A DNA stretch of 64,000 bases from Psammoneis japonica (Eukaryota). Below, piece after piece: positions 1 to 64,000 of the stretch (position 1 is the stretch's first letter; the number at the start of each line of letters is the position of its first letter). Made by a program: the position numbers and the translations under genes. The DNA lies in NCBI GenBank assembly GCA_008632985.1, contig QPGO01000108.1, forward strand, positions 176,476-240,475, in the 5' to 3' direction. A model generated the notes under the pieces. It saw only the letters and a list, made by a program, of their open reading frames with translations. It made no database searches and was not told where the DNA came from.

Positions 1-889
1 GTGCAATATAGCACAGACTCCTCTTACCTAATTTTGGGTCTTCCTTATACTTCCGTGGGACCATGCAGTGCCCGTGCCTTTGCTTAAACGCTTCAAGACG
101 ACGAAACATGATATTCCACGTTTCGTTGTAGGTCGAGTTCCAATTGATCCCGATGCTCTCAAGTCGACGGACACGTTCTGGGCTGAGTTTTCCTTGTCTC
201 TTCAACTTCTTTTGGTTTCGAATCCAACGACCCAGTTTTGGGAAGTCCCGTTCCTTTAGAAGGCAGCTGCCTCCATTCCTGCGACGGTACATATCCAATT
301 CATCAAACATGGATTCCCAAGAAGGAGGTGGCCGTGCTGGTTGTTCTTCTTCGTGATCTCGGCGACGATTGTTGGAGGGCGGGATGGTGGTGTCATCATG
401 AGTGCTACCACTTAAAACAACTTCAGTGCTATAATGAAGGGGCGGTGTCAAAGAAGAGGACCCAACAACAGCAGCGTATGGTGCTGCTGTTCTTCTGGCT
501 TGTTGGGGAATTACTATGCCGCTGGCGCCTCCTACTGCAGAACCAGATATGGCGGCTTCCGTAGCAGCTGCTGCCAGCATCATCGTGTTTCTTCTTTGAT
601 GGTCACTTATATGTTGCAACCTCGCTTCTAGTAGTAGTCTTTCGACTACCGATGTGGCTGCCATTGGGTAAGCTGGCAGCATGTTGGGTGGGGCGCCAAC
701 AAGAAAGCCTAAAACGCCTGTGTTGTAAAGATGTGCAGGCACACTACTAGTCGTTCTTACCAGTTGCCAAGGAGGATAAGGGACTATCGATTGTGGCACT
801 AGATTATACTCTGGAACTGATTGGCTCAAATCAGGAACATTATTTGTCTGTTGTTGCGATGAACGGCGACGGGGTTGTTGGGATGCCAT
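1..889 (-). CDS. Helicase-associated (HA, PF03457-type) domain protein, partial (continues off the window edge)
   Basis: Hand-translated minus frame from ATG at 889, with no stop before the window edge (so absent from the ORF track): ...PSWESMFDELDMYRRRNGGSCLLKERDFPKLGRWIRNQKKLKRQGKLSPERVRRLESIGINWNSTYNETWNIMFRRLEAFKQRHGHCMVPRKYKEDPKLG = tandem HA repeats. Probable intron donor GTAAG at 27. Confidence 0.85.
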   Translation of the reverse strand, partial: MASQQPRRRSSQQQTNNVPDLSQSVPEYNLVPQSIVPYPPWQLVRTTSSVPAHLYNTGVLGFLVGAPPNMLPAYPMAATSVVERLLLEARLQHISDHQRRNTMMLAAAATEAAISGSAVGGASGIVIPQQARRTAAPYAAVVGSSSLTPPLHYSTEVVLSGSTHDDTTIPPSNNRRRDHEEEQPARPPPSWESMFDELDMYRRRNGGSCLLKERDFPKLGRWIRNQKKLKRQGKLSPERVRRLESIGINWNSTYNETWNIMFRRLEAFKQRHGHCMVPRKYKEDPKLGKRSLCYIA

Positions 890-3800
890 GCTGAAGCGAA
901 AAAATAAGAATGGATGATGAATAATAAATCCGCGTCGACGCACCCGAAGGAAGCACGTCAGAATTCGGCAGGTTTTCACGTTCAGTGTGGCAATAGAGGC
1001 ATTAATTTACTTATGGATAATGCATTACCATTTGATTTAACGACTGAACTATTACTAAAACGGTTGCAACTCGTAAAACTTCATTGAATATACATACGCT
1101 TATGTTAATTATCAACCCCATAAAATGTCTCTAGGCTTTTCATCAGTCAAAACATCTAATCTACCGCCCCACGGTAGTAAGTGTCGTACCAGTGAGGCTG
1201 TTGGCACCTGTCGTAATCGTAGTTTTCGGAATAAATGGGCATGCTACAAGGCATTCGTGAATGACGCTTATTGTCATAGTAAGCGGTCCCACGTTTCTTC
1301 AGGGGCAGTTGCTCTCTTCCACACTGCACTGAATCGAGTGCTGTCAAACCGTGACGGTTACATGTACGCGACTGGCGACTGCGACACTGCGACCTGCTGT
1401 GCTGCATGCGAGCGAGCACATGTGCACGACTTTCGTGGAGGCACATTGTGACTTTATTTGGGGGTTTTGGGCCATGTGAGAACGTTGCCATGTTGGGGTG
1501 CAGCTCAACACAATGAGAGTTCCTTTGTTGCCAGACTTTTGGTTGCTTTTGGTCTCTTGAAAAAAAAATGGAGAACCAGCTCCAGACGTCCTCTGGCCCT
1601 GTCTCGGTTGGGGCTCCATCATCAGAGCCAAATTTGGAGGGTTCTCCACCTGGCTGACCGGCAAGCTGGGGTTTGAGAAAAGGCAGCACACACATTTGTT
1701 TGTGACAAATCAGTCAGATTTGTTGCAAATTGCCCCATTTCATCATGAATTGGTGTGATCTGACAACCTGAGTTTGCCAACAACAAATGCCTGGGGTTGC
1801 AAGCCAACGCATTGTCTGCCCAGCCAGCACAGCGTGAAATGCAGCTGCCAGCTTTTGCACTCACAAAATGTTCAATTTGATGGCAGTGGAGTGTTGCCAT
1901 GGAGTTTCACATCAAGGGGGGTCATCCCTGCACCCACCCTAGAATTGCCGTGGCATTTGAATGAGGACATTTGCGGCACTTGTTTTTGAGTGCAAAAGTT
2001 GCTTGCGCTCACCCCAGTCATGCACAAAAACAAGAGCATCACAGGCACCATGATCAAAGCACAACTGTGATGGCAACATTGACATTTCTCCAAAATGCAG
2101 CGGTCCATCATCCTCAAACATTTGATGCACGTGCAACCTTTGGCACACAACGAACATAAAATGAATGAGAAATGGCAGACAGACCATCTCCAGTTGCAGA
2201 CTCATGGCTTGATGTTTTCACCACAGTGAAGCATGGTAAAATTCAGGAAAAATCATGCAAATCATGAGCTCTTTGGCCAAATTTGAGCTTGAAAAAAGCA
2301 GCAAATGAACCCCCTTGGAAAATGTGAAAAAGCACTTGCAGGCACTTTTGTCTGCCAAGCCGCCATCAACTGAAGCTTGCAGATCTCACTGCAGCTCACC
2401 ATGTGGTCTCCCTTGTTGTCTCAGTTGTCAAGTCCTTCTCTCACTTGCCATCTGCTGCTGGCTGCAATTGTTCCATGCAAATCTTCCCATTCTTGGCTCA
2501 GCCATTTGCTCACAACATCTCATTTGATTTCTGAGGCCAGCTCCTCAAAAAACTTGTTGGCTCTTGGCAACTGCCCCTTGCTCTTCCTTGGCATTTTGCA
2601 TTGTCTCTTGTGCCTGTGCCTTGCTCTGCTGGGCTCAAGTTGCTTGCTGCAAAGTGCTCAAGTCATCTTGTGCACTTTCTCTCTTTTTTGCTGTGACTTC
2701 CTTTTCCATGGGCCCCTTTTTAAGAGACGCTCTCAAGCTCATTCACAACATCTGTCAGAGCTGAAAAATGGCACAATGTTGGTGCCACTTTTGCATCTTG
2801 CTTGATGGCAATGCCACAGCCATGCTCACAGTGAAATTTGTCTTTGCGCAGCACATCTTTTTCCTCCAATTGGCTCACATCAAACGCGAATGTGACACTC
2901 AGAAATGCCTTTTCTTTGACATGGTCTCTCACCTTGACAATGTCTCTGCCAACCTTTTTGTGATCAACCATCTGCTTGCTTGGGTTGGTCTGTCTTTGAG
3001 CTGCAGTTGCTGTGTTTCTTTGCTGTTTTTTGTGTTGTGTCTTTGCCTGCATGCACTGCAGTGCTGCTTTGCATCACTGCAAGTGCTCCAGCAGATTCAA
3101 AATTGTGCCCCCAAGTTTTGGGGGCATTTCAATTGTTTGCAGCTGCATGTGCAAATGGCGCAAATTCAAATGTTTTCTTTTTCAGCAACCTGGCACCTGC
3201 TGCTTGTCATTGGCAAAGAGAGTCAGCACCAGTGATTCTGTGCTCACTGCACTGCACTGTGATTGGTCAGAAGAAATGGCCTCTTCTTCTTTGTCACCAG
3301 AGCAGAATCTTCAGAATCTTGCTGGGAAAAGGGTCTGGTGCTTCTTCCTCCATGCCGCAATTGTTGAACCAAGAAAGAGAGTCATCAAGGTGCTCAGGCA
3401 AATTCTGTGCACTGTCATTCCCATTCATCCATTCCTTGCAAGTGCACACTGAGGGGCACACAAATCTCACTCCGTTGACATCAGCAAAAATGAGAAAAGC
3501 AAAAATTGACAGGGTGAGATTCATGTGGAAGTCTCACAAAATCTGGAAAATGTTGTTGCTCTTGTTCAGAACTGAGATCTGTGATTGATGAGAAGCCAAT
3601 GTTCTTGACAAGTTCTTGTCAAGACTTGTGTCAAAGAGGTTTTGACAATCAAGCAAATCAGCATGGCAGGAAATCAGAGTCAGCAAAATTTGCTCCAACG
3701 ACAAATGTTGTCTTGAAAAGATGAGCTTTGCAAATGTTGACAACAGAACAGTTGCAAGTGACTGTGGTCAGTTTTTCATCTCAACAACAGCGCATGTGCA

Positions 3801-4329
3801 ACAAGCTCAAGTTGGTGACATGGTTCATTTTTGAGAACAACCATGCAAATTTGCCTTGTCAATTCTCTCTTTCATTGTCTGCGCGTGCTGCAGACAATTG
3901 ATTTGTGCTGTTTTCAATGTGGGTTTCCATCAACAATGACTTTCTGTGCAGCAAGTTCTCATTCTCTGCTTCCCCTTCCTTGCATTTGCTCTGTTGTTTC
4001 CCTTCATTTGCCCACTGTCTTTCACTGTCTGTGTGGCATCATCTCACTGTTTTTTGCTGTGCTGGTGTCATGTCATGCTCCAATTGGCACCCATGCTCTG
4101 ATCAGTGTCCAGCTGCCATGATGCATCTTTCAACAATGGCCAGCTTCTGTGCGTGTTGTTTGTCACCCATGGGATGCCATGCCAATGCCTGCCATGAGAA
4201 AGCAGAGAAGTCATGGGCTTCACATGTTTGGTTTGGCAACTGTTTCACAATTGTGCTGCTTGCTGTTGTTGGGCACTGCAAGGCTGATCTCATGGTGGCA
4301 TGGCAATGTTGTCACCAACAGCAACAGCA

Positions 4330-5770
4330 GACTTGACTTTCCCAAGTGCAAAGTGCAAGGATCCCACATCACAGCACCAACCAACCTGACAAATGCCAGC
4401 AGAGAGCACTGGCAGTGTTTGGCAGACCCCGGGCAAGACTTTAAGAGTGCAGTTGGGTGCTGCAAGGTTGATCTTGTGGTGCTGCGGCCTTGTGTCATGA
4501 TGTGCCCAACAGGGACAGAATTGAACTTCCAAATTCCTGAGTGAAAGGACCCCACAACGGCACCAACCAACCTCACAACTGCAAGCTGAGGACAGCATTG
4601 GCGGCCTTTGGTGGGCCACAGGTGACAATTTGAGAGCCATGGCTGAGCATTGCAAGGTTGATGTTGCGGTGTTGTGGCCCCATGTCACCTTGTCCCCAAC
4701 AGTGCCAGACTTGAACTTCCAGACTCCAGAGTGCAGGGATCCCATGGCAACACCGACCAACCCAACATCTGCCAGCAGAGGGCACTGGCAGAGTCTGATG
4801 GCACTGGCGGTGTTTTGCAAATCAAAGGCAGCACTTTAAGAACTGTGGCTGGACATTGCAAGATTGGCGCTGTGGCTTTGTGGCCCCATGTCACCTTGTG
4901 CACAACAGAAGCAGACTTGAACTTCCAAACTCCACAGTGGGAGGATCCCACAATGGTGCCAACCAACCTCACAACTGCAGGCTGAGGGCACTGGCAGTGT
5001 CTGATTTGCACCAGGTGTGTGAGTTCAAGAACTGTGGCTGGGCATTGCAAGGTTGATCTTGTGGTGCTGTGGCCCCATGTTTCCTTGTCCCCGATGGGAG
5101 CAGAGACTTGAACTTCCAAACTCCTGAGTGAAAGGATCCCATGATGGCACCAACCAACCTGACAACTGCAAGCTGAGGACATTGGCAGTCTCTGGTGGGT
5201 TCCAGGTGACAGATTGAGAACTGTGGTGGTTGAACATTGCAGGGCTGATCTTTCAGAGTTTTGGCCCCATGCCACCTTTTCCCAAAAAGCAGCAGACTTG
5301 AACTTCCAAACTTCAGATGGTGCAGGGATCCCATGAAGGTGCCAGCCAATCCAACAACTGCCTGAAGAGGGCACTGGTGGTGTCTGGAAGATCACAGGTG
5401 GCACTTTAACAAGGTGTGCTGGACATTGCAAGGTTGGCATTGTGGATTTGTGGCCCCATGTCACCTTGTGCACAAAAGGAGCAGACTTGAACTTCAAAAC
5501 TCCACAGTGGGAGGATCCCACGATGGTGCCAACCAACCTCACAACTGCAAGCTGAGGGCACTGGCAGTGTCTGATTTGCGTGAGGTGTGTGAGGTCAAGA
5601 ACTGTGGCTGGGCATTGCAAGGTTGATCTTGTGGTGCTGTGGCCCCATGTCACCTTGTCCCCAATTGGAGCAGAGACTTGAACTTCCATGCTCCAGTGTG
5701 AAAGGACCCCATGATGGCACCAACCAACCTGCCATCTGCCAGCAGAGGGCACTGGCAGTGTCTGGTGAAC
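4330..5770 (+). repeat. Tandem array of about 8 diverged ~190-bp units
   Basis: AGACTTGAACTTCCA-like anchor recurs at about 4330, 4517, 4707, 4913, 5104, 5294, 5483 and 5674. Segments at about 4880-5200 and 5450-5760 form a close higher-order duplicate. Confidence 0.9.
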
Positions 5771-7839
5771 ACCCAGGGCAAGACATCAAGACTTTTTGTT
5801 GGGCAAAATGCTGTTGATCTTTTGTTGAGGATTGAATGATCCTGTCTTTTCAATCCAGCAGTGCCACACAAAACCAAGATCACATGAGTGCCATGTCTGC
5901 CGCAGCTCCTTGACTCTCTCTGGTGCATCCACTCAAGCAGAGGAGCTGGCATGTTTTGTTGTGACTGCTGAAATCAAACCTTGAGGGGAGGGTGGGGGGC
6001 ATGCACTGCACTTGGCTCTTCTGAGGATTGCAGTGTGGATCTGGCTGAGTTGGAAAAAAGACTTGCACTGTGATGCAGAAGCCAAGGACTGAATTTCTGC
6101 AGTTGACTGCACTGGGGGAAGCAAAGGAGGTGACAAAGAAAGCCAAGAAAATTCCAAGCAATGTGGTTGACTCGACTGGACAAAACAATGCAGTGCATGT
6201 CAAACTCATGTTGGAGCCAAAAGCTGGCAAGCACAAGGATCTGCCAAAGACACTGGTCAAACAAATGGGGTGGAAGGTTTGCAAGATGCACAATGGAAAC
6301 CTGAAAAAGCATTTGCACAGCTTGAGTCCAACCCTGCCTCCAGGCCACACATTGTGCCACCAAAAATGCAAGCAATGAAAGACCTCATGTGCTTGTCCAA
6401 ATTCCAAGTCTCCTGCACCCAGACAAACCATCTGACCCAATCCTCTCATCCCCAGCAAGCCATGTCATCCTTGTCTCTGCTCAATTCAAGCCATGTCCCT
6501 CTTTGCACATGAAGAATGAGGTGGCACATGTCATGCATTGCTGGACCATCCAAGACTCTTTTTGTGGTGCCTCTCTGCACATCACTTGACAAGATCAGGA
6601 TTTACAAAATGAAACATTGCACATTTGATGGCACTGCAGCCATGATCATCCATGAACATCAACCACTGCAAACAAAATGCCAGATGTGTGACTTCAAACA
6701 GGCAGCCCCAGCGAAGTTGTCTGTGAGTCAAATGACACAACAAAGCATGGTTGTCAAGCTCAACACTTGTGAAAGTTGTGTGTGTGGAGATTTTAATTGC
6801 AAATGTGAAAACTGCAGTCATTGTTCATTGATTTGGGGGACGTCTTTGGAATTAAGACTGTCAAAGAACATTGCACTGCAGAATCTGCACCAAATCAGTC
6901 TGTCAATCAGTGAGATTGGGTGTGTGGGACCTCTGGACAGATCCTGCGTGTTTTCTTGTGCACACAAATTGTGCTGGGAAACCCCCAAATGCACTGGTGA
7001 TCAGACTGCTTTCAACGATCTCACTTCCAAAGATGCCCCCAGATTGTTCTTCTTGTCAAGTGCAGAAAAATGTTGCAAATGAGAAAGGAAAAATTTTTCA
7101 ATGCAAGCCATGTTGCACAATGGACCAAGTGGATCTTTTGTGAGGTTGCCTCACTCTGGGCGCTCTCTGCTGTGTGTCGCACCAGTGTCAGACTTGGCCA
7201 AAGTGAGAAAAAAATGACAGGCAGAAGCCACATGGAAGTGTCATGACAAGGACAAAAAAATTGTGGTGCAAGCCACTTTGCACAACAAACCAAGTGGGTT
7301 TGTGGATGCCTCACAAGGGGAGCTGCCCTGACAACTGAGCATGATGTCAACACTCAACATGAAATTTTCAAAAAATTCTCCACACTGAAGTCATTGAGCA
7401 ATGAACACATGATTGCCAACAGAAAAGGAGGCAATTTTGCAAACACATCTCCTCCTCCACACTTGGAGCACATCATTTCTGCTTGAAGTGATGCTGCTGG
7501 GCAGTTGTGGCTGTTGTCACATCTGAGTCAAGATCTGAAAGATAAAATGTCTTGGTTGTGGGGCAATGGTTGCATGCACACTGAACAAAAATGGGGCAAC
7601 AAAGAAAAGAAAAAGCAGCGCGGGCCACTCAAAAATGTCTCGCGTCAGTCGCAGCTGACACCTTGCACACAAGAAAAATGCGTGGTCATGCTGAAATGCA
7701 CACACAATGTCATGCAAGAGAGTGGTCAAAGCCAGTGACTTTGCGGGGGCTCAACTGAAATGTCATCTGATCTAAGGCATTTTGATCTTTTGATCAGACA
7801 ACGTTTCAATTGATTTCCTGAGAAGTTGACATTCAGATG

Positions 7840-7968
7840 TGGACAGACAGACAGACAGACAGACAGATGGACAGATGGACAGATGGACAGATTGACAGAT
7901 GGACAGATGGACAGATTGACAGACAGACAGACTGACTGATTGACTGACTGACTGACTGACTGACTGAC
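7840..7968 (+). repeat. Compound tetranucleotide microsatellite (GACA/GATG/GATT/GACT)n
   Basis: Directly visible. Confidence 0.95.
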
Positions 7969-9217
7969 AATGACTGTTTTTTGTTCTGTCCTGCAAAATG
8001 TCCTGCTGAGAGATTTCGGCATGTGGGAAGAATGAAAGAGGTGGCCGCCAGAGGCGGCCCAGAAGAATAAACTGAAAAGGAGAAAAAGGAGAAGAGAGAG
8101 AGGAAAAGAAGGAAAAAGGAGAAAAAGGGAAGATGTTGCAGGGCTGTCAACTTGCGGCCCTTGGCTGGGCTTCTGCCTGCAAAGCAGCTTGTCTGTGACT
8201 TGAGGTGCTGTGGTTTTACATGCTTGACAGCAAAGCTCCCACAGCACGCTGGAGAACTGTGCAGTTGTGTGGCATCTTTTGTGAGGAGTGTTTTGCTGCC
8301 AGCCCATCATGGCTTTTTGGGCAGCCTGTTTTCCAAGCCTTGCCCTGCCAGCTTTGTGGCCACTGCTGCGGATCTGTGTCTTCTTTGTTCTCCAAAATTC
8401 AATGCACACTTTGGCGGGTTTGGCCCCACTGTGTTCAAACAATTCTCTGAAGTTTCCAATCGAGAAGATGCAGTGTCATCCTCTTCAAAAGATTTTTGCA
8501 AAGATCCCTGGCAGCAAGCACTGGCCTTCCCCACCCATGCTTTCAGAAGTGCCTGTCTTGACAAATTCACAGCATCTCTCCCAAAGCATCTGTGGATGCT
8601 GCGCCCAAATTTTGGCCTCATGCATCACAAAATCTTGAGAGAATTTGCGAGATTCACCCCATCACGCACCGCCACCTTTGTGGATTTCCAGTGCAGCCAT
8701 GGCTTCTGCAGCAGGCTGTTGACAAACATGCAAAGCAAGTTCCCACTGGGACCTCAAATTGACCTGCAGCCTTCTTCATTCTGGCTGCACCCTCCCTGCT
8801 TGAATTCTGGGTGGCCAGTTGAGCAAAACCTGGCTCTGTCTGTGTTTTTCAGTCCATGTTTCTGGCTTTGTCACATGTGGTGCAAAGTGCCCTCAGGAAA
8901 ATGCTTGTGGTTGTGCTTGCCCAATGCTGTCCCATCAGCCAGTGCCTTGTGGCGCAGCCCAGTGCTTTGCTTGCTGGTCTGGTGTCTTCAAGAAGCAAAC
9001 CACACACCCCATTCTTGCCCAAAGAGGGGGGGGCAATCAGACCGATGCACATGCCTGAAAGACACCCTGTGTCATCAGGAGGTTCCACGATGAGAAAACG
9101 AGTGAGACGAATGAACAACACCACATCAGCTGCAACGTGTGAAAAAGTGGGAGCAAGATTTTGCGAGCGTGTCTTGGTTGTTGCGAGTGTTGCGCGAAGC
9201 CTTGTTGATGTCGAATC

Positions 9218-9385
9218 TACGCCACAACATGCTGACTTTGTACGCCACAAAACTTCAAAAATTTATTGCTTTTGCACTGGGTCTACGCCACAGGCGCATG
9301 TAGAAACTTGTGTAAAAATCACGTACGCCACTGTGGTGCAAAATTTGTGTACACCCTGAACCATTCTACGCCACTGGTGGCGTAG
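9218..9385. promoter_or_regulatory. Cluster of TACGCCAC motifs ending in an inverted pair (putative protein-binding site or element terminus)
   Basis: TACGCCAC at 9218, 9241, 9284, 9324 and 9367; CTACGCCAC-TG-GTGGCGTAG palindrome at 9366-9385. Confidence 0.5.
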
Positions 9386-11010
9386 GCTCTGGTGTGTTTT
9401 TTATGCTTCTGACTTGAATTTTTCCGTACGCAATGACTGTGAGATCTGCGACAATTCCCACTGCAACTGCCAATGGGCAAGCATGCATTTCAGTCAGAGA
9501 TGGGCTGACATGCACAGCAAGAAATCCAAGACTGCACTCCCACCTGCCCTGCACAACTCTCAAGAAAGACAAGACATTGTTCAAGAGCTGTGCTGTGCAA
9601 AAAAATGTTGAAAGTTGTTGAGTGGGTGGCCCAACAGCTGCACTGCAAAATGATGCAAAATGCCACCCAAGTCGTGCACCAAAAGAACACACAGCGCATC
9701 TTAAAAAATGTCAATGTCACAGCTCAGCAGCAGCGCAAGGTCCCACCCAGAGCCAGAGCATGCTGCCTGTCCTTCCCTTGTTTTGGACTGCAACTGTGAC
9801 CTGTGCTTTAGATGACAGCCCTTTTTTGCCATTGTTGGCATGGAAAATGATGTCAAGACCATTGTTGCATGTGGCATTGCTTGCTTTGTGCCAGCAAAAC
9901 CTGTGGCAACAGGGCCGCTGTCTCTTTGGGGCACTGCAAGCAACAGGCAGACAGGAGCTCAGATGAAATGAACAACAAATCCAGCCATGGTCACCAAGAA
10001 TTGGTGCAATCCAGCAGAAACATGCAACGCAGCAATCAACAGGAAATCCAGAATTGCACATTGATTGACTGTGCGGCCCGCTGTTTTGGCAATGCGCAAC
10101 AGTGACAGGCTCGCTCAAACCCACTGCATGAAATTCTGCATGGGAGGGACACCATGGATGAGCAATTTGACCGGTGTTTGTCCGCCATCCAATTCCTCTG
10201 TGGTTTTTGTGGAACAAAAAAGAAACCACCAACCAGGGTGACTGCACTGTTGCGATGGCATCAATGTTGAATGCAGAGCAGCGGGCATCATGCTGGTCAC
10301 ACCTGGAGTGCTCATTCAAGCACTGTTGCATGTGGCATGAAGATTGCCACCTGAATTGTTCAATTGTGTTGAGCATTTTGCTTTTCCTGCTCTCATGCAT
10401 TTTCACATCCATTTTGGCAAAAAGCATGGAGGCACCAAGCAAGCTGTTCTTGCCAGCAGAAGCAACAATTGGAGGGCACCTGCTGCTGTGACTGTGCAGG
10501 TGATCAGGCATGGAGGCAACTCAGCTGAAGCCAAACCTGCCAGTGTCCTTCTTGTCCTCCCTCCATCCACAAAGACAAAAAGAAAGTGGTGGGGAAAATG
10601 ATGGCAGACACAAACTGCAGTGGGTGCAGAGAGGAACAGACAGAGGAGAACAGATGGCAAAAGCAGAGCCAAGAATGTTTGTCCAATGGTTGGGTCCATT
10701 GAAGCAGATGTGTTTTCTTCCAAGGTGTCCAGTGCACTCATCACTTGTGTGGATGGCTTGCACCAATCACCAACTCCTGCTGATGAAAGCCACTCCTCAT
10801 GCAGGGAACAATGTTTGCTCCAACAAGGACATCTCTGCCAAGTCCCAGACACAGATGCTCTCCAGGATTTTCAGATGCTCCGCCTCTGTTTGGTGCTGCA
10901 TTGAGCACAGCAGAGATCACTGCTGTCAACAGATGATCAACCACATCTTCAAGATGAAATTGGTCCATGGATTTCAGTCATTTTCCTGCATCTGCAACTT
11001 GCAAAACAAA

Positions 11011-11523
11011 ACAAAACCTGGTTTCAAGTGCTGTCACACCTTTGTCCAGCAACAAAGGAACACTCACATCAACACTTGTCAGTGCCACAACAGAAGAGGT
11101 GCTTTCACCTGATGGAGCAAAGCACTTGATTGGCCAATGGAGACAAAGAAGGTTGTTGAGGACCAATGGGTGTGGGTGCAAGCAGTTCGGCGGAGCATTG
11201 TCACAGTGATTGTTGGCAGTTGGAACTTGTTGCTGACGCACGCAGAACTTCTGCTGGAATCCATGTGGCAAATTTCTTGAGTCTGCAGAAAATTACAAAA
11301 AAGATCAATGAGCATGTGAACCATGAGGAGTCAAGATCAGTCATTTTCCACTTGGAAACATCACTTGACACGCTGAGACAAGGGTGCGCCATCACTGTGG
11401 TTGAAATGGGCAGAATGGTTTCAGGAGACCCAGCACAGTGCCATCTGAGAAAGGCCACATCAGCACAAGAAGGTGCACAGAAACACGTGCAGGGGCTGCT
11501 GGTGCACATTTGCCTCAAAAAGT
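11011..11523. mobile_element. TIR-less long-TSD element, copy A (short, apparently internally deleted)
   Basis: Both ends are homologous to copies B and C. Flanked by GCAACTTGCAAAACAAA (10994-11010) and GAAACTTGCAGAACAAA (11524-11540). Confidence 0.7.
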
Positions 11524-13115
11524 GAAACTTGCAGAACAAACGAGACATCCCTGACCCCAACCCTTGCTGCTGGCAAGACTGCCCAGCATCAAGCAATGAG
11601 ACAGGGGTGGATCACTTCAGGTCAGAGTTCAGTGCAATGAAAGAGGAACTTGGAAACTTCAACAATGACTTTTAAGAGGCTGGTCACCAGAGAAGCTGGA
11701 TGATGATTCTGCCTTTTCTGGCTCTTCACGTCTTTCCCGCTCCCCGACAGCAGCGGACACTTTTTCAATCTGGCAGCTTCAGGTGAGATGGGTTTCCTTG
11801 CTGCCTCAGCCACAGATTTGCATGGCGACAATGACTTGCACTGCAAGCAGCTGGGTTGCATGAATTGAGGCTTGCTTCAAGGATTGAGCAAAAAGACACT
11901 TTGGTTGCAGATGCCACGTGCTCATGATCAGCTCTGTGCGGCCTGCCGCACAGCTCATGATTTGCACTTCAAAACAACACAGTGTCAGTTTCCCTAACTT
12001 GCATGCACCCACACACACTCTGTGTGTTGCTGCTGCACACACTGCCCCTTGCTGCAACTTCATTTGGCAGCTGGTTGGTTGGCGGAAACCTCGTCTGAGC
12101 CCAAGCGAATCTGGGAGCAAGCTTGGCGCTCATCCGTGAGACAATGACAATTTTTCCCTGGTGCCACCTGACTCCTCCGAGGAGCTTTCAAACATGGCCT
12201 CCTTTCCACAGTTTGTCCAATGAGGCATTGCAACTTCTCATCCGATCGAACTGCTTCAGAAGGCGGTCAAAAAGCACCGACACGGCAGAGGTGCATAAAT
12301 CGTCTGTTGTCGTTCGCACATGTTTATGACCAGAACATGTCCTGCCGTACCGCATACCTCTAGTAGCTAGGCCCTATGCCCTACAGTACAGTGTGGTGCG
12401 GTAAACCTTCATCACAACGATGATGATTCCATCCAACGTGCGCGCCGGCACCTCCCTCGTTGAAGCACGAGCACTGTAAAGTGATAGTTCAGTAAAGTGA
12501 TAGTACCGTAAAGTGACAGTAGAAGCAATAGCGTTTATACGCATTTATAGCCATAAATGATACATTAAAATTTTAAAAAATATCGAGCATAAGAAATTCA
12601 AAAGAGAGATTTTGAAATCCCGTCTCCTCAATTTTTTGGTCACAATCTGTTTTTCAGAGAGAAATACAGCATGAGAAAATTTGCCGAGGCTTCTTCATGC
12701 ATAATGAAGTTCTGTGTGCAATCTTGGTGCAATCAGCTCCATCTTCACTTTTCCTTTTATTGGTCCATGTATGAGATGATTTCAGATTGAGAGGCAGGAT
12801 TCTCCGCTGGAGAACAGGATTTGCTGTTGGGGCCTGCTCACAATTCACATTCCAACATCTAGCGACAACAGCAATAGCAACATTCTGCAGTTAAAGGATT
12901 TGCTTCTCAGCACCTCCCCTTGCAAGCAATACCACGCGGTTCACATTGGAGGTGAGAAGCATGTGTCAACTGGTTTGAAGGTAACAACTTCGCAGTCTTG
13001 TGCACGGCAACTGTCGATTTGCTCCCACGTTGTATGCAGCACTCCCGCTAACCGGTGGTGCTTTGTTATCTCACCTGTCCAAATGACTCAATGTAGCTCT
13101 TCCCACCAACATAAA

Positions 13116-14400
13116 ATGATTTTCGGAACTGCTTTCCTTTCGCTCCTGCTCGGCTCCTCCGTGGTTGCCGAGTCGACGCAAAGTCGGCTCCCTCGACGCT
13201 TGGGCTTGGGCTTGTTCAAGCGATGCGTCAGTGACCACGCTGGCCTTCGAACTGCTGTGGATGGAACCGGTTCAACGATTTGGGTATGTCCTCAGAATGA
13301 CATCGCATTCACTGAACAAATCATCATCAACAGGAGCGTCAACATTATGTGCAAGAAAGGCCTTCTAGGCAGCCTGTTAGGCTGGGAGTGTATCATGAAG
13401 AATGTCGCTACTCCTGCGGCAAACACCCGCCTCTTCACCATTGCCTCTGGGACTGTTCATTTCAGAGACCTTACACTTCAGGATGGCCGGTCGGATCAGG
13501 GAGGTGCCATGTTGGTTCAAAAGTCAGCAATGGCGGTGAAGACGGAGAATTGCGTCTTTAAAAACAATATGGCCGATCAGGCTGGTGATGCGGTAAGTCT
13601 CGATTGATCTCTTCAAGCTTTCTTTCCATGTATCAGAAGAACATCGAGACTAATTTACTCCCAGGCTGGCGGTGCTATGTACAGTTTTGCAGATTTTACG
13701 TCGGTTTCTGATAGATTCGAGGGAAACTTGAGCAATGACGTGAGTTTTCCCTTGGTACTGTTTGTGTGGTTTTTCACAATGAGATTCACGCGTTATTATT
13801 GCATCCACATCTGTTTATTCAGCGTGCTGGAGCCTTACGCGTTCACGGCGCGATAGCGACTCTCACAGACGCCGTTTTCTTCAACAACATGGCGGTGAGT
13901 CCTCACAGTATGAAAATATAATTTTCGCATGCCTCCATGACACTAGCTGACGCCCTTCTTGTTGATGTTGTCGTACTTTGAACAATTAAATGTTTTACTG
14001 CCTGCAATTAATAGGGCGGATCTGCCGGAGCAGCCGACGTTACAGAGGGCAAGTTGAGTTTGGTTCGTGGATCGTTCAATTGTAACACTGCAGGGGTGAG
14101 TAGAGGCGTGAACTGTGATTTGTTGCTCTTGTAACTGATTGTTTAGCTCACTATTCCGGCTTTTATGCGGCATCTCATTTGCATTTGAAGGCTCTTGATG
14201 GCAGTGATAACGTCTTTATCTGGGGGCAGTCAGTCCGTGGTAGTGAGCTAATCTGTCAGCAAAACACTGGGTTCTGCCCTACGGTTGCAAATGAAGGAAT
14301 TGTCGCGAGCGGCATTACTGCGGCGCCAGCACCCTCTCCCTGTGGCCTTCCTGATGCAGGTTTCTGTGGACCTTGTCCCGACCCTCCTAGTGGCATGTAA
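13116..14400 (+). CDS. Secreted right-handed beta-helix (pectin-lyase-like/Pmp-type GGA...FxxN repeat) protein, 5 exons
   Basis: Signal peptide MIFGTAFLSLLLGSSVVAES. Exons 13116-13592, 13665-13739, 13823-13894, 14015-14095, 14191-14400 with GT-AG introns splice in frame. Motifs GGAM..FKNNMA, AGGAM..FEGN, AGAL..FFNNMA, AGAA..FNCNTA. Confidence 0.85.
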
Positions 14401-17400
14401 TGAAGAAGTGCATGCCTGGGCATGTGATTAATGACATTTTATAATTCATGATTCCTGAACCACTTAATGCAAAAACAGAATACCTAGCACAGGCAGTTGA
14501 CGATTGACACAAGGGGTCATGAGAAGGAGGGGAAATGCATGACAATTGGTGCGGAACACGGTGCGTTTTTGCAAAAGTGCAGTAGAAATGAAAGCATGGC
14601 ACTGTCCCCTCGTGACACAGAGAGCCATGCTCATAATGTGAAACATCATTCAGTGGTGGGCTCACCTGTCCATGCATTGTGTGGCTGCAAATGAAGGGGA
14701 AAAACCAAATCTAAATTTAAAGTGCTGTCTCACTCCTTTGCCAGCTGGGCTGGCACCGGGTAACCCACACTTCCAGTGCACAGCCAAGTGCAGCAGAAGT
14801 TGAAATGGACCAGCCAGAATGGGCATCACTTTCTGGTGATGCCCCACCAAAGCAACTTGCACCATGAGCACTTTGCCTTCTTGATGCTTTCCTTTGGACA
14901 CACAGTTCAACCATGGCAACCCAATTTAGGATCCTAGAAGCAGCAAAAGTCAAATGGTTTTCAGCTGAATTCAGCAACACTTCTGCCCTTGGCTGAGTGG
15001 TCTTGTCATCTGTTGCAAATGGCTGTGAGTTCTGCTTGTGTGTGCTTGCGCTGAGATGATTTTCCAGTGTCAGCATCATGCCCATGTTCTGTTGCATTGT
15101 GTTTTCCCCACAGTTCCCACTGTGATTTCTAGGTGTGGGTGCCCATCTGCACTGCCCATGTTGGAGGAAGATGGTTTTTCTTGTGATGCTGCTCCAACAA
15201 TCCAGTTTTGTTGAGATGTGTTGCTTGAAAGGTGTTCCACAAAGTTGAATGTTGACCACCAAAAACTTGGTGCCAACCATCATTGGTCTGTTCTTGCCAT
15301 GACAGATGGAGCACAGGGAGAGTGTTGGTGTCATGCACCATCACATCTTGAAACCACATTTCCATGGACATCAACACAAACAGAAAATTGTGCAAAGGAG
15401 GCATTGTGTCAACATGGTCACAGTGCTTGCAGAAACCATGCAGAAAATTCTGCCTCCAAGCTTTGTTGTCAGGGCATCTGAGGATGTGATCTTGACCCTC
15501 CATTGGATGCTCAAATGCCAGGCAGTGATGAGGTTGCACTGGACTTCATTGGTTTGCAATCTCATTCATGGGAGAAGCTTGTGAATCAGCTTCACAGTGG
15601 ACACATGTTTTTTTTTAAATGTGCCGACAAGAGAGGCATGCGTGAACCAGTCAATCTCATTGGTGATGGACTCTTCATGCTGACTGCTCTGTTTTAGATG
15701 CACCCCAGCAATGCAGGGGCCATGGCGGCACAACAAACTGTTGACTTGGGTCCAACAGCAACTGTGCCATCCGTGACCCTGAAATGTGCCTGACAGTCAG
15801 GGAGCAGAAAAGCTTCTGTCACATCAGGTGGGTGCTGCTGGCCTTGATGCCAACATCTGCCAGTTCATCAGCTCTGATGTTCACCTTGGCATTGAGAGCC
15901 ATTGACTTGAGTCATCCAGCAGCAACTGTTCCATCTGTGAGACTGAAATGTGCCTGACAGTCAGGGAGTGGAAGAACTTTTGTTGCATCAGATGGATGCT
16001 GGCCTTGATGCCAACCCGCCACTTTGCCAGCTCTGACATTAACCTTGGCATTGAGATGGAGAGAGGCAATGGGAGCACGTCAATCTTGGCGTCTTTTTGC
16101 CTGTTCAGTGGTGGGAGCTTGACCAGGTGAGGATGAGTGGAGGAGAGATTCAAAGGTGATGGATGTCTGGAAGATTTTGTTGATGACATCTCAGTCTGAC
16201 ATTGAGACATTGGCAGCATGGTGTCAAAGGTTGAAATTGTTCTCTGCATTCTTAGAAGGATCAATGGAAGGGTGAGAGCCAGACAAACAGAGGAGAACTT
16301 CAACCAGAGCCCTGTTGTCACACCAGTTTTTGACACACCTGCATGGCAACATGCCTTGCAGAATTCAAGGAGGTGACCCACAAAACACAAAAGGGAAAGG
16401 ACACCATGTGCCTCCACATGACAGGAGGACAGCACACATCCAAATGCTGGGCTGTCTGTGACAGACCATCCAAACATGGCACTCTGATGATGCACTGATC
16501 CATTGCTGCCAGCATTGAGCCACTCTACAACAAAGAGATCAATCAGGTCATGAAGGGGTGGGTGAAAAACTGTCTTGGAAAACAAGGCCAACTTCCACAC
16601 CGGCAAGGCTTGAAGACATTCTTTGAATGAGTCAGGGAGAAAAAGGGGAAGCTCAACATTCAATTTCAATCACTGTGGGTGGAATTGCCAGTGACCCTTT
16701 GAAATCTGAGAAGATCTCTGCTGGAAACAACTCTTTGGATGGTGTTGGGAGGGTTTCAAGTTGATGCACTGAAGTCACCTTTTCATTTTGAACCAAGAAA
16801 ACATCAAATCCCAAGGGAGAGCAAACATGTGGACATGACTCAGCTGGAGACTGACATGCTGCTGCCAGCATGTGCATTCTGGAAGGTGGGGTTGGCCAAT
16901 CTCCCAAAGGAGCATGCAACCAGGTGAAGTCAGGGCAACACAGCATTTCACAGAGGCAGATCCAGGGACCCCAAGCATGGTGGCAACGTTTCTCCTGTTT
17001 GACATTGTCAAGGGTGCTGACGCTGCTTGCAAAAGTTAGATCACCACAGATCTTGGATTTGTCTGGAGCCAGTCCATTGGCAAGTGCTGTGCCTGACACT
17101 GCAAGGACCTTGATGAGGCAGAGGTGGCAGCAATTGATCCACCTCATTTCCAAGGAAGAGAAAGCTGCAGATTCCAGCACCAAATCCATCAGGCGTGGGT
17201 TGTTGTCACATTGGAGAGGCAACATGCTGGCATTCAACAGCGCCATTGTTCTGCCAATGCAGTTGAGAAAGGATCAAACAGAAGCAAACCACAGCAACTC
17301 ATTGCAAGGGTGTGGGGTGCTCACAACTTGCAAGAAACTGACACCAGCTTGTGGTTGCAATTGATTGTTGCATGCAACAGCAATGCACACAGCAGCGCAG

Positions 17401-18140
17401 GGTTGGTCATCTGCAAGCAGCTGCTGAGTTGTTGAAGTTAAGCCACACCCTGCTCTGCATCAAGGGACCAAAAACTGCCACCACCAAGAGACTGTGGGCT
17501 GCACAGCATGAGGTGCTTGGTGTTTCTGTTGCAGCCACACTTTGCAAAGACAACTTGCGCTGCACATTGTTGAATCTGCAGGAGAGCTTTGGTGGCAAAG
17601 TGAGAACCACCAAAGGACAAAAGCAGCCCATGGCAAGCAGCAGGTGCAGCAGCATCTCCAGGACTTGGATCAGTCCAGCAGAGTGGATCAAACAAACGAG
17701 GCCTTCCCATCACTCTCACTTGGAGCTGCTTCTTGAAAGTGCCTGCGGGAGAACTGCAATGGCTGAGAGTTTTGTGGGGAGCACAGGGAGACAACGAGTG
17801 CTGCACCTTGAGGTGGAGCAATCAGCACAGAAATTTTCCACACATGGGTCTTGGTTGTGTGGGTGGAGGCTGGGTTCATTGCACTCAGAGAACTCCTGTT
17901 CGGCGGTGTGGAAGGAACATTCAGGCAGCAGCTCCAGTTTGTGTCCACTTGCATGGAGAAGATCACACAAGAGCTGGCTGGGTCATGCTGCAATTTTGTG
18001 GGCAAGCTCTTCAGCATGGGGTTGAGGGAATGCATGAAAGTCGTTTGCTTGTTTGGACATGTCATCCACCACATGCCCATGGGCACAGATGTTCAGTTGA
18101 TGAGAGCCATCAGGAGATTGTTCAAAGAATGTGCCACAGG

Positions 18141-18378
18141 CAGGCTTGGGGTTTTAGGGGGGAGGGTTTCAGCAAAAAGGGGAATCCCCCAGATGAAAGA
18201 AGCGGGGGCCCAGTTTTAGGTGAGCACTGTAGAACTGTGCTCTCAGTGGCACACAGTGCGCACGTCGTCCCACAACGCATGCTGCGTGGCACATGCACAG
18301 TGACAGCAGCTCACAACCCATGTCTTCAGACAAAATGAAGTGGGCCCCCCCTGCTCCCCCCTAAAACCCTGAGCCCAG
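18141..18378. mobile_element. MITE (hAT-like) inserted in the LINE RT
   Basis: ~24-bp imperfect TIRs CAGGCTTGGGGTTTTAGGGGGGAG / CTCCCCCCTAAAACCCTGAGCCCA; 8-bp flanking direct repeat GCCACAGG (18133-18140, 18379-18386). Confidence 0.75.
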
Positions 18379-19129
18379 GCCACAGGCCTTGGAGTCAAAC
18401 ATGTCAAAATGAAAGCTGCACAAGTTGTTCCAGCAGAAAAGAGAGTTGCCACTTCCTTGGCCAGTGCTGCAGATTGGGGATTCCCGGCTGTGAGAGTGCA
18501 AGGCTTTGGACAATCCCAAGAGGGTCAGCAACCAGCAACAAGCAAGATGGGTGGTGGAGATTGTGGTTGTCACAGCAAAGGGATCCATGCCTGGACTGAC
18601 AGATGAAATTGCCATGAGCACTGGAAGACTCTGATTGCAGCAAGAGGGGCAGTTGTCATTGCTTGCAATCAGGGTCTTCTTGAAACTCTGGAGATCTTGA
18701 GCATTGACACTTCTAAAAATGCTGGAGTTTGGGCACAAAGGAAGGCATGAGTGCTGTGTGTGCCGGGTTGAAAAGACAATGTCACTCCATGCATGTTTTG
18801 CACCAAAGCTTGCCAGTTGACACTTGTCATCAGGTGAAAGTCTGCCTTGCAGATGTTGGTCACACACAGCCAAAGTGTCTTGTTGTTTCCTGGTTCCTTG
18901 AAGATCATGATGCTGACAATGTTGTGTCATCAATCAAAGGAGTGTCCCTCCTGCTTGATGGTGCAGTTCAAAAGGTTCAAGCAGATGGTCTGCAGTGTTT
19001 CCTGGATTCTGTCTGATTCCAGATGTTTGCAAGTCGGACTCCCTTGTGCGTCCTTGGCCAAAGAATGAAGATGATTCACGCACATTGCCTTCCAATGTTT
19101 AAAATGAAGACCAGACTTGACAGAAGCAG

Positions 19130-19499
19130 AGGTTGGCTCTGACCACAACTTGAATTTTCCATGGATGTCATCTGTTGTGAGGAAGTTTGACACCAAAATG
19201 GGGGTGTATCATCACAGGTGTTTGACAAGCAATGCTGCAGCTTCAGTCATGCCAAGTGTTTCACAATCACCATTGAGAATGAGCTCAGCCACAATTGTGC
19301 TGCCCTCACAACCCAGGTTGGCTCTGACCACAACTTGAATTTTCCATGGATGTCATCTGTTGTGAGGAAGTTTGACACCAAAATGGGGGTGCATCATCAC
19401 AGGTGTTTGACAAGCAATGCTGCAGCTTCAGTCATGCCAAGTGTTTCACAATCACCATTGAGAATGAGCTCAGCCACAATTGTGTTGCCCTCACAACCC
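19130..19499 (+). repeat. Near-perfect 185-bp tandem duplication within the LINE
   Basis: 19130-19314 vs 19315-19499; I see two differences, including TA (19207) vs CA (19392). Confidence 0.9.
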
Positions 19500-19860
19500 A
19501 GGTCAATTGACAGGTGAGGAGCAGCCTGAGGAGTGCCATGGGCCTGGCCAAAAGCTTTTGATTGTGGGCTTTCAAAGCAGCAGCCACATCTTCTGGGGTG
19601 TCAACAGTTGCCCCCAATCATCACATGTTTTCAGGTCAGACACAGCGTTTTCTGGAACCTGGATGTTGCCAACACTGGAGCTGTGTTTGTTTGCAAATGC
19701 ACTGACCTTGCAAAAGACTCAGGCAGTCTCTTTTGCACATCATGAGTTTCATGGGATTTTTGCTTCTTGCTTGGTCACAGTGGGGGTGCCTTCCAGGTCT
19801 AACTCGCAACTCGGCAATGCGTGCATCTTGTTCCTTTTTGTGGTGGTGCAGGCTGTCTCA

Positions 19861-20891
19861 AAAAAAAAATCCAACTTTAAGTGCCATTGCACCTTTGCCC
19901 AGCAACACCGGCGCCGGCCAACCCACACTTCCAGCACACCCCATGAGAGAGGTGCAGCAGAAGATTGTGCGATCAGTTGGTCAACGCGCCGCTTTGCAGC
20001 GATGCGCACCAGAGACAAAAGGTCAAGAAAAAATTGCACCAGAATGAGATTGTTGCTTTCTTTTGGAGAGGATTTAATGCACCCAAACTGCCACAGCAAA
20101 GGACAATCAAGTTAAGTAGAGAATTCAAAGTCAGCGCAAACTCTGAGAGAAAATCTTTGCTTCTGAGGGAGAATCTTGTCTTCAACAAAGACTGATTGAA
20201 TTTCACAATTGCATGGACCAGAACAACAGTGTGCAGTTCACTGCTCGGAACAGTGATCTTGGCAAGCCAGCAAGTGGAACAGGGGATGTTTGGGACTTGC
20301 AAGGATGAAATGGGAAGTCTTGGTGATGTGACAAGAAGGTCGTTGGAAGAAACATTGTTCTCACGTAGAATTGACACTGAATCTTGCGTAGAAAAGCCGA
20401 TCCACGCAGCAAATGGACGGTCGTCAGGTGATGCCAATGGTTTGTCCATGCAAACACTCGCAGGCACCACAACAGGGACAGCACTTTCACCAAATGAGGT
20501 GAAGGACTTGAGCAGCCAGCAAGAGCAAAAGAAATTGTTGGGGGCTTTTGGGTGTGGTGGGAAGTTGATCGCATCGGAGACGCAATGACCATCGGTGCAT
20601 GTTTCTGAAGCGCACAGAATTTGCACTGGATTCTGTGTAGAAATCGCACCGAATCCACAAAAAATTGCCAAATGAGACAACAAGCATGCGAACCACAAGG
20701 TGTCAACGCCAGTCGATTTTCCACTGAAAATCATTGCACATCATGGAGATAAAAGGGTGCACCAATGGCAGAAGGGGCCAAAAGGTTGACAGGGGACCCA
20801 GCGAAACGCCATCTGAAGAGGGCGACATCAGCACGAGAGCACACGTAGAAACACACGCAGGGGCTGCTGGTGGGTGCTTGCGCAGAAAAGT
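19861..20891. mobile_element. TIR-less long-TSD element, copy B, inserted into LINE coding sequence
   Basis: Perfect 18-bp direct repeat GTGGTGCAGGCTGTCTCA at 19843-19860 and 20892-20909. The LINE frame (...WSPETACTT|TKRNK...) rejoins when the insert is removed. Confidence 0.85.
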
Positions 20892-23800
20892 GTGGTGCAG
20901 GCTGTCTCAGGTGACCACTTTGCACTCAGTTTGAGCCCTGTGGAGAGTGTCTTGACATTCATCCCTGGCAGATGGAAGAAGAAAGGAGTCTTGAATCTTG
21001 TGGTGCTCCCACACAATCTGCTCTCCAAAATGCACTCGATTCTTGAACATGGACAAAAGGTGGGACAGAATGAACACTTTTCATGGCAGGTTGGCTGGCT
21101 TGCAGAATCAAACAGTTTCTTGATGCTGTTGGCATCATTTGGCAGTCCATGGACAAGTTTGTGTCATGTGGTGCTCCAATTGTTCTGCAAGTGAATGATC
21201 TGGGTCATCTGAGGCAAGAAGAGCAGAGCTGTGCTCCAACACATTGGCCGATGCTGGCTTCCAAATGCACTGTGGCGCATGTTTTGGGGATTTTGCTTGA
21301 AGGGTCCAGTGAGCAGAACAGGGAACATCCACTGAAGAATTGCCAAAAAGAGCAGCTCAGCAGTGTCAAAGTCCACAAAAATGTGTGTGGTGATCTGACA
21401 ACACATGATGTCCAAACTGTTTGCACCCACATTGCAAGACAGCCTGAAGAGCACCTGGAGCAGCAAAGAGACACAATTGAAATGGAGAGATTCTTGGAAC
21501 AGGTGGCAAAATCCATGTCTTGCATTTGATGAAACATGACATTGAAAAGATCAAAACAAATGGCGGTGTTCCCAGGGTCAGGGATCAGTGCCGCAGTGAA
21601 AGTTGGCATTGAAGTCCCCAAAAAGGATGACTTCACAGTTTGGTTTGTCCAAAAAAGATTCAAGAACACAAGACACATTGGCACAGAAGGCTCTCTGGGC
21701 TTCTGGTTGAGTGCAACCCTGTTGTTGCAGTGAGCTGACCTGCTGAGCACAGGCTGCAATCTTTCCAGCAGCAGAAGAGTTGTCAGCACACACTTGACAA
21801 CATGACACAAACACAACTTGTTTGCCTTGCTTCCCATCAAAAATTTGAATCGACCACCATCCCAAAGGAAAAGTTTTTTGGTGCAATGACAGAAAGCCAC
21901 CAAATTGCATGAGATGGTGGCTGTGCCACATGGCTTGCATGGAGTCATCAACAGAATGGATGGTGCAGAAAAAGCAATTCAACCATGGTTGAGAGAATTC
22001 TGTGCAACAGATCAGCAGGGTTGGGAGATCTGGGGTTGAGCAGCATCCAAACAGGTTTCAAAAATGCCAACAATGTCTGCCTGAATCTTGTTGATGACCT
22101 GACACCAGGAATTGAAGTCACCACCAATTGAGTCAAAGGAACAACCATTTGCATTGACTGCATGGAAACAAGCAAGGGGTTGCCAACTTCATTGCTTGAC
22201 TTTGGATTTCAGCAGTCTGTGGTCTGAGGTGGAAGAAAATGCTGTCTGCCATCAAGGGTGCATGAGTCCATTGCACTGAGCAGCATCTTGCAACAAAGAG
22301 AATGTTTGCACTTGCAAGAAGGTCCCCTGCTGTGCAGTGGGAGAAATGTTGGTCAAAGGGGTGTCACCCCTCATGATGAGGCTGTGCTCCCTTCAAGGGA
22401 GGGCTGGGGGATGGGCGCAACATCTGCATCATTTGCCGTGGGCAAAGGAGATGACTTGGTTTGCCCATTAAAAATGCAACTCCGCTTGGGCTGCATCCAT
22501 CACAGAAATGTCAGGGGGCTCTTCTGTGGAAGCTCTAGCAGGGGTGATGGCTGGCTGTTTCTTGTGCAAGGGGGAGGAACAAGAGTCAGACTCAGGAAGC
22601 AGAAGCTGCTCTTGGATGAAGGCTTGGAGTTTTTGGGCCAAATCATTCATTTGTGTTTGGTGCTCTTTTTGTGGGTTGGCCATGGATTGCTGATGTTGCT
22701 CCTTGGCTTCAGCCCACCAGCTGTCATTGTCCAGTCCATGCAAACAATCTCCTGTTTTAGCTCAGCCACTTTGGAGGAATGGTCAGCAAGGTTTGGGGTT
22801 GCTGCAGCAGGAGAAGGTTCATTGGGTGATGAGCCAAGGGCCTGAGCAAACATTTTGAAGTGGTGAATGCCCACGTCAGTGGGAACCAGAGGGGCTTGAC
22901 TTTGCAAAGAGGAAGCAGGCAGAGCAGCTGCACAAAATTTCTGATGTGTCCAGGGAGCTCCAGCTGCAAATGCCAGCAGAAGTGATGGAGTTTGCAGTGT
23001 CTGACATTTCATTGGAGATTCCTGAAATCATTGGGTGGGGTTGACCTTGCTTGTGCCAGCAAGGCATCCTCTGGAAGATCATTCATCATGCTTTGGGGGG
23101 TCTGATTGAGGTGTGAGCAAACTTGCTTGAGATGTGTCTTGTGCACAAGGACATTGAAATGGAAAAAAGTGGTCTTCCTCTTGGAGGGGATGACATTGTG
23201 AATGCCATCAATGAGTTTGAGCTTGGGACAAAGATGAAAATTGACAGCTTTGGTGCAGCACAACAGGGGAATCACACAAGTCTTCACCGCAAGTTTGTGT
23301 TGGTGCTGAGTGGCCTTGTTGCATGCTTCACCTTCAGGTTGAGAATGATGCCAGTGGGAAAGGATCAAGAACCTGACCAAGGATGAGTTTTCAGGATCTC
23401 CAACAAGACATTCAGCACTGGCTTTGTCATGTGAAGTTTTCAACTGAGTGAAATTCTGCCCAGATTGAGCACTTGGCAGGAAAGGAGATCTTCTGGGGAA
23501 TGAGTCTGATTGGCAATTTTGCATGATGGCTGTTCCGCACAATGGCTTGGAGTTGCTTGATGACAACATCAGCAGAGTGGCATTTGGGGAGATGCTTGGT
23601 GATTTGCAGGACACACACAAGGTCTGTGGTGGTCTCATCCCATTCATGATGCTGCACACATGTGGAGTTGTCTTTGAAAGTCTTGTTGAGACAAAAGGAA
23701 TGTCTCCAACACTCCCCAAGAGCCCAGAGATTGCTGGAGGGTGCACTGGCAGCTGTTTGTCTGTGGCAACATGCATTTTCTTGCAATGTTTGCACCAAAA

Positions 23801-25821
23801 TGATGTTGACAATGACAGAATGTTGTCATTTGGCTGGGACATTGATCTTGTCACCAAATTGCCACTCTTCTTGCTCCTGGTTTTTTGCTTTTGCTGCACA
23901 CAGTTGATGTCTCTTGTCAACAAATGGAGCCCATGGACTCAGTGAGTCAGGGCAATGACTGTCAAGAAAAGGGTTGAAGTGTCTGCTGTGGCAAAAATGA
24001 CCATGACCAACACTTGCACCAAGGTTTTGATTCAATGAATTCCTCTCTGCAGTTGTGCATGCATTTGAACACAGTGCTTCTTGGTGAAGTGTTTGTCAAG
24101 CACAATGCACGCCAATCCTCATCAATCCAGGCCCCATGGCTTGAGTTGAGAACCCAACAGTGAGCAACCAGGAGCTTGCTTGACTCCACTTCACAACATT
24201 TTCTTTCATGTGGATGAAATCAAGCCAAGCACTTGCCAATCTTGTCACTCATCCAAAGCAATTCTGGGCACCACTGCAGCTGGCCATTGATGTGCAAATT
24301 GAGCTCCCTGCTTGTTTCTTCACCACTGGAGTCTGTCACCCAAGTGCTCAACTTGGGGGTCAAGGAACTGTCAAAACAGGCAAATGCACAGACATTGCCT
24401 CATTGAAGAAATGCTGGAATGCAGCTTGTTTTGGGTGTTGTCTTTGACCAGTGCCCTCCAAAAAGACCAGCAGTCCTCCACACATTGGTTTTGGGTTTCA
24501 TCTAGAAGTGGTGTCTGTGCATCATTTTTGAGTTTTGCCAACTTCAACCTCATTGTCAAGACCAACTCCCTTCCCCTTGAAATGCCAGAAGGCCCAGTCA
24601 ATCAACGTGTGCTTGCAAAGAGCCAACACAATGACAAGCCCCCCCCCTCCTTTCCTTTTGCTGCTCCTTGATGAGATGAAGCATCAGAGATGTCTTTTGC
24701 TGGTGGATGCCAGCAGCGCACCAATTGAGCAATGTGCAAATGCTTCATGGCCAAATGCACGACATTCTTTGCACCAGCAGAGTTGTGCTTGAGGTGGTGG
24801 CCTCAAAGATCAACACCATCCCAATGGACTGTCGCAATGAACCTTGCAGTCCTGTGACATCACCACCCAACACTTTTGTGGAAATGTGCACCCCACTGCA
24901 ATCTCACCCTTTGTGATCAAGCAGTTCTTGAGGCTTGCACACTTCATGGATGTCATTGATTCTTGGTGGTTTGGGTTGCTGTTTGCTGTCAGCCATTGGC
25001 TGTCAAAAATCATTGGCGCCACTCAGTTGTTGGTGATTCCAGACTTTTTTTTGTGGATCAGTTGGTCAACCAGCCAGTCTGTGTTTGCAAAATCAGGTTG
25101 ACACAACCTGAAAATGTGTCATCATTTTCAGACCATTGTGTTTCCATTTTCTTCTGCATGACACTCCCATGTGAAATTGGTTGAGACAGCCCTGGGAACA
25201 TCTGACTGGAGTGACAATTGTGGGCACTCTGTGTTTCCCTCCAAAACAGCCCTGTCACATGCAGCAATGCTCTTGCAGTCACTGCCAGCCAGCACCAGCC
25301 AGGGACATGTGAACATCTGACCTCTGGCACCAAGGGGTTACATGGCCCTTCTGTCACAGAGCAAGACTGCACAATGGTTGCAACACTTCCCATTCCCACC
25401 TCACACAAACCTTTTCTCCAACAACAACACCTCCCCCCCCCAGCCATGGTGGCACTTTAGAAAAAGTGCTGCTTGCAAGTTTGAGTGTGTCTGGTTGAGA
25501 GCTTTGCCTGGCTCTCTTGCAAAGCCACACACGTGAAAAGTGTGCGCCACTTGCCATGTTCTGAGGGCACTGCCAAGACACAAAGCTGGGTTGTTGAGCT
25601 GTGCCACACAAGAAAGTCAAACAAAACAGGAGAGTGGTGACTGCCACTGGCATTTTGAACAGACCCTGGCCAAGCCAAGTTGTCTTCATGTGTGGTGCAC
25701 TGGCCAGATTGGTTTTGAAAGGAGCTTTGTAAAGAGTGCCGCACGGCAAAGGAGTTTGCAAATTGCAGAGGGTCAAAAAGAGAGCACCCAAATTGCTCTT
25801 GACTTTGTTGCCAAAACAAAA

Positions 25822-27078
25822 AAAAACCCAAACCTGATTTAAAGTGCTGTTGCACCTTTGCCCAGCAACACCAGCGCCGGCCAACCCACACCTCCGGCAC
25901 ACCCTACAAGGGGTGTGGCAGAAGTGGATTCGATTGGCCTGAATTGGCGTCTCCCTGAGGAGACGTTGATGGAGACAGTTGGTGCAGAGAACATGACAAC
26001 ACTTGGAGTTTGCTGAGGCATTGCTGGTGACACACACATTGGCCACACCACCACCACAGAGGACAGTTGCATTTGGAAAAAATTTACACAGAAGCCACAA
26101 AGGAAGCCAAAAGGAAGTCAAAGGAAGAGCGCCAAACCACTGGCTGCACAGCTCATCAAGTGGGAAACCTCATTCAAACCTCAAAGAAATGAAACAACAG
26201 AAAGAGCACTGCATGTGACAGAGAGCTTGATTTGCCAGCAAATGAAGGAGATTTTGTCCAGGACTGGGAGATGAGAAATGGGAACAATTGATGATTCGAT
26301 GAGTTGGTCTCGGGAAAAACTCACACTTAGAAACTGTGCCGGATCTTGCGCAGACATGCCAATGCAAGCAGCAAATGAATGGCAGTCACTTGTCAAGCAG
26401 GAAACCTCATTCAGACCTAAAAGAAAAATGAAACAATGGAAAGACCACTGCATGTGGCAGAGAGCTTCATTTGCCAGCAAGTGAGGGAGGGTTTGTCCAG
26501 GACTGGGAGACAAGAAATGGGAGCACTTTTGATGATTCAACGAGTCAGTCATTGGGAAAGACATTTTTCCCATGCAGAAACCACACCGGATCTTGCACAG
26601 AAAAGCCAACACATGCAGCAAATGGATGGCAGTCACTTGTTGCCGAAGGGAGGCTCATGCTCACACTCGAAAGCATCACAACAGTGAAGGACTTGATTGG
26701 CCAATGGGAACAAAGAGAGTCATTGGAAACGGAAGAGCATGGGTGCAAGAAGCTTGGAGACTTGACAAAACATTCATTGGTGGGGTTTGCCAAGGCACAC
26801 AGAATTTGCACTGAAATCCGTGTAGAAAATTTCTTGGAGCTGCAGAAAACACCAAAAAAAATCAACGTGCATGCGACCCACAAAGAGTCAACGCCAATCA
26901 TTTTCCACTTGGCATCGTTGCTTGACATGCCAGAACAAAAGCACACCATTGATGGAAAGGGCCAGAATGGTCGTGGGAGACCCCCAGCAAAATGCTGTCT
27001 GAGAAAGGCAACATCAGTGCGAGAGCGCACGTGGGAACACATGCAGGGTTTCTTGGTGGGTGGCTGCCGCAGAATTGT
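25822..27078. mobile_element. TIR-less long-TSD element, copy C (with internal ~236-bp tandem duplication at about 26163-26640)
   Basis: Homologous to copy B end to end. Flanked by GACTTTG(TTG)CCAAAACAAAA (25801-25821) and GACTTTGCCAAAACAAAA (27079-27096). Confidence 0.8.
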
Positions 27079-27655
27079 GACTTTGCCAAAACAAAATGAG
27101 CAACAGGCCTGAATTTGTGACCATGTGGGATTTTTGGCTTGGCAACTGGAGATGGGGGTGCACATGGCTGGTCCAGTGCCAGCTGTTGTTGTTGTCTCTG
27201 TTTTTTTTTGTGGCAACTGCCTGAACCCAGCACAGCACAGCTGGTGCTGCAGGGTTCAGATGCACTTGTGAGTGTGGGCATCTTTAAGCACAGGATTCAG
27301 TGGCCAAGTGGGAGGCTCGTGAGCCCCTCCTCCTGTGACTGTCTCTCATCTGAAAGCCTGTCTCTTGCAGCACTTTGTTGCCCCTCTTGTATTTGGCATG
27401 CCAACTATACAAAGATGCTTTCAGCACACTCCAATTGATGATCATGCTGTTTTCGCAAAAGGGTGAGAAACACGTGCATTGGTGTGTGTGTGTGTGTGTC
27501 TGTCTCCGCAGTGTCTGAGTGTCTGCATTCAGCATGGGTAATTGAGCTCCGTCTCCGAGCGACGGGATTTGATCAATCTCATGCGTTTTGTGTTCACGGC
27601 GCTCAGAAAAGAACAGCAATGGCGTCGGAATGGAGTCAAATGTTTGAATCTTAGC

Positions 27656-29399
27656 ATGAGTCCTCACAAAGACGAAGAAGCCGGTAACGACCAAGCAGTC
27701 GACATTAATACCGACGATTATCACGATAATATCGATGAACGCAGTGACATTGTTGCATCCAACCACGACTGTTTGCATTCACAAGAAGTGGAAAACCAAC
27801 CCGAAACATTTCATGACGAACCAGAAGTCGAGCATCGAGAAGAAACACCGTGGTGGCAATGCCCGCTTCAAATAATTGCCATGGTTTCAAATTTCTCAAC
27901 TTCTTATAATGCAGTCAATGTATCACTGGTCATTCCCATACTCGAGTCTCTCTACAAGAACGAGTCCAACGAAGAAGACATTTCCCTCTGTGCGTCGTCC
28001 TTACTCGCGGGCATGATGGTGGGACAAGTGTTGGGTGGGATACTCGGTGATACTGCCTTAGGACGACTGGGGGCTCTTAGTCTTGTGATGGCGCTTCAAG
28101 TGATTGCAAGCATAGGAAGTTCTCTAATTTTCCATGAAAACGTGTTTTGGGCTCTGGCGATTTGGAGATTCGTTTTGGGTGTCGGCGCGGGTGGAGTGTA
28201 TCCGTTGGCGGCAGTACTTAGTGCAGAACAAGGGAATGGCAATGGTGATCTCGAGTTACAGAGAATAACAATGAACAAACATGCAGTACAATCACGAAAA
28301 ATTGCAAAAGAAAATGCAACGAGTCGTCTATACCTTTAGCATGCAGGGCGTTGGGTTCTTGGCTGTCCCACTGGTCACGGTTCCCCTCTTGCATCTTTGT
28401 GGAAAAATAATTTGGAATTTGTGTGGAGGTTTGTTCTAGGACTGGGCAGTGTGCCAGGTCTGGTGTTGATGGTGCTACAGTTTCGCTTGCATTGCAGCCC
28501 GTCTAATCATGAACCATTCCACTTTCGGAGCCCACGAGGAAGACGACTCCTCTGACCTTGTCTTGGGAAGTCAACATGACAGGGATTCACCCTTTATGAG
28601 ACACGATCATTGCAGCGATGCAGAGGAGTCTGAGCCCCAGCCACCGGATAGTCTAATGGTGGAGAACACCGAGGATGTGATCTCCCAGCATGCCCACGAC
28701 GGGTGTTGGCATTCTATTCGAGACGAGCCCCGATTGTTTCAAAAGCTTCTCGGAACAGCAGGAACGTGGTTTTTATTTGACGTCCTCTTTTACGGAAACA
28801 CTTTGTTTGAGCCGATTGTCTTGGAAGCAGCTTTCGGTGGGAGCAGTGAGACAGTATCCAGCAATCTCCACGAGTCAAGTACCGATACTCATTTGGGCAT
28901 TTTGATAAAGGCGGCAACCGATTCACTGATTCTATCAACAATCGCACTGCCAGGATATATTGTTTCGGCCTTGGTGATTGGCAAACGGACACTTTGCGTA
29001 ACACAGACGCCAAGATTTGTCCAGCTTCAGGGTTTTGTTGCGATGGGGCTTCTTTACGCTTCGATTGGTTCTTATTGGTCTCATTTAAAGCAGATTCCTT
29101 GGCTCTTGGTGCTATTGTATGGGTTGACCTTTTTCTTTGCGAATTACGGACCAAACACAACCACATTCACCATGCCAAGTTTGGTTTATTCTCCACAGTG
29201 TCGGTCAACGTTAAACGGGATTAGCGCTGCTTCCGGTAAGGCCGGAGCTCTGTTGGGTGCAACTTTCTTCTCGCCTGCCTCGGAAGATCTGGGAGACGAC
29301 ATTGTCATGATTATATGTGGTGCCATCAGTATCCTCGCTTTTGTCATGACGTTCTGCTTTGTGCGCTTGCCAACCAATAGTCAGCCTCCAATAGAATAA
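27656..29399 (+). CDS. MFS inorganic phosphate transporter (PHO84/PHT1-like), apparent frameshifts at about 28300 and 28405
   Basis: Motifs RFVLGVGAGGVYPLAAVLSAE, FSMQGVG (alternate frame), WFLFDVLFYG, FFFANYGPNTTTF, RSTLNGISAASGKAGA. Confidence 0.85.
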
Positions 29400-29642
29400 A
29401 GTTTTGTACATAGCTGGATTGCTCGAGATAGCTTATTGCAACGCAAATGAGAGTTCCATGGATACAAAGAAAGAGAATGTAGTAAAGAAGACATACCCCA
29501 CAAAATGGACTTTTGTGAAGAAGCTTTATCCTTCGGAGGCAAGCCGAAATTGTCAGAGCTCAGAAATTCCATTATAGCAGCGTTGTTATATTCTCTAACC
29601 TTTTAGGACATATCATACTGGGAGGCTCACTTTGTCACTCCG

Positions 29643-31257
29643 TTAAAAGAACTCAATGTTATCAAGATCCAGGCTTCCACTTGCCCCCTTCTCGGTAAAT
29701 CCAAAAACCAACGACCCAATGTCAGTCATGTCAGTCGGTCCGAATGGGCAGGCTTCAACATAGTCGTCCATGTCTGAAAGAGTACTTGTTGCTGCGTCCA
29801 ATCGGTCGACACTGGCACATTGACGTGCATCTCGTTCTTCTTTTGTTGTCCGAGACACGGTGATGCAGTGTTCGCCTTGATGGTCAATTTCACACTCTCA
29901 ACACCATCGCTGCGAATGTCGAAACGAACACCGGTAGCACCGCTCATATCGCGATATGCCGAAGCAATCAATAGAGAAAAAGCCGCGTACTCGTATCTGG
30001 ATTGTCAAGGGTTACAAAAGAGGAGAAAGAATTAGTTTTCAAAAAGAACGCGTTTCAGCTTTGACAATCATCACCAAGTGCTTACAGGCAGATGGTATTC
30101 TCAACAACCGAGAAGTAAAACCTTAGGTACTTGTTATTGCCGCGAAACCTTAGTTCAGTGCTGCCCTTGCTTGCAGGTGACTGGTCGCCGCTGCAGCTTT
30201 CCTGAGAGTCGTGAGCAACGAAGTTTTCGCCGCCAAACACGTTGACACCAAGGTTTTCGGCCGTGTAGGTTTCAAATGTTTCAATCGGCGGAAGCGTAGG
30301 TTGATTAGGACCACCTCCCGTGCACGTCAGGGTGCTGTCTTCCCACCCATCGTCGGGGAAAGTCTCTGCGGTGCTCCAATCATCGCCTGCTTCGTTGAAA
30401 GGTGTGATGCGAACCCAGTCCACTTCCATGTCGGTAGTGTCAAAATTGGGTGTACCAGCCCAACCACGGGGAAACCAAGCCCCTATCCAGAAACGAGACG
30501 CCAGAGTAGGCACGTACTTTGTAATTACGCGCGTAAGGGTACCGTCCACAAAGAACTCCACCCGCTGTGCTTCCGTGTCACTTCCCGTGTGCCAGTCGAA
30601 CCGATAAGTGTGAAATTCACCATCGTTCTGAGCACTTTCCATTTTCACTGGAGAAGCTAAGTGTTCGTCGTCGTTCTCTCCCACCCATGAATTCATGAGT
30701 GCACGGTCAAACGAAATGTCCCTTATCGCAGGATCCGGGCGCCCTGGAAATTCCAAATCAATTTCGTGATTAATTGCATAGTAGCCTTTTTTAGCCCCAA
30801 CAGGTTTTGCAATATACTGCTCATCGCCCTCATAGTACTCTTGGTAATGAAAAGTCCAAAAGGCGCTTGCAACACCCATTTCGGGTGCAATGCGAGCCCT
30901 CACCTCGTACCGGCCAGACGCAAAATATCGCTCCGTGGCAACAGCGGCGCCCACACGAAAGCCGTCCTCTCGCGGACAAAGGTTTTTGTTGATTCCTTTC
31001 AGACTACCGCTGTAGCTGTTTCCGTGAGCCTCGAGACGAAGCTTGCCGTTGCCGACGAAAACGTTTTCGGGCATGACTCCTCCATTGTAGGACAAGGTGC
31101 CGCTGACTTGGCCACCCCAGTTCTTCTTTGCCTTTTTCCATTCTGGTGATAGATCGGTTCCATCAAAGCCATCAAAAAGACCATCGCCAGCTTGCCACTC
31201 TGCGAGGGCTACACCAAACAAGGAAGTAAATGCAACCACTGTCCCTGGAAGCTTCAT
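29643..31257 (-). CDS. Secreted GH16 glycoside hydrolase with C-terminal CBM/CIA30-like domain, paralog 1 (intron 29997-30085; 1-nt frameshift ~29780)
   Basis: Signal peptide MKLPGTVVAFTSLFGVALA; catalytic HEIDLEFPG (ExDxE); FHTYRFDW; collinear with the paralog at 49803-51421. Confidence 0.88.
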
Positions 31258-31629
31258 GGTGAATGAACCGAGAGTTTCAAGTTTTAGTTGTGAGGTAAGC
31301 GTGTGCAGCATGCGTGTGTTCACCAAAAATGTGGCCACGGAGTTGGCGGGAGAAATGCACATGACTTCCAACGGGCAAAGAGGGAAAAGAAAGCTTCGTG
31401 AGTGAAGATTGGATTTTCCAGACTCCGACCAACCCAGTTGAATACTCGTTATATATCCGTTATATTTATATGGTGATGTAAGTTTGTTAGATGCCAAGAA
31501 AGCAATACTGAAAATAAAAACATTCGGCCACGATGGAAAGCATTCTTCACTTCACTTTTTGAAAATTTAATCCTCACTATAATGAATGCATAAAGATCAT
31601 TCCTTCATCGCTCCTTTTCTGTCGAAGAC

Positions 31630-34600
31630 TCTTTGCCGGTGAGCCATGAATGGGATCAGAGCATCATGTTGTGCACTTCAAAACAAAACAAACACAATGC
31701 CACACTTGAGAGAGGCATGGCAGTTTTGACAATTGCTCCCCACAGGACATGTCCTGCAAACAGTCAGAGGTCAGCCAGCAGTGTTTTCATTCTTTTGTTG
31801 TGTGCAGCTGCTTTTTTGCCACTCCAGCTGAGTCAGATTCAAAAACAATCTGTTTTTTCCAGCAAAGATCATTTCAAAGAAGTCAGGCTTGACTGCTCAC
31901 ATGCAGAGTGCTGTTGCATGTCCCACAACAAATTCCCCAGAGTTGTTTGATTGGAGGCAGGCTGGGGAAGGTCAGCCAGCACCAGAGACCCATCCTGAGA
32001 TCTCCAGCAGCGCAAAGAAGAAACTGTGTTGATTGAAAGCCCTTGAACCACAGTGTCTTGTGCACACCAAGAGTTCATGGTGTGAGTCAGTGTCCTCCTC
32101 CATTGCATGTTGACTTTGTTGCTGCCACATTTCCAATGTTGAGAATTTCTGCTGCTCTTTTCTTTCCTGAAGCAGAGGAGCAGCACCCATTCTTGCCACC
32201 AACAAGTGACCTCAACATGGAACAGCTCATCTGTCATTCCATTGCCTGTGCTTCATAGAATGCATTTGAAGTTGAGATGGATTTTGGTTGGCTTGTTGGA
32301 ACATTGGGGGGTCAGAGGCAGTTTTGTAAAGCAGACAGACAAAGTTGCAGTGCAAGACAAGCTGGCGATTGTGGATGACTGCAGTGCAAGATGCGCTGAC
32401 AATTGCAGATGACGTGGCAAGTTTGCGTTTGCAAATCAGTTTGGGTTGTGGGTTTTGTGCTCATTTTTCAGCTTCTGCACCCAGCTGACACAGCAACGGT
32501 GGTTGAAAGCAGCGGCAATGTGTTTGCAAGCCACGCGGTGAGTTCGGGGCCAGTGCTGCTGAGGCCAAACGTGCACCAACCTGCAAGCCATGAAACTCCA
32601 ACACAGACACCAAAAAGTGGGGGCACGATGCTCAAAGGAGCGGCATTGTTCAAAAGCTGGGAAGTCGTCAGGCAAGAATCTACAGGCAAAGGCTGGGAAG
32701 TCAACAGGAGTTCAAAGGTGCATGTCGTGTGTCAGTGGATTGTGGCAAACAAGCTCACTGGATGAGGGCAAAGAAAACAATCTCTGGATGGCCTTGCTGT
32801 CAAACAAGCTGTCAAGGGTCAGCTGAAAGAGGGTGCAGCAAGGTTGTCTCAGGGTCATTGAGGCCAAATGTGTGGCTGTCAGCAAGCCATGAAACTCCAA
32901 CATGAGCCCCAAGAAATGTGGGCAAGGACACAGCTGAGTCTTGAAGCATGAAAGATTCAAAAGAGTGGGTGTGTTGCACCATTGCTGAGTCAGGATGACA
33001 TGCAGATGGTTGCACAGAAACCATGAAAAAGATCAGTGAGTGTGTCAGAAGAACATTCAGGCCGGAGATGCAGGTGCTGGCTGGCATCTCTGAGGCAGGA
33101 GAGATCATGCCAGAAGAGCAGGGCTGTCTGTCAGAAGACACTGCATTGGAGAAGGACAAGGCAATCTGGGGCAAGCAATGTGGTCACTGTGCAAAATGGA
33201 GCACAATGTGCAAGATCAAGGGAAGGTGCCAAGCAGTGTTGGCATGGTCTTGAAAGACCCACATGTTGGCAGTTTGCACCGGGGGTTGACGTTTATCTCA
33301 ATTCAACTGAGGAGGCATTGCAGGTTTAGGACACCTGCAGAACCAACAGGAAACCTGGGGTGGCGAGGGTGCAAGCTTTGCACAGAGTGAGAAGAAGCGT
33401 GCCAAATGCTGGAAATGCAGCGAGGCAGGGCATGTGAGGAGGGGTTGTCCTGCAACACACAGCTGCTGGTGAGAGTCAATGTGTCACGGCGACGTGTTGC
33501 AGCCTTTAAATGTCACAAAGGGCGTGACAAAAACAACCTTTTGTCTGCGTGCATGCTGCACCATGAATTCATAGCGGCGTGGTTCATCGCAACCATCAGG
33601 CAGGAGGCCAGGGGTTCGAAACCCTGAGTGGGAGTTGTCTGCAGCAACGTTGATCACTGTCGAACACGCAAAACTCTGTGCAGTTCTGTGTGTTCCTTCG
33701 CACGTGCCCACACTGTTCTGCCAAAACCATGCAGTGTCAGCACACGCCAGCAAAGAGCCGTGTGGACGCGTGATGCATGGGGAGGAGTGCAACACACAGC
33801 TGCCAACAAGAGTCAATGTGTCACGGCGACGTGTCACAGCCTTTAAATGTCACAAAGGGCGTGACAAAAACAACCTTTTGTCTGCATGCATGCTGCAGTC
33901 CAGACAGCGACCATTCATCACAGTGGAGTCAGATGATGCACGTTGAACTGACAAGTCAATGTTGCCAAAAGGGAATCCCATGAGGTCTCCTGTGCTGCTT
34001 GTTGCACTTGCCCTGGTTGCTGCAGCAGCTGCAGTTTGCCTGGAAGTCCTCAACAAACTTCAATCTCATGGTGCAACAGGTGCCCATTGATGCCACAATG
34101 CAGTTCATGCAAACCAGATGAATCACTCCTCCAAAGAGTGAGACAATGAAGGTTGATGAGATTGGTGATGAATGAGTTTTCATTTCCAAAGTGTCACAAG
34201 ATCCACCGTGTCAATGGATGAAGTGTCTTCTCTCCAACAGCTCCATTTCCAGGTTTCTTGCATTTCCCACTCATTCTAGATGGTCCAACAATGCGGGCCA
34301 CAGGAACAGGTGGAGCAGTTGAAGTGGCATTGGGTGACATGGTTTCATCCTCTTGTGCTTGATGTGCGCCATGAGGCCAATCAATTGATGGCATGTTCAA
34401 AGGAGTGTGTCAGAACATCAGGATTAGAGGCAGTTTTTGCAGCACAGACAGTCAAATCTGCAATGTGCAAGATGTGCTTCTGCAGTGTGTAAGATGTGCT
34501 GATGATTGTGGATGGTTTGGTGAATTCAGCATGTTCACAACTCAGTTTTGGTTGTGGGTTTTGTGCTTGCTTTTTAGCTTCTGCACCTGGTTGACATGGT

Positions 34601-36250
34601 GACAGCAGTTGATGGCAACAGCAACATGTTTGCAAGCCACATGGCAAGATTGGGGTCAGCAAGTCTGAGCCATGTGGTGCCAGTTGGCAAGCCATGAAAC
34701 TCAAACACTGCCCCAGGGCACTGCCACATGCTTCTCAGCTGTATCTGTTTCTCTGTGTCTTTGTGCTTGCATTGTTTCCACTCAGCATTGCCAAAACCTC
34801 TCAATGTTGTGGAGTTGAGGGCAACAAATGTTGTGTGCTGCTGTGGTGCTTTGGACTGGCAGCATGTCACCACCTCAAGCTGAAATTTTGAACCTTTTCT
34901 CCCATTTTTGACCCAGCACTGACCAAGGAGGATGGCATGGGCCAGAGGCAGTTGTGCAAACCAGCACCCTTGGCCTGAACACCAGGGTGGCTTGGCATGT
35001 CTAAAGTCTTTGCAGGTTTGTGTGTGGCTGAGTCTCAGGCAAGTTCTGTGCTGCACCAGAGCACTCTGTCCTCCATTTGTGGCACTTTGTTGACCAGTGC
35101 TTTGTTCCTTTTTCTTGAACTTCCCAGAGTTTCTCCTGCCTTGGTTGCCCCCCCCCCCCCCCCATTCTCACACCTGTGCTTGAGCAATGCTCAGAAGTTG
35201 CACCTCTTCTTGGCCCAGCAGCAAGGTGGGGTCAAGGTCAGGAGGAAGATGGGCACAAGCCAGGCTGGGCAGTTGCCGTTGGCAAACACTGCATGGTGTG
35301 GGAACTGTGGGATGCACACAAGGATGACATTCACAGGCATGGTCACAAAGCTGTGAAGTCACAAGCCAGGCTGGGCAGCTGCCATTGGCAAACACTGCAT
35401 GGTGTGGGAGCTGTGGGATGCACACAAGGATGACATTCACAGGCATGATCACAAAGCTGTGAAGTCCCCCCCCCCCCTCCGGCCCCAAGACATGGAGGCC
35501 AAAGTCACCTCAGCCATCAAACCCCACAAGAATGATGGCTGTCTGGCCAAGAACAAGTCTCGCCTTTTGTTGGACTCACACTGGAGAAACTTCTTCAGCA
35601 GCACACAAGAACGGCATGCACAGGTTTCAAAATTGTGATCTCAACAAGAGCAAAAGAACCAGCACTCAAGTCCAGGATTCTGGGTGCTCTCATTGTCTTC
35701 AGCCTGGCTTTCAGGGGGATGCACATGACTGCTGGCTGCCTTGGCATGGCATCTGAGCTGGCTCACTTGTTGCCAGAGTTGCTGGGTGGAGTTGCAACAG
35801 CACCCAAAATCATGCAAAACCTTTGTTTCTTTGTCATTTCGGCTGCTGCCAGCTGGTCATTTTCTGCAGCACCGTGCTGCAAGTGATTTTTCATGACAGA
35901 GGGCTTCTTCAAAGGTTGACATTTGACTCTTTTTTTTTTCCTTGGCTGCAGCCATGAGGAGGGCAGTGTGGGGTGGCCATCCTGGTGTCCTTTTCTCTCT
36001 TCTGTTCCCCCCCCCCCCCCTCCTCGTGCAATGGATGTCATTTTCCTTGGTGCGAGCCACGCACGCACACGTGGACAAATTTGTGCTTACTCCACTCTCT
36101 CTTGGCCCTTTTTCTGCTGCTCGACACTGGCAGAGAGCAACAGCAGAGGTGTTGCTCTAGCTGCTGGCTCTCTCTCTAAGCTCTCTGCTCTCCACTGGCT
36201 ACAGCAGATGGAGAGAGTGGCACAGCTGCTAACACAACACTGGCAGCCAC
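31630..36250. mobile_element. Degenerate repeat/TE-derived block, CpG/TpA-depleted, with local duplications
   Basis: Composition as in the other blocks. Duplicates at about 33450-33560 / 33790-33898, 35256-35360 / 35361-35467 and 32320-32610 / 34430-34700. Confidence 0.6.
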
Positions 36251-36544
36251 CAGCAGTGTCATGGCTCTACCAGCTCTAGCAGCTACCGTACAATGCCGTG
36301 TGCCGTAATTGTGCGCAGAAGTTGTGCGGTACGTCCGTCACACCTCTCGCCCAATCAGAGCTCGTGTGCGACCGAGCGAAAATTTTGAATGCACGCAAAA
36401 TCAAAAAGCGAGCAGTAAGGTCCTCCACGACCACAATGGCCAAAAAGAGCGGTGTGTGGCAAGAGCAACCCATTGATTACATCGAAAGAGTACCTTATAA
36501 GGTTTCACCTGAAGCATACAGTTTATCTTTGGAGTGAGAAAGAC

Positions 36545-39500
36545 ATGTCACAACGATCGTCCGTTACTTCTGCGGCCACCAACGGGATCCCCAATCAGCA
36601 TGGGACTTCCCGTCAAGATCCAAACGCCACTATGGCGTCGGCTTGTTGCGATTACTGCCACAGCATTCCTCGCGGCAAGCTCAAGCAGTGCAATCGCTGT
36701 AAACAAGCCAAGTACTGCAATCGTGCTTGTCAAAAGGCGCACTACAAGGTTCACAAGAAATCATGTGGTCGTGCTCCTGTTGTCGTAGAGAGTAATAAGC
36801 TCGTGATCAACGATATCCCGAGTCAATGTACAATTGACGATTTCTTTCGGCAAAGCTGGCTGCTCTTCTTCAATCCCCTTTCCAAGCCCATGGATGCATA
36901 TATTCCTGTGGAGGAATACATGGGGGTTTACACTCCCCTTGAAATAATCGACGGCTGTCCCGTGTTTGTGCACCATCCAAGCAAAACCAAGGAGATAAGC
37001 AGAGGCATGTCGCCAATAGCCTCCGCGTTTGCCACAATCTCTTTCGCCTGCGAGCCGACGGGAGAGACTTTGTATCTCTACTTGGATATCAAGTCGGGTC
37101 ACTGGGGAGTGACGAATGAGAAACCCAAATCCATTTCTTCCGCTACGTCATCCGATGCCATTTTGGCCACGTGCGATGCTATGAATTCCTATGAGCAGGA
37201 TTTGCTCTGCGGCCCTCTTCCCAATGAAGGCTTGACGGGAAGCGAAGGACATTACTATGAAGAAATTTACTCGAGGTTGAAGAACTACAAAATGCCTCGT
37301 TGGTCGTTTTGGGATGAAGATCAGTGGGCATACATTCAAATGGCGGTGTTTCCGTTACGTCATTTGGAACGGGTGATTGCCAGTTACAGCGAGTTTCAAA
37401 ACAGCAATCCTGCATCTCCAGCACGCAACGTTGAAAGAAAGGCCAGTCCAAAAACCGCAAAGCATCAGGATGAGAACTCCAACAAGCATCACCCACAGGG
37501 ACGACAAGAGATGGTTCAAGAAAAAGCCCAAGATTTTGCACCGACAACAGAGGAATCACGAGAGCGAGTGTTTGCATGGCTGAATAAACCTCTTTTATTG
37601 TTTTGCAAAGAACGACGCGACGTCTTGACCGAGACATGCATGGGCGTCTATCTACCGCTCCAAGACGAAACTCCGACTGAAGGAATACCCGTTTGGAAGA
37701 GAGTTCACCACTCGAGCCTCGAGGTGGAGAGAATCATGTGCACCCCTCGTGTCAAGGAATGGTTGGGTCACAATATCAAGTTTGCGTCAAATTTCCAAGC
37801 CCACAAAGATCTTTACTTGCAAATGAATCCGGAAACGTTTTCGTGGGAAATTACGAGCGAGAAACGGGACTCAACATGCAGAAACGAGCTGAGCACCATT
37901 CTTCATCAGCATGGCGCGGTTACGGTGGAAAACCTTATCCCTTTTCACCCGGCGACAGTGATCGCTAAGGAGAATCCCACATCTCTTGACATGGTGGCTT
38001 TGATGAACAGCGGGTTTGGTACGTGGCAAGGCAATTTGCCTTCTGGCGTGGTAATACAAGACCTGCGTATAGGTGTCTTGCCCCTGTTGTACTTTGAGAA
38101 GTTCATGAATATCAGCTTTTCTTTTGCTGAAAATGGTGATCAGAAAATCAAGGCGACAGAGAAGCAAACAAGCCAAGAGATCGATAAACAAGACAAGAAC
38201 CTCAGGAAGATCAAAAGAAAAGTCAAGGTTGACTGCAGTCCTAGCAGTGCGCTGCATCCGCCGGTAGAGCCGAGACTGGAAAATGGGCCCATCTTTTCGC
38301 TCCTAAATAGACCTGTCGTACTGTTTTGCAAACCAAGAAGTGGCTTCTTGACAGAGTCGAGCATGGGAATCTACGTACCACTCCAAGGCGAATCGATCGG
38401 CGGACGTCCTATTTGGAAAAAGGATTGCAGAATGAGTAGAGACATGGCCAGTGCCATTGCATCTGCTACGGAAAGGGTGTTTGGCAACGATGTCAAGTTT
38501 GCGTCAGTTTTCCCCGCTCACCAGCAGCTTTACCTACATGTGAATCCTTCTGTGAATCGATATAATGTTTCATGGGAAATCACTGCGGAGAAACCCGATC
38601 CAAAGTCTGCATATCATGTCTCCACGGTTCTTTATCAGGAGGGCGAGTTGGTGTTTGATGATCTTGTCGCTTTTCATCCAAGATTGCTGTCAGACGAGAG
38701 CCTTACGAGAAGTGAAATGCTGGCTTTGATCAAGAGCGGAAAAACTATATGGCGAGACTATTCTGCTGCTGGCGATGCAGCCTTGGTCGGCATTGGCGTC
38801 GCTCCCCTTGTTTATATTGAGAGATTGATGAATACCAGATTTACTTACGGGGACACAGGCGACAAGAAAATCAAGGCGAGCGTTAACGTGAGTTTGGAAA
38901 ATGTTGATCCGCAGCTGGCACCAGACGTAGCGACAGCAAACACGGCGGAACAGACTGGGCAGGGACAAAAGGCCAAGAGGAACTCCAAAAGCAAGCAACG
39001 CCGTCAAGCAAAGCGCACGCTGCCAGGGCCACAGCGAAAGAGGATGCAAACGGCAAAGCACTCGAAGAACGAGAAAATGAAAAGGCGGCGCAGCTCGCGG
39101 AACAAGCAATGCTAGCAAAAGAAGAACGATTTGCAACCGAAGCAGTTGATTTTCTCCTTTTCAGGTTTGAACAGAATGGCAAACCAAAAGAGAAACCTTC
39201 TTCGATTGATTTGTCCACGCCAACTGACGAACTCGTCTCTCGAGTGCTCGACGTTTCAAATGCACGACCTCCCTGGTTGCTCGTCAAAGACTCGAGTACG
39301 GCACCAATCGTTAGGTTCCTTCTAGATTGCAATGATGCCTATCGATCATCTCGTGATGTGATTGTTGAGCGTGGCGAGAAAATCCTTGAGCTTGCAACCA
39401 AGGACGAGCGGATAAACGATACGGTCGCACTAATCAACGGAGGCGTGCCCGTTAGCGCAAACCTGCTGTGCACCTACTTTGCGACCGTGCCAGAGGGTAG

Positions 39501-42500
39501 CCAGAATGCGTTTGCCAACAAGCTTGCACATACGGCGAACTGTGTACAGCTCAAATCCAAGTCTGATTACAAAGCTGTGATGAATGCATCCTCGCAAAAG
39601 CTTGGAAAAAGCGCTAGGAAGTCACTCCAGAATGCACTGAAGAGCGGAAGTAGAAGCATTGCCAACGAGCCAGTTGAGAACAGGAGCGGCGTGCTATCGG
39701 TACAATCACCACAGCCAGGTGTCGAGAGCACGTCGAGCCCGGCAACGGAACATCAACTGGGGCCTACTGAGAAGGATACTGGCAAACCATTGATTAGTAA
39801 AGGGGTTGATACTTCTTTGTACCGCGCAAGGATCGAATCATTACTTGAATGGTATGAGCAGACGCTTTGCGACTACAAGGATGATGACGATGGTGATTGG
39901 GAAAGCGAAGGCGAGGACAGTGAGGTTGATGACGACCTCTTTCCGAATCGTGATACAAAGCGCTTCCACGAAAACCAATCATCCTCGCTTAAACCGTTCA
40001 TGGCATCGGAAGAAATAGTATCTGAACTTGAATCTTGCTCAAATCTTCCGGTAAAAGAACAAGAAGAAGCTATCGAGTTGGTGGAGCGACGCGTGGATCT
40101 ATCAAGTTTCAGCGAATCCGAATGGACGATAGATATGACTGAGCACGTCCACAAGTGGTTTCAGAAACATATCAAGAAGCAGCGTCACTTGTGTGAACGA
40201 GTGATTCGTCGATTGAAACTACTTTCGACTGGTCGATGGCCATATGTCCTTCGAAAGGCTCTTAACACGAGCAACAAGTCCGTGACATTGTTTGAATCTA
40301 AGATTGATTCAGGAAGTCGTATCATTTGGGAAATAGCAGTCTCGTTTTCACCACGTCGCTCGACTGATACAGAATCATTCTGCGAAGAAGTCATCCGCGT
40401 GTGGGACATTGTCGAAGATCACGACAACTTGACGCGTGCTATCGCTCGGACGGTGGAGCGGATCGAGAAATCTCACTCGCGTGGTCGAGAGTGCATTCTC
40501 TACTCCGAGATTTGCGGCCGCAACTCATCTCTCGATAATGTGAAAGTCAAACGAAACTCAGGCTCGTCCCTTTATGTTCCCAACGTTTATCCGATGCAGC
40601 AGAAAACAGAAGGGTCTCCCGCGCGGGATAATAATTCGTCACGAGTATACGCACCTGCTAGCGAAGACGACAGGCAGTTCACCCTGCTCAAATTCTATGA
40701 GTTGAACGCTGACGCTGTTACACTGCTTTTGAATGACCATTCATCCAGTGCTGAGCTGCCGTTTACCCCAACCCCAAAGGAGCACGCAATCATTAATTTC
40801 TCGCCGGTTCCTAAACGCTCACTCTTGCTGATTGGACGGAGTGGAACAGGCAAGACGACGTGCTTGGTTTTTCGGATGTGGGCGGTTCACATGGCATACC
40901 AACACTCCGATCTTATCCACCCGCGCCTCATGTTTCTCACGAAAAACGACGTACTCAGGAATGAGGTTAGGAAGGCATTCGGCAACATGGGATCAGCGTG
41001 GAAAAGAAACAAGGGAGGCCAAAAGCTTTCAGTAGCAAATATTTCGACAGGTCTCCACGACGACGTTGGAACCGGCCAGTCGGTGCCTCCGCATCAACTA
41101 GAATCGAGAAACGCCCATCATTTCAGCGGAGCAGACAGAAACGATCTCAAAGATCCGATATTTCGAACATCTGCTGAATGGCTTGTAATGCTCGACAGGG
41201 AGTTACCAGGAGCTCCTTTCTTTACCCCCAAAGAGTGGTCAGAACGAGAATCAAATATCAATCAGGACGACTCCGTTATGCGTGGCATAGATGCATTCTT
41301 TCATGACCGAACTGAAGACGACGAAAGTATTGCCAGGAAAGAGGTGACTTACCCTTCTTTCCGCAGAATGTGGCGGAAGGTGAATTCAAGACACCAATCT
41401 TCTCTCGACCCGTCTCTTGTTTGGCTGGAAATCAAAAGTTACATCAAAGGGTCTATCATGGCCTTAAAACTTGATTGTGACGACCGCGAAAACCCGATGC
41501 AGCGTTATCTTTCTCTTGAGGACTACTTATCGCTTCCTCGGAAGCAATCGCGTTTGGATGAGACTGCGCGTCGCGAGGTCTACGGACTGTTCACAACATA
41601 CGAAAAACTGAAGCGACAAGGCAGTCTATACGACGAAATGGACCTCGTTTACAACTTGGCTGGGCGCGTCTTGCGTTTCTTTTGCAGTTCTACTCCACCT
41701 GCTGGGCTTAAAGAGCGGCTTTCTGTCGATGCTACCTTTGTAGACGAGGTTCAGGACTTCACACAAGCAGAGCTCTTCCTTATTACCAAGCTCAACTCAG
41801 ACCCAAACAATCTCATGCTTGCTGGTGATACAGCACAGACAGTTGCAGTTGGAGTCGGATTCCGCTTCACAGATGTTCGCCAGATTTTCTATGAATCCTT
41901 TGGAGGCATCGAACCGAGATTGTTACAACTCACACACAACTATCGAAGTCATGCAGGGGTGCTAAGATTGGCTGCATGTGTCATCGAACTTCTCTACTAT
42001 TTCTTCAGCGAAAGTCTGGACAAACTGCCACCTGATCAAGGCCTCTTTGCCGGTCCGAAACCGGTGCTCATGGAAATATCTTCAGTGTCTGATTTAGTTC
42101 TCATGATGGAGGGATCTCGACGTGAAACATCACGGATCGAATTTGGGGCCCATCAAGTTGTGATAGTTAGAAACGAGGAAGCGAAAAAGGCGTTGCCTGA
42201 TGAATTCAACGTGGACAGAGATTGGGTCATGACTGTACAAGAGTCTAAAGGCCTGGAGTTTGACGACGTTCTAATATACAATTTTTTTTCTGACAGTGAC
42301 GCTTCCGATTTGTGGCGGGTCGTGTCGGAGTACAAGTTGGAGGATATGCAGGCATATCATGACGCTTGTGATGCGGCAGATTCGGGAGTATTGTCTTTTG
42401 AGTGGAAGGATGTCGATCTTCCATCTACTCGGCCGCTACAATTCAGCCATGAGCAACACAGAGTGCTAGAGTCAGAGCTGAAACAGCTTTACACTGCCAT

Positions 42501-45500
42501 AACGAGAGCAAGGGTTAACGTGTTCATTGCCGAGAGTGATGGTGAAGCTAGCCGGCCGATGTTTAATTTCTTTCGGCGTCGCGGGGTCGTTGAACTCGCC
42601 GACCGAAACACGAAAGGACTTCAAGTTTTTGGACAAATGAATTCCATAGAAGATTGGCAGAAAAGGGGCGAGTACTATCTCCATAACGCTGAGGGACACA
42701 GAACCTTGGCCTGTCTTCGTCTTGCTTCAAATTGTTTCGATAAAGCCGGCGACAAACAACGTCGTGATCACACTAAGGCATATTTGGCTTTTGTAGAGAA
42801 GATAGGAGACGATGCTTCCGATAAGAAACGTCAGAAGAAAGCAGATATTGAACAATTCTACAGCATTGCCACTCAGCTTCTTGAGGCGCAAGATGTAGGG
42901 TTCCTCAACAAAGCAGCTCTTTGCTTACTGAGAGCGTCAGATACGGAGCTTCCGACGAGCGCAAAGATGTTTGCATTATATGCTAGAATATATTGTACGC
43001 GCAAAGAATCAGCGAAAATCGCAAAGAACCAAGCATGGGTATGGAACGGCGGAAACCATCCGCGCATGAGCAGCAATTTTTCTTGTATGCCGCAAAATTC
43101 TATGTAAAGAGTATGTCTCTCACGAAGATCCCGAAGGAGAGCAAAAGATTGCTCATGGTGAACGCAGTTCGTAACTTCCTTTCCTGCGGAACGGAAGAGG
43201 GAATCAAAAGCGCCGCCTTATTGATTGAAAAGAATGTTGCTGAATCAAGACATGAATTCAAAACTCTTTCGTCGTTCTTCAGCGCCGAAGATGCTGCGCC
43301 CTTCAGTAGGTTGGATCCAGTTTCTTATTTCCACTTGCTTCGAGAGCGATCGCCAGAACGTTGTACAGACATCACCAATGCTATGAGCATGGCTGCTATT
43401 GTTGCGTCCCGTCATTACCACAGCATCGGGGATGAAGATGGTATCGCGAAGGCACTCCGCTGCTTATCAAATTCAAGCGAAAGGTACAGGGTTTTAGAAT
43501 CGCTTTCAAGTCACCCTGATGAGCTCGTAAGGTCCCTTCCCTGGGGTTCACATCCGGCATTCGCAACCAACGGAAAGGTTGCTGACGGCATAGTAGACGC
43601 AACCAAGCTCCTTACCGACCGGCTGATTGCAGACGGCGAATTTCGTCGGGCAGCAGAAGTCTTTGAAACTCGTGGTTTGCTTGTTGATGCCGCCAATATG
43701 TTCCGTCGACACGCATCAACAAGACAAAGGAATCAATTGCCTTGGCTGACAAAGGCTTTCGAATGTCAAACGCGTTATGTAGAGTTGATCGTTGATTCGT
43801 CTGATGCGTCACGATGGGCGGAAGAAACAGAAAAGAATAGCTTCATGAAGTTGATTCAATGTCCCGTTGAAGTGAGCAGTGACTCACTCTCTACTGACAC
43901 AAAAACGAGCATGATGATATCGGAATTAAGGCTCAAAAGCGCCAGCCTCGAGGATGTTCTTAACGGTTTGTCGACGATGACAGATGATGCAAAACTGTGG
44001 AAATTCGTCACGTGGCAATGGGCTATCGATACTTACGGCTACGATAGAGTTATCGACACGCTGTCAAAGGACAAAAGCAGCGGGGTCTGGGAAAGCACGA
44101 ATTACGTCCTTTCCATCGTCCGCGAGATGCGGGAGATGGCAGTCGAACTGATGAAATCTTCGTTCAGTGAAGTTGTTGTCCACCACGGGAACGCGGTACT
44201 AATGCAGGTGGATACTTACTTTCAAATGAAAATGGATTCGTCCACCATCAATCGCCTTTCATCGAAGGTGGTTTCTAACTTGCGACTGCGGAGAGCTTTA
44301 CTGAGTGAGGACAAACGAATCGATGACGTCGCTGGTGTTGCTCCGTCAGGTGCATTGGACGTGCTGCTTGAAAGAAAGAAGGTTTATCCCATCCTTGCCC
44401 AGTATATCTGCCACATGGCGTTCTCAACGCTGAGCAATCTCTGCCAAGTTCTTCATGCTCGTTCGAACACTGACGACGCGCTTCGTGAATGGCAACGCTC
44501 CTCATCTACTAGCAAGCGAGACTTCCTCTTCATTCTCCAAGCTAGCATTTTGTGCCATGCAGAGCTGATGCAAAACTCTACAAACAAGACATTCACGCCT
44601 TTCAAAAAATCGAGGTGGTGGAATCGATGTACTAAAGACACAAAGAAGAATTTGGAATTCACGTCCCAAAGCGCAGTCAAATTGTTGCTGCGGACCACGA
44701 CTTCTGTAGAGTTCGAACCCTCCGTGCTCCGCATTATAAAGCGAGAGACCGAAAGACGCTGGCTAGGACTTTCCGTCAGACGAAAAATGTACAACATGAA
44801 TGAGATCATTCAATTCTGGAGAGTGTTCAATATATGCGGGGCTCGAGAAGATGCGATGAATGCCACGGAGAGGCAGATTGCCTTTGTTGAAAGACAGCGA
44901 CTCATGAAAGACGATCTGAAGAAGGGGATGAGGCAACTCGTACTCTCTGAACCAGGTGCTCGTATCCAATCTATCGCTCGATTATGGACGATGGCGGTTG
45001 ATTCTGTAAACACCAAGAAAAAGCCTGATCTGTTTGGTAGTTCAAGGCTACTGTATTCGCTTATGCTTCGTACACAGCGGGATGGGCTCGTGCGGCTCAC
45101 TAGAGATTTGCAGCTGCAGCTTCTCGAGGTCAACATGGCAGGGATATTCAGTGCGCTGTCGCTACGCTACAGTACGACAGAAAGGGACCGGTTCTGGATC
45201 ATTCTTCCGAAACAAACCTACATTCAGAACCTCATATTGGAAAGTGGTCCACAGTGTGGCCAGGTTTGTGGTGTCCCTGTAAAGGATCTATTGGAAAGCA
45301 CCTGTGATGTACACTTCTTCGACTTCTTTACCGAGTTCTTGAATTTGCTGGAATCGATTGCGTCCTGGGTTCTCGACTCTGGGCTTTTAGTGCTACCAAC
45401 AGGTGGCAGCGGGACTGTCGCCCAACATGACTTTGAACGAGCATTTGTTTTTAGTTCTTTGACTGTTGTAAATGCCGCAATTGTGTCTTCGGCGGGTCGG

Positions 45501-46844
45501 CCAATGAGCCAAACTGAAATTACCTCCAATGTCAATGAGCTTCCACAACTACCTCTCTGTGGAAAAGTGCGAGAGTTACTTTCACTCCTTCGTAGTCTGT
45601 TGTCGGATCCGAAAGGATTACCAGACGGGATTCGAAGGCATGTAAGGAAATGCTCATCCATTGCAGACCTGCTTCAATTGACGGATCGCTTGCTGGCTCA
45701 CCATTCAATAGAAAACGGACTTGTCCCCTTCCGTCTGCATCATGCTGAAGGTGACACAACCTTGTCAACAGAAGCTTCTGCCTTGCAGCTCATTACGTCT
45801 GAATTGGAGAAGATCCCGATGAATGAGACGACGGGAGTGTGGCTGGATGACAGATTGCATCGTGAAATAGTCGGGCATGTGGCAACTGAGATCAAAGGCG
45901 AAGAGCTTGCAAAATACAGCGAAGACTCTGACAAACGAGAGGCCGCCGCCGAGATTCAAAAACTGTGGCGGCGATACAAGGCACCACCAGAAGTCGACCC
46001 TTATCAATTCTTTTCCCGATGGAAAACAGTCCTTGCGTCCTTTTTCAACAGGTTTGTTAAGGGATATTTGGAGCTCAAGCGGCTCCGGCCTCCCGTGTCA
46101 TCCGAAATGGGTTTTTCCAAAGAGAACACTCTCTCCGCTTCTCGCTTGAGCGCCATCCCAGATTTGTGGAATCATCCTAAACATTTCGCTTTGGTCGATA
46201 ATTTCCTCAATCGTTTAGCAGCAAACAACCCTGTTTTGGATGGATTCGAATGTCAATTCTGCGGTGTTGTCTATCATCCTGTCGAGCGACAAGATCGATG
46301 GCAGCACTGCAGTCGTTCTATTGCAATGGGCTTAACGTATTCGCAGGCAGTGGCGGCGTTCAACATGGAACGGTTTGGTGACCCTTCTGCACCCTCGGTT
46401 GCCGAAGCATTTCAACATCGCCTTTCTCCCGACCACAATGCAAACGTCCATACGGTATCGATGCATACACAGAGCATTAAGCGTGAGATAAGTGAAGTAA
46501 TCGCGCATGGACAAACGTCCCTTCAAGTCATGGAGCACGTCATGTACGCGTGTGACCAGGATCTTTCAGATTCATGGTACATTGTCCTGCGAGAGAAGGC
46601 AGACATGATGTCCCATACTCTGCGCCAGCACGTGAATGACATTATAGAAAACACGTGCGTGTACTGGCCTCCGCCGATGGGCATACGACTAGTGCAGGGC
46701 ATTGTACAGGAGACGCGGCAGTTGTCGTTCCAGGCTCAAGAACTTTTCATTTCACACGTCAAGGAAGAGCAAGATTACTATAGGAATCTCACCAAACTTT
46801 CAACGGAAGAGGAATTTGACCCATATGAGCACTATGATCTTTGA
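36545..46844 (+). CDS. Giant (~3,400 aa) MYND zinc finger + 3 novel repeats + RelE-like domain + UvrD/SF1 helicase (TRANK1/LBA1-like), split by two frameshifts (~39015, ~42990)
   Basis: MYND CDYC..CNRCKQAKYCNRACQKAHYKVHKKSC; Walker A GRSGTGKT (~40834); VDEVQD; LTHNYRSH; TVQESKGLEF; LYTAITRAR; IQ-like AAAEIQKLWRRYK; C-terminal CQFC. Three overlapping long ORFs read as one continuous protein across the shifts. Confidence 0.8.
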
Positions 46845-47229
46845 TACATTGGTTGTTGAACACCATTCTCTGGGAGGATCGTTCTAGGGTTGCTGGCGGT
46901 CCGGTAGATGCATGGTGATCGTTCCTAATCGATCATTTCCCTTCTTCTGGTGGGTCCAACTTTTTCTCTAGCAACGCTTAACATGTGAGTCAAGCCTTTC
47001 TCTCGCACGTCAGCTACGTGCGGCTTCCTTACTATGCTATCCAAGGCATTGTTCATCGTTTAAGCCAACCCGTCTTCGTGGCATTGCAAATGTGCTCTGT
47101 GGCGCCCACACCATCAATGCCGGCTTCCTTGCTCTCATCAATTCCCTTTTTGCCTTGAAACATCTAGTTGGTGCCTTCTTTTTCCTTTTCTGTCAGTGGT
47201 TCCACCGACACGTTTTTGTTTATGATGCT

Positions 47230-49260
47230 GCAGAGTAGCCTGCACTCCAGCTTGCTAAGAGCTTAGTAAACAACTGCATTCAACAGGTGCTCTTGTGCCA
47301 TCATACAAGATTGTGATCAAGGGCGTCCCCTTTTGACCAAGTGTCAACCATTTTTTCTGTGACAAAGGCAGGCTCAAGAGCTTGCTCATCACTCACCAGG
47401 TGTGCAAACCATTGTGAGGTTGTGAACTGCATTGAAATTTTTTTGGAATGACATGGTCACTCCTGGTTGCACGAAACTCCAAATGCAAGGACTGTGAGCA
47501 ATGATGTCGACAGACACATTGAGAGCAGCAGCAGCACGTGTTGACATGTGCATGGTGAGCAGCCACAATGTCTTCAGCATGTTGTCAAGAATCAAAAGAG
47601 TCTCTCATGCCAAGCAGCCAGCACTCTGCCCAAACCCCCCTTCAACCCAACTGGGGTTGCAGCTCTCAATGTGGCATCCCACTGGCTTTGATCTAATTGT
47701 GCCATTCTTTTCAAAGCTTCTGTGAGGAAAATCCATGTCATTTGTCTTCAAATCCTTCTCTGCACCCACTTCCTTGTCAATTGAATCCTGCCACAGGGAA
47801 TGCAACTGTCTTTGTTAACTTTGACAACCTTGTGCAGGACTCAGAAGTGTGCATGATCTTGCACACTTGTGAGCTCACTTGTGACAGTGCTTGTTTGCCA
47901 CAGCTGTGAATTGTCAGTGCTTCTTGAAGGCACAATAAATCCATCAAGCAAAGACCAGCTCGTCTCCAATCAGTGGGCCCTTGCCTGCTTCCCAACCAGC
48001 TCAATTGGGCTTGATTTTTTCAAACCCATTGGCAGCTCCTGTGTCACAGTGCTGTCTTTTCAATGTGTGCAAAGGGTCCACCCTTCCATCCCTTTGCAGG
48101 TTTGCATGTGAAGTGGTGATGCTCCTTGGCCAGCTCAGCTGGCTTGATTTGTTTGAACCCATTGGCAGCTCTCATGTCACAGTGCTGCTGTCTTTTCAAC
48201 ATGTGCAAAGGGTCCATCCCTTGGCAGGTTTGCATGTGAAGTGGTGCTTCCCTTGACAACGCTGGGAGCAGGTGTTCTCCTTTTGAGCTGCACGCTCATC
48301 AGTTTTTGTCACCCCAGCTGTGGTGGTGTCCAGCAATGAGCACTGGCAGCTGCTTTTGTTGTTGTGCTGAGCAGCTGTGCTCTTGGCATTGTAGCCACAC
48401 AAGAGAGAAAATCAGTCATTGAAAAAAGAGCCCACAGCTCCTTTGTTTGAGAAAAAAGAGCAACAAAAAAGAAAGCAAAGTGCAGGGTGCAGCATGACAT
48501 GGACAACACACCTCTCTGTGCACTCTGCAAGTGGAGTCTGGAGAGCAGGCATGGAGGCATGCGTGCACCTCCGCAATGCACGATTGGATGCAGCAATCAA
48601 GCCTTGACTTGTCATTGCTCCTCACATTTCTTTTTGAGAAAGAGAACAAGCATTGACTCACAACTTCATTTGAGAAAGGAGAATGACAAGAAAAGCAAGC
48701 ACATTTTGCAGCAATGACAAAAACAATGCCAAAGCCAACAACCACCATCACCGCCAAAGAAATCTGGCAGGAACTGATTGAATCCAAGAAAGCTTGGCAT
48801 CACAATGCTGTCATGTGTTACATTGTTGTGGCAGCCATTCATGCAGGGCTTCTACAATCATCTCTGTGGCACCGATTGGTTCAAAACATTGGCACTTCAG
48901 TCATGGGGTGTGTTCTTGCTGCTCAGACTTGTTGCTGGATTGCGGTGCACATGCATTTCCATGTTCAATTTGTGACGCGGAAGCCAGAAAACTTGGAAGT
49001 GGGCCACCTGATTGGATGCGTCCACCACTGCTTCAACCCTGTGATTGTGGCTGAGCACTGGGAAGTTGCTCATGCAGGATTCTTCCTTAAAGTCCTGGGT
49101 CTGTTTGCCATGTCTGAAGCATTTTTTCCTTGTTGGCGTTTGGAGTGCATGTGTCTTCCAGGCCAGCTGGGACGTTGTTTCCTGGCTCACATTTCATTCT
49201 CTTTGCTGGTGACATCTGGTCATTGTTGCACATGAGTGGTGTCATTGGCCCATGTCTAAG
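47230..49260. mobile_element. Degenerate repeat/TE-derived block, CpG/TpA-depleted
   Basis: Composition; local duplicate at about 48020-48120 / 48157-48247. Confidence 0.55.
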
Positions 49261-49802
49261 CGGCAAGAAATGTGTTTTTTTACATTTCATTTCATGGAAC
49301 TAATGGAAAGCATTGGAATCTTCAGCACGGACCGTCACAAGATGCATCATGCACACCGCCTGTCAAATCTTAATGAAGCTAAGTCTTTTGAGGACCATTG
49401 GATTCCCGAGTCTGCATCGGATTACTTCGACTGTTGCTTTGACTGGGCGTGTCAACACGTTTTGCCGATGGGGAAACTGTCTCGTTTACTGGGGTCCTTC
49501 CTTGTGAGCCTTACTATTGCGGCTCTGGTCATTGGCGTAACTCTTGGGTCGTCGGTAATTATTGCAAAACTTTTGTAGGGCTAGGGAAGCACATCGTAGC
49601 AAACCGAAGCTGCATTACCTTTGCATGTGCAGTAAAGAAAGTAGTGTTCCATATCGATTGCTCGTGATAAAGTTTTGTACATTCCTAGAGAATGCTAGAG
49701 AAGGCCCGTAGGGCTAACTAGTTTAGAGAAGAGTAAGGACACCAGTAGCTATAGAGTCAAAGGTCACAATCGACACATCACAGAGAGGTGTTACGATCAT
49801 TG

Positions 49803-51421
49803 TTAGAAGAACTCAATGTTGTCAAGATCGATTCGACCACTGCCCTTCTCAGTGAATCCAAAAACCAATGCCCCAATGCCAGTCTTGTCTGTCCTAACGA
49901 ATCTACAGCTTTCGCGATAGTCCTCCATTTCTGAAAAGAGCACTTCTTGCTGTGACCAATTGGTAGAGACTGGCACATTGATGAACATCTCGTTCTTTTT
50001 GTTGCCTCCAAGACACGATGATGCAGCGTATGCCTTGAGCGTCACTTTCACGCTATTGACACCACTTCCCCGGATGTCAAACCGAATACCCGTGGCACTA
50101 CTCATATCGCGATATGCCGAACCAATCGATTGAGTGAAAGCCGCGTACTCGTACCTGGAATATCAGAGGGGGGGTGGGGGGGGGAAGAAAGTTAGTTCGA
50201 GAGTGCGAGTACCGCTTGAAAAAATATTCCTTTAACAACTTACCCGCAGAAAAGGTTGTTAACCACAGCAAAGCGAAATCTTAGGTACTTGTTTTTTCCA
50301 CCTCTAGATTTGAGGACAGCCCTGCCACTGCTTTCACGTAACTGGTCTCCACCGCAGGTTTCCTGAGAGTCGTAGACTAGCCCGTTTCTCCCGCGAAAGA
50401 CGTTGACACCAAGATTATCGGCCGTGTAGGTTTCAAATGTTTCAATCGGCGGAAGCGAAGGTTGAGTAGGACCACCTTCCTTACACGTCAGGGTGCTGTC
50501 TTCCCACCCATCGTCGGGGAAAGTCTCTGCGGTGCTCCAATCATCACCTGCTTCGTTGAAAGGTGTAATACGAGCCCAGTCAACCACCATGTCTGTAGTA
50601 TCAAAATTGGGTACGCCAGCCCAACCACGGGGAAACCAAGCCCCTATCCAGAACCGAGATGCCAGAGTAGGCACGTATTTTGTAATGACGCGCGTTAGAG
50701 TACCGTCCACAAAGAACTCCACCCGTCGCGCTTCCGTCTCGCTACCCGTGTGCCAATCAAAACGGTATGTGTGAAATTTACCATCGTTCTGATGACTTTC
50801 CATTTTCACTGGAGAGGTTAAGTATTCGTCGTCATTCTCTCCCACCCATGTATTCATGAGTGCTCGGTCAAAAGAAATGTCCTGATACTCTGGACCCGGT
50901 CTCCCTGGAAACTCCACGTCGATTTCGTGATTAACCGCGTAATATCCGCTTTCAGCCCCAACAGGTTTTTTGATGTAACCCTCTTGGTTTTCATAGAACT
51001 CTTGGTAATGAAAAGTCCAAAAGGCGCTCGCGACACCCATTTCGGGTGCAATGCGAGCCCTCACCTCGTACCGACCGGACGCAAAATATCGTTCCGTCGC
51101 AACAGCAGCACCTACACGAAAGCCGTCCTCTCGCGGACAGAGGTTCTTATTGATTCCTTTCAGATTACCCTTGTATTTGTTTCCATGCGCTTCGAGACGA
51201 AGCTTGCCATTACCAACAGAAATGTTTTCAGGCACGACTCCGCCGTTGTAGGACAAATCCGTGTCGTCAATTTGGCCGCCCCAGTTCTTCTTTGCCTTGT
51301 TCCACTCTGATGATAGCTCGACACCATCAAAACCATCAAACAAGCCATCACCACTGTCCCACGCGCCTTGGGCGACAGTAAACATCAATGCAAGTGCGGT
51401 CACGGCTGAGGAAAACTTCAT
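49803..51421 (-). CDS. Secreted GH16 glycoside hydrolase with C-terminal CBM/CIA30-like domain, paralog 2 (intron 50155-50243)
   Basis: Signal peptide MKFSSAVTALALMFTVAQG; HEIDVEFPG; same intron position as paralog 1; spliced frame intact. Confidence 0.9.
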
Positions 51422-51787
51422 GGTGCACCAAAGTGGGAGCTTGTTCACCAAATATGTGATGGGAAGGAGGTGAGGAGAGTTGAGTTGAACAGGACTTGCA
51501 GATGACTTTGGACATTTTGGCAATAAAATAGCCTACGTGCATGTATGGTAAAATTTTGAGACTCCGAAGTATCCACGACACGTTACATATTTTTACGTTT
51601 TTTTCCAACCTCTTGATGTTTTGAGTCGATCGAATCCCAAGTTGAAGTCGCCGCTATCCCGCTCCGAGCTCGGATCGACCAACTTTGAATTCACACCTCA
51701 CAACCTCATTCACTTTCTCCGCCCCTTTCACCTTGAACGAAGAAGGTCCGAACGGACACAACCTTGACTGGAAATTGACGAATAACC

Positions 51788-53739
51788 ATGAATTTTGCGA
51801 TATGTAGCGTGCTTTTCACTCTGTCAGTGGCTAGTAGAGTTGCTGCCTTTGTTCCTTCTTCTTCACGCGCCGCTTTTGGGTCGTCAACACACTCATCATC
51901 CCAGTTGAACGTCGTCGGCCAACAGGCAGAATCTTTTGGACCAGCGCAAGCTATCCGAAAAGTAAAAGAGGCACTTCCTCAAATCGATTGGTTGGCTGAG
52001 GGGCACGGAAATCCTGCAAATAAAGTAAACATACCCGACCATGTAAAAGCAATTTTGGCGCAACCGCAGGCGCCCAAGCGAGAAGCCGAGAACGAAGAAC
52101 GCACAACACGAATTCGTGGACGCTTCGAAGAGGCGGCTCGAGATGCCGCTGCACTGAAAGGGATGTGTGTCGACGAAATGGACAAAAACGCTTGGTGGCG
52201 CTCACCAACAGACACCCCCAGAGGTGGTCGTGAAGTGACAAAGGATGATCCGTTACGTGTTTTGGTAGCGGGTGGGGGTCTGGCAGGTTTGGTAGCTGCC
52301 TCGGCATGTCATGCCAAGGGTATGAAAGTTGCTATTTTTGAACAGGCCTCGTCGTATGCACCCTATGGAGGACCCATTCAAATTCAGTCCAATGCGCTTC
52401 GAGCTATCCAGCAGATTAACCAAAAATGCTTTGAAGAACTTGTGGCGGCCGGCACCGTCACGGCGGACCGTGTGTCCGGATTAAAGATTGGATACCGAAA
52501 GGGAAACAAGCTGGCTGGATTGTATGATGCTGGAGATTGGCTTGTTCGGTTTGATACCGTTGGACCTGCGCTGGAGGCTGGGTTGCCCGCTACTGTTGTC
52601 GTTGATCGTCCAGGTGAGGCCAAAATACACAGTCGCAGGCTTCGTTTCACAACTTTGCCTAACACTTTGTGTCCTTGCTCTGATATGCAATCGTAAAAGT
52701 TATTCAACAAATTATGGTTAAGTATGGAATCCCAGAGGGAACGGTTCGGATCAAGTCGCGTATTGAATCCTACGAAGATTTGGGTGATGGTCAAGGTGTT
52801 GTTGCTACGTTGGAAGACGGTACCAAGGCATATGCTGATGTTATTATTGGCGCCGACGGTATCTGGTCACAGATTAGAAAAATCCTTCACGGACTGGGAG
52901 ATGGTGCGGGTGGATTTGCTGCATCTGGAGCGGCAGGAGGAGCCTTGGACGATGCCGAGGCCCGAAAGTTGGCCAGAGATACAGTTAAAGTCGCTGCACA
53001 GGCCGACCGGCGCTATTCCGGATTCACTTGTTATGCCGCCCTCTCCGATCACCGTGCCTCAAATATTGAGGATGTTTCCTACCAAATTTTGCTTGGAGAA
53101 AAGAAGTATTTCGTGAGTACAGATGGCGGTGGTGAACGACAGCAATGGTTCGCCCTGATCCGTGAACCAGCCGGTGGAGTCGATCCCGAACCCACACCCG
53201 AAAATCCAACCCCCAAACTCAATCGTCTCAGAAAGGAGTTTGCGGCTGTCGGAAGTGGTGGCGATCCTGATGGAAATGAATGGGATGGTTTTGCCCTAGA
53301 ACTCATCGAAGCTGCATCGGAAGCCGATATCAAGCGTCGCGATCTATATGATGGAGCGCCTTTGCTGACTACCCTAGATCCACAACGTCTTCTCAGTCCA
53401 TGGGCAAAGGGGCCTGTGGCACTTTGTGGAGATGCCGCTCATCCCATGATGCCCAACCTGGGACAGGGTGGATGCCAGGCCACCGAGGATGGGTACCGGC
53501 TCGGTGAAGAACTTGGAAAAGTCACACATACGAAAGACATTGGTTCGAAGCTTGCTGGGTATTCACGAGTTCGTGTGATCCGAACAGCTATCATTCAGGG
53601 ATTTGCCCAGTTGGGAAGCGACCTGCTTGTTGATTTTGATTTGATGATGACCATCCCTCTTCTTGGTCCTTTCTTCTTGACAATGACTCAGCTATCTATG
53701 CCATGGATCTTGCGATTCTTATACACCGCAGAGTTCTAA
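51788..53739 (+). CDS. ZEP: Zeaxanthin epoxidase family FAD monooxygenase, plastid-targeted (intron 52614-52699)
   Basis: Bipartite presequence (..VAA-FVP); [52 protein letters not shown]. Confidence 0.92.
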
Positions 53740-54365
53740 CTGTAGAACAGAGCTTTGTCGCTAATGTATTTGTTTAGGAGTTTTAGGTTTTGTGCTTCTG
53801 GACAGACCTGCAGGATGATACTCGCTGTTTGCTGGGACTTGCCACCGTTCTCCAAAAAGACATGACGGCCAAGGGTACGGCACGAGATCCACCATTCCAA
53901 AGACGAACTCAAACCCTTACTGTTCTTCATACAGGTGGATTCCGGCACGACGTAGGAAGAGGAGAACGAAGGAACTAGAGGGATACAGAGAAACCCAGGA
54001 CCGAAGTCTCGCCTTCTGCTGTAATGCGAGCAATGGTTGTGAGTTCCTTTCTCCAGAGTGCCAATGTGCGAAAAGCGATTGGAACCGCAAAGTGCGGGAA
54101 GTTCTCTACTGTGATTTGGAGATAGACAGAAACTAAAATAGACTTGTTCAAGATTCATGAGAAATGAATCAAGAAAGCTACCTATATGATTCCAACAAAG
54201 CCAAAGCATCCAGAGTCTGCTTCTTCGTTTTCCGGTACACAACACTTTCCATGTGCAAAGAGTAATACCAAGCAAAGTCACGTCGCTTCTCCATACACTA
54301 CATTTGGTCCCAATGGGATTTCCTCATCGAGGAGACTGACACATATAGACGACAAAGGCGTACGC

Positions 54366-56083
54366 TCAATCGGCATGAGCAGCACGCTTTTCTTCGAGCT
54401 TCTCAATCTTGCCGGTCGTGAGAAACTCGTGAATCTTGTCGGCGGTTCCCTTTCCAATCCCCTCCACCTTGTTCTTGCCGGGCTTACCAAGCTGCTTGGC
54501 ATTATCTTCGGTGATTTCCATCTCAAGGTCCATAATGGCACCAGCAGCCTTGGCATAGGTGCTCCCAGCATTACGGTTGCCTTCTTTAAAGTAAAAGTCA
54601 CGCAATTCGGAAATGACTTTGAAAATGGGGGCATTCGCCGGCACCTTGCATGCCTTGCCCGTAGCCGCGGCCTTTTTCTTGGTCTTCTCCTCGTTGTGCG
54701 CGACAAAGCCATACTTGTCCACCACCATGGCGGCAACCTCGGCGGGAGTCGCATCTCGGTTGGCCGTGACAAGCTTGCCGACCGCCATGGTGGCCTTGTT
54801 GGTTGGGAGGTCCACCTGATTGGCGGTACAGATTTCGACCAAGTCGGCCGTCGCCTTTTTGATTCCAGCCTTGGAGTCCAAGTTCCACTCCAATTTGGAA
54901 GCAATGTCGACAAGCTTCTGCTTGTCATCGTCGCCACCCTCGTCCTGACCTTCCTCCTTTTCTTCTTCGGGAGGTTGCTCCGTGTACCTAAACGAAAAGA
55001 GAGAGTCAAAAGACAGTGTTGGAAACAGAAACGTCATATCCATGTGATACATATTCGCGGAATTGTGAACATACCATGGATGGAGGCGTGGGGCGTCCGA
55101 GAGCTTGCACTTGTAGCTGCAGCTTCGATGGGCAGAAATGTCTTCATCGAAGTAGCCACCGCACACGGCATTCTCGCCATGAAAATCTTCAATCTTGAGC
55201 TTGCCCTTTTCACAGAGGGGGCAAAGGCCCAGACGGCCATGCTGTTTGAAAATTACAAGAAACATATGGCGTTGATTAGTTTGTGAACATAATAAACTTA
55301 CAAACCTTACAAACTTATGGAGCTCTCAATACACAGCATAAGAAGTAACTTACCATGTGCCCATCAATGACACGGAGCAACAGCTCGTTCTTGGTGCCGC
55401 CCTTGATCTGCCCATTCCAGCTATCATAAGAAAGCAGAGACGATATGAGATTCCATACACACGAGGCATACACAATAAGCGCATAGCATAAGCTTACGTA
55501 CCCGAGAAGGTCCTTCAGCTGATCGTTCTTGTAGCCGCTGTACATGCCGTAGAACTCCATCTCGCCTTCATCTTCAGCCGAAAACTTGAGCTTCTTCGCC
55601 GGAGGCTCGTCGCCTTCTGCAGCTCCGACGCTTTCAAGATTCTTCTTGATCTTGGCAATCTTGCCCTCTTCTTCCTCTAGCTTTTTTGCGGGAGACTTGC
55701 CCTTGGAGGCAATCTTTGCAATGATTTCCTCCTTTATGGATTCGAGCGTTCCATCCTCGGTGTTGTCTACCAACATGTCATTCACAAAGGACTCCTCGTT
55801 TATGCCTTCTTTTTTCATGTTGCGAGTCAGATTGAAGCACTCGATATGGGTCCACCTTAAGGACAATAGAAGAACAGCAACATAAGTTCAGCGTCTCTAT
55901 GCTATACAGGAACAGAAGTTCTTACGGTATGTACTTACGTTTGCATATCGTATTCGCGCCCGGTCCCGGAGTGCTCTTGCCCAAACGAAGTTCATTCTTT
56001 GCAATCTTGACCTTACATTTCTTGCAAGAGGAGCGTCCGCTCTTGGCGTGTTCAATCGAATACGTTGTAGTCGTCGTTGACAT
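54366..56083 (-). CDS. Multi-exon zf-PARP + PADR1 + PolX-type 8-kDa HhH (dRP-lyase-like) domain protein
   Basis: YSIEHAKSGRSSCKKCKVKIAKNELRLG..WTHIECF (zf-PARP); LKDLLG..GGTKNELLLRVIDG..GRLGLCPLCEKGKL..CGGYFDE..C (PADR1); YAKAAGAI..EGIGKGTADKIHEFLTTGKIEKLE (Pol beta N-terminal-like). Exon borders only partly resolved. Confidence 0.8.
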
Positions 56084-56744
56084 GGTGTTGCTTCTTTGGT
56101 CCTTGTTGGATCTTTGGGGAGATGATGGAGGAAGAGGAGGGGAGAGCGAATCGACCCCGAAGCTGTTGATACAGTAGAGATACGAAAGAGAAGGAAGAGA
56201 CGAAGCGAGCAACAGCAAAAGTGCGGCTTGAGAGGCTTGTGTTGTTCTGTTTGGGGGCTTTGCACGACGGTGTAGTCAAGCATTGTGTGTTGTGCGAGAC
56301 ACCGAGCTGGATCGAGGATTCGATTGATCTCTCGCGTCTTTGGCCGCGGAAGATCTTGCTTCGTACATTTCTACTCGAAAATGCGCATGTACGATCTTAC
56401 AGCGGTTCTCCGTACATTCATACCTGCGCGCCAAAAACTTCTGTCCATCGCTCGTGATTAGTACAAGACTACTGGAGATTTCGCATGTACAATGTTACAG
56501 TGATTCTACGTATTGATTTTCTCCGCGCCAAAAATTCTGTCCGTCGCTACGTGGAATGACGCAAGAAGCTGTGTCATCACTCGCCACTCCGCTCACTTTT
56601 TTTTCTCACAACAGCAAAAACGACAGGAAGAACCACCGCATCACTGTGTTGTACTCAACAAGTAGTCTCCGTTGTCGAGGCACACATATTACTCTCTCGG
56701 AAACAGCTAGAAGGCTCGTCAGGTACCAAATAATAATCAAGAAA

Positions 56745-57679
56745 ATGGCGCGGAAATTCCAGATCCACAATGCACTTTGGTTAGTTGCTGTCTTGTTGAA
56801 TGCATTAGTGACGTTGATGCCTTTTGCAACCTTCCTACAAACCGAGGTCAGCATGAAACAATTTTATACTCGCAGCAAGAATCACAGAGTCGACGAGAGT
56901 TTTGGAGCAAAAGTGCATCGACCTTCGTGTCGACACTGATTGGATCATCTCTGGTTGGGTCTGCTCCCGCTGTAGCCAAGGACGAACTCTTCAAGGCAAA
57001 CCCACTCACAAATCCCGTTTTGGAAAAAGTAAGTAGTAACGCAAGAACACACATGCCATTAGTAGGCTCTCTTGTTTCCGGTTTTGTTTCAATTTACTTT
57101 GTTGAATACCGGTAGGTTCGCATATGGGAGCAAGCCGAGGCTGACGAATTGCGCTATGGTGGAGAATTAGCCATGGGCGACGAGGGAAACCGCGGAAAGA
57201 CTGAAATTTATGCACAACTCTTGCTACCCATTGTACAAATTGCCAATGAATTACAACAAGTCAATACTCTTGTACGGGATTCCTCAGAATCTTCTTGGAA
57301 ACGGGCACAAACCATTTTGAATCAAGCTAAATATGAAAAGATTGCATTCAAGAAAATCTTCAACAAATACGGAGACAATATTTATTACAGTGATCCGGAT
57401 CGTGCCAATTTGTACTTGGGTGGTGGAGCCACACCCAAGAGTGAACAGTCCATGGCGTATTTGCTGCGAAATGATTTGCTCACCAATGTCGAGGCGCTCA
57501 AGGCGGAAGTGGATTACTTGCTCCTGGATTCAACAAGTGCAGAAGAAAAGGCGGATACACAAGACTTGTTTCGATACGCACAAGCCTGCACGGACGCCAT
57601 GCAACGGTATTTGAAACTGGTGCCACCGGGAGAATTGGAACAAGCGCAAAACGCCTTGGCGACGACAAGTGCAAAGTAA
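56745..57679 (+). CDS. Putative thylakoid-lumen protein (signal + transit + TAT peptide); intron 57029-57115; frameshift ~56810
   Basis: Hydrophobic signal, then SRREF..hydrophobic..PAVA twin-arginine motif; helical mature region. Confidence 0.65.
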
Positions 57680-57833
57680 GGTATAGGCAATGGCAGAAGA
57701 ATCGAGTCATAAAATATGAAACACGCTATAGATTCATTATTTAGACACGCACGAATATCAATACCACATAGAAGAGCCACGAACATGTAATTCCTTGCGC
57801 TATTCGAATGGTCGCCGCGGATATTGGAGCCAA

Positions 57834-59753
57834 TTATTCCCCCGTAGGAGGTTGACTCGTTTCACTTGGCGTCCCTTCACTGGGCAATTGGGATGGCATT
57901 TCTGTAACTGTTAGTTGGTCGGGAGTAGGGCCTTTTGTGGGGGGAATGGTCGGTTCTTGGGTTGGACTTTTGGGCAATTGGGATGGCATCTCTGTAGTGG
58001 TTGGTCGGGAGTAGGGCCTTTGGTGGGGAGAATGGTCGGTTCTTGGGTTGGACTTTTGCTTGGACTTGCTGTCGGTCCTTGGGTGGGATTGCCGCTGGGT
58101 TGCACCGTCTGGGTCTGTTCCGTTACAGTGGGACTCGCCGACGGACTTGCACTGGGAATCTTTGTTGACTCATTGCCGCTTGGACTCTCTGTTGTTTGTC
58201 CATGGGTTGGAGTGCTACTTGGTTCCACTGTCAGAGGCTGCTCCCTGCCAGTGGGACTCTCCGACGGACTCGCAGTGGGAGTTTTTGTTGGAGGGGAACT
58301 TGAGGGAGGAGGAGTGCTGGGTTCACCTTCAAAGGTATAGCAAGATGGTTCAGCTAACATGGACCATCTATAGTCAGTGTAGACACCAACTGATCCGGTG
58401 GGCAAGGTTCTCGTTTCATCAAAAAAGTAAGTCGCAATACGATTGCATTCGTAAACAACAAATTCCAAAGGGTTTTCAATCAAATCCAAGGGTCTTTGGA
58501 TCGGGGTTTCAAAAGTATTGTCGTCAGCACATTCCACAAAGGGGTCGTAGTATCGAAAGACGCTCGATGCATCCCCACAAGCTGTACCAAGTCGTAGAAG
58601 AGGAATTGCCTGCGGAGTCAAACTGCTGGTTTTGCCATCGCATTCAATGTCCAGAGAGTCCATTTCGACTGACGTCTCTGGAAGCTGATTTGCGGTACAC
58701 TCCTGCAAGCAGAAGGAGGACTTGTTAGTTGCATGGTCACAACGAGAACGCACACCAAAGACTTACATAGCTGGCACCGCTGTATTGACGAGCAAACACG
58801 TCTGAAATGAAATTGTCACCCGACGGCTCGGCGCAAACCAAGGCAGAACCATCACCTTGTAAATCACATTCGACGGTGTCGAAGAGAGTATCGACCAATC
58901 TGATTTGACCGCCGTTCAAGCACGTCATCGTGACGATCGGCCTAGCATTTTCTCGGTCACAAAAGACATTACCAAATCGATAGGCCACAGCCCATAACGC
59001 TTGAAAGGTCACGGAATATATTCCAGGTGGCGAGGAACGAGGCAGTGGAGACGATAGACTAGGAATGGGTGAACCGTCAAAGGATTCAATGCACTCGGAT
59101 GGCAATCGATGTTCTTCCACTTCCAAGATCACATCTTCATACGGGACGGCACAATTGCGACACGACGTACCCGATCCGCACGAGTACACACCATCCAGTT
59201 GGAAGCTGGGTGGTTCTCGTGCCGAAAAGCATTCTCCAGAAGTACATTCAAAGTAGTTTCCCGAAAACGAAAAGTCATCGTTGTCACTACATTCAATCCC
59301 TAATTGCGCAATATGAAAGTTGCGAACGGCGTTTCCGAATCCACATAAACCGTCACCTGCATCTTGATAGATGAATTCGGCATCGACACTAGGTCCGGTA
59401 CACGAAAAGGTAATGTTCCCAAAGACCCCATCGGCAGGAGTTTTGGAACTGGTCGTTTCTAACCAAATGCTCGAACATTCGGCCTCGGAACTGCAAGTCG
59501 TTTGACAAGTGGCTTCATTCGGGAGTCCACTGCCATCATCATTGCACACAATGGTAGAATCAGATGTACTCAGAATCGCAATTTCGGATCCGACGGCACA
59601 TCTTGCCAACAGCACGGGATCGGGTCCATCACACGAAAGTCCACGAAGAAATTGAAACCGTCCACGATAGGTGGCTCGAAAACGTTGCGCCATTCCTTGT
59701 TCTGTTGTTGACCAGAGAAGAATCAAACCAACTGGGTATTGGGGGATTCTCAT
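57834..59753 (-). CDS. Secreted Cys-rich protein with Pro/Thr/Ser mucin-like tail (intron about 58706-58766; frameshifts in the tail)
   Basis: N-terminal hydrophobic segment; many Cys; repeated SPSxSPT/PTQxPT units. Confidence 0.7.
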
Positions 59754-60149
59754 GGTCCTTTCTGTTTTCTTGCAATAGAATAAGTTCTCAAGGTGTCTCT
59801 CTCCTCTCTTCGTTTTCGCACGTCCGATGTGTCAAAACACCCTCGGTGGCAGCTTTACACTTTCTATTGTTTCTATTGTAGGACCGAGGAAGAAAAAAGC
59901 TTTTGAGGAGGACAAAGCAAAGGCAACACTGTATAAGTACAAGGATTGATCCTGGGTGCGGAAGAATGAAGAGGAGCTGTGACGGCGGGAATGTATGCTG
60001 ACTTCAACATGAGTGACACCAGGTTCGTCTTCATGACGTCTGCTTTCAGTCGTGTTCGCTTTTCAAGACTCTGACGTTGCAACCTTGTGATGATTGCTTC
60101 TTCATTCGTCATGTTGAGACCATCAACTAAACGCCAAACGCTCACTTTT

Positions 60150-61300
60150 CACAATGATGACAGATGCAACTCCCTACAATGAATCTCATCCTTTTGGCTT
60201 CCTTGTCCCCAACCCCACCCTCTGCTCCATCCTCAAAGTTGAGGAGGCTCTTTCTCTGGTGCAGAGTCGCGAGCAATGAATGGCCTCACGGAAAGTGCTC
60301 CAGCAGCAATGGAGATGGAACTGTCACAGAACAAATGGAACAGTGTGTTTTCAGCAAGAACATTTTTGCAAAATGTTTTCATGTTGCAAAAAGCAATGTG
60401 GTTTGATGGAGGATTGTGTTCGACGGGTGCTCAAATCAAAGGAAAGAAAGGCGCGCGAAGTTTTTGATGAGAGGCACGATGAATCAGATCACATCCATCA
60501 CAACACTGGACACACCAAGTCCATCATCTGCTGTCTCAGGACATCAATGGAGCCTTTGAAATGGAGCAAATGATTTTTTTGTGAGTTTGGGCTTGCATGC
60601 TTTGACTTGTTGCAGCGGCGAGAGAACGCAGCACATCTAAAAAATGGCGGCAATCGTTGCTTTAAGCTCAAAGCATTGCATGGGAGACTGTTGACAGCTG
60701 CCCAGCTTGCTTCTGAAAGAGGCTTTTGAGTGGGCAGTCAAGGTGTAGACAAAAGCTGTTGAGCAAAGACATGGAAGATGAGGAGGCAACATCATCAGCA
60801 TCGACAGCAATGAAGAAAAGAGACCCCATCTCCCAGGAAGCAACAACAAGAAATGTGACAAAGAGGACAGCACAAGCCGACAAAAAAATGAAAGCTTCCC
60901 TTTGGATTGCCTGCCAAAGCTCTTTGAGTCCTGGCAATTGTTGATGAATGAGTTTGGGGTTCTTGTCATTGAGGTGGTCTGCTCTTTGGTGCTGCTGAGA
61001 GAACCTGAGTTTCAGAATGACACTGGCTGCAAAACAGTTTGATTTGTGCCCCTTCACAAGGTGTGCATGGGGTGAGCTTGCTCCAACCCCAAAAGCATCA
61101 TGGCGACGATATTTGAATGATCAGGTTTCTTGGCCAAAAGGGCAGAATCCAAGGTGCGGGAAATGATGTTGGTGACCATCTTTGCAGCACAATCCGTGAA
61201 CTGAGAAGACAAGTGCATCTTACAGCCCCGCAATCATTCTCATGATCGCATCTTTATTCTTGACGATGATGACAACGAGAAGAAAGAAGAGGATTTACTT
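60150..61300. mobile_element. Partly CpG/TpA-depleted decayed element, unassigned
   Basis: TA scarcity and TG/CA richness between genes; no intact ORF. Confidence 0.35.
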
Positions 61301-61578
61301 GCAATTGATCTTGAGTGTTGGGATCCTGTTCCAGTGGGAGAGGCGAGGACTACAAACAATGCACTGGTGTACCGTATGCTGAGAGACATAACTGCTGATT
61401 GTACCTTGTTCCTATTGATTATACCTTGTTTCAGTCGCTACAGAAAGACCAAATTGACTAGTGAAACTGATGACAAAGCTCATGTGCTGGTCCCATGCTA
61501 CTGTTGAATGCAGTGCTCTGCTATTGCATTGAACTAGCAGGCATGTCGTCGAAGCAATGTACCCTTAAGTGCATACAT

Positions 61579-62070
61579 TCATGATACGATTCGAATCATT
61601 GTGCTGCGTATCGAATCTAAAATTTCATCAATGGCTGCTTCTGAAAAGCGAGACAAGGAAGGAATCAAGGCCACGGCTTCTTCGACCAACGTATCGGTTC
61701 CCACCAAATTCATAAGTGCTGCAACCTCAAAGGCGTGCAACTCCATCTCCTCTCCCTCCTCTGTTTCTTTGCGAAAGGTGGTCAAAGCCGCTTGTAAATT
61801 ATCCAGTTCATTCACCAATTCCTGATGTTCCTTTTCGGGATTGGTCATGGTATTGAATCGATCCACATATTTTTGAGTCTTTTGGTAGACACTGTTTAAC
61901 TCCTCGTCGCGACTCGTTGCCGTTCGCGCACTGACTTGCAGCAAGACGGCCACTTGTGCGTTGCTTAAAATATGAATATCTTCGAATTCCTTTCCAAACT
62001 GACGATTGGCAGCATCTTCTACTTGATTCACTGCATTATCGTTGCCGTTTGACAAGGCACTGTCCGCCAT
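61579..62070 (-). CDS. RPB4: RNA polymerase II subunit RPB4
   Basis: FGKEFEDIHILSNAQVAVLL..KTQKYVDRF..LHAFEVAALMNL..EEAVALIPSL, typical of Rpb4/HRDC-like. Confidence 0.88.
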   Translation of the reverse strand: MADSALSNGNDNAVNQVEDAANRQFGKEFEDIHILSNAQVAVLLQVSARTATSRDEELNSVYQKTQKYVDRFNTMTNPEKEHQELVNELDNLQAALTTFRKETEEGEEMELHAFEVAALMNLVGTDTLVEEAVALIPSLSRFSEAAIDEILDSIRSTMIRIVS

Positions 62071-62289
62071 GGTGCCTTTTGGTGTTATATTCTTTTGCAG
62101 CTCGTCGAATTAGCTTCGAGACGCGACACAGCAAAAACCGCGGCGGCGCCCGCCAACGTCCAACGTCTTCGGTCGTTCTGTGTTGACGAGCTCGAGATTC
62201 CGGATTCCATCAATGATTGACACCACTTCAAAATTTCAAAAAATCTCAAATTCTTTTTCTCACAATCTTCTCTTTCTCCGCATCGCATC

Positions 62290-63170
62290 ATGTCACCTCC
62301 CCAGCACGCCTTTGCTGCCATTCGTTTCTTGCTTTTGGCTTTGCTTGTTCTATCATATCGTCCAACGAATTCTTTGGTAATGAGCATGGGCATCAATGGT
62401 CCTTCTCAGCAAGCCGTTTGCGCAGGCGAGCGTCTCGTGGTTGTCACGGGTGGTTCACGGGGCATTGGTAGAGCCACCTGCATGCTGCTCGCGTCCAAGG
62501 GTTACAATGTAGCAATCACAGATATTCTACCAGCCGATTCTGTTGTAGAGGAAATCACATTGCTCAAAAGGATGACGAAAAGTGCGGCAAGGTACTCTCG
62601 TTTGTCGCGGACATTTCGCAGCAAGACCAAGTGGCAAAGTTTTGACGACATTGTTAATGCTTTGGAATGATCCCGACGGGACTCGTGAACAACGCAGGAG
62701 TCATGGAAAAGATGGAAAAGGACATTACAAAGATTGACAGCGCCACGTTGGATCGAGACTTTGGTGTCAATGCGTACGGGCCGTTCTTTTGTATCAAGGA
62801 ATTTGTCAAACGCATCCGCGTCCATCGTGAAAAGGGAGGTTCGGGAGGTACGATTGTCAATGTGTCCTCGGTTTCCGCTGAGTCCGGACAACCGCTGGCC
62901 TATGCCATGTCCAAAGGAGCGCAAGAGTCTCTCATGTTCGGCTTGTCGAAAACGTTACCCGTTCAAGAGGGGATTCGAATCAATACAGTGGTGCCCGGAT
63001 TGATTGATACACCCATGGCTCCTGAAGGTCAGGCGAAACGTTTTGAAGAGTACATCCCTTTGCGACGGGCTGGCCATGCGACTGAGGTCGCAGAAGGCAT
63101 AGCTTTTCTGCTCTCTGATGCTAGTAGCTATTGCAGTGGAGCCAAGCTAAGAATCGCCGGTGGCATGTAA
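62290..63170 (+). CDS. Short-chain dehydrogenase/reductase, with apparent frameshifts at about 62560-62670
   Basis: VVTGGSRGIG, LVNNAG, IVNVSS, YAMSK, VVPGLIDT. Confidence 0.85.
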
Positions 63171-63368
63171 CATACGCTTTGTTCACTTCGTCAATGGGCT
63201 AACTTCCGTTCATAAGTATCAAATCATCAAATCCGAGGTACTACAGTATCATTGTTGTTCCCTACCGCTATAAGTAGATTACTACCTCTAAAAGTATGTG
63301 TCAGAATACACACCCGTGTTTTCCTTAACGATGTCCTACAGTCGCACCCATACATTTTGCGGCTTCCC

Positions 63369-64000
63369 CTATTCTTGCTTGGCGACATCAGCATTGAATT
63401 GCCAATCCGGTGGAACCGCCATGGCCCAATTGAATTTGTCCCGCAACGTCTTGGAGAAAATCTTTTCAATCGGGACTTCGTTCCTCTTGCACCACGCTAC
63501 CGAGATTCGCGGGTCCATGTAGTTAATCTGATTATGACGAGCCGAGGAGGAGGCACGTAAGCACCACGACATGAACAAAAATAACCTATACCAGACCAAA
63601 ACAGCAATGCTACTCACCTTGGACGTTCCCAGCGACACCTCCTTGTTGTCGTCCTTGTGCTTCAAGTCCATTTCCATCTTTGTAATTTTCGCACTCCAGG
63701 CCTTGATTCGTTTGGCAACCTGGTCTACGGTTGGAATCTTCTCCCATAGATGTGCTTGGGTAAACTTGGCTTCTGCGGCATCGCGCTTCTGTTGCTTGGC
63801 AGCCTCGTCCGCTTCCGTAGCAGCAATCTTTTCGGCATTCGTCTTGGCCTCCTCCTTGAGACGCTTGGCACGAGCCACGGCGGCATTGGCAGCCTCGACC
63901 ATATCCTTGGGCGACTTTTTGAGCGGAATCTTCTTTGTGTCGCCATTGGTGACCATTTTTAGAATTTTCTTCAACACCTTCTTTTGACCCTTGAGTTTCT
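63369..64000 (-). CDS. TOP1: DNA topoisomerase IB, C-terminal part (intron 63528-63617)
   Basis: [49 protein letters not shown], including the catalytic Tyr. Confidence 0.95.

Follow-up and report, generated by a model that had tools for sequence, protein, structure and literature searches.

The window analysed here is a 64,000-nt stretch of DNA from Psammoneis japonica, containing genes, among them an MFS-transporter gene and GH16 duplicates, and discrete blocks (30,204 nt in total) with very few CG and TA dinucleotides (Table 1). Block borders were set by a two-state model on pyrimidine-purine steps; they agree to ~100 bp with the coordinates given in a first-pass annotation of the same DNA, and the model added one further block, block 6. 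The borders, which that annotation had described as sharp, are indeed step-like, with the change contained in a single bin (15 pyrimidine-purine steps, ~60 bp). At 31637/31640, for example, the share of CG plus TA drops from 7/15 to 0/15, and only a few bases separate the end of block 3b from the MFS-transporter open reading frame (ORF; 27542). On the two sides of the leaky insert in block 4, CG or TA makes up 26/445 and 18/526 steps. Block 6 is broken by a 48-bp patch (60616-60663) in which CG and TA are kept, and its 60251-60625 portion is free of TA with CG partly retained.

Table 1. Features of the window and supporting read contigs (positions counted from the first nucleotide of the window).
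Feature	Position	Strand	Description
Depleted block 1	1436..9086		CG or TA at 81/1820 pyrimidine-purine steps, two-state model
189-bp tandem array	4233-5764		in block 1
8-bp microsatellite	7842-7969		in block 1
Depleted block 2	9431..12080		CG or TA at 36/656 steps, two-state model
Depleted block 3a	14589..20332		CG or TA at 75/1370 steps, two-state model
Read contig	17039-18374		depth 59, 2 mismatches (block 3a)
Leaky zone between blocks 3a and 3b	20333..20857		less-decayed copy of a ~40-50-copy repeat
Read contigs	20844-22914 and 23543-25857		depth 62-69, 1 mismatch each (block 3b)
Depleted block 3b	20858..27535		CG or TA at 70/1567 steps, two-state model
Depleted block 4	31640..36051		modelled as 31640-33485 and 33862-36051
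LTR-like direct repeat, 5' copy	32314..32604	+	paired with 34426-34708
Short ORF with CX2CX4HX4C zinc knuckle	33311..33469	+	Pfam zf-CCHC, E 7.6e-4, 19.9 bits, cut-off 20.8
Very high-copy element	33451..33897	+	two 110-bp direct repeats around a segment with a tRNA-like GGTTCGAAACC box (authors' reading)
Leaky insert in block 4	33486-33861		two-state model
LTR-like direct repeat, 3' copy	34426..34708	+	paired with 32314-32604
Depleted block 5	47271..49253		CG or TA at 26/485 steps, two-state model
Depleted block 6	60143..61101		two-state model and windowed o/e; absent from the first-pass annotation

Dinucleotide counts confirmed the double erasure of CG and TA in these repeat-like diatom blocks. 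CG occurs 312 times in the blocks (observed/expected ratio, o/e, 0.175; range quoted 0.15-0.18) and TA 92 times (o/e 0.046), with TG (n = 3429, o/e 1.79) and CA (n = 3371, o/e 1.82) in excess, while in the 33,796 nt outside the blocks CG (n = 1849) and TA (n = 1222) have o/e values of 0.95 and 0.54, and TG and CA of 1.18 and 1.20. Near-absence of both dinucleotides in the blocks and their abundance in neighbouring genes, as first claimed, are thus borne out (o/e 0.18 for CG and 0.05 for TA, against 0.9-1.0 and 0.5-0.6 in flanking genes and intergenic DNA). Non-block DNA free of long ORFs (11,403 nt) has a CG o/e of 0.90 and a TA o/e of 0.59, so that by the proposed comparison with intergenic DNA, TA is ~12-fold lower in the blocks. 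The loss of TA in the blocks is at least as complete as that of CG. Furthermore, pyrimidine-purine steps are equally frequent in the blocks (7204 in 30,204 nt, 0.2385) and outside (8088 in 33,796 nt, 0.2393), indicating that the change consists of transitions inside that class. The other dinucleotides shift by 11% or less, and G+C content is 48.7% in the blocks and 48.1% outside.

Alignments between repeat copies place these transitions in situ. Aligned block repeats contain 63 TG<->CA pairs, whereas none of the seven other double-transition classes exceeds 12 (range 0-12); in control gene duplicates the numbers are 3 and 0-5, respectively. In the tandem units, TTTAAGA, TTTGAGA and TTCAAGA occupy the same columns, as do CACG, CATG and CACA. 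CG is aligned with TG or CA in 69 pairs, and the partners of TA are CA (7), TG (5) and others (6). At the (C/T)GTAGAA motifs of the leaky zone between blocks 3a and 3b, sister copies have TGCAGAA, CACAGAA, CGTGGGA or ATGTGGC. Within 33578-33762, where 40 of 456 variant rows were listed, other genomic copies have TA instead of the TG or CA of the window at no fewer than 7 places, and CG at no fewer than 3; among those rows, CG is the family majority at at least 3 places where the block has TG or CA, and the TA-type letter is found in a share of 0.15-0.66 of the other copies, so that subfamily structure could explain some of these sites. We therefore consider it very probable that CG and TA were both converted in place, and these sister-copy swaps uphold the proposal that two transition processes, each with its own sequence context (CG->TG/CA and TA->TG/CA), acted on discrete non-genic blocks. 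A native composition, by which these repeat families or foreign DNA would always have been poor in CG and TA, could explain why the youngest high-copy zones are TA-poor though CG-rich, but TG<->CA swaps between copies, the retention of TA and CG in the same columns by some copies, the conserved pyrimidine-purine total and the TA and CG held in the loose ends of other repeat copies (read contigs) all speak against it, making it highly improbable.

The blocks are non-genic and, in part at least, repetitive. One repeat family has members at 11100-11510 (decayed, block 2), 20260-20890 and 26465-27080. The second of these spans the leaky zone, which has a word depth of 2260-3200 against a baseline of ~60, keeps many CG and has few TA beyond four (C/T)GTAGAA motifs, three of them with CG; its 250-bp windows have CG o/e values of 0.70-0.74 and TA o/e values of 0.06-0.07. 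The high-copy element in block 4 (word depth ~30,000 versus ~60; direct repeats 93% identical) has likewise retained CG and lost almost all TA. Its GGTTCGAAACC box resembles that of a tRNA in our reading of the sequence; ARAGORN and Rfam searches of the element found no gene. The LTR-like pair in the same block is 69% identical, and most of its differences are TG<->CA swaps (13); the two copies may represent true LTRs, and read contigs connecting 32375 to 34538 resemble a solo form at some other genomic site.

With regard to coding content, the claim that block ORFs are nearly Tyr-free and rich in Cys and His proved correct (Tyr 0.1%, Cys 6.7% and His 4.8%, versus 2.5, 2.4 and 2.5% in gene-region ORFs). 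None of the 124 block ORFs of at least 90 aa had a credible Pfam domain, two hits being below the cut-off and chance-like; nor had any of the 150 ORFs examined out of 157 in the 62-89-aa range, or three read-through plus-strand frames of 20858-27410, and a phmmer search with one block ORF returned no hits. Simulated full erasure of CG and TA alters just 17.6% of residues, and yet no transposon or viral protein domain was recognised; the blocks are therefore older, more degraded or non-coding. The short ORF at 33311-33469 is a possible Gag remnant, with its zf-CCHC score just below the cut-off. The label "transposable element" given to the blocks by the first-pass annotation thus holds for parts of them, namely the repeats, the LTR-like pair and this sub-threshold CCHC knuckle, but block ORFs have no Pfam transposon domain that would extend it to the rest.

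Read contigs assembled from exact words (canonical 31-mers), 1-2.3 kb long, match the blocks with 1-2 mismatches, and word depth is 54-69 in the blocks and 60-63 in genes. Since the contigs pass through blocks and genes at equal depth, a strand-wise base-calling artefact, which would split each site into two half-depth paths, is ruled out. The reads come from one sample of one study with unrecorded platform and are perhaps the assembly's own data, and at least 3 TA surviving in the assembly are read as TG or CA, as miscalls or faulty polishing of modified DNA might also produce. However, the full depth across the blocks, the clean TG<->CA swaps between sister copies and a patch with the same CG/TA-erasure signature on a metagenome contig of another diatom leave such a technical origin with very little probability. 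Among the isolated assembly-versus-read differences listed inside blocks, 3 of 6 are a TA in the window and a TG or CA in the read, with TA positions making up ~0.6% of block bases, which gives only a hint that TA conversion is ongoing or polymorphic.

The tetranucleotide check agreed with the earlier remark that surviving TA is mostly confined to a few contexts: TTAA (24), TTAG (13), CTAA (10), GTAG (9) and CTAG (6) account for 62 of the 92. GTAC is absent from the blocks and occurs 101 times outside; ATAT occurs once versus 97 times, and TTAA 24 versus 51 times. TAY has thus suffered much heavier loss than TAA, TTAT being essentially gone and TTAA half retained, and the dependence on the two flanks is multiplicative. 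Action on both strands, as previously suggested, is reflected in the near-equal numbers of TG and CA, which follow each other in random order along the blocks, with no strand-coordinated runs seen (lag-1 autocorrelation 0.011). This strand symmetry and the differences between the LTR-like copies disfavour ADAR-type editing via RNA fixed by retrotransposition, which would leave a sense-strand bias and two identical LTRs, and hence the RNA route of the ADAR-like enzyme named as a candidate. As to the order of loss, some 250-bp windows combine a CG o/e of 0.63-0.77 with a TA o/e of 0-0.12, and the reverse is seen in no block window; TA loss is ahead of CG loss in young high-copy repeats, an order that could partly be due to TA-poor master copies.

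The other candidate of the first-pass annotation, error-prone repair of the Pol eta type at WA (WA->WG), would be a collateral effect of the frequent T:G lesions that 5-methylcytosine leaves on deamination, much like the second phase of antibody hypermutation. It would tie TA loss to methylated CpG-rich DNA, in keeping with the coincident borders of both arms, and could allow TA loss to outpace net CG loss. Nevertheless, AA/TT is undepleted in the blocks (1.07 times its level in non-coding DNA, versus 0.07 times for TA), and with the pyrimidine-purine total conserved, few A->T or A->C changes can have occurred; moreover, 230 of 231 mutations described in the chlorarachniophyte Bigelowiella natans (see below) are transitions, on TpA only. 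Pol eta-type repair is accordingly disfavoured and very unlikely.

Two further explanations dispense with an adenine deaminase. Over-correcting repair of T:G mismatches, analogous to very-short-patch repair in E. coli, by a T:G-specific glycosylase concentrated on methylated DNA would turn replication-error T:G mispairs at TpA into C:G and thereby TA into CA or TG. This fits the outcome seen: transitions alone, equal on both strands and independent between sites, in blocks that are presumably methylated. Among the substrate contexts of thymine DNA glycosylase TpG.T ranks second, and the flank dependence of the two dinucleotides is opposite: GCGC is the best survivor and GTAC is gone, while TCGA is most depleted and TTAA survives best. 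Over 10 flank classes, though, the rank correlation of CG and TA survival is weak, a trend only (-0.40, p 0.25). On a flux argument, TG->CG should run at least equally fast and rebuild CG, the o/e of which is 0.15-0.18, and to our knowledge mammals combine such repair with heavy methylation without TA erasure. We regard T:G over-correction as unlikely. Oxidation by a TET/JBP-type dioxygenase, of T in TpA and of 5-methylcytosine in CpG, would place one enzyme class at both self-complementary pyrimidine-purine steps and so explain their common borders, with 5-formyluracil mispairing with G to give T->C, which at a palindrome looks the same as A->G. Against it, the flank preferences of the arms differ on the pyrimidine (R-T-A versus T-C-G), B. 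natans has the TA arm with no reported CG arm, and this analysis gave no sign of the enzyme or of the oxidised base in diatoms; we deem it improbable.

The overall best explanation, to which we give about an even chance, combines CG decay with TpA hypermutation of the B. natans type by an adenine deaminase in diatom repeats. In the first arm, CpG->TpG/CpA is the expected product of 5-methylcytosine deamination in methylated repeats; the blocks are presumably methylated. CpG methylation of transposable elements is 84% in the diatom Thalassiosira rotula. The second arm, TpA->TpG/CpA, is limited to the same blocks with shared borders, acts on each site independently and on both strands alike with a preference for TA plus pyrimidine, and leaves AA, CA and GA untouched. 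Its most likely chemistry would be enzymatic deamination of A in 5'-TA to hypoxanthine, read as G, by a putative CDA-fold deaminase aimed at silent chromatin, either ADAT2/TadA-like or of the deaminase-Tudor type in stramenopiles, from which stramenopile-specific deaminase-SAM-Tudor proteins have been described. TadA/ADAT2-3 and ADAR are known as RNA enzymes and prefer A after U or T. The natural substrate of ADAT2/TadA-like enzymes is U33-A34, and that of TadA, UAC, matches the TAY preference in the blocks, while the block signature is at odds with the 3'-G preference of ADAR and with its use of an RNA route. An adenine deaminase as the agent of TA loss, first suggested from this DNA and also the hypothesis for B. 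natans, fits the data and is a serious possibility at somewhat less than even chance; TA being palindromic, A->G is indistinguishable from T->C. More tentatively, diatoms, and perhaps SAR protists at large, may defend their genomes with a DNA adenine deaminase targeted to chromatin. It would edit the A of 5'-TA, most readily in TAY, on either strand of foreign DNA and silenced repeats, and would outpace 5-methylcytosine decay. If so, the joint action of this deaminase and CpG methylation would in the end strip such DNA of both CG and TA.

Among known systems, fungal repeat-induced point mutation (RIP; RID/DNMT4-type) is similar in its repeat-associated transition hypermutation, sharp borders and destruction of coding capacity, and diatoms have DNMT4 proteins related to RID. 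RIP, however, changes C->T only and mainly converts CpA to TpA, and therefore creates TpA and uses up CpA, whereas in the blocks TpA is erased, CpA is doubled and an A:T->G:C arm is added. A TA arm for which neither 5-methylcytosine decay nor fungal-type RIP can account, as initially claimed, thus stands. RIP acts before meiosis on duplicated sequence; the GH16 duplicates (80% identity) are unaffected, perhaps being too diverged to test targeting by duplication. Very-short-patch repair in E. coli depletes CTAG, a case in which a 5-methylcytosine repair system turns a TA-containing word into CA/TG as a side effect; it is bacterial, bound to Dcm sites and modest in its depletion, and the CG gain that it predicts is not seen here. 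Methylation-driven CpG decay shares with the blocks the conversion of CG to TG/CA in silenced repeats, with CG kept in other copies (the 69 aligned pairs above), and TCG-targeted hypermutation in Pucciniomycotina (PMC3318451) recalls TCG(A) as the most depleted CG context; both cover the first arm only, as neither, from what is described, removes TpA.

The closest parallel is B. natans. Of 231 mutations that its mutation-accumulation lines acquired in two integrated viral regions, 230 are A>G or T>C changes located on TpA, arising at ~6e-7 per site per generation, a de novo rate ~1000-fold over background in living lines; the genome has 124 TpA-poor, CpA+TpG-rich clusters, and the preprint proposes an adenine deaminase, noting DNA activity for few A-to-I enzymes (bioRxiv 10.64898/2026.01.13.699255). 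Our literature search found no report of TpA hypermutation in diatoms. The statement that the phenomenon was undescribed in diatoms therefore stands for diatoms, but its TA arm had been described in this alga in 2026, and the first interpretation as a whole is partly supported. The present case differs in its host, a diatom, in its targets, which resemble repeats more than recognisable viral genes, in the near-complete CpG loss, for which the preprint reports no counterpart, and in its saturation (TA o/e 0.05 versus 0.45 in the NCLDV region of B. natans). It also has a TA flank preference, of which the preprint reports none, and is known from sequence and not from de novo mutations. Shared by both are TpA->TpG/CpA transitions in discrete regions with the rest of the genome normal, read here as an end state, the long-term TpA-poor, CpA+TpG-rich signature and the membership of both hosts in the SAR supergroup. 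By this analogy the second arm is probably the same process as TpA hypermutation in B. natans, and the block signature suggests that TA is mutated by a targeted process of which there is one previous report, in an unrelated alga.

Counts of all 16 dinucleotides at 1-kb scale, together with finer segmentation, almost exactly recovered the blocks that the first-pass annotation had described as stripped of both CpG and TpA, and the segmentation of the window added one at 60.1-61.1 kb. The blocks total 30,204 nt and contain 312 CG (observed/expected ratio, o/e, 0.175), 92 TA (0.046), 3429 TG (1.79) and 3371 CA (1.82), versus 1849 CG (0.95) and 1222 TA (0.54) in the remaining 33,796 nt, where TG and CA stand at 1.18 and 1.20. 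The part of the non-block DNA that lies outside the long ORFs (11,403 nt) keeps its CG (554, o/e 0.90) and TA (479, o/e 0.59), indicating that the contrast is not one of coding versus non-coding sequence and that TpA is lower in the blocks than in intergenic DNA. Fungal RIP is excluded as the cause, since it creates TpA. The four pyrimidine-purine steps sum to 7204 of 30,204 in the blocks and 8088 of 33,796 outside (0.2385 versus 0.2393), which is the outcome predicted for pure transitions inside that class; G+C is 48.7% and 48.1%, respectively, and the remaining dinucleotides in the blocks lie within 11% of non-coding DNA. Pol-eta-type synthesis, one of the sources of TA loss initially considered, is disfavoured, as AA is untouched in the blocks and the constant pyrimidine-purine total leaves little scope for transversions.

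Coordinates of features in the window and of the matching patch in metagenome contigs
Feature	Position	Strand
Blocks nearly free of CG and TA	1436-9086, 9431-12080, 14589-20332, 20858-27535, 31640-33485, 33862-36051, 47271-49253, 60143-61101	
8-bp microsatellite (GACTGACA), 16 copies, within the first block	7842-7969	
Block ORF searched with phmmer	19976-20740	-
Less-decayed repeat copy	20260-20890	
CG-keeping, TA-poor windows	20376-20750, 33626-33875, 60001-60625	
TA in the assembly, TG or CA in run X1	22536, 33295, 34743	
End of the fourth block	27535	
Start of the MFS-transporter long ORF	27542	
GH16 gene, first copy	30085-31551	-
LTR-like direct repeats	32314-32604, 34426-34708	
High-copy element	33451-33897	
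Segment of the high-copy element compared among copies	33578-33762	
Very large gene	36419-46844	+
GH16 gene, second copy	50243-51532	-
532-bp patch, metagenome contigs of another diatom	L013:1481-2012 = L015:8446-8977	

The block borders are sharp, as originally reported: the share of CG and TA among pyrimidine-purine steps changes as a step rather than a gradient, switching inside one 15-step bin (~60 bp). Only a few bases separate the end of the fourth block from the start of an MFS-transporter gene's long ORF, and hypermutated DNA therefore adjoins a normal gene without a transition zone. ORFs in the blocks are nearly free of Tyr (0.1%) and rich in Cys (6.7%) and His (4.8%), bearing out the first description. 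With 747 TGA, 40 TAA and 24 TAG (64 for the latter two together), TGA is the sole stop left in number, and hence the blocks contain many long spurious ORFs.

The depleted sequence is present in sequencing reads. In run X1, whose 31-mer words match the window, 0.83 of the sampled words of positions 27001-37000 were present, and 31-mer contigs of 1-2.3 kb were built along the blocks with 1-2 mismatches, at a word depth of 54-69 (60-63 in genes). A base-calling artefact in which a modified site is read differently on each strand is ruled out by these full-depth, unbranched contigs of canonical k-mers. X1 shares its sample and study with the other two runs with matching words; it could be the very data from which the assembly was built, and no platform is recorded for it. 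In a second run, X2, coverage is confined to genic bins and the 33.0-34.3 kb repeat, the blocks being uncovered, which is not taken here as a sign that they are silent. No RNA run was listed among those with matching words.

Comparisons among copies provide several lines of evidence that the CG and TA changes were made in place. When block repeats were aligned together, 63 TG-opposite-CA pairs were found, whereas the seven remaining classes of double transition had 0-12 pairs each; in a control alignment of the GH16 gene duplicates, the corresponding numbers were 3 and 0-5. Swaps of TG and CA between copies must reflect the same ancestral CG or TA resolved in opposite directions. Splitting the swaps into CG-derived and TA-derived ones was abandoned, the two-copy model (46 + 6 predicted, 75 observed) being too crude. 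The two LTR-like direct repeats likewise differ mostly by TG/CA swaps, and these differences, along with strand symmetry, disfavour an RNA-level ADAR route. Read contigs join one LTR-like repeat to its partner, which suggests that solo forms exist elsewhere in the genome. In a 189-bp tandem array, TA, TG and CA occupy one alignment column, and CG, TG and CA others. The less-decayed copy carries (C/T)GTAGAA four times, three of them with CG, where sister copies read TGCAGAA, CACAGAA, CGTGGGA or ATGTGGC. For the high-copy element, other genomic copies have TA at at least 7 places and CG at at least 3 that are TG or CA in the window (among 40 of the 456 variant rows), at shares of 0.15-0.66, to which subfamily structure may contribute. 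Among six listed isolated differences within blocks between the assembly and the full-depth contigs, three pair an assembly TA with TG or CA in the contigs, and another pairs CA with CG. As TA positions make up ~0.6% of block bases, this TA bias hints at ongoing mutation or polymorphism; the three sites themselves could be allelic differences, recent mutations or assembly errors.

The genes flanking the blocks are diatom genes, including one for a zeaxanthin-epoxidase-like protein that shares 84-90% identity with its counterparts in many diatoms. The GH16 glycoside-hydrolase genes are 80% identical to each other in DNA, and their closest relatives, barring some unnamed sequences from metagenomes or transcriptomes, are bacterial (Clostridia, Planctomycetes-type; 44-60% identity), which suggests that GH16 was acquired from bacteria and duplicated afterwards. 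The very large gene comprises three overlapping long ORFs with MYND zinc-finger and UvrD-type helicase domains. The blocks contain repeats, including the tandem array and the LTR-like pair, a tRNA-like box and a CCHC knuckle of sub-threshold score (19.9 bits; cut-off 20.8). Among 124 block ORFs of at least 90 aa, Pfam matches were limited to two, DEFB136 and CUB, both below the cut-off and chance-like; 150 of the 157 shorter ORFs (62-89 aa) and three forward frames of 20858-27410 read through stops had none, and so the 274 ORFs and three read-through frames yielded no TE or viral domain. The block ORF searched with phmmer against 1.84 billion protein representatives had no hits. Since simulated complete CG and TA erasure of the window's own genes altered just 17.6% of residues, hypermutation alone does not explain the lack of matches, which leaves non-coding repeats or far more advanced decay to account for the blocks. 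The initial label of transposable elements is only partly supported, parts of the blocks being repeat-derived; blocks of this kind, with no Pfam hits where tested, defeat homology-based TE annotation. The high-copy element has a word depth of ~30,000 (~500x single-copy) and a pair of 110-bp direct repeats flanking the segment that holds the tRNA-like GGTTCGAAACC box at ~33.6 kb. Rfam and ARAGORN called no RNA gene, including at this element, so the box is a reading of the sequence only, and the element is possibly a SINE-like repeat.

The order of TG and CA along the blocks is random (lag-1 autocorrelation 0.011; runs-test z -3.2 to +1.5), and therefore no strand-coordinated tracts were found by either test. 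Surviving sites cluster at up to 200 bp, and no nucleosome-like periodicity was seen among them. TA survival depends multiplicatively on its flanks, with factors of ~0.7 for A, ~0.4 for G and ~0.1 or less for C or T 3' of the A: GTAC occurs 0 times in blocks and 101 outside, ATAT 1 and 97, TTAT 1 and 90, and TTAA 24 and 51. For CG the extremes are reversed (GCGC survives best, TCGA worst), the rank correlation with TA over ten flank classes being -0.40 (p 0.25). Three windows keep CG (o/e 0.63-0.77) with TA at 0-0.12, and the reverse pattern was found in no block window; TA loss thus seems to outpace CG loss several-fold. The CG-keeping windows fall, by word depth, on high-copy repeats, which are presumably young, although TA may have been scarce in their master copies from the start. 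Over-correction of T:G mispairs by a VSP-like activity is an attractive account of TA loss, but under it CG should be gained no more slowly than TA disappears, and no such gain was seen. Thymine oxidation is a possible but unlikely source of TA loss.

The initial observation is confirmed, and its interpretation, a RIP-like defence with an adenine arm, is partly supported: two transition arms acting in place and distinct from RIP are retained, and the Pol eta variant and an ADAR route through RNA are disfavoured. The change of CpG to TpG/CpA would be the expected decay of methylated CpG in blocks that are presumably methylated; diatom TEs are reported to be heavily CpG-methylated (84% in T. rotula), and diatom DNMT4 to be related to fungal RID. 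The change of TpA to TpG/CpA needs a separate, specific and fast process, for which TpA-specific hypermutation as in Bigelowiella natans appears the best fit. TadA acts on a UAC context in the anticodon loop, which resembles the preference for TA followed by a pyrimidine (TAY) in the blocks. Stramenopile-specific deaminase-SAM-Tudor proteins have been described (PMC3239186) and are further candidates. The flank rule, border sharpness and order of loss narrow the enzyme search, and such blocks could lead to natural enzymes that edit adenine in DNA.

If true, this would be a natural targeted A:T-to-G:C DNA mutator, the mirror image of RIP and APOBEC-type defences, so far known from a single 2026 preprint on one chlorarachniophyte, the sole report of TpA hypermutation found in our literature search; the search found no report of TpA hypermutation in diatoms or of combined CG and TA erasure in any organism. 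B. natans gained 231 new mutations in two integrated viral regions; A>G or T>C changes made up 230 of them, all on TpA at ~6e-7 per site per generation. Its genome has 124 TpA-poor, CpA- and TpG-rich clusters, and an ADAT2-like candidate was proposed (bioRxiv 10.64898/2026.01.13.699255). Such a rate would clear TA far faster than 5mC decay, in agreement with the loss of TA before CG in the blocks. In metagenome contigs of another diatom, a 532-bp patch directly upstream of an orthologous gene (89% identical) has CG 0.24, TA 0.10, TG 1.77 and CA 1.73; the signature was absent from the other 78 of 80 metagenome loci, a weak test on 428 kb of mostly short contigs. The targets in B. natans are viral inserts, whereas those in P. 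japonica look like ordinary repeats, suggesting that the process targets both and operates alongside CpG methylation, and a saturated footprint in a diatom suggests that it is widespread in SAR algae. The available preprint text does not mention CpG, diatoms or flanking context (bioRxiv 10.64898/2026.01.13.699255), and the preference for TAY over TAA, the ~60 bp borders and the loss of TA ahead of CpG are absent from it. We file the blocks as a further case of the very recently described B. natans kind, in which the diatom host, the saturated signature, the accompanying CpG erasure, the flank rule and the sharp borders are new.

What the first reader, a model, noticed from the sequence alone, without database searches (positions are those of the whole stretch)
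10994..27096. Unclassified TIR-less mobile element family with 17-18 bp target-site duplications
Seen: three diverged copies, A 11011-11523 (~0.5 kb), B 19861-20891 (~1.0 kb) and C 25822-27078 (~1.26 kb). They share a left end (A-run, then ..TTTAAGTGCYRTYRCACCTTTGYCCAGCAACA) and a right end (..GACCC..CAGC..TCTGA..ACATCAG..GCAGGG..TGGTG..AAWWGT). Each is flanked by its own direct repeat of 17, 18 and 18 bp, all beginning with G. The repeat flanking B duplicates LINE coding sequence, so it is a true TSD. I find no TIRs, LTRs or recognisable ORF. Both termini are kept despite internal deletion or duplication, which is DNA-transposon-like, but an almost fixed ~18-bp TSD is longer than in the standard eukaryotic superfamilies. 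Read on the minus strand, the element ends in oligo-T abutting T-rich target sequence, the mirror image of poly-A TPRT. Either mechanism would be unusual.
Basis: partly seen in the sequence, partly recalled or inferred. Interest (0 to 1): 0.78.

Follow-up and report, generated by a model that had tools for sequence, protein, structure and literature searches.

The report
LINE-hitchhiking retroelement with open frame
This is a many-copy, 1-kb jumping element of an alga that borrows the start, the T-rich tail and most likely the copying enzyme of a large LINE retrotransposon, and oddly keeps a long reading frame free of stops although the protein sequence itself drifts freely.

Summary
The three copies and their flanking repeats are real, but this is not a DNA transposon. 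It is a non-autonomous partner of a 7.85-kb LINE (endonuclease, RT, RNase H) in the same, diatom-like genome. Read on the minus strand it begins with the LINE's first 18 nt (B type) and ends with the LINE's structured last ~165 nt and oligo-T tail. TSDs are not fixed: 13-20 bp (38 copies, one 23), like the LINE's own, with the same target preference. Oligo-T or T-rich tails are general in this LINE group. The body also repeats the LINE's 5' motif every 240-249 nt. Best reading: mobilised by target-primed reverse transcription, with selection on being translated rather than on the protein. The scan had noted the kept-open ORF and T tail on other DNA of this genome. No RNA data. Verdict: new variant of bipartite non-autonomous LINEs; interest 0.55.

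The parts
10994..11010 (+). TSD of copy A, left copy
   Evidence: 17 bp, 2 mismatches to 11524-11540
11011..11523 (-). Copy A: A-type subfamily, internally deleted (about nt 461 joined to nt 989 of its subfamily), keeps only the last ~45 nt of the LINE-type tail
11524..11540 (+). TSD of copy A, right copy
14692..23690 (-). Decayed host LINE of the partner group (ORF1, APE, RT, RNase H, CCHC pieces) into which B inserted; 3' tail at ~14692-14860; 5' end not located
   Evidence: tblastn with P0001 and ORF1; tail match; 5' end search failed
19843..19860 (+). TSD of copy B, left copy; LINE ORF2 sequence
   Evidence: 18 of 18 identical; flanks contiguous in an uninterrupted LINE
19861..20891 (-). 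Copy B: full-length 1.03-kb element, 91% identical to the least-mutated copy L034
19861..20030 (-). LINE-shared 3' module of B: hairpin overlapping the ORF end, long stem, oligo-T tail
   Evidence: blastn 83-88% over ~110-125 nt; alignment and covariation
19973..20828 (-). Relic of the 284-codon ORF in B (first ATG at +64; one 1-nt indel in this copy)
   Evidence: intact in L034:774-1628
20364..20393 (-). One of the paired TTCTACR motifs that recur every 240-249 nt in the body and three times in the LINE 5' UTR
20874..20891 (-). 5' head of B: first 18 nt shared with full-length LINE 5' ends
   Evidence: 21 of 24 LINE 5' loci shown start at the same base with the same motif
20892..20909 (+). 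TSD of copy B, right copy
25801..25821 (+). TSD of copy C, left copy (3 nt longer than the right copy)
25822..27078 (-). Copy C: C-type subfamily, 1.26 kb, internal duplication of ~240 nt (in frame in the least-mutated copy L113), ORF decayed here
27079..27096 (+). TSD of copy C, right copy

Best explanation
A non-autonomous non-LTR retroelement mobilised in trans by a co-resident APE-RT-RNase H LINE. Steps: (1) transcription from a LINE-type internal Pol II start at the shared 5' end, perhaps helped by the repeated TTCTACR motif pairs (inferred); (2) the RNA is translated from the first AUG at about +64 to a stop ~115 nt before the tail, near where LINE ORF2 ends (frame shown; translation inferred); (3) LINE ORF2p binds the shared structured 3' module (homology and covariation shown; binding inferred); (4) the endonuclease nicks so that a 3' A pairs with the U tract, cDNA is made in place, and a second nick 13-20 nt away gives the TSD (TSDs shown; chemistry from established TPRT knowledge); (5) inserted copies are then erased by TpA/CpG hypermutation (shown). 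Selection keeps the frame free of stops and frameshifts but not its amino acids, so what matters is most likely translation in cis: escape from nonsense-mediated decay or ribosome-coupled capture of ORF2p (inferred). The TPRT part alone I put at about 0.95; the whole statement at 0.6.
For: Shared 3' end with LINE copies and no other blastn match in 14 long stretches; full-length LINEs of 7.85 kb with TSDs, APE by Pfam E 6.6e-8, RT and RNase H by Pfam in homologues. Shared 5' start: 21 of 24 LINE 5' loci shown. Same target signature: pyrimidine next to the 5' end in 34 of 38 short copies and 19 of 21 LINE starts; TSD starts with T on the sense strand in 34 of 38; nine LINE TSDs of 12-19 bp read by eye, two of them on 5'-truncated copies. 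3' module: 94% of cells paired, 20 cells changed on both sides, 0 of 500 shuffles as high (structure derived from the same alignment). Tails track LINE lineages: J type 82% to the window's host LINE vs 70% to the C224 LINE; B and C types 80-82% to C224 vs 69-72%. Open frame: sense-strand stops by frame 0/11/8 (B), 1/18/13 (C), 0/9/8 (J), mostly lineage-private in the other frames; neutral simulation P(no stop) about 0.005 per lineage; 6 of 8 indel events among subfamily consensuses are triplets vs 12 of 66 in decayed copies. No amino-acid constraint: transversions by codon position 34/26/29, 28/29/28, 25/28/26 vs 703/438/1436 in LINE ORF1 and 62/33/171 in ORF2; fourfold sites differ 0.23-0.29 vs 0.51-0.64 in LINE ORF1; dN/dS 0.77 (0.54-1.09), like the other five frames.
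Against: No RNA, ribosome or protein evidence was obtained. Only 18 nt of the 5' end are shared and only by B-type heads; C-, A- and J-type heads differ and no LINE with their exact heads was found. A hydrophobic stretch (aa 41-58) stays hydrophobic in all three lineages more than drift predicts (P about 0.015 each, window chosen after the fact), which hints at some protein-level constraint. Two of 8 consensus indel events are not triplets, one little-mutated copy (L131) is frameshifted, and TA-restored consensuses carry several in-frame stops, probably from over-restoration but not proven so. The frame statistics rest on one copy per lineage. The dN/dS interval includes values well below 1.
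Confidence: 0.6

Rival explanations
1. Same LINE-driven mobility, but the ORF makes a functional accessory protein (membrane-anchored or ORF1-like helper) evolving under relaxed or diversifying selection, as an analogue of HAL1/HeT-A.
For: Same start Met and stop position, 36-45% amino-acid identity across lineages; hydrophobic segment kept; lower half of the dN/dS interval.
Against: No third-position or fourfold-site excess where the LINE ORFs show a strong one; no homologue in Pfam, Atlas, two large protein searches, metagenome contigs or LINE loci; no similarity to the N-terminal 238 aa of the partner's ORF1 (probability 0.2%).
Confidence: 0.25
2. A purely non-coding SIDE/SINE-like element whose body is an array of promoter monomers; the open frame is a vestige or a by-product of unit lengths that are multiples of three.
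For: TTCTACR occurs 6-7 times (0.2-0.3 expected) in pairs at 249/240-nt periods; conserved blocks are conserved at all three codon positions.
Against: Stops arise and turn over in frames 2 and 3 but not in frame 1, with similar one-step opportunities; triplet unit length cannot explain the lack of nonsense substitutions; the body has no unusual RNA folding (z -0.97, 0.33, -0.27).
Confidence: 0.12
3. A TIR-less DNA transposon with a fixed ~18-bp TSD.
For: Most short copies keep both ends (27 of 30); 5' ends are precise.
Against: The 3' end is a LINE tail that follows ORF2 in autonomous copies; TSDs vary 13-20 bp; 5'-truncated LINE copies carry the same TSDs; no transposase was found behind either end in the loci read.
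Confidence: 0.02

Closest known systems
ORF-bearing bipartite non-autonomous LINEs: HAL1, HeT-A, Ag-Sponge (Kojima 2018, PMC5786205, passages read; HAL1 also PMC5753468, passages)
   Same: Keeps LINE 5' and 3' ends, lacks RT, carries one long ORF, presumed Pol II transcript.
   Different: Their ORF is ORF1p and is thought to act as a protein; here the ORF shows no similarity to the partner's ORF1 or ORF2 (apart from a few C-terminal codons inside the shared tail), has no homologues, and shows no amino-acid constraint.
SIDEs and ORF-less bipartite elements: R2 SIDE (PMC3414825, passages), RIME, NARTc, Bov-A (PMC5786205, passages)
   Same: LINE-matching ends with an unrelated middle (R2Dwi_SIDE has a 197-bp centre of unknown origin); precise 5' ends; conserved 3' structure.
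   Different: Those have no ORF and are reported from RTE, Ingi, Vingi and R2; the shared 5' part here is only ~18 nt, no ribozyme matched in Rfam, the tail is oligo-T, and an 850-nt frame is kept open.
EhSINE1 of Entamoeba (PMC2996970, passages)
   Same: LINE-partnered, no clear Pol III boxes, internal repeats, long variable TSDs (18-24 bp in young copies), T-rich targets.
   Different: Described as having no plausible ORF; repeats are 26-27 bp, not 240-249; partner is R2-related (PMC2657916, passages).
Ambal clade of diatom non-LTR retrotransposons (listed in PMC5753468 and PMC12803021; domain layout recalled, original description not seen)
   Same: The partner LINE has APE, RT, RNase H and a zinc knuckle; its only named homologues among the 120 listed are Fragilaria crotonensis proteins.
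   Different: Clade membership could not be tested without reference sequences; T-rich tails and a non-autonomous partner were not found described in the searches run.

Membership tests
Non-autonomous non-LTR retrotransposon | 3' end shared with an autonomous LINE of the same genome | tested here: met
Non-autonomous non-LTR retrotransposon | Variable-length TSD and target preference like the partner's | tested here: met
Non-autonomous non-LTR retrotransposon | Mobilisation by partner ORF2p | not testable with these tools
   needs an assay
Bipartite (internally deleted) LINE / SIDE | 5' end derived from the LINE 5' end | tested here: met
   18 nt plus repeated motif for B type; weaker for other subfamilies
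Bipartite ORF-absent class (SIDE, RIME, NARTc) | No protein-coding frame | tested here: not met
HAL1 / HeT-A / Ag-Sponge class | ORF is the LINE's ORF1 | tested here: not met
   no tblastn hit at E 0.1 in 112 LINE loci; hhalign 0.2% against the N-terminal 238 aa of ORF1; an unsampled LINE lineage cannot be excluded
Classical SINE | tRNA, 7SL, 5S or snRNA head (Pol III) | tested here: not met
   ARAGORN 0 of 4 loci; Rfam no match at E 1 in 4 loci
DNA transposon | TIRs or fixed TSD, transposase partner | tested here: not met
Ambal clade (partner LINE) | APE-RT-RNase H ORF2 in a diatom (recalled) | tested here: met
   RT and RNase H scored by Pfam in homologues, not in the mutated own copy
Ambal clade (partner LINE) | RT phylogeny groups with reference Ambal elements | not testable with these tools
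   no Repbase or Dfam access

The most novel reading that the evidence does not exclude
A kind of retroposon whose success depends on being translated end to end while its protein is irrelevant: a LINE promoter head, an array of promoter-like units that happens to be kept stop-free, and a LINE tail reached by the ribosome near where ORF2 would end, so that it mimics the LINE mRNA to capture ORF2p or to escape decay. It would be the first natural case found here of selection on translation alone in a mobile element, maintained over many lineages that track different LINE tails.
Probability: 0.45. Interest if true: 0.8.

Novelty: new variant of a known kind. Interest (0 to 1): 0.55.

Why it matters
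How non-autonomous RNAs overcome a LINE's preference for its own mRNA is an open question; Alu is thought to do it through ribosome binding (recalled). An element that keeps a frame open without conserving the protein offers a direct test of whether translation itself recruits the RT or protects the RNA. The partner group also ends in U-rich rather than A tails across many metagenome relatives, which bears on how TPRT is primed. For annotation, these elements will be called as orphan genes or unknown DNA transposons unless recognised.

Tried and rejected
Search for a transposase or longer autonomous form behind the short heads: none in 30 loci or 20 further stretches of 4-10 kb. Homologues of the short ORF: none. 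AlphaFold on three sequences: pLDDT 33, uninformative, so no fold search was run. RNA runs: no RNA holder listed; not evidence either way. tRNA and Rfam heads: none. Body as structured RNA: no folding excess. ML omega by iqtree ran but the value was not recovered from its output, so none is reported. One search used a misregistered structure string and is discarded; one search is the corrected count. LINE RT piece against PDB sequences: no hit. 5' end of the window's host LINE not found. TSD scoring left 25 of 63 candidates below threshold, including window copies A and C, whose repeats carry transversions or an indel. Literature searches showed no paper on this family, on T-tailed diatom LINEs, or on an unconstrained kept-open ORF in a non-autonomous element; most listings were seen as titles and abstract starts only, no supplements were read, and Repbase Reports are outside the library.
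Full report
Observation. B's flanks map to adjacent, overlapping positions of an uninterrupted LINE copy (2817-3235 and 3220-3618), so its repeat is a true TSD. The family is abundant: the two ends gave 166 and 71 candidates in the 91-Mb own genome, 40 scored each; counts are lower bounds.

The left end is a LINE tail. Many left-end hits continue not into the short body but into RNase H and zinc-knuckle coding sequence on the minus strand. Two such copies are full-length 7.85-kb elements with TSDs, an ORF1 and an ORF2. ORF2 has an AP endonuclease (Pfam E 6.6e-8); 346 homologues were found, mostly 1,900-2,100 aa among the 120 listed, the only named ones from the diatom Fragilaria crotonensis, with RT and RNase H scored in some. 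The short elements match these LINEs by blastn only over the last 110-130 nt; alignment extends this to about 165 nt, including the last codons of ORF2 in the short ORF's frame for C and E types. The shared region folds into conserved stems with 20 cells changed on both sides, 0 of 500 shuffles as high, slid controls 1-6; the structure came from the same alignment, so this leans in its favour. Tails track LINE lineages: J-type tails resemble the window's host LINE (82% vs 70%), B and C types the C224 LINE (80-82% vs 69-72%).

This is a property of the LINE group: of 80 metagenome relatives I printed the 50 that reach near the ORF2 end; by eye 15 end in a run of six or more T after a conserved box and most others in T-rich simple repeats; 0 of 46 scored had eight A within 400 nt.

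The right end is a LINE-type 5' end. Of 26 LINE 5' loci I displayed 24; 21 start at the same base with the motif that opens B-type short elements, identical over 18 nt in the least-mutated copies. No tRNA or Rfam head was found. The hexamer-plus-purine TTCTACR occurs three times in the 75-nt LINE leader and 6-7 times in each short element (0.2-0.3 expected), in pairs spaced at 249 or 240 nt; units 2 and 3 of B are 44% identical without gaps (shuffle maximum 34%). I read these as promoter-like monomers; that is inference.

TSDs. Of 63 candidates with both ends, 38 distinct insertions gave a scoreable TSD: 13-20 bp, one 23, median 17, 14 of 38 at 17-18. 34 of 38 begin with T on the sense strand, i.e. 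the primer would end in A opposite the U tract; 34 of 38 have a pyrimidine next to the element's first base, as do 19 of 21 LINE starts. Nine LINE TSDs read by eye are 12-19 bp, two on 5'-truncated copies of 1.0 and 1.4 kb. Short copies are mostly complete (27 of 30), which fits their length.

The missed ORF. Repeats here have lost most TpA and CpG (window repeat zones TA o/e mostly 0.00-0.1; 996 such changes vs 865 others in 21 copies), the TpA part matching the pattern described in Bigelowiella natans (bioRxiv 10.64898/2026.01.13.699255, passages read). In the least-mutated copies of three lineages one frame runs from the first ATG near +64 to a stop at the same place before the tail: B 284 codons, C 364 codons with one internal TGA in a duplicated unit, J 306 codons. 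These lineages are 64-68% identical with almost no indels (C-J none in 469 nt). Sense-strand stops by frame are 0/11/8, 1/18/13 and 0/9/8, mostly private to each lineage in the other frames. Neutral simulation gives P(no stop) about 0.005 per lineage; among eight subfamily consensuses 6 of 8 indel events are triplets against 12 of 66 in decayed copies. Yet the protein is not conserved as a protein: transversions are even over codon positions (34/26/29, 28/29/28, 25/28/26) while LINE ORF1 and ORF2 at like divergence give 703/438/1436 and 62/33/171; fourfold sites differ 0.23-0.29 vs 0.51-0.64; dN/dS is 0.77 (0.54-1.09), as in the other frames. No homologue was found anywhere. Against this reading: a hydrophobic stretch persists (P about 0.015, post hoc), one little-mutated copy is frameshifted, two consensus indels are not triplets, restored consensuses hold some in-frame stops, and there are no expression data.

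Mechanism. Most likely the RNA starts at the LINE-type 5' end, is translated to near the ORF2 stop position, is bound at its 3' structure by LINE ORF2p, and is inserted by target-primed reverse transcription with U:A pairing at the nick. Ends, TSDs, structure and frame are shown; transcription, translation and binding are inferred. I favour selection on translation in cis (decay escape or ribosome-coupled capture of ORF2p), 0.6 overall; an accessory protein under relaxed selection 0.25; a non-coding element with an incidental frame 0.12; a DNA transposon 0.02.

Comparison. It works like bipartite non-autonomous LINEs. Kojima 2018 (PMC5786205, passages) splits these into ORF1-present (HAL1, HeT-A, Ag-Sponge) and ORF-absent (from RTE, Ingi, Vingi, R2). 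This element fails both: it has an ORF, and the ORF is not ORF1. R2 SIDEs also have an unrelated centre (PMC3414825, passages); EhSINE1 has long variable TSDs and internal repeats but no ORF (PMC2996970, passages). The partner resembles Ambal by domain layout (recalled) but membership was not testable. Ten library searches showed no description of this family; Repbase and Dfam could not be checked and no supplements were read.

Earlier scan notes, seen after I had stated this reading, describe a LINE-tailed 1.1-kb element with a kept-open, drifting ORF, the T-rich LINE tails, the shared 3' module and the TpA hypermutation on other DNA of this genome. They agree and are not independent support. 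The summaries shown to me do not mention the shared 5' start, the 240-249-nt motif periodicity, the matched target preference or the lineage-specific tails.

Verdict. Real feature, wrong first mechanism, and more interesting in its middle than in its TSD: a new variant of a known kind, interest 0.55; if translation alone is what is selected (probability 0.45), 0.8.

Noticed in passing
window 2001-12000, 14001-27000, 32001-36000, 47001-49000: Repeat zones have lost nearly all TpA (o/e mostly 0.00-0.1) and most CpG, with TG and CA raised; genes are unaffected. TSD pairs sometimes show TA changed one way in one copy and the other way in the other. Same TpA pattern as reported for Bigelowiella natans.
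   Followed up: partly
L300 (C297:65400-65580) and L301 (C371:6730-6910): Two LINE copies break off inside the 3' module and continue in G-rich hexamer repeats that look like mutated telomere repeats (identification recalled).
   Followed up: no
L005, L006, L008, L011, L012, L019, L065-L068, L074-L080: A ~23-bp satellite interleaved with pieces of the LINE 3' end and one shared flank recurs on at least six contigs, suggesting an amplified LINE-satellite block.
   Followed up: no
L061:2025-4475 and L063:3220-5112: LINE ORF1 and ORF2 appear to lie in the same frame, separated by a single stop in the C224 copy that reads as a sense codon in the C5 copy; the 5' leader is also open in that frame.
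   Followed up: no
L217-L296 (metagenome loci): LINE relatives end in varied T-rich tails (T runs, GTTTT, TTA, TTAG, ATTTT and an 8-mer repeat) after a conserved box; none with poly(A).
   Followed up: partly
window 4220-5785: Several overlapping long frames with repeated peptides point to a decayed tandem repeat of a few hundred bases.
   Followed up: no
window 30082-31551 and 50240-51532 (minus): Two paralogous secreted proteins resembling GH16 glucanases, 20 kb apart (family name recalled, not tested).
   Followed up: no
window 36419-46844 (plus): Three abutting long frames (898, 1399, 1285 aa) with a MYND-like finger and UvrD-like helicase motifs, possibly one very large gene (names recalled, not tested).
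   Followed up: no
window 51779-53739 (plus): Looks like a zeaxanthin epoxidase gene with an intron (name recalled, not tested).
   Followed up: no
L044/L053, L056, L083: Some short-element copies carry tandem or duplicated 5' parts.
   Followed up: no

Follow-up and report, generated by a model that had tools for sequence, protein, structure and literature searches.

A dead LINE in the diatom Psammoneis japonica bears the footprint of two context-specific transitions at TA and CG

In the nuclear genome of the diatom Psammoneis japonica, a dead LINE has very probably been altered after its integration by two context-specific transitions, which acted on a whole block of DNA, on both strands and nearly to saturation. 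The LINE is one instance of a regional purged state, depleted of TA and CG, that covers 28.4 kb of the window, the 64-kb stretch of DNA analysed here.

The fossil LINE and its inserts

Judged from colinear protein matches, the element is a dead low-copy LINE with an endonuclease, a reverse transcriptase and an RNase H (Table 1). A 190-aa open reading frame within it (18361-18933, minus strand) matched 66 proteins at E<=1e-3 (best 1e-7) in a phmmer search of 1.84 billion proteins, and the long tblastn matches run colinearly through the window between ~21870 and 14912, with joint E values as low as ~1e-34 to 1e-36, a similarity far beyond chance; tblastn of the 66 relatives gave no matches elsewhere within the 64-kb window. 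An earlier note had assigned 15450..21900 to a LINE; that stretch is indeed LINE, and the element reaches further, over ~14912-22160. The relatives, which are metagenomic, carry Exo_endo_phos, RVT_1 and weak RNase_H domains (the RNase_H matches of P0008 and P0038 lie under the curated cut-off, and a zf-RVT match at 1709-1748 of P0051 is sub-threshold), and the fossil agrees with them in domain order and motifs, and through them with endonuclease/RT/RNase H LINEs. Pfam found nothing on the fossil's own open reading frames. In diatom genomes, 'LINE/Ambal' is among the annotations given in PMC12803021.

The translation of the endonuclease region contains the strings DIVGIFET and ILFGDFNANF, which we take to be endonuclease motifs, and the frame-0 translation suggests a 5′ limit near 22160. 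A poly(A) tail and a target duplication belonging to the LINE itself were searched for and not found. There are 8 frame changes between the 12 colinear HSPs, as counted from tblastn coordinates; two conserved Arg columns now read as TGA stops, and the protein cannot be functional.

Table 1. Features of the fossil LINE and of the purged blocks in the window
Feature	Position	Strand	Basis or remarks
Fossil non-LTR retrotransposon	about 14912..22160	minus	Colinear tblastn matches of 66 relatives
AP-endonuclease remnant	21481..22160	minus	Exo_endo_phos parts of P0060, P0037 map to 21868-21481
Reverse transcriptase remnant	17785..19320	minus	phmmer E=1e-7; matches with RVT_1; P0023 202-626 maps here
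Conserved region after reverse transcriptase	16839..17794	minus	P0023 624-943, P0029 285-650; holds NCCHLCL
RNase H remnant	16337..16630	minus	P0023 1010-1113, P0038 816-912, P0030 1261-1362; holds SSCHVEAHG
Conserved C-terminal region	14912..15793	minus	P0023 1247-1524, P0029 927-1187, P0020 915-1084, P0051 1732-1896
Nested repeat, 1031 bp	19861..20891	.	Between endonuclease and reverse transcriptase; high-copy family
MITE-like insert, 237 bp	18142..18378	.	Within reverse transcriptase; 22-nt inverted ends
Young tandem duplication	19130..19503	.	185 bp x 2, 98-99% identity
Older tandem duplication	15741..16056	.	~160 bp x 2, 81% identity
Purged block (TA, CG) holding the LINE	14652..27406	.	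Segmentation and 500-bp counts
Purged block with TA-low, CG-normal islands	31657-36080		Segmentation
Other purged blocks	1533-9045, 9477-12128, 47272-49221, 60202-61126		Segmentation

The fossil also holds a nested repeat, a MITE-like insert and two tandem duplications. A perfect 18-bp target duplication (GTGGTGCAGGCTGTCTCA, at 19843-19860 and 20892-20909) encloses the nested repeat, and colinearity with the relative P0023 is interrupted at this point, between residues 104 and 110. The repeat's contig depth is 2000-6000, compared with a uniform ~59-70 for the LINE, and the window contains older copies of it at 26473-27074 and 11228-11504. The MITE-like insert is bounded by a 9-bp target duplication (18133-18141, 18379-18387), and the relatives' alignments pass over it, skipping from 18385 to 18141; it retains both dinucleotides (TA 4 and CG 6 in its 237 bp).

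Direction and context of the substitutions

Each of the five motifs singled out in the earlier note occurs exactly once, on the minus strand and where the note had placed it: SSCHVEAHG at 16429-16403; NCCHLCL at 17135-17115; and, within the reverse transcriptase remnant, PICSTGQG at 18477-18454, WLCVTNICKAD at 18872-18840 and SCCNQ at 18645-18631. The corresponding consensus sequences of the tblastn-aligned relatives are (T/S)-S-Y-R-A-E-(A/G)-Y-G (n=4), N-Y-C-R-L-Y-L (n=10-11), P-I-(Y/F/H)-G-T-G-Q-G (n=63), R-L-R-V-I-H-(L/I)-Y-E-A-D (n=30) and S-C-Y-D-R (n=54-55), in agreement with all five family motifs as given in that note. The Cys, His, Trp and Gln positions of the fossil's motifs are Tyr or Arg in the relatives.

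The same direction holds at 348 conserved columns, scored for the fossil and, as a control, for 14 intact relatives that served as mock targets. None of 14 Tyr columns is kept in the fossil (8 Cys, 2 His, 2 Phe, 1 Asp and 1 TGA), and Arg is kept in 4/20, every one of them AGA or AGG, the 16 others having become 3 Gln, 3 Cys, 3 His, 2 Trp, 2 TGA, 1 Lys, 1 Val and 1 Asn. Rather than carrying Cys or His at such positions, the intact relatives keep Tyr in 244/329 cases (Tyr>Cys 0, Tyr>His 6) and Arg in 384/465 (22 changes to Cys, Trp, His or Gln), a difference from the fossil with Fisher p ~1e-12 for Tyr and for Arg. This comparison supports the proposed direction of mutation, Tyr to Cys/His together with Arg to His/Cys/Trp. 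A relaxed set of 823 columns gave 0/32 Tyr kept (17 Cys, 4 His, 4 Phe) and 7/60 Arg kept (13 His, 11 Gln, 5 Trp, 5 Cys, 3 stop). In the relaxed set, changes of Arg to His or Gln (24) exceed those to Cys, Trp or stop (13), which may be an alignment-score bias.

Because the relatives are ~30-35% identical to the fossil, ancestral codons were inferred from the amino-acid consensus. Under a choice of codon that favours the simplest path, a bias that a neighbour-swap control limits without removing, the transitions were far from equally frequent outside TA and CG: deviations explained by A>G/T>C alone fell 17 times in TA context compared with 2 in AA, 0 in CA and 3 in GA, and those explained by C>T/G>A alone fell 27 times in CG compared with 0 in CA, 2 in CC and 5 in CT. 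These counts bear out the view that the element once contained TA and was inactivated by two context-specific transitions. The claim that nearly every deviation is of this kind goes too far: 44 of the 123 deviations at conserved columns need TA- or CG-context transitions alone, 18 require other transitions and 61 a transversion. Since the intact relatives themselves depart from the consensus in 20.7% of columns of this sort, equivalent to ~72/348, the 61 are about what ordinary family divergence would give. Reversion of TG/CA in silico, which had been expected to restore a long open reading frame, would not suffice alone, because frameshifts and insertions also break the element.

Purging in place on DNA, with sharp regional borders

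Between 15450 and 21900 the sequence holds 24 TA (o/e 0.06), 77 CG (0.20), 693 TG (1.71) and 733 CA (1.85); the LINE without its inserts (5992 bp) holds 14 TA, 37 CG, 695 TG and 685 CA, the last two being nearly equal. Per kb, normal blocks of the window contain 34.7 TA, 53.8 CG, 151.5 TG+CA and 240.0 YpR in all, and purged blocks 2.7, 8.7, 226.2 and 237.5, so that the gain in TG+CA equals the drop in TA and CG and the summed YpR is conserved, with GC at ~48% in both. The purge removed ~92% of TA and ~84% of CG, equally on both strands, leaving a TA o/e of 0.02-0.07; the window's genic DNA is mildly TA-poor (about 0.5-0.6). The borders are sharp, purged blocks giving way to blocks with ordinary host genes over no more than a few hundred bases. 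Pfam gave no match on the other purged blocks, whose repeats suggest that they are transposons.

Purging occurred in DNA after integration, because repeats within purged blocks differ from each other at TG-versus-CA double sites. As fractions of mismatched columns, these sites amount to 11/152, 7/42, 4/23, 15/84, 15/106, 15/196, 3/14 and 3/8 in the repeat pairs; a host gene pair of the same 80% identity has 3/314. The copies of the older tandem duplication in the LINE differ at 4 such sites, and one of the two differences in the young duplication is TG versus TA.

The losses of TA and of CG are separable. Three sub-blocks (19838-20857, 32421-32647 and 33358-33895) are TA-low and CG-normal, and segmentation of the window found no sub-block with low CG and normal TA. 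The first of the three, the nested repeat, has 8.8 TA and 34.3 CG per kb, with ~75% of TA gone but only ~36% of CG. The flanks also differ: TA loss prefers T-A-Y and CG loss C-G-A / T-C-G. Per strand and relative to normal blocks, residual TA is 0.160 in T-A-A, 0.092 in T-A-G, 0.036 in T-A-C and 0.019 in T-A-T, and no ATAT or GTAC remains in the purged blocks. Both observations weigh against one defence system in which the same deaminase or repair pathway, directed at repeats, attacks the two self-complementary YpR steps by deaminating TpA at its A and CpG at its C, as do lines of Bigelowiella natans that mutate only at TpA (Mettrop et al., bioRxiv 10.64898/2026.01.13.699255, 2026). Such a pathway would suit the common block borders of the two losses and the conserved YpR sum, and candidate components exist, as ADAT2 enzymes deaminating both A and C in DNA are cited in the same preprint and DNMT4, which diatoms are described as having, is related to RID, a factor in fungal RIP (PMC9998398); overall we consider it unlikely.

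We find it very hard to credit that the LINE transcript was hyperedited by an ADAR-like A>I activity and reverse-transcribed, the copy arriving already mutated. ADAR usually prefers U upstream of the edited A, as stated by Mettrop et al., and Tyr>Cys, a sense-strand A>G, outnumbers Tyr>His by 17 to 4. This excess is, however, accounted for by the T-A-Y preference, and CpG loss is not explicable by RNA editing. The in-situ evidence already contradicts such an origin: TG and CA are balanced in the element, tandem duplicates that arose in place have diverged through TG-versus-CA double sites, the nested repeat is TA-depleted although it was inserted into the LINE later, and the purged state extends to unrelated repeats, tandem arrays and flanks.

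Equally improbable is a sequencing or assembly artefact, in which modified bases in repeat DNA would have been miscalled so that CG and TA became TG/CA. The signature does sit exactly on dinucleotides able to carry symmetric modifications, and the library type of run X1, the only run to hold the sequence, is without record. Contigs built from that run (exact 31-letter words, depth ~60), which is probably the assembly's own sample and not fully independent, nevertheless have 5 differing letters over the low-copy parts of the LINE (14800-19905 and 20844-22300), which points to accurate reads. Frame changes, target-duplicated insertions and many transversions are present in the LINE, host genes on the same contig read through cleanly, and purging that is strand-equal and so extensive is unlike partial miscalls.

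Least plausible of all is that the family was always TA- and CG-poor, for example because it was foreign or under selection to avoid a host nuclease: the mild TA poverty of genic DNA would fit, but catalytic-motif Tyr and Arg have given way to precisely those residues that a single transition produces, TGA stands at two conserved Arg columns, the protein could not function, a metagenomic contig encoding one relative has ordinary composition (TA o/e 0.73, CG o/e 1.31), and TA and CG are still present in other copies of the nested repeat, for which 18 of 40 listed differences have TA/CG in the run X1 reads and TG/CA in the window and 5 are the reverse.

Proposed mechanism and known systems

Under the two-transition reading that we favour, CpG was converted to TpG/CpA, most likely because 5-methylcytosine was deaminated in a block of transposons that was methylated and silenced; diatom transposons are reported as methylated (PMC9998398, PMC2806351), with 5mC and with DNMT3/4/5/6 in diatoms according to the former. 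TpA was converted to TpG/CpA by A>G at adenines with T on their 5′ side and preferably a pyrimidine on their 3′ side; the likeliest chemistry is a targeted deamination in DNA that turns adenine into hypoxanthine. In combination the two steps turned Tyr (TAY) into Cys or His and Arg (CGN) into Cys, Trp, stop, His or Gln, and removed almost all TAA and TAG stop codons while leaving GC content unaltered. We infer methylation behind the CpG loss, an adenine deaminase behind the TpA loss and a defensive role.

Several known systems share parts of this signature. CpG decay of 5mC-methylated transposons in vertebrates and plants likewise gives CG>TG/CA, here confined to repeat blocks at a CpG o/e of 0.1-0.3, but it accounts for half of the diatom signature and cannot remove TpA. 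Fungal RIP also makes regional, dinucleotide-context transitions in DNA that fill transposons with missense and stop codons. RIP acts by C>T mainly at CpA and hence enriches TpA; the dinucleotide outcome in the diatom, with TpA erased and CpA/TpG enriched, is the opposite, and its main novel component is A>G. Editing by animal ADAR and APOBEC is a further case of deaminase-driven hypermutation of selfish elements. These enzymes act on RNA or single-stranded cDNA and do so strand-asymmetrically, whereas the diatom's genomic DNA was altered on both strands after integration.

In print, hypermutation restricted to TpA has been described solely for Bigelowiella natans, where, according to the 2026 preprint of Mettrop et al., 230/231 mutations in integrated viral DNA were de novo TpA>TpG/CpA changes that arose in mutation-accumulation lines, coding sequences low in TpA were enriched in RT and endonuclease-RT, and an ADAT2-like deaminase was proposed. 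As in the diatom, A:T>G:C at TpA gives TpG or CpA by strand, is limited to DNA that is foreign or repetitive, has regional borders, and leaves sequence depleted in TpA and enriched in CpA and TpG. The host there is a chlorarachniophyte and here a stramenopile; new mutations were observed there, whereas the diatom process is known from its historical footprint alone; and an NCLDV region with rho 0.45 compares with near saturation in the diatom. B. natans shows no CpG component, whereas the diatom blocks lose CpG; the preprint's main text does not mention CpG, nor does it discuss a T-A-Y preference. TpA hypermutation in a diatom, its coupling to CpG loss and the T-A-Y preference appear to be new, and the purge of TA and CG in a dead diatom LINE suggests that the genome defends itself by mutating invading DNA.

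The fossil LINE and its interruptions

Homology of the minus-strand element was seen only through a full phmmer search against 1.84 billion representatives, in which the ORF at 18361–18933(−) matched 66 proteins at E ≤ 1e-3 (best 1e-7), all of them metagenomic; the fossil's own ORFs (14 on the minus strand and 15 more, 12 of these on the plus strand) contain no credible Pfam family. Among 18 relatives scanned with Pfam, 6 carry RVT_1 (2 above the curated cut-off) and 6 carry Exo_endo_phos, with sub-threshold RNase_H in 2 (21.8 and 20.4 bits versus a cut-off of 25.8) and sub-threshold zf-RVT in 1. By tblastn, the relatives match colinearly from about 21870 down to 14912 and nowhere in the rest of the window. 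The Exo_endo_phos-bearing parts of two of them, P0060 and P0037, align to 21868–21481 (E of 2e-5 and 4e-4, weak but colinear), and at the putative RNase H position, 16630–16337, relatives align colinearly with the motif S-Y-R-A-E-x-Y-G. Judged from these colinear matches and the domains of the relatives, the stretch is a fossil LINE, covering about 14912–22160 on the minus strand, with regions for endonuclease, reverse transcriptase, probably RNase H, and a C-terminal part. The earlier note had recognized the LINE correctly, and its limits of 15450–21900 fall short of the real extent. 'LINE/Ambal' appears as an annotated class in a diatom genome in the accessible text of one report (PMC12803021).

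The element is interrupted four times, by two insertions and two tandem duplications (Table), and its best-matching relative, P0023, aligns to it in 12 consecutive pieces with 8 reading-frame changes between them, as read from tblastn coordinates. These frame changes, insertions and duplications already show that reverting TG and CA would not give the one long ORF that had been expected. No poly(A) or flanking target duplication of the LINE itself was seen at 14400–15100, which is expected of an old, eroded copy and leaves the domain evidence unaffected. Rfam gave no match over the whole window, and a metagenome scan with P0023 returned a single partial relative, L001, and not the contig of P0023 itself. 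The larger insertion, a nested repeat with an A10 run at its low-coordinate end, belongs to a family with older copies in the window (Table) and for which no protein family was found.

Table. Coordinates of features in the window
Feature	Position	Strand	Description
SSCHVEAHG	16429–16403	−	single occurrence
NCCHLCL	17135–17115	−	single occurrence
PICSTGQG	18477–18454	−	single occurrence
WLCVTNICKAD	18872–18840	−	single occurrence
SCCNQ	18645–18631	−	single occurrence
Nested repeat	19861–20891		1031 bp, perfect 18-bp target duplication
Nested-repeat family, older copies	26473–27074, 25817–25924, 11228–11504		
MITE-like insert	18142–18378		237 bp, 9-bp target duplication, 22-nt inverted ends
Young tandem duplication	19130–19503		185-bp unit, 98–99% identity
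Older duplication	15741–16056		~160-bp unit, 81% identity
Purged blocks	1533–12128, 14652–27406, 31657–36080, 47272–49221		
TA-low, CG-normal sub-blocks	19838–20857, 32421–32647, 33358–33895		
Tandem array	4640–5765		~189-bp units, ~5–6 copies, 70–75% matches; in purged block
Normal-composition island	12129–14651		2.5 kb, between two purged blocks
275-aa frame	12780–13607		in the island; hydrophobic N-terminal stretch, no Pfam match
GH16-family paralogues	29642–31220 and 49802–51384		80% DNA identity; each adjoins a purged block
UvrD-like helicase region	38908–46844	+	two overlapping, very long open frames: 1399 aa, with UvrD-like helicase domains, and 1285 aa
Zeaxanthin epoxidase	51779–53739	+	two frames, split near 52690

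Direction and context of the substitutions

The five minus-strand motifs from which a direction of mutation had been read (Table) each occur where the earlier note placed them, and the intact family motifs given there for comparison match the consensus of the relatives in all five cases. For a wider count, the 66 relatives were aligned to the fossil, and a column counted as conserved when 6 or more relatives covered it and 60% or more of them agreed. The fossil is identical in 225 of the resulting 348 columns. Tyr is kept in none of 14 (8 Cys, 2 His, 2 Phe, 1 Asp and 1 TGA stand in its place) and Arg in only 4 of 20, all four of them AGA or AGG codons; the 16 lost Arg columns hold 3 Gln, 3 Cys, 3 His, 2 Trp, 2 TGA, 1 Lys, 1 Val and 1 Asn. 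For the remaining amino acids, most columns are unchanged, for example Leu in 40 of 57, Gly in 29 of 38, Ser in 18 of 21, Gln in 14 of 16, Trp in 13 of 16, Phe in 9 of 11 and Cys in 6 of 7. Ile is kept in only 5 of 14 (3 Thr and 1 Met among the replacements), as expected for ATA codons. Relaxing the criteria to 823 columns leaves the picture unchanged, with Tyr kept in 0 of 32 (17 Cys, 4 His, 4 Phe) and Arg in 7 of 60 (13 His, 11 Gln, 5 Trp, 5 Cys, 3 stop). Of 31 stops that fall in aligned LINE columns, 29 are TGA.

As a control, 15 long intact relatives were passed through the same procedure as mock targets, one of which yielded no columns (n = 14). These kept 5351 of 6746 columns (79.3%), including 244 of 329 Tyr, with no change of Tyr to Cys and 6 to His, and 384 of 465 Arg, with 22 changes to Cys, Trp, His or Gln. 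Intact relatives thus do not carry Cys, and seldom carry His, where the fossil has lost Tyr, and the proposed direction, Tyr to Cys or His together with Arg to His, Cys or Trp, is borne out (Fisher p ~1e-12 for Tyr to Cys/His and likewise for Arg to Cys/Trp/His/Gln/stop, fossil versus control).

The 123 deviating columns comprise 44 that need TA- or CG-context transitions only, 18 that need transitions in other contexts and 61 that require a transversion, so that the claim that nearly every deviation lies at TA or CG was overstated. An intact relative is expected to deviate at about 72 of the 348 columns, leaving the fossil with an excess of about 51, which is roughly explained by two context-specific changes. 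In a neighbour-swap control, in which the required flanking base was exchanged and the explainable deviations recounted, A>G/T>C alone accounts for 17 deviations in TA context versus 2 in AA, 0 in CA and 3 in GA, and C>T/G>A alone accounts for 27 in CG context versus 0 in CA, 2 in CC and 5 in CT. Transitions are therefore far from equally frequent outside TA and CG, and the reading of two context-specific transitions was right.

The target of the TA change appears narrower than the dinucleotide. Purged DNA, meaning blocks depleted of TA and CG and rich in TG and CA, keeps 70 TA, scattered and nearly all in the form Y-TA-R (TTTAAG, TCTAAA, TCTAGA and similar). Retention relative to blocks of normal composition is highest for TTAA (0.43), CTAA (0.245) and CTAG (0.15) and is zero for ATAT and GTAC; per strand, it falls from T-A-A (0.160) through T-A-G (0.092) and T-A-C (0.036) to T-A-T (0.019). 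From this per-strand order, we conclude with moderate confidence that the preferred target appears to be an A with a 5′ T and a 3′ pyrimidine, with mutability T-A-Y >> T-A-G > T-A-A. This preference fits the more frequent change of Tyr (TAY) to Cys than to His, and also the T-A-Y context that we read for 6 of 8 TA>TG/CA differences listed against other nested-repeat copies. For CG, the contexts GCGC, CCGG and CCGC are retained most and TCGA, ACGG and ACGA least.

Purged blocks and change after integration

At 15450–21900 there are 24 TA (observed/expected 0.06), 77 CG (0.20), 693 TG (1.71) and 733 CA (1.85), compared with observed/expected ratios of 0.31 for TA and 0.58 for CG over the whole window. 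Composition is bimodal, with purged DNA at 0.02–0.07 for TA and 1.7–2.0 for TG/CA. Per kb, the purged state (28.4 kb) holds 2.7 TA, 8.7 CG, 114.7 TG, 111.5 CA and 237.5 pyrimidine–purine (YpR) steps in all, and the normal state (35.6 kb) 34.7, 53.8, 75.8, 75.7 and 240.0, respectively. The TA + CG deficit of 77.1 per kb matches the TG + CA gain of 74.7 per kb at a constant GC content near 48%, and the near equality of TG and CA in purged blocks reflects changes on both strands.

Blocks end abruptly, over a few hundred bases, and purging spares adjoining blocks of ordinary host genes identified by Pfam domains: GH16, an MFS transporter, a UvrD-like helicase, Rpb4, a topoisomerase I C-terminus, a short-chain dehydrogenase and zeaxanthin epoxidase. 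Mobile or repeated status is demonstrated only for the LINE and the internal repeats; elsewhere in purged DNA, 58 ORFs (110 aa or longer) contain no credible Pfam family, with a single chance-level match. Long ORFs are expected by chance in purged DNA, since almost only TGA stops are left. TAA and TAG stops are nearly gone from these blocks, and chance open frames of at least 300 aa, which should not be taken for genes, occur on both strands.

The zeaxanthin epoxidase fragment is 85–90% identical to proteins of Cylindrotheca, Cyclotella, Thalassiosira, Stephanodiscus, Corethron and other diatoms, which identifies the host as a diatom. Its frame split is probably a short intron, and its N-terminus has a 13-residue stretch that we take to resemble the motif at which signal peptides of heterokont plastid proteins are cleaved. 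The UvrD-like helicase region may be a single giant gene broken by a frameshift or short intron near 43000.

Mutation acted on the DNA after integration. Copies of repeats within purged blocks are separated by adjacent double sites, TG in one copy versus CA in the other, as would follow from separate resolution of an ancestral TA or CG in the two copies. Such sites make up 11/152, 7/42, 4/23, 15/84, 15/106, 15/196, 3/14 and 3/8 of the mismatched columns in eight repeat pairs, versus 3/314 in an internal control, the two host GH16 paralogues. Contigs of one public DNA sequencing run, probably of the same sample as the assembly, reproduce the low-copy LINE at a word depth of about 60 with 5 letters different; the nested repeat has a depth of 2000–6000 and thus exists in tens of copies. 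Among 40 listed differences between window and run, 18 have TA (8) or CG (10) in the reads and TG or CA in the window, and 5 are the reverse.

The nested repeat (8.8 TA and 34.3 CG per kb), the two other TA-low, CG-normal sub-blocks (Table) and the MITE-like insert, which retains 4 TA and 6 CG, bear on the order of events. They suggest that TA loss was faster or earlier than, or independent of, CG loss, and they establish that the two losses can happen separately; TA loss continued once the LINE was already purged. No CG-low, TA-normal block is found among the segmented blocks of the window. The two copies of each target duplication of the LINE inserts (18 bp and 9 bp) are identical.

Other repeats in purged DNA differ at the same steps. 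Copies in the ~189-bp tandem array differ mainly at TG-versus-CA double sites. Between the 185-bp duplicates, positions 19207 and 19392 are TA versus TG in T-A-C context, one of only two differences. Either TA has very recently become TG there or a back-mutation has occurred.

Mechanism, precedents and significance

The sequence establishes the direction of change, its two dinucleotide contexts, its strand symmetry, its regional targeting, its action on the DNA once integrated and the separable time courses of TA and CG loss. CpG loss would proceed through deamination of 5mC: the pattern is that of 5mC-type decay, both in density (8.7 versus 53.8 CG per kb) and in C>T/G>A changes (27 in CG context versus 0–5 elsewhere). 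Diatom transposons are methylated, and DNMT3, DNMT4, DNMT5 and DNMT6 are documented, in the accessible text of PMC9998398; such methylation is also documented in PMC2806351, whose accessible text makes no mention of a TpA-purging pattern. CpG decay of methylated transposons explains the CG half only. TpA loss may reflect enzymatic deamination of adenine in DNA, and purging may have a defensive role. Alternatively, TpA might be lost through a modified thymine that mispairs with G. GC-biased gene conversion was rejected, since it leaves CpG in place and would show no TpA specificity. The other readings considered, namely RNA editing ahead of integration, an assembly artefact and native composition, were rejected as well.

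The closest precedent is TpA hypermutation in Bigelowiella natans, and the pattern here is a variant of this recently described kind. According to the accessible text of the preprint (bioRxiv 10.64898/2026.01.13.699255), A>G/T>C changes, all at TpA, made up 230 of the 231 mutations that arose in two integrated viral regions of mutation-accumulation lines; coding sequences low in TpA were enriched in reverse transcriptase, endonuclease–reverse transcriptase and DDE domains; and an ADAT2-like adenine deaminase was proposed. CpG is absent from that text. Shared with the present case are the restriction of A:T>G:C change to TpA, its occurrence on both strands (TpG and CpA) and the targeting of foreign or repeat DNA with host genes spared; in B. 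natans, however, de novo mutation was measured in lines, whereas here a historical footprint is read from sequence. Within the literature covered, which lacks most subscription journals, the B. natans preprint alone carries the signature, and no paper describes TpA purging in a diatom.

In fungal RIP, C>T change at CpA enriches TpA and depletes CpA and TpG. Purged blocks have the opposite dinucleotide outcome, with TA at 0.02–0.07 of expectation.

Tentatively, and with the balance of our own judgement somewhat against it, we propose that diatoms may have an adenine-deaminating DNA defence directed at repeats or heterochromatin, specific for T-A-Y, mechanistically related to that of Bigelowiella and perhaps old within the SAR supergroup, which together with 5mC deamination would erase both self-complementary pyrimidine–purine steps from invading DNA. 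Under such an adenine-deaminating defence, the outcome would be DNA that lacks Tyr codons and TATA-like or AATAAA-like signals and is nearly devoid of TAA and TAG stops; at the dinucleotide level, it would mirror fungal RIP.

For annotation, the warning is that DNA free of TA has almost only TGA stops and so yields long spurious ORFs. Should the phenomenon be general in this diatom, a mutator that targets repeats has rewritten almost half of a 64-kb stretch and spared genes a few hundred bases away. This would explain why repeats such as the LINE and the source of the 58 other purged-block ORFs without a credible Pfam match escape Pfam and repeat annotation. TpA hypermutation, so far described in one 2026 preprint on a rhizarian alga, would then extend to stramenopiles and be seen running to saturation on retrotransposons, and would offer for testing a candidate T-A-Y motif and an order of rates in which TA is lost ahead of CG. 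Diatoms are transformable, so that the responsible enzyme would be experimentally tractable.
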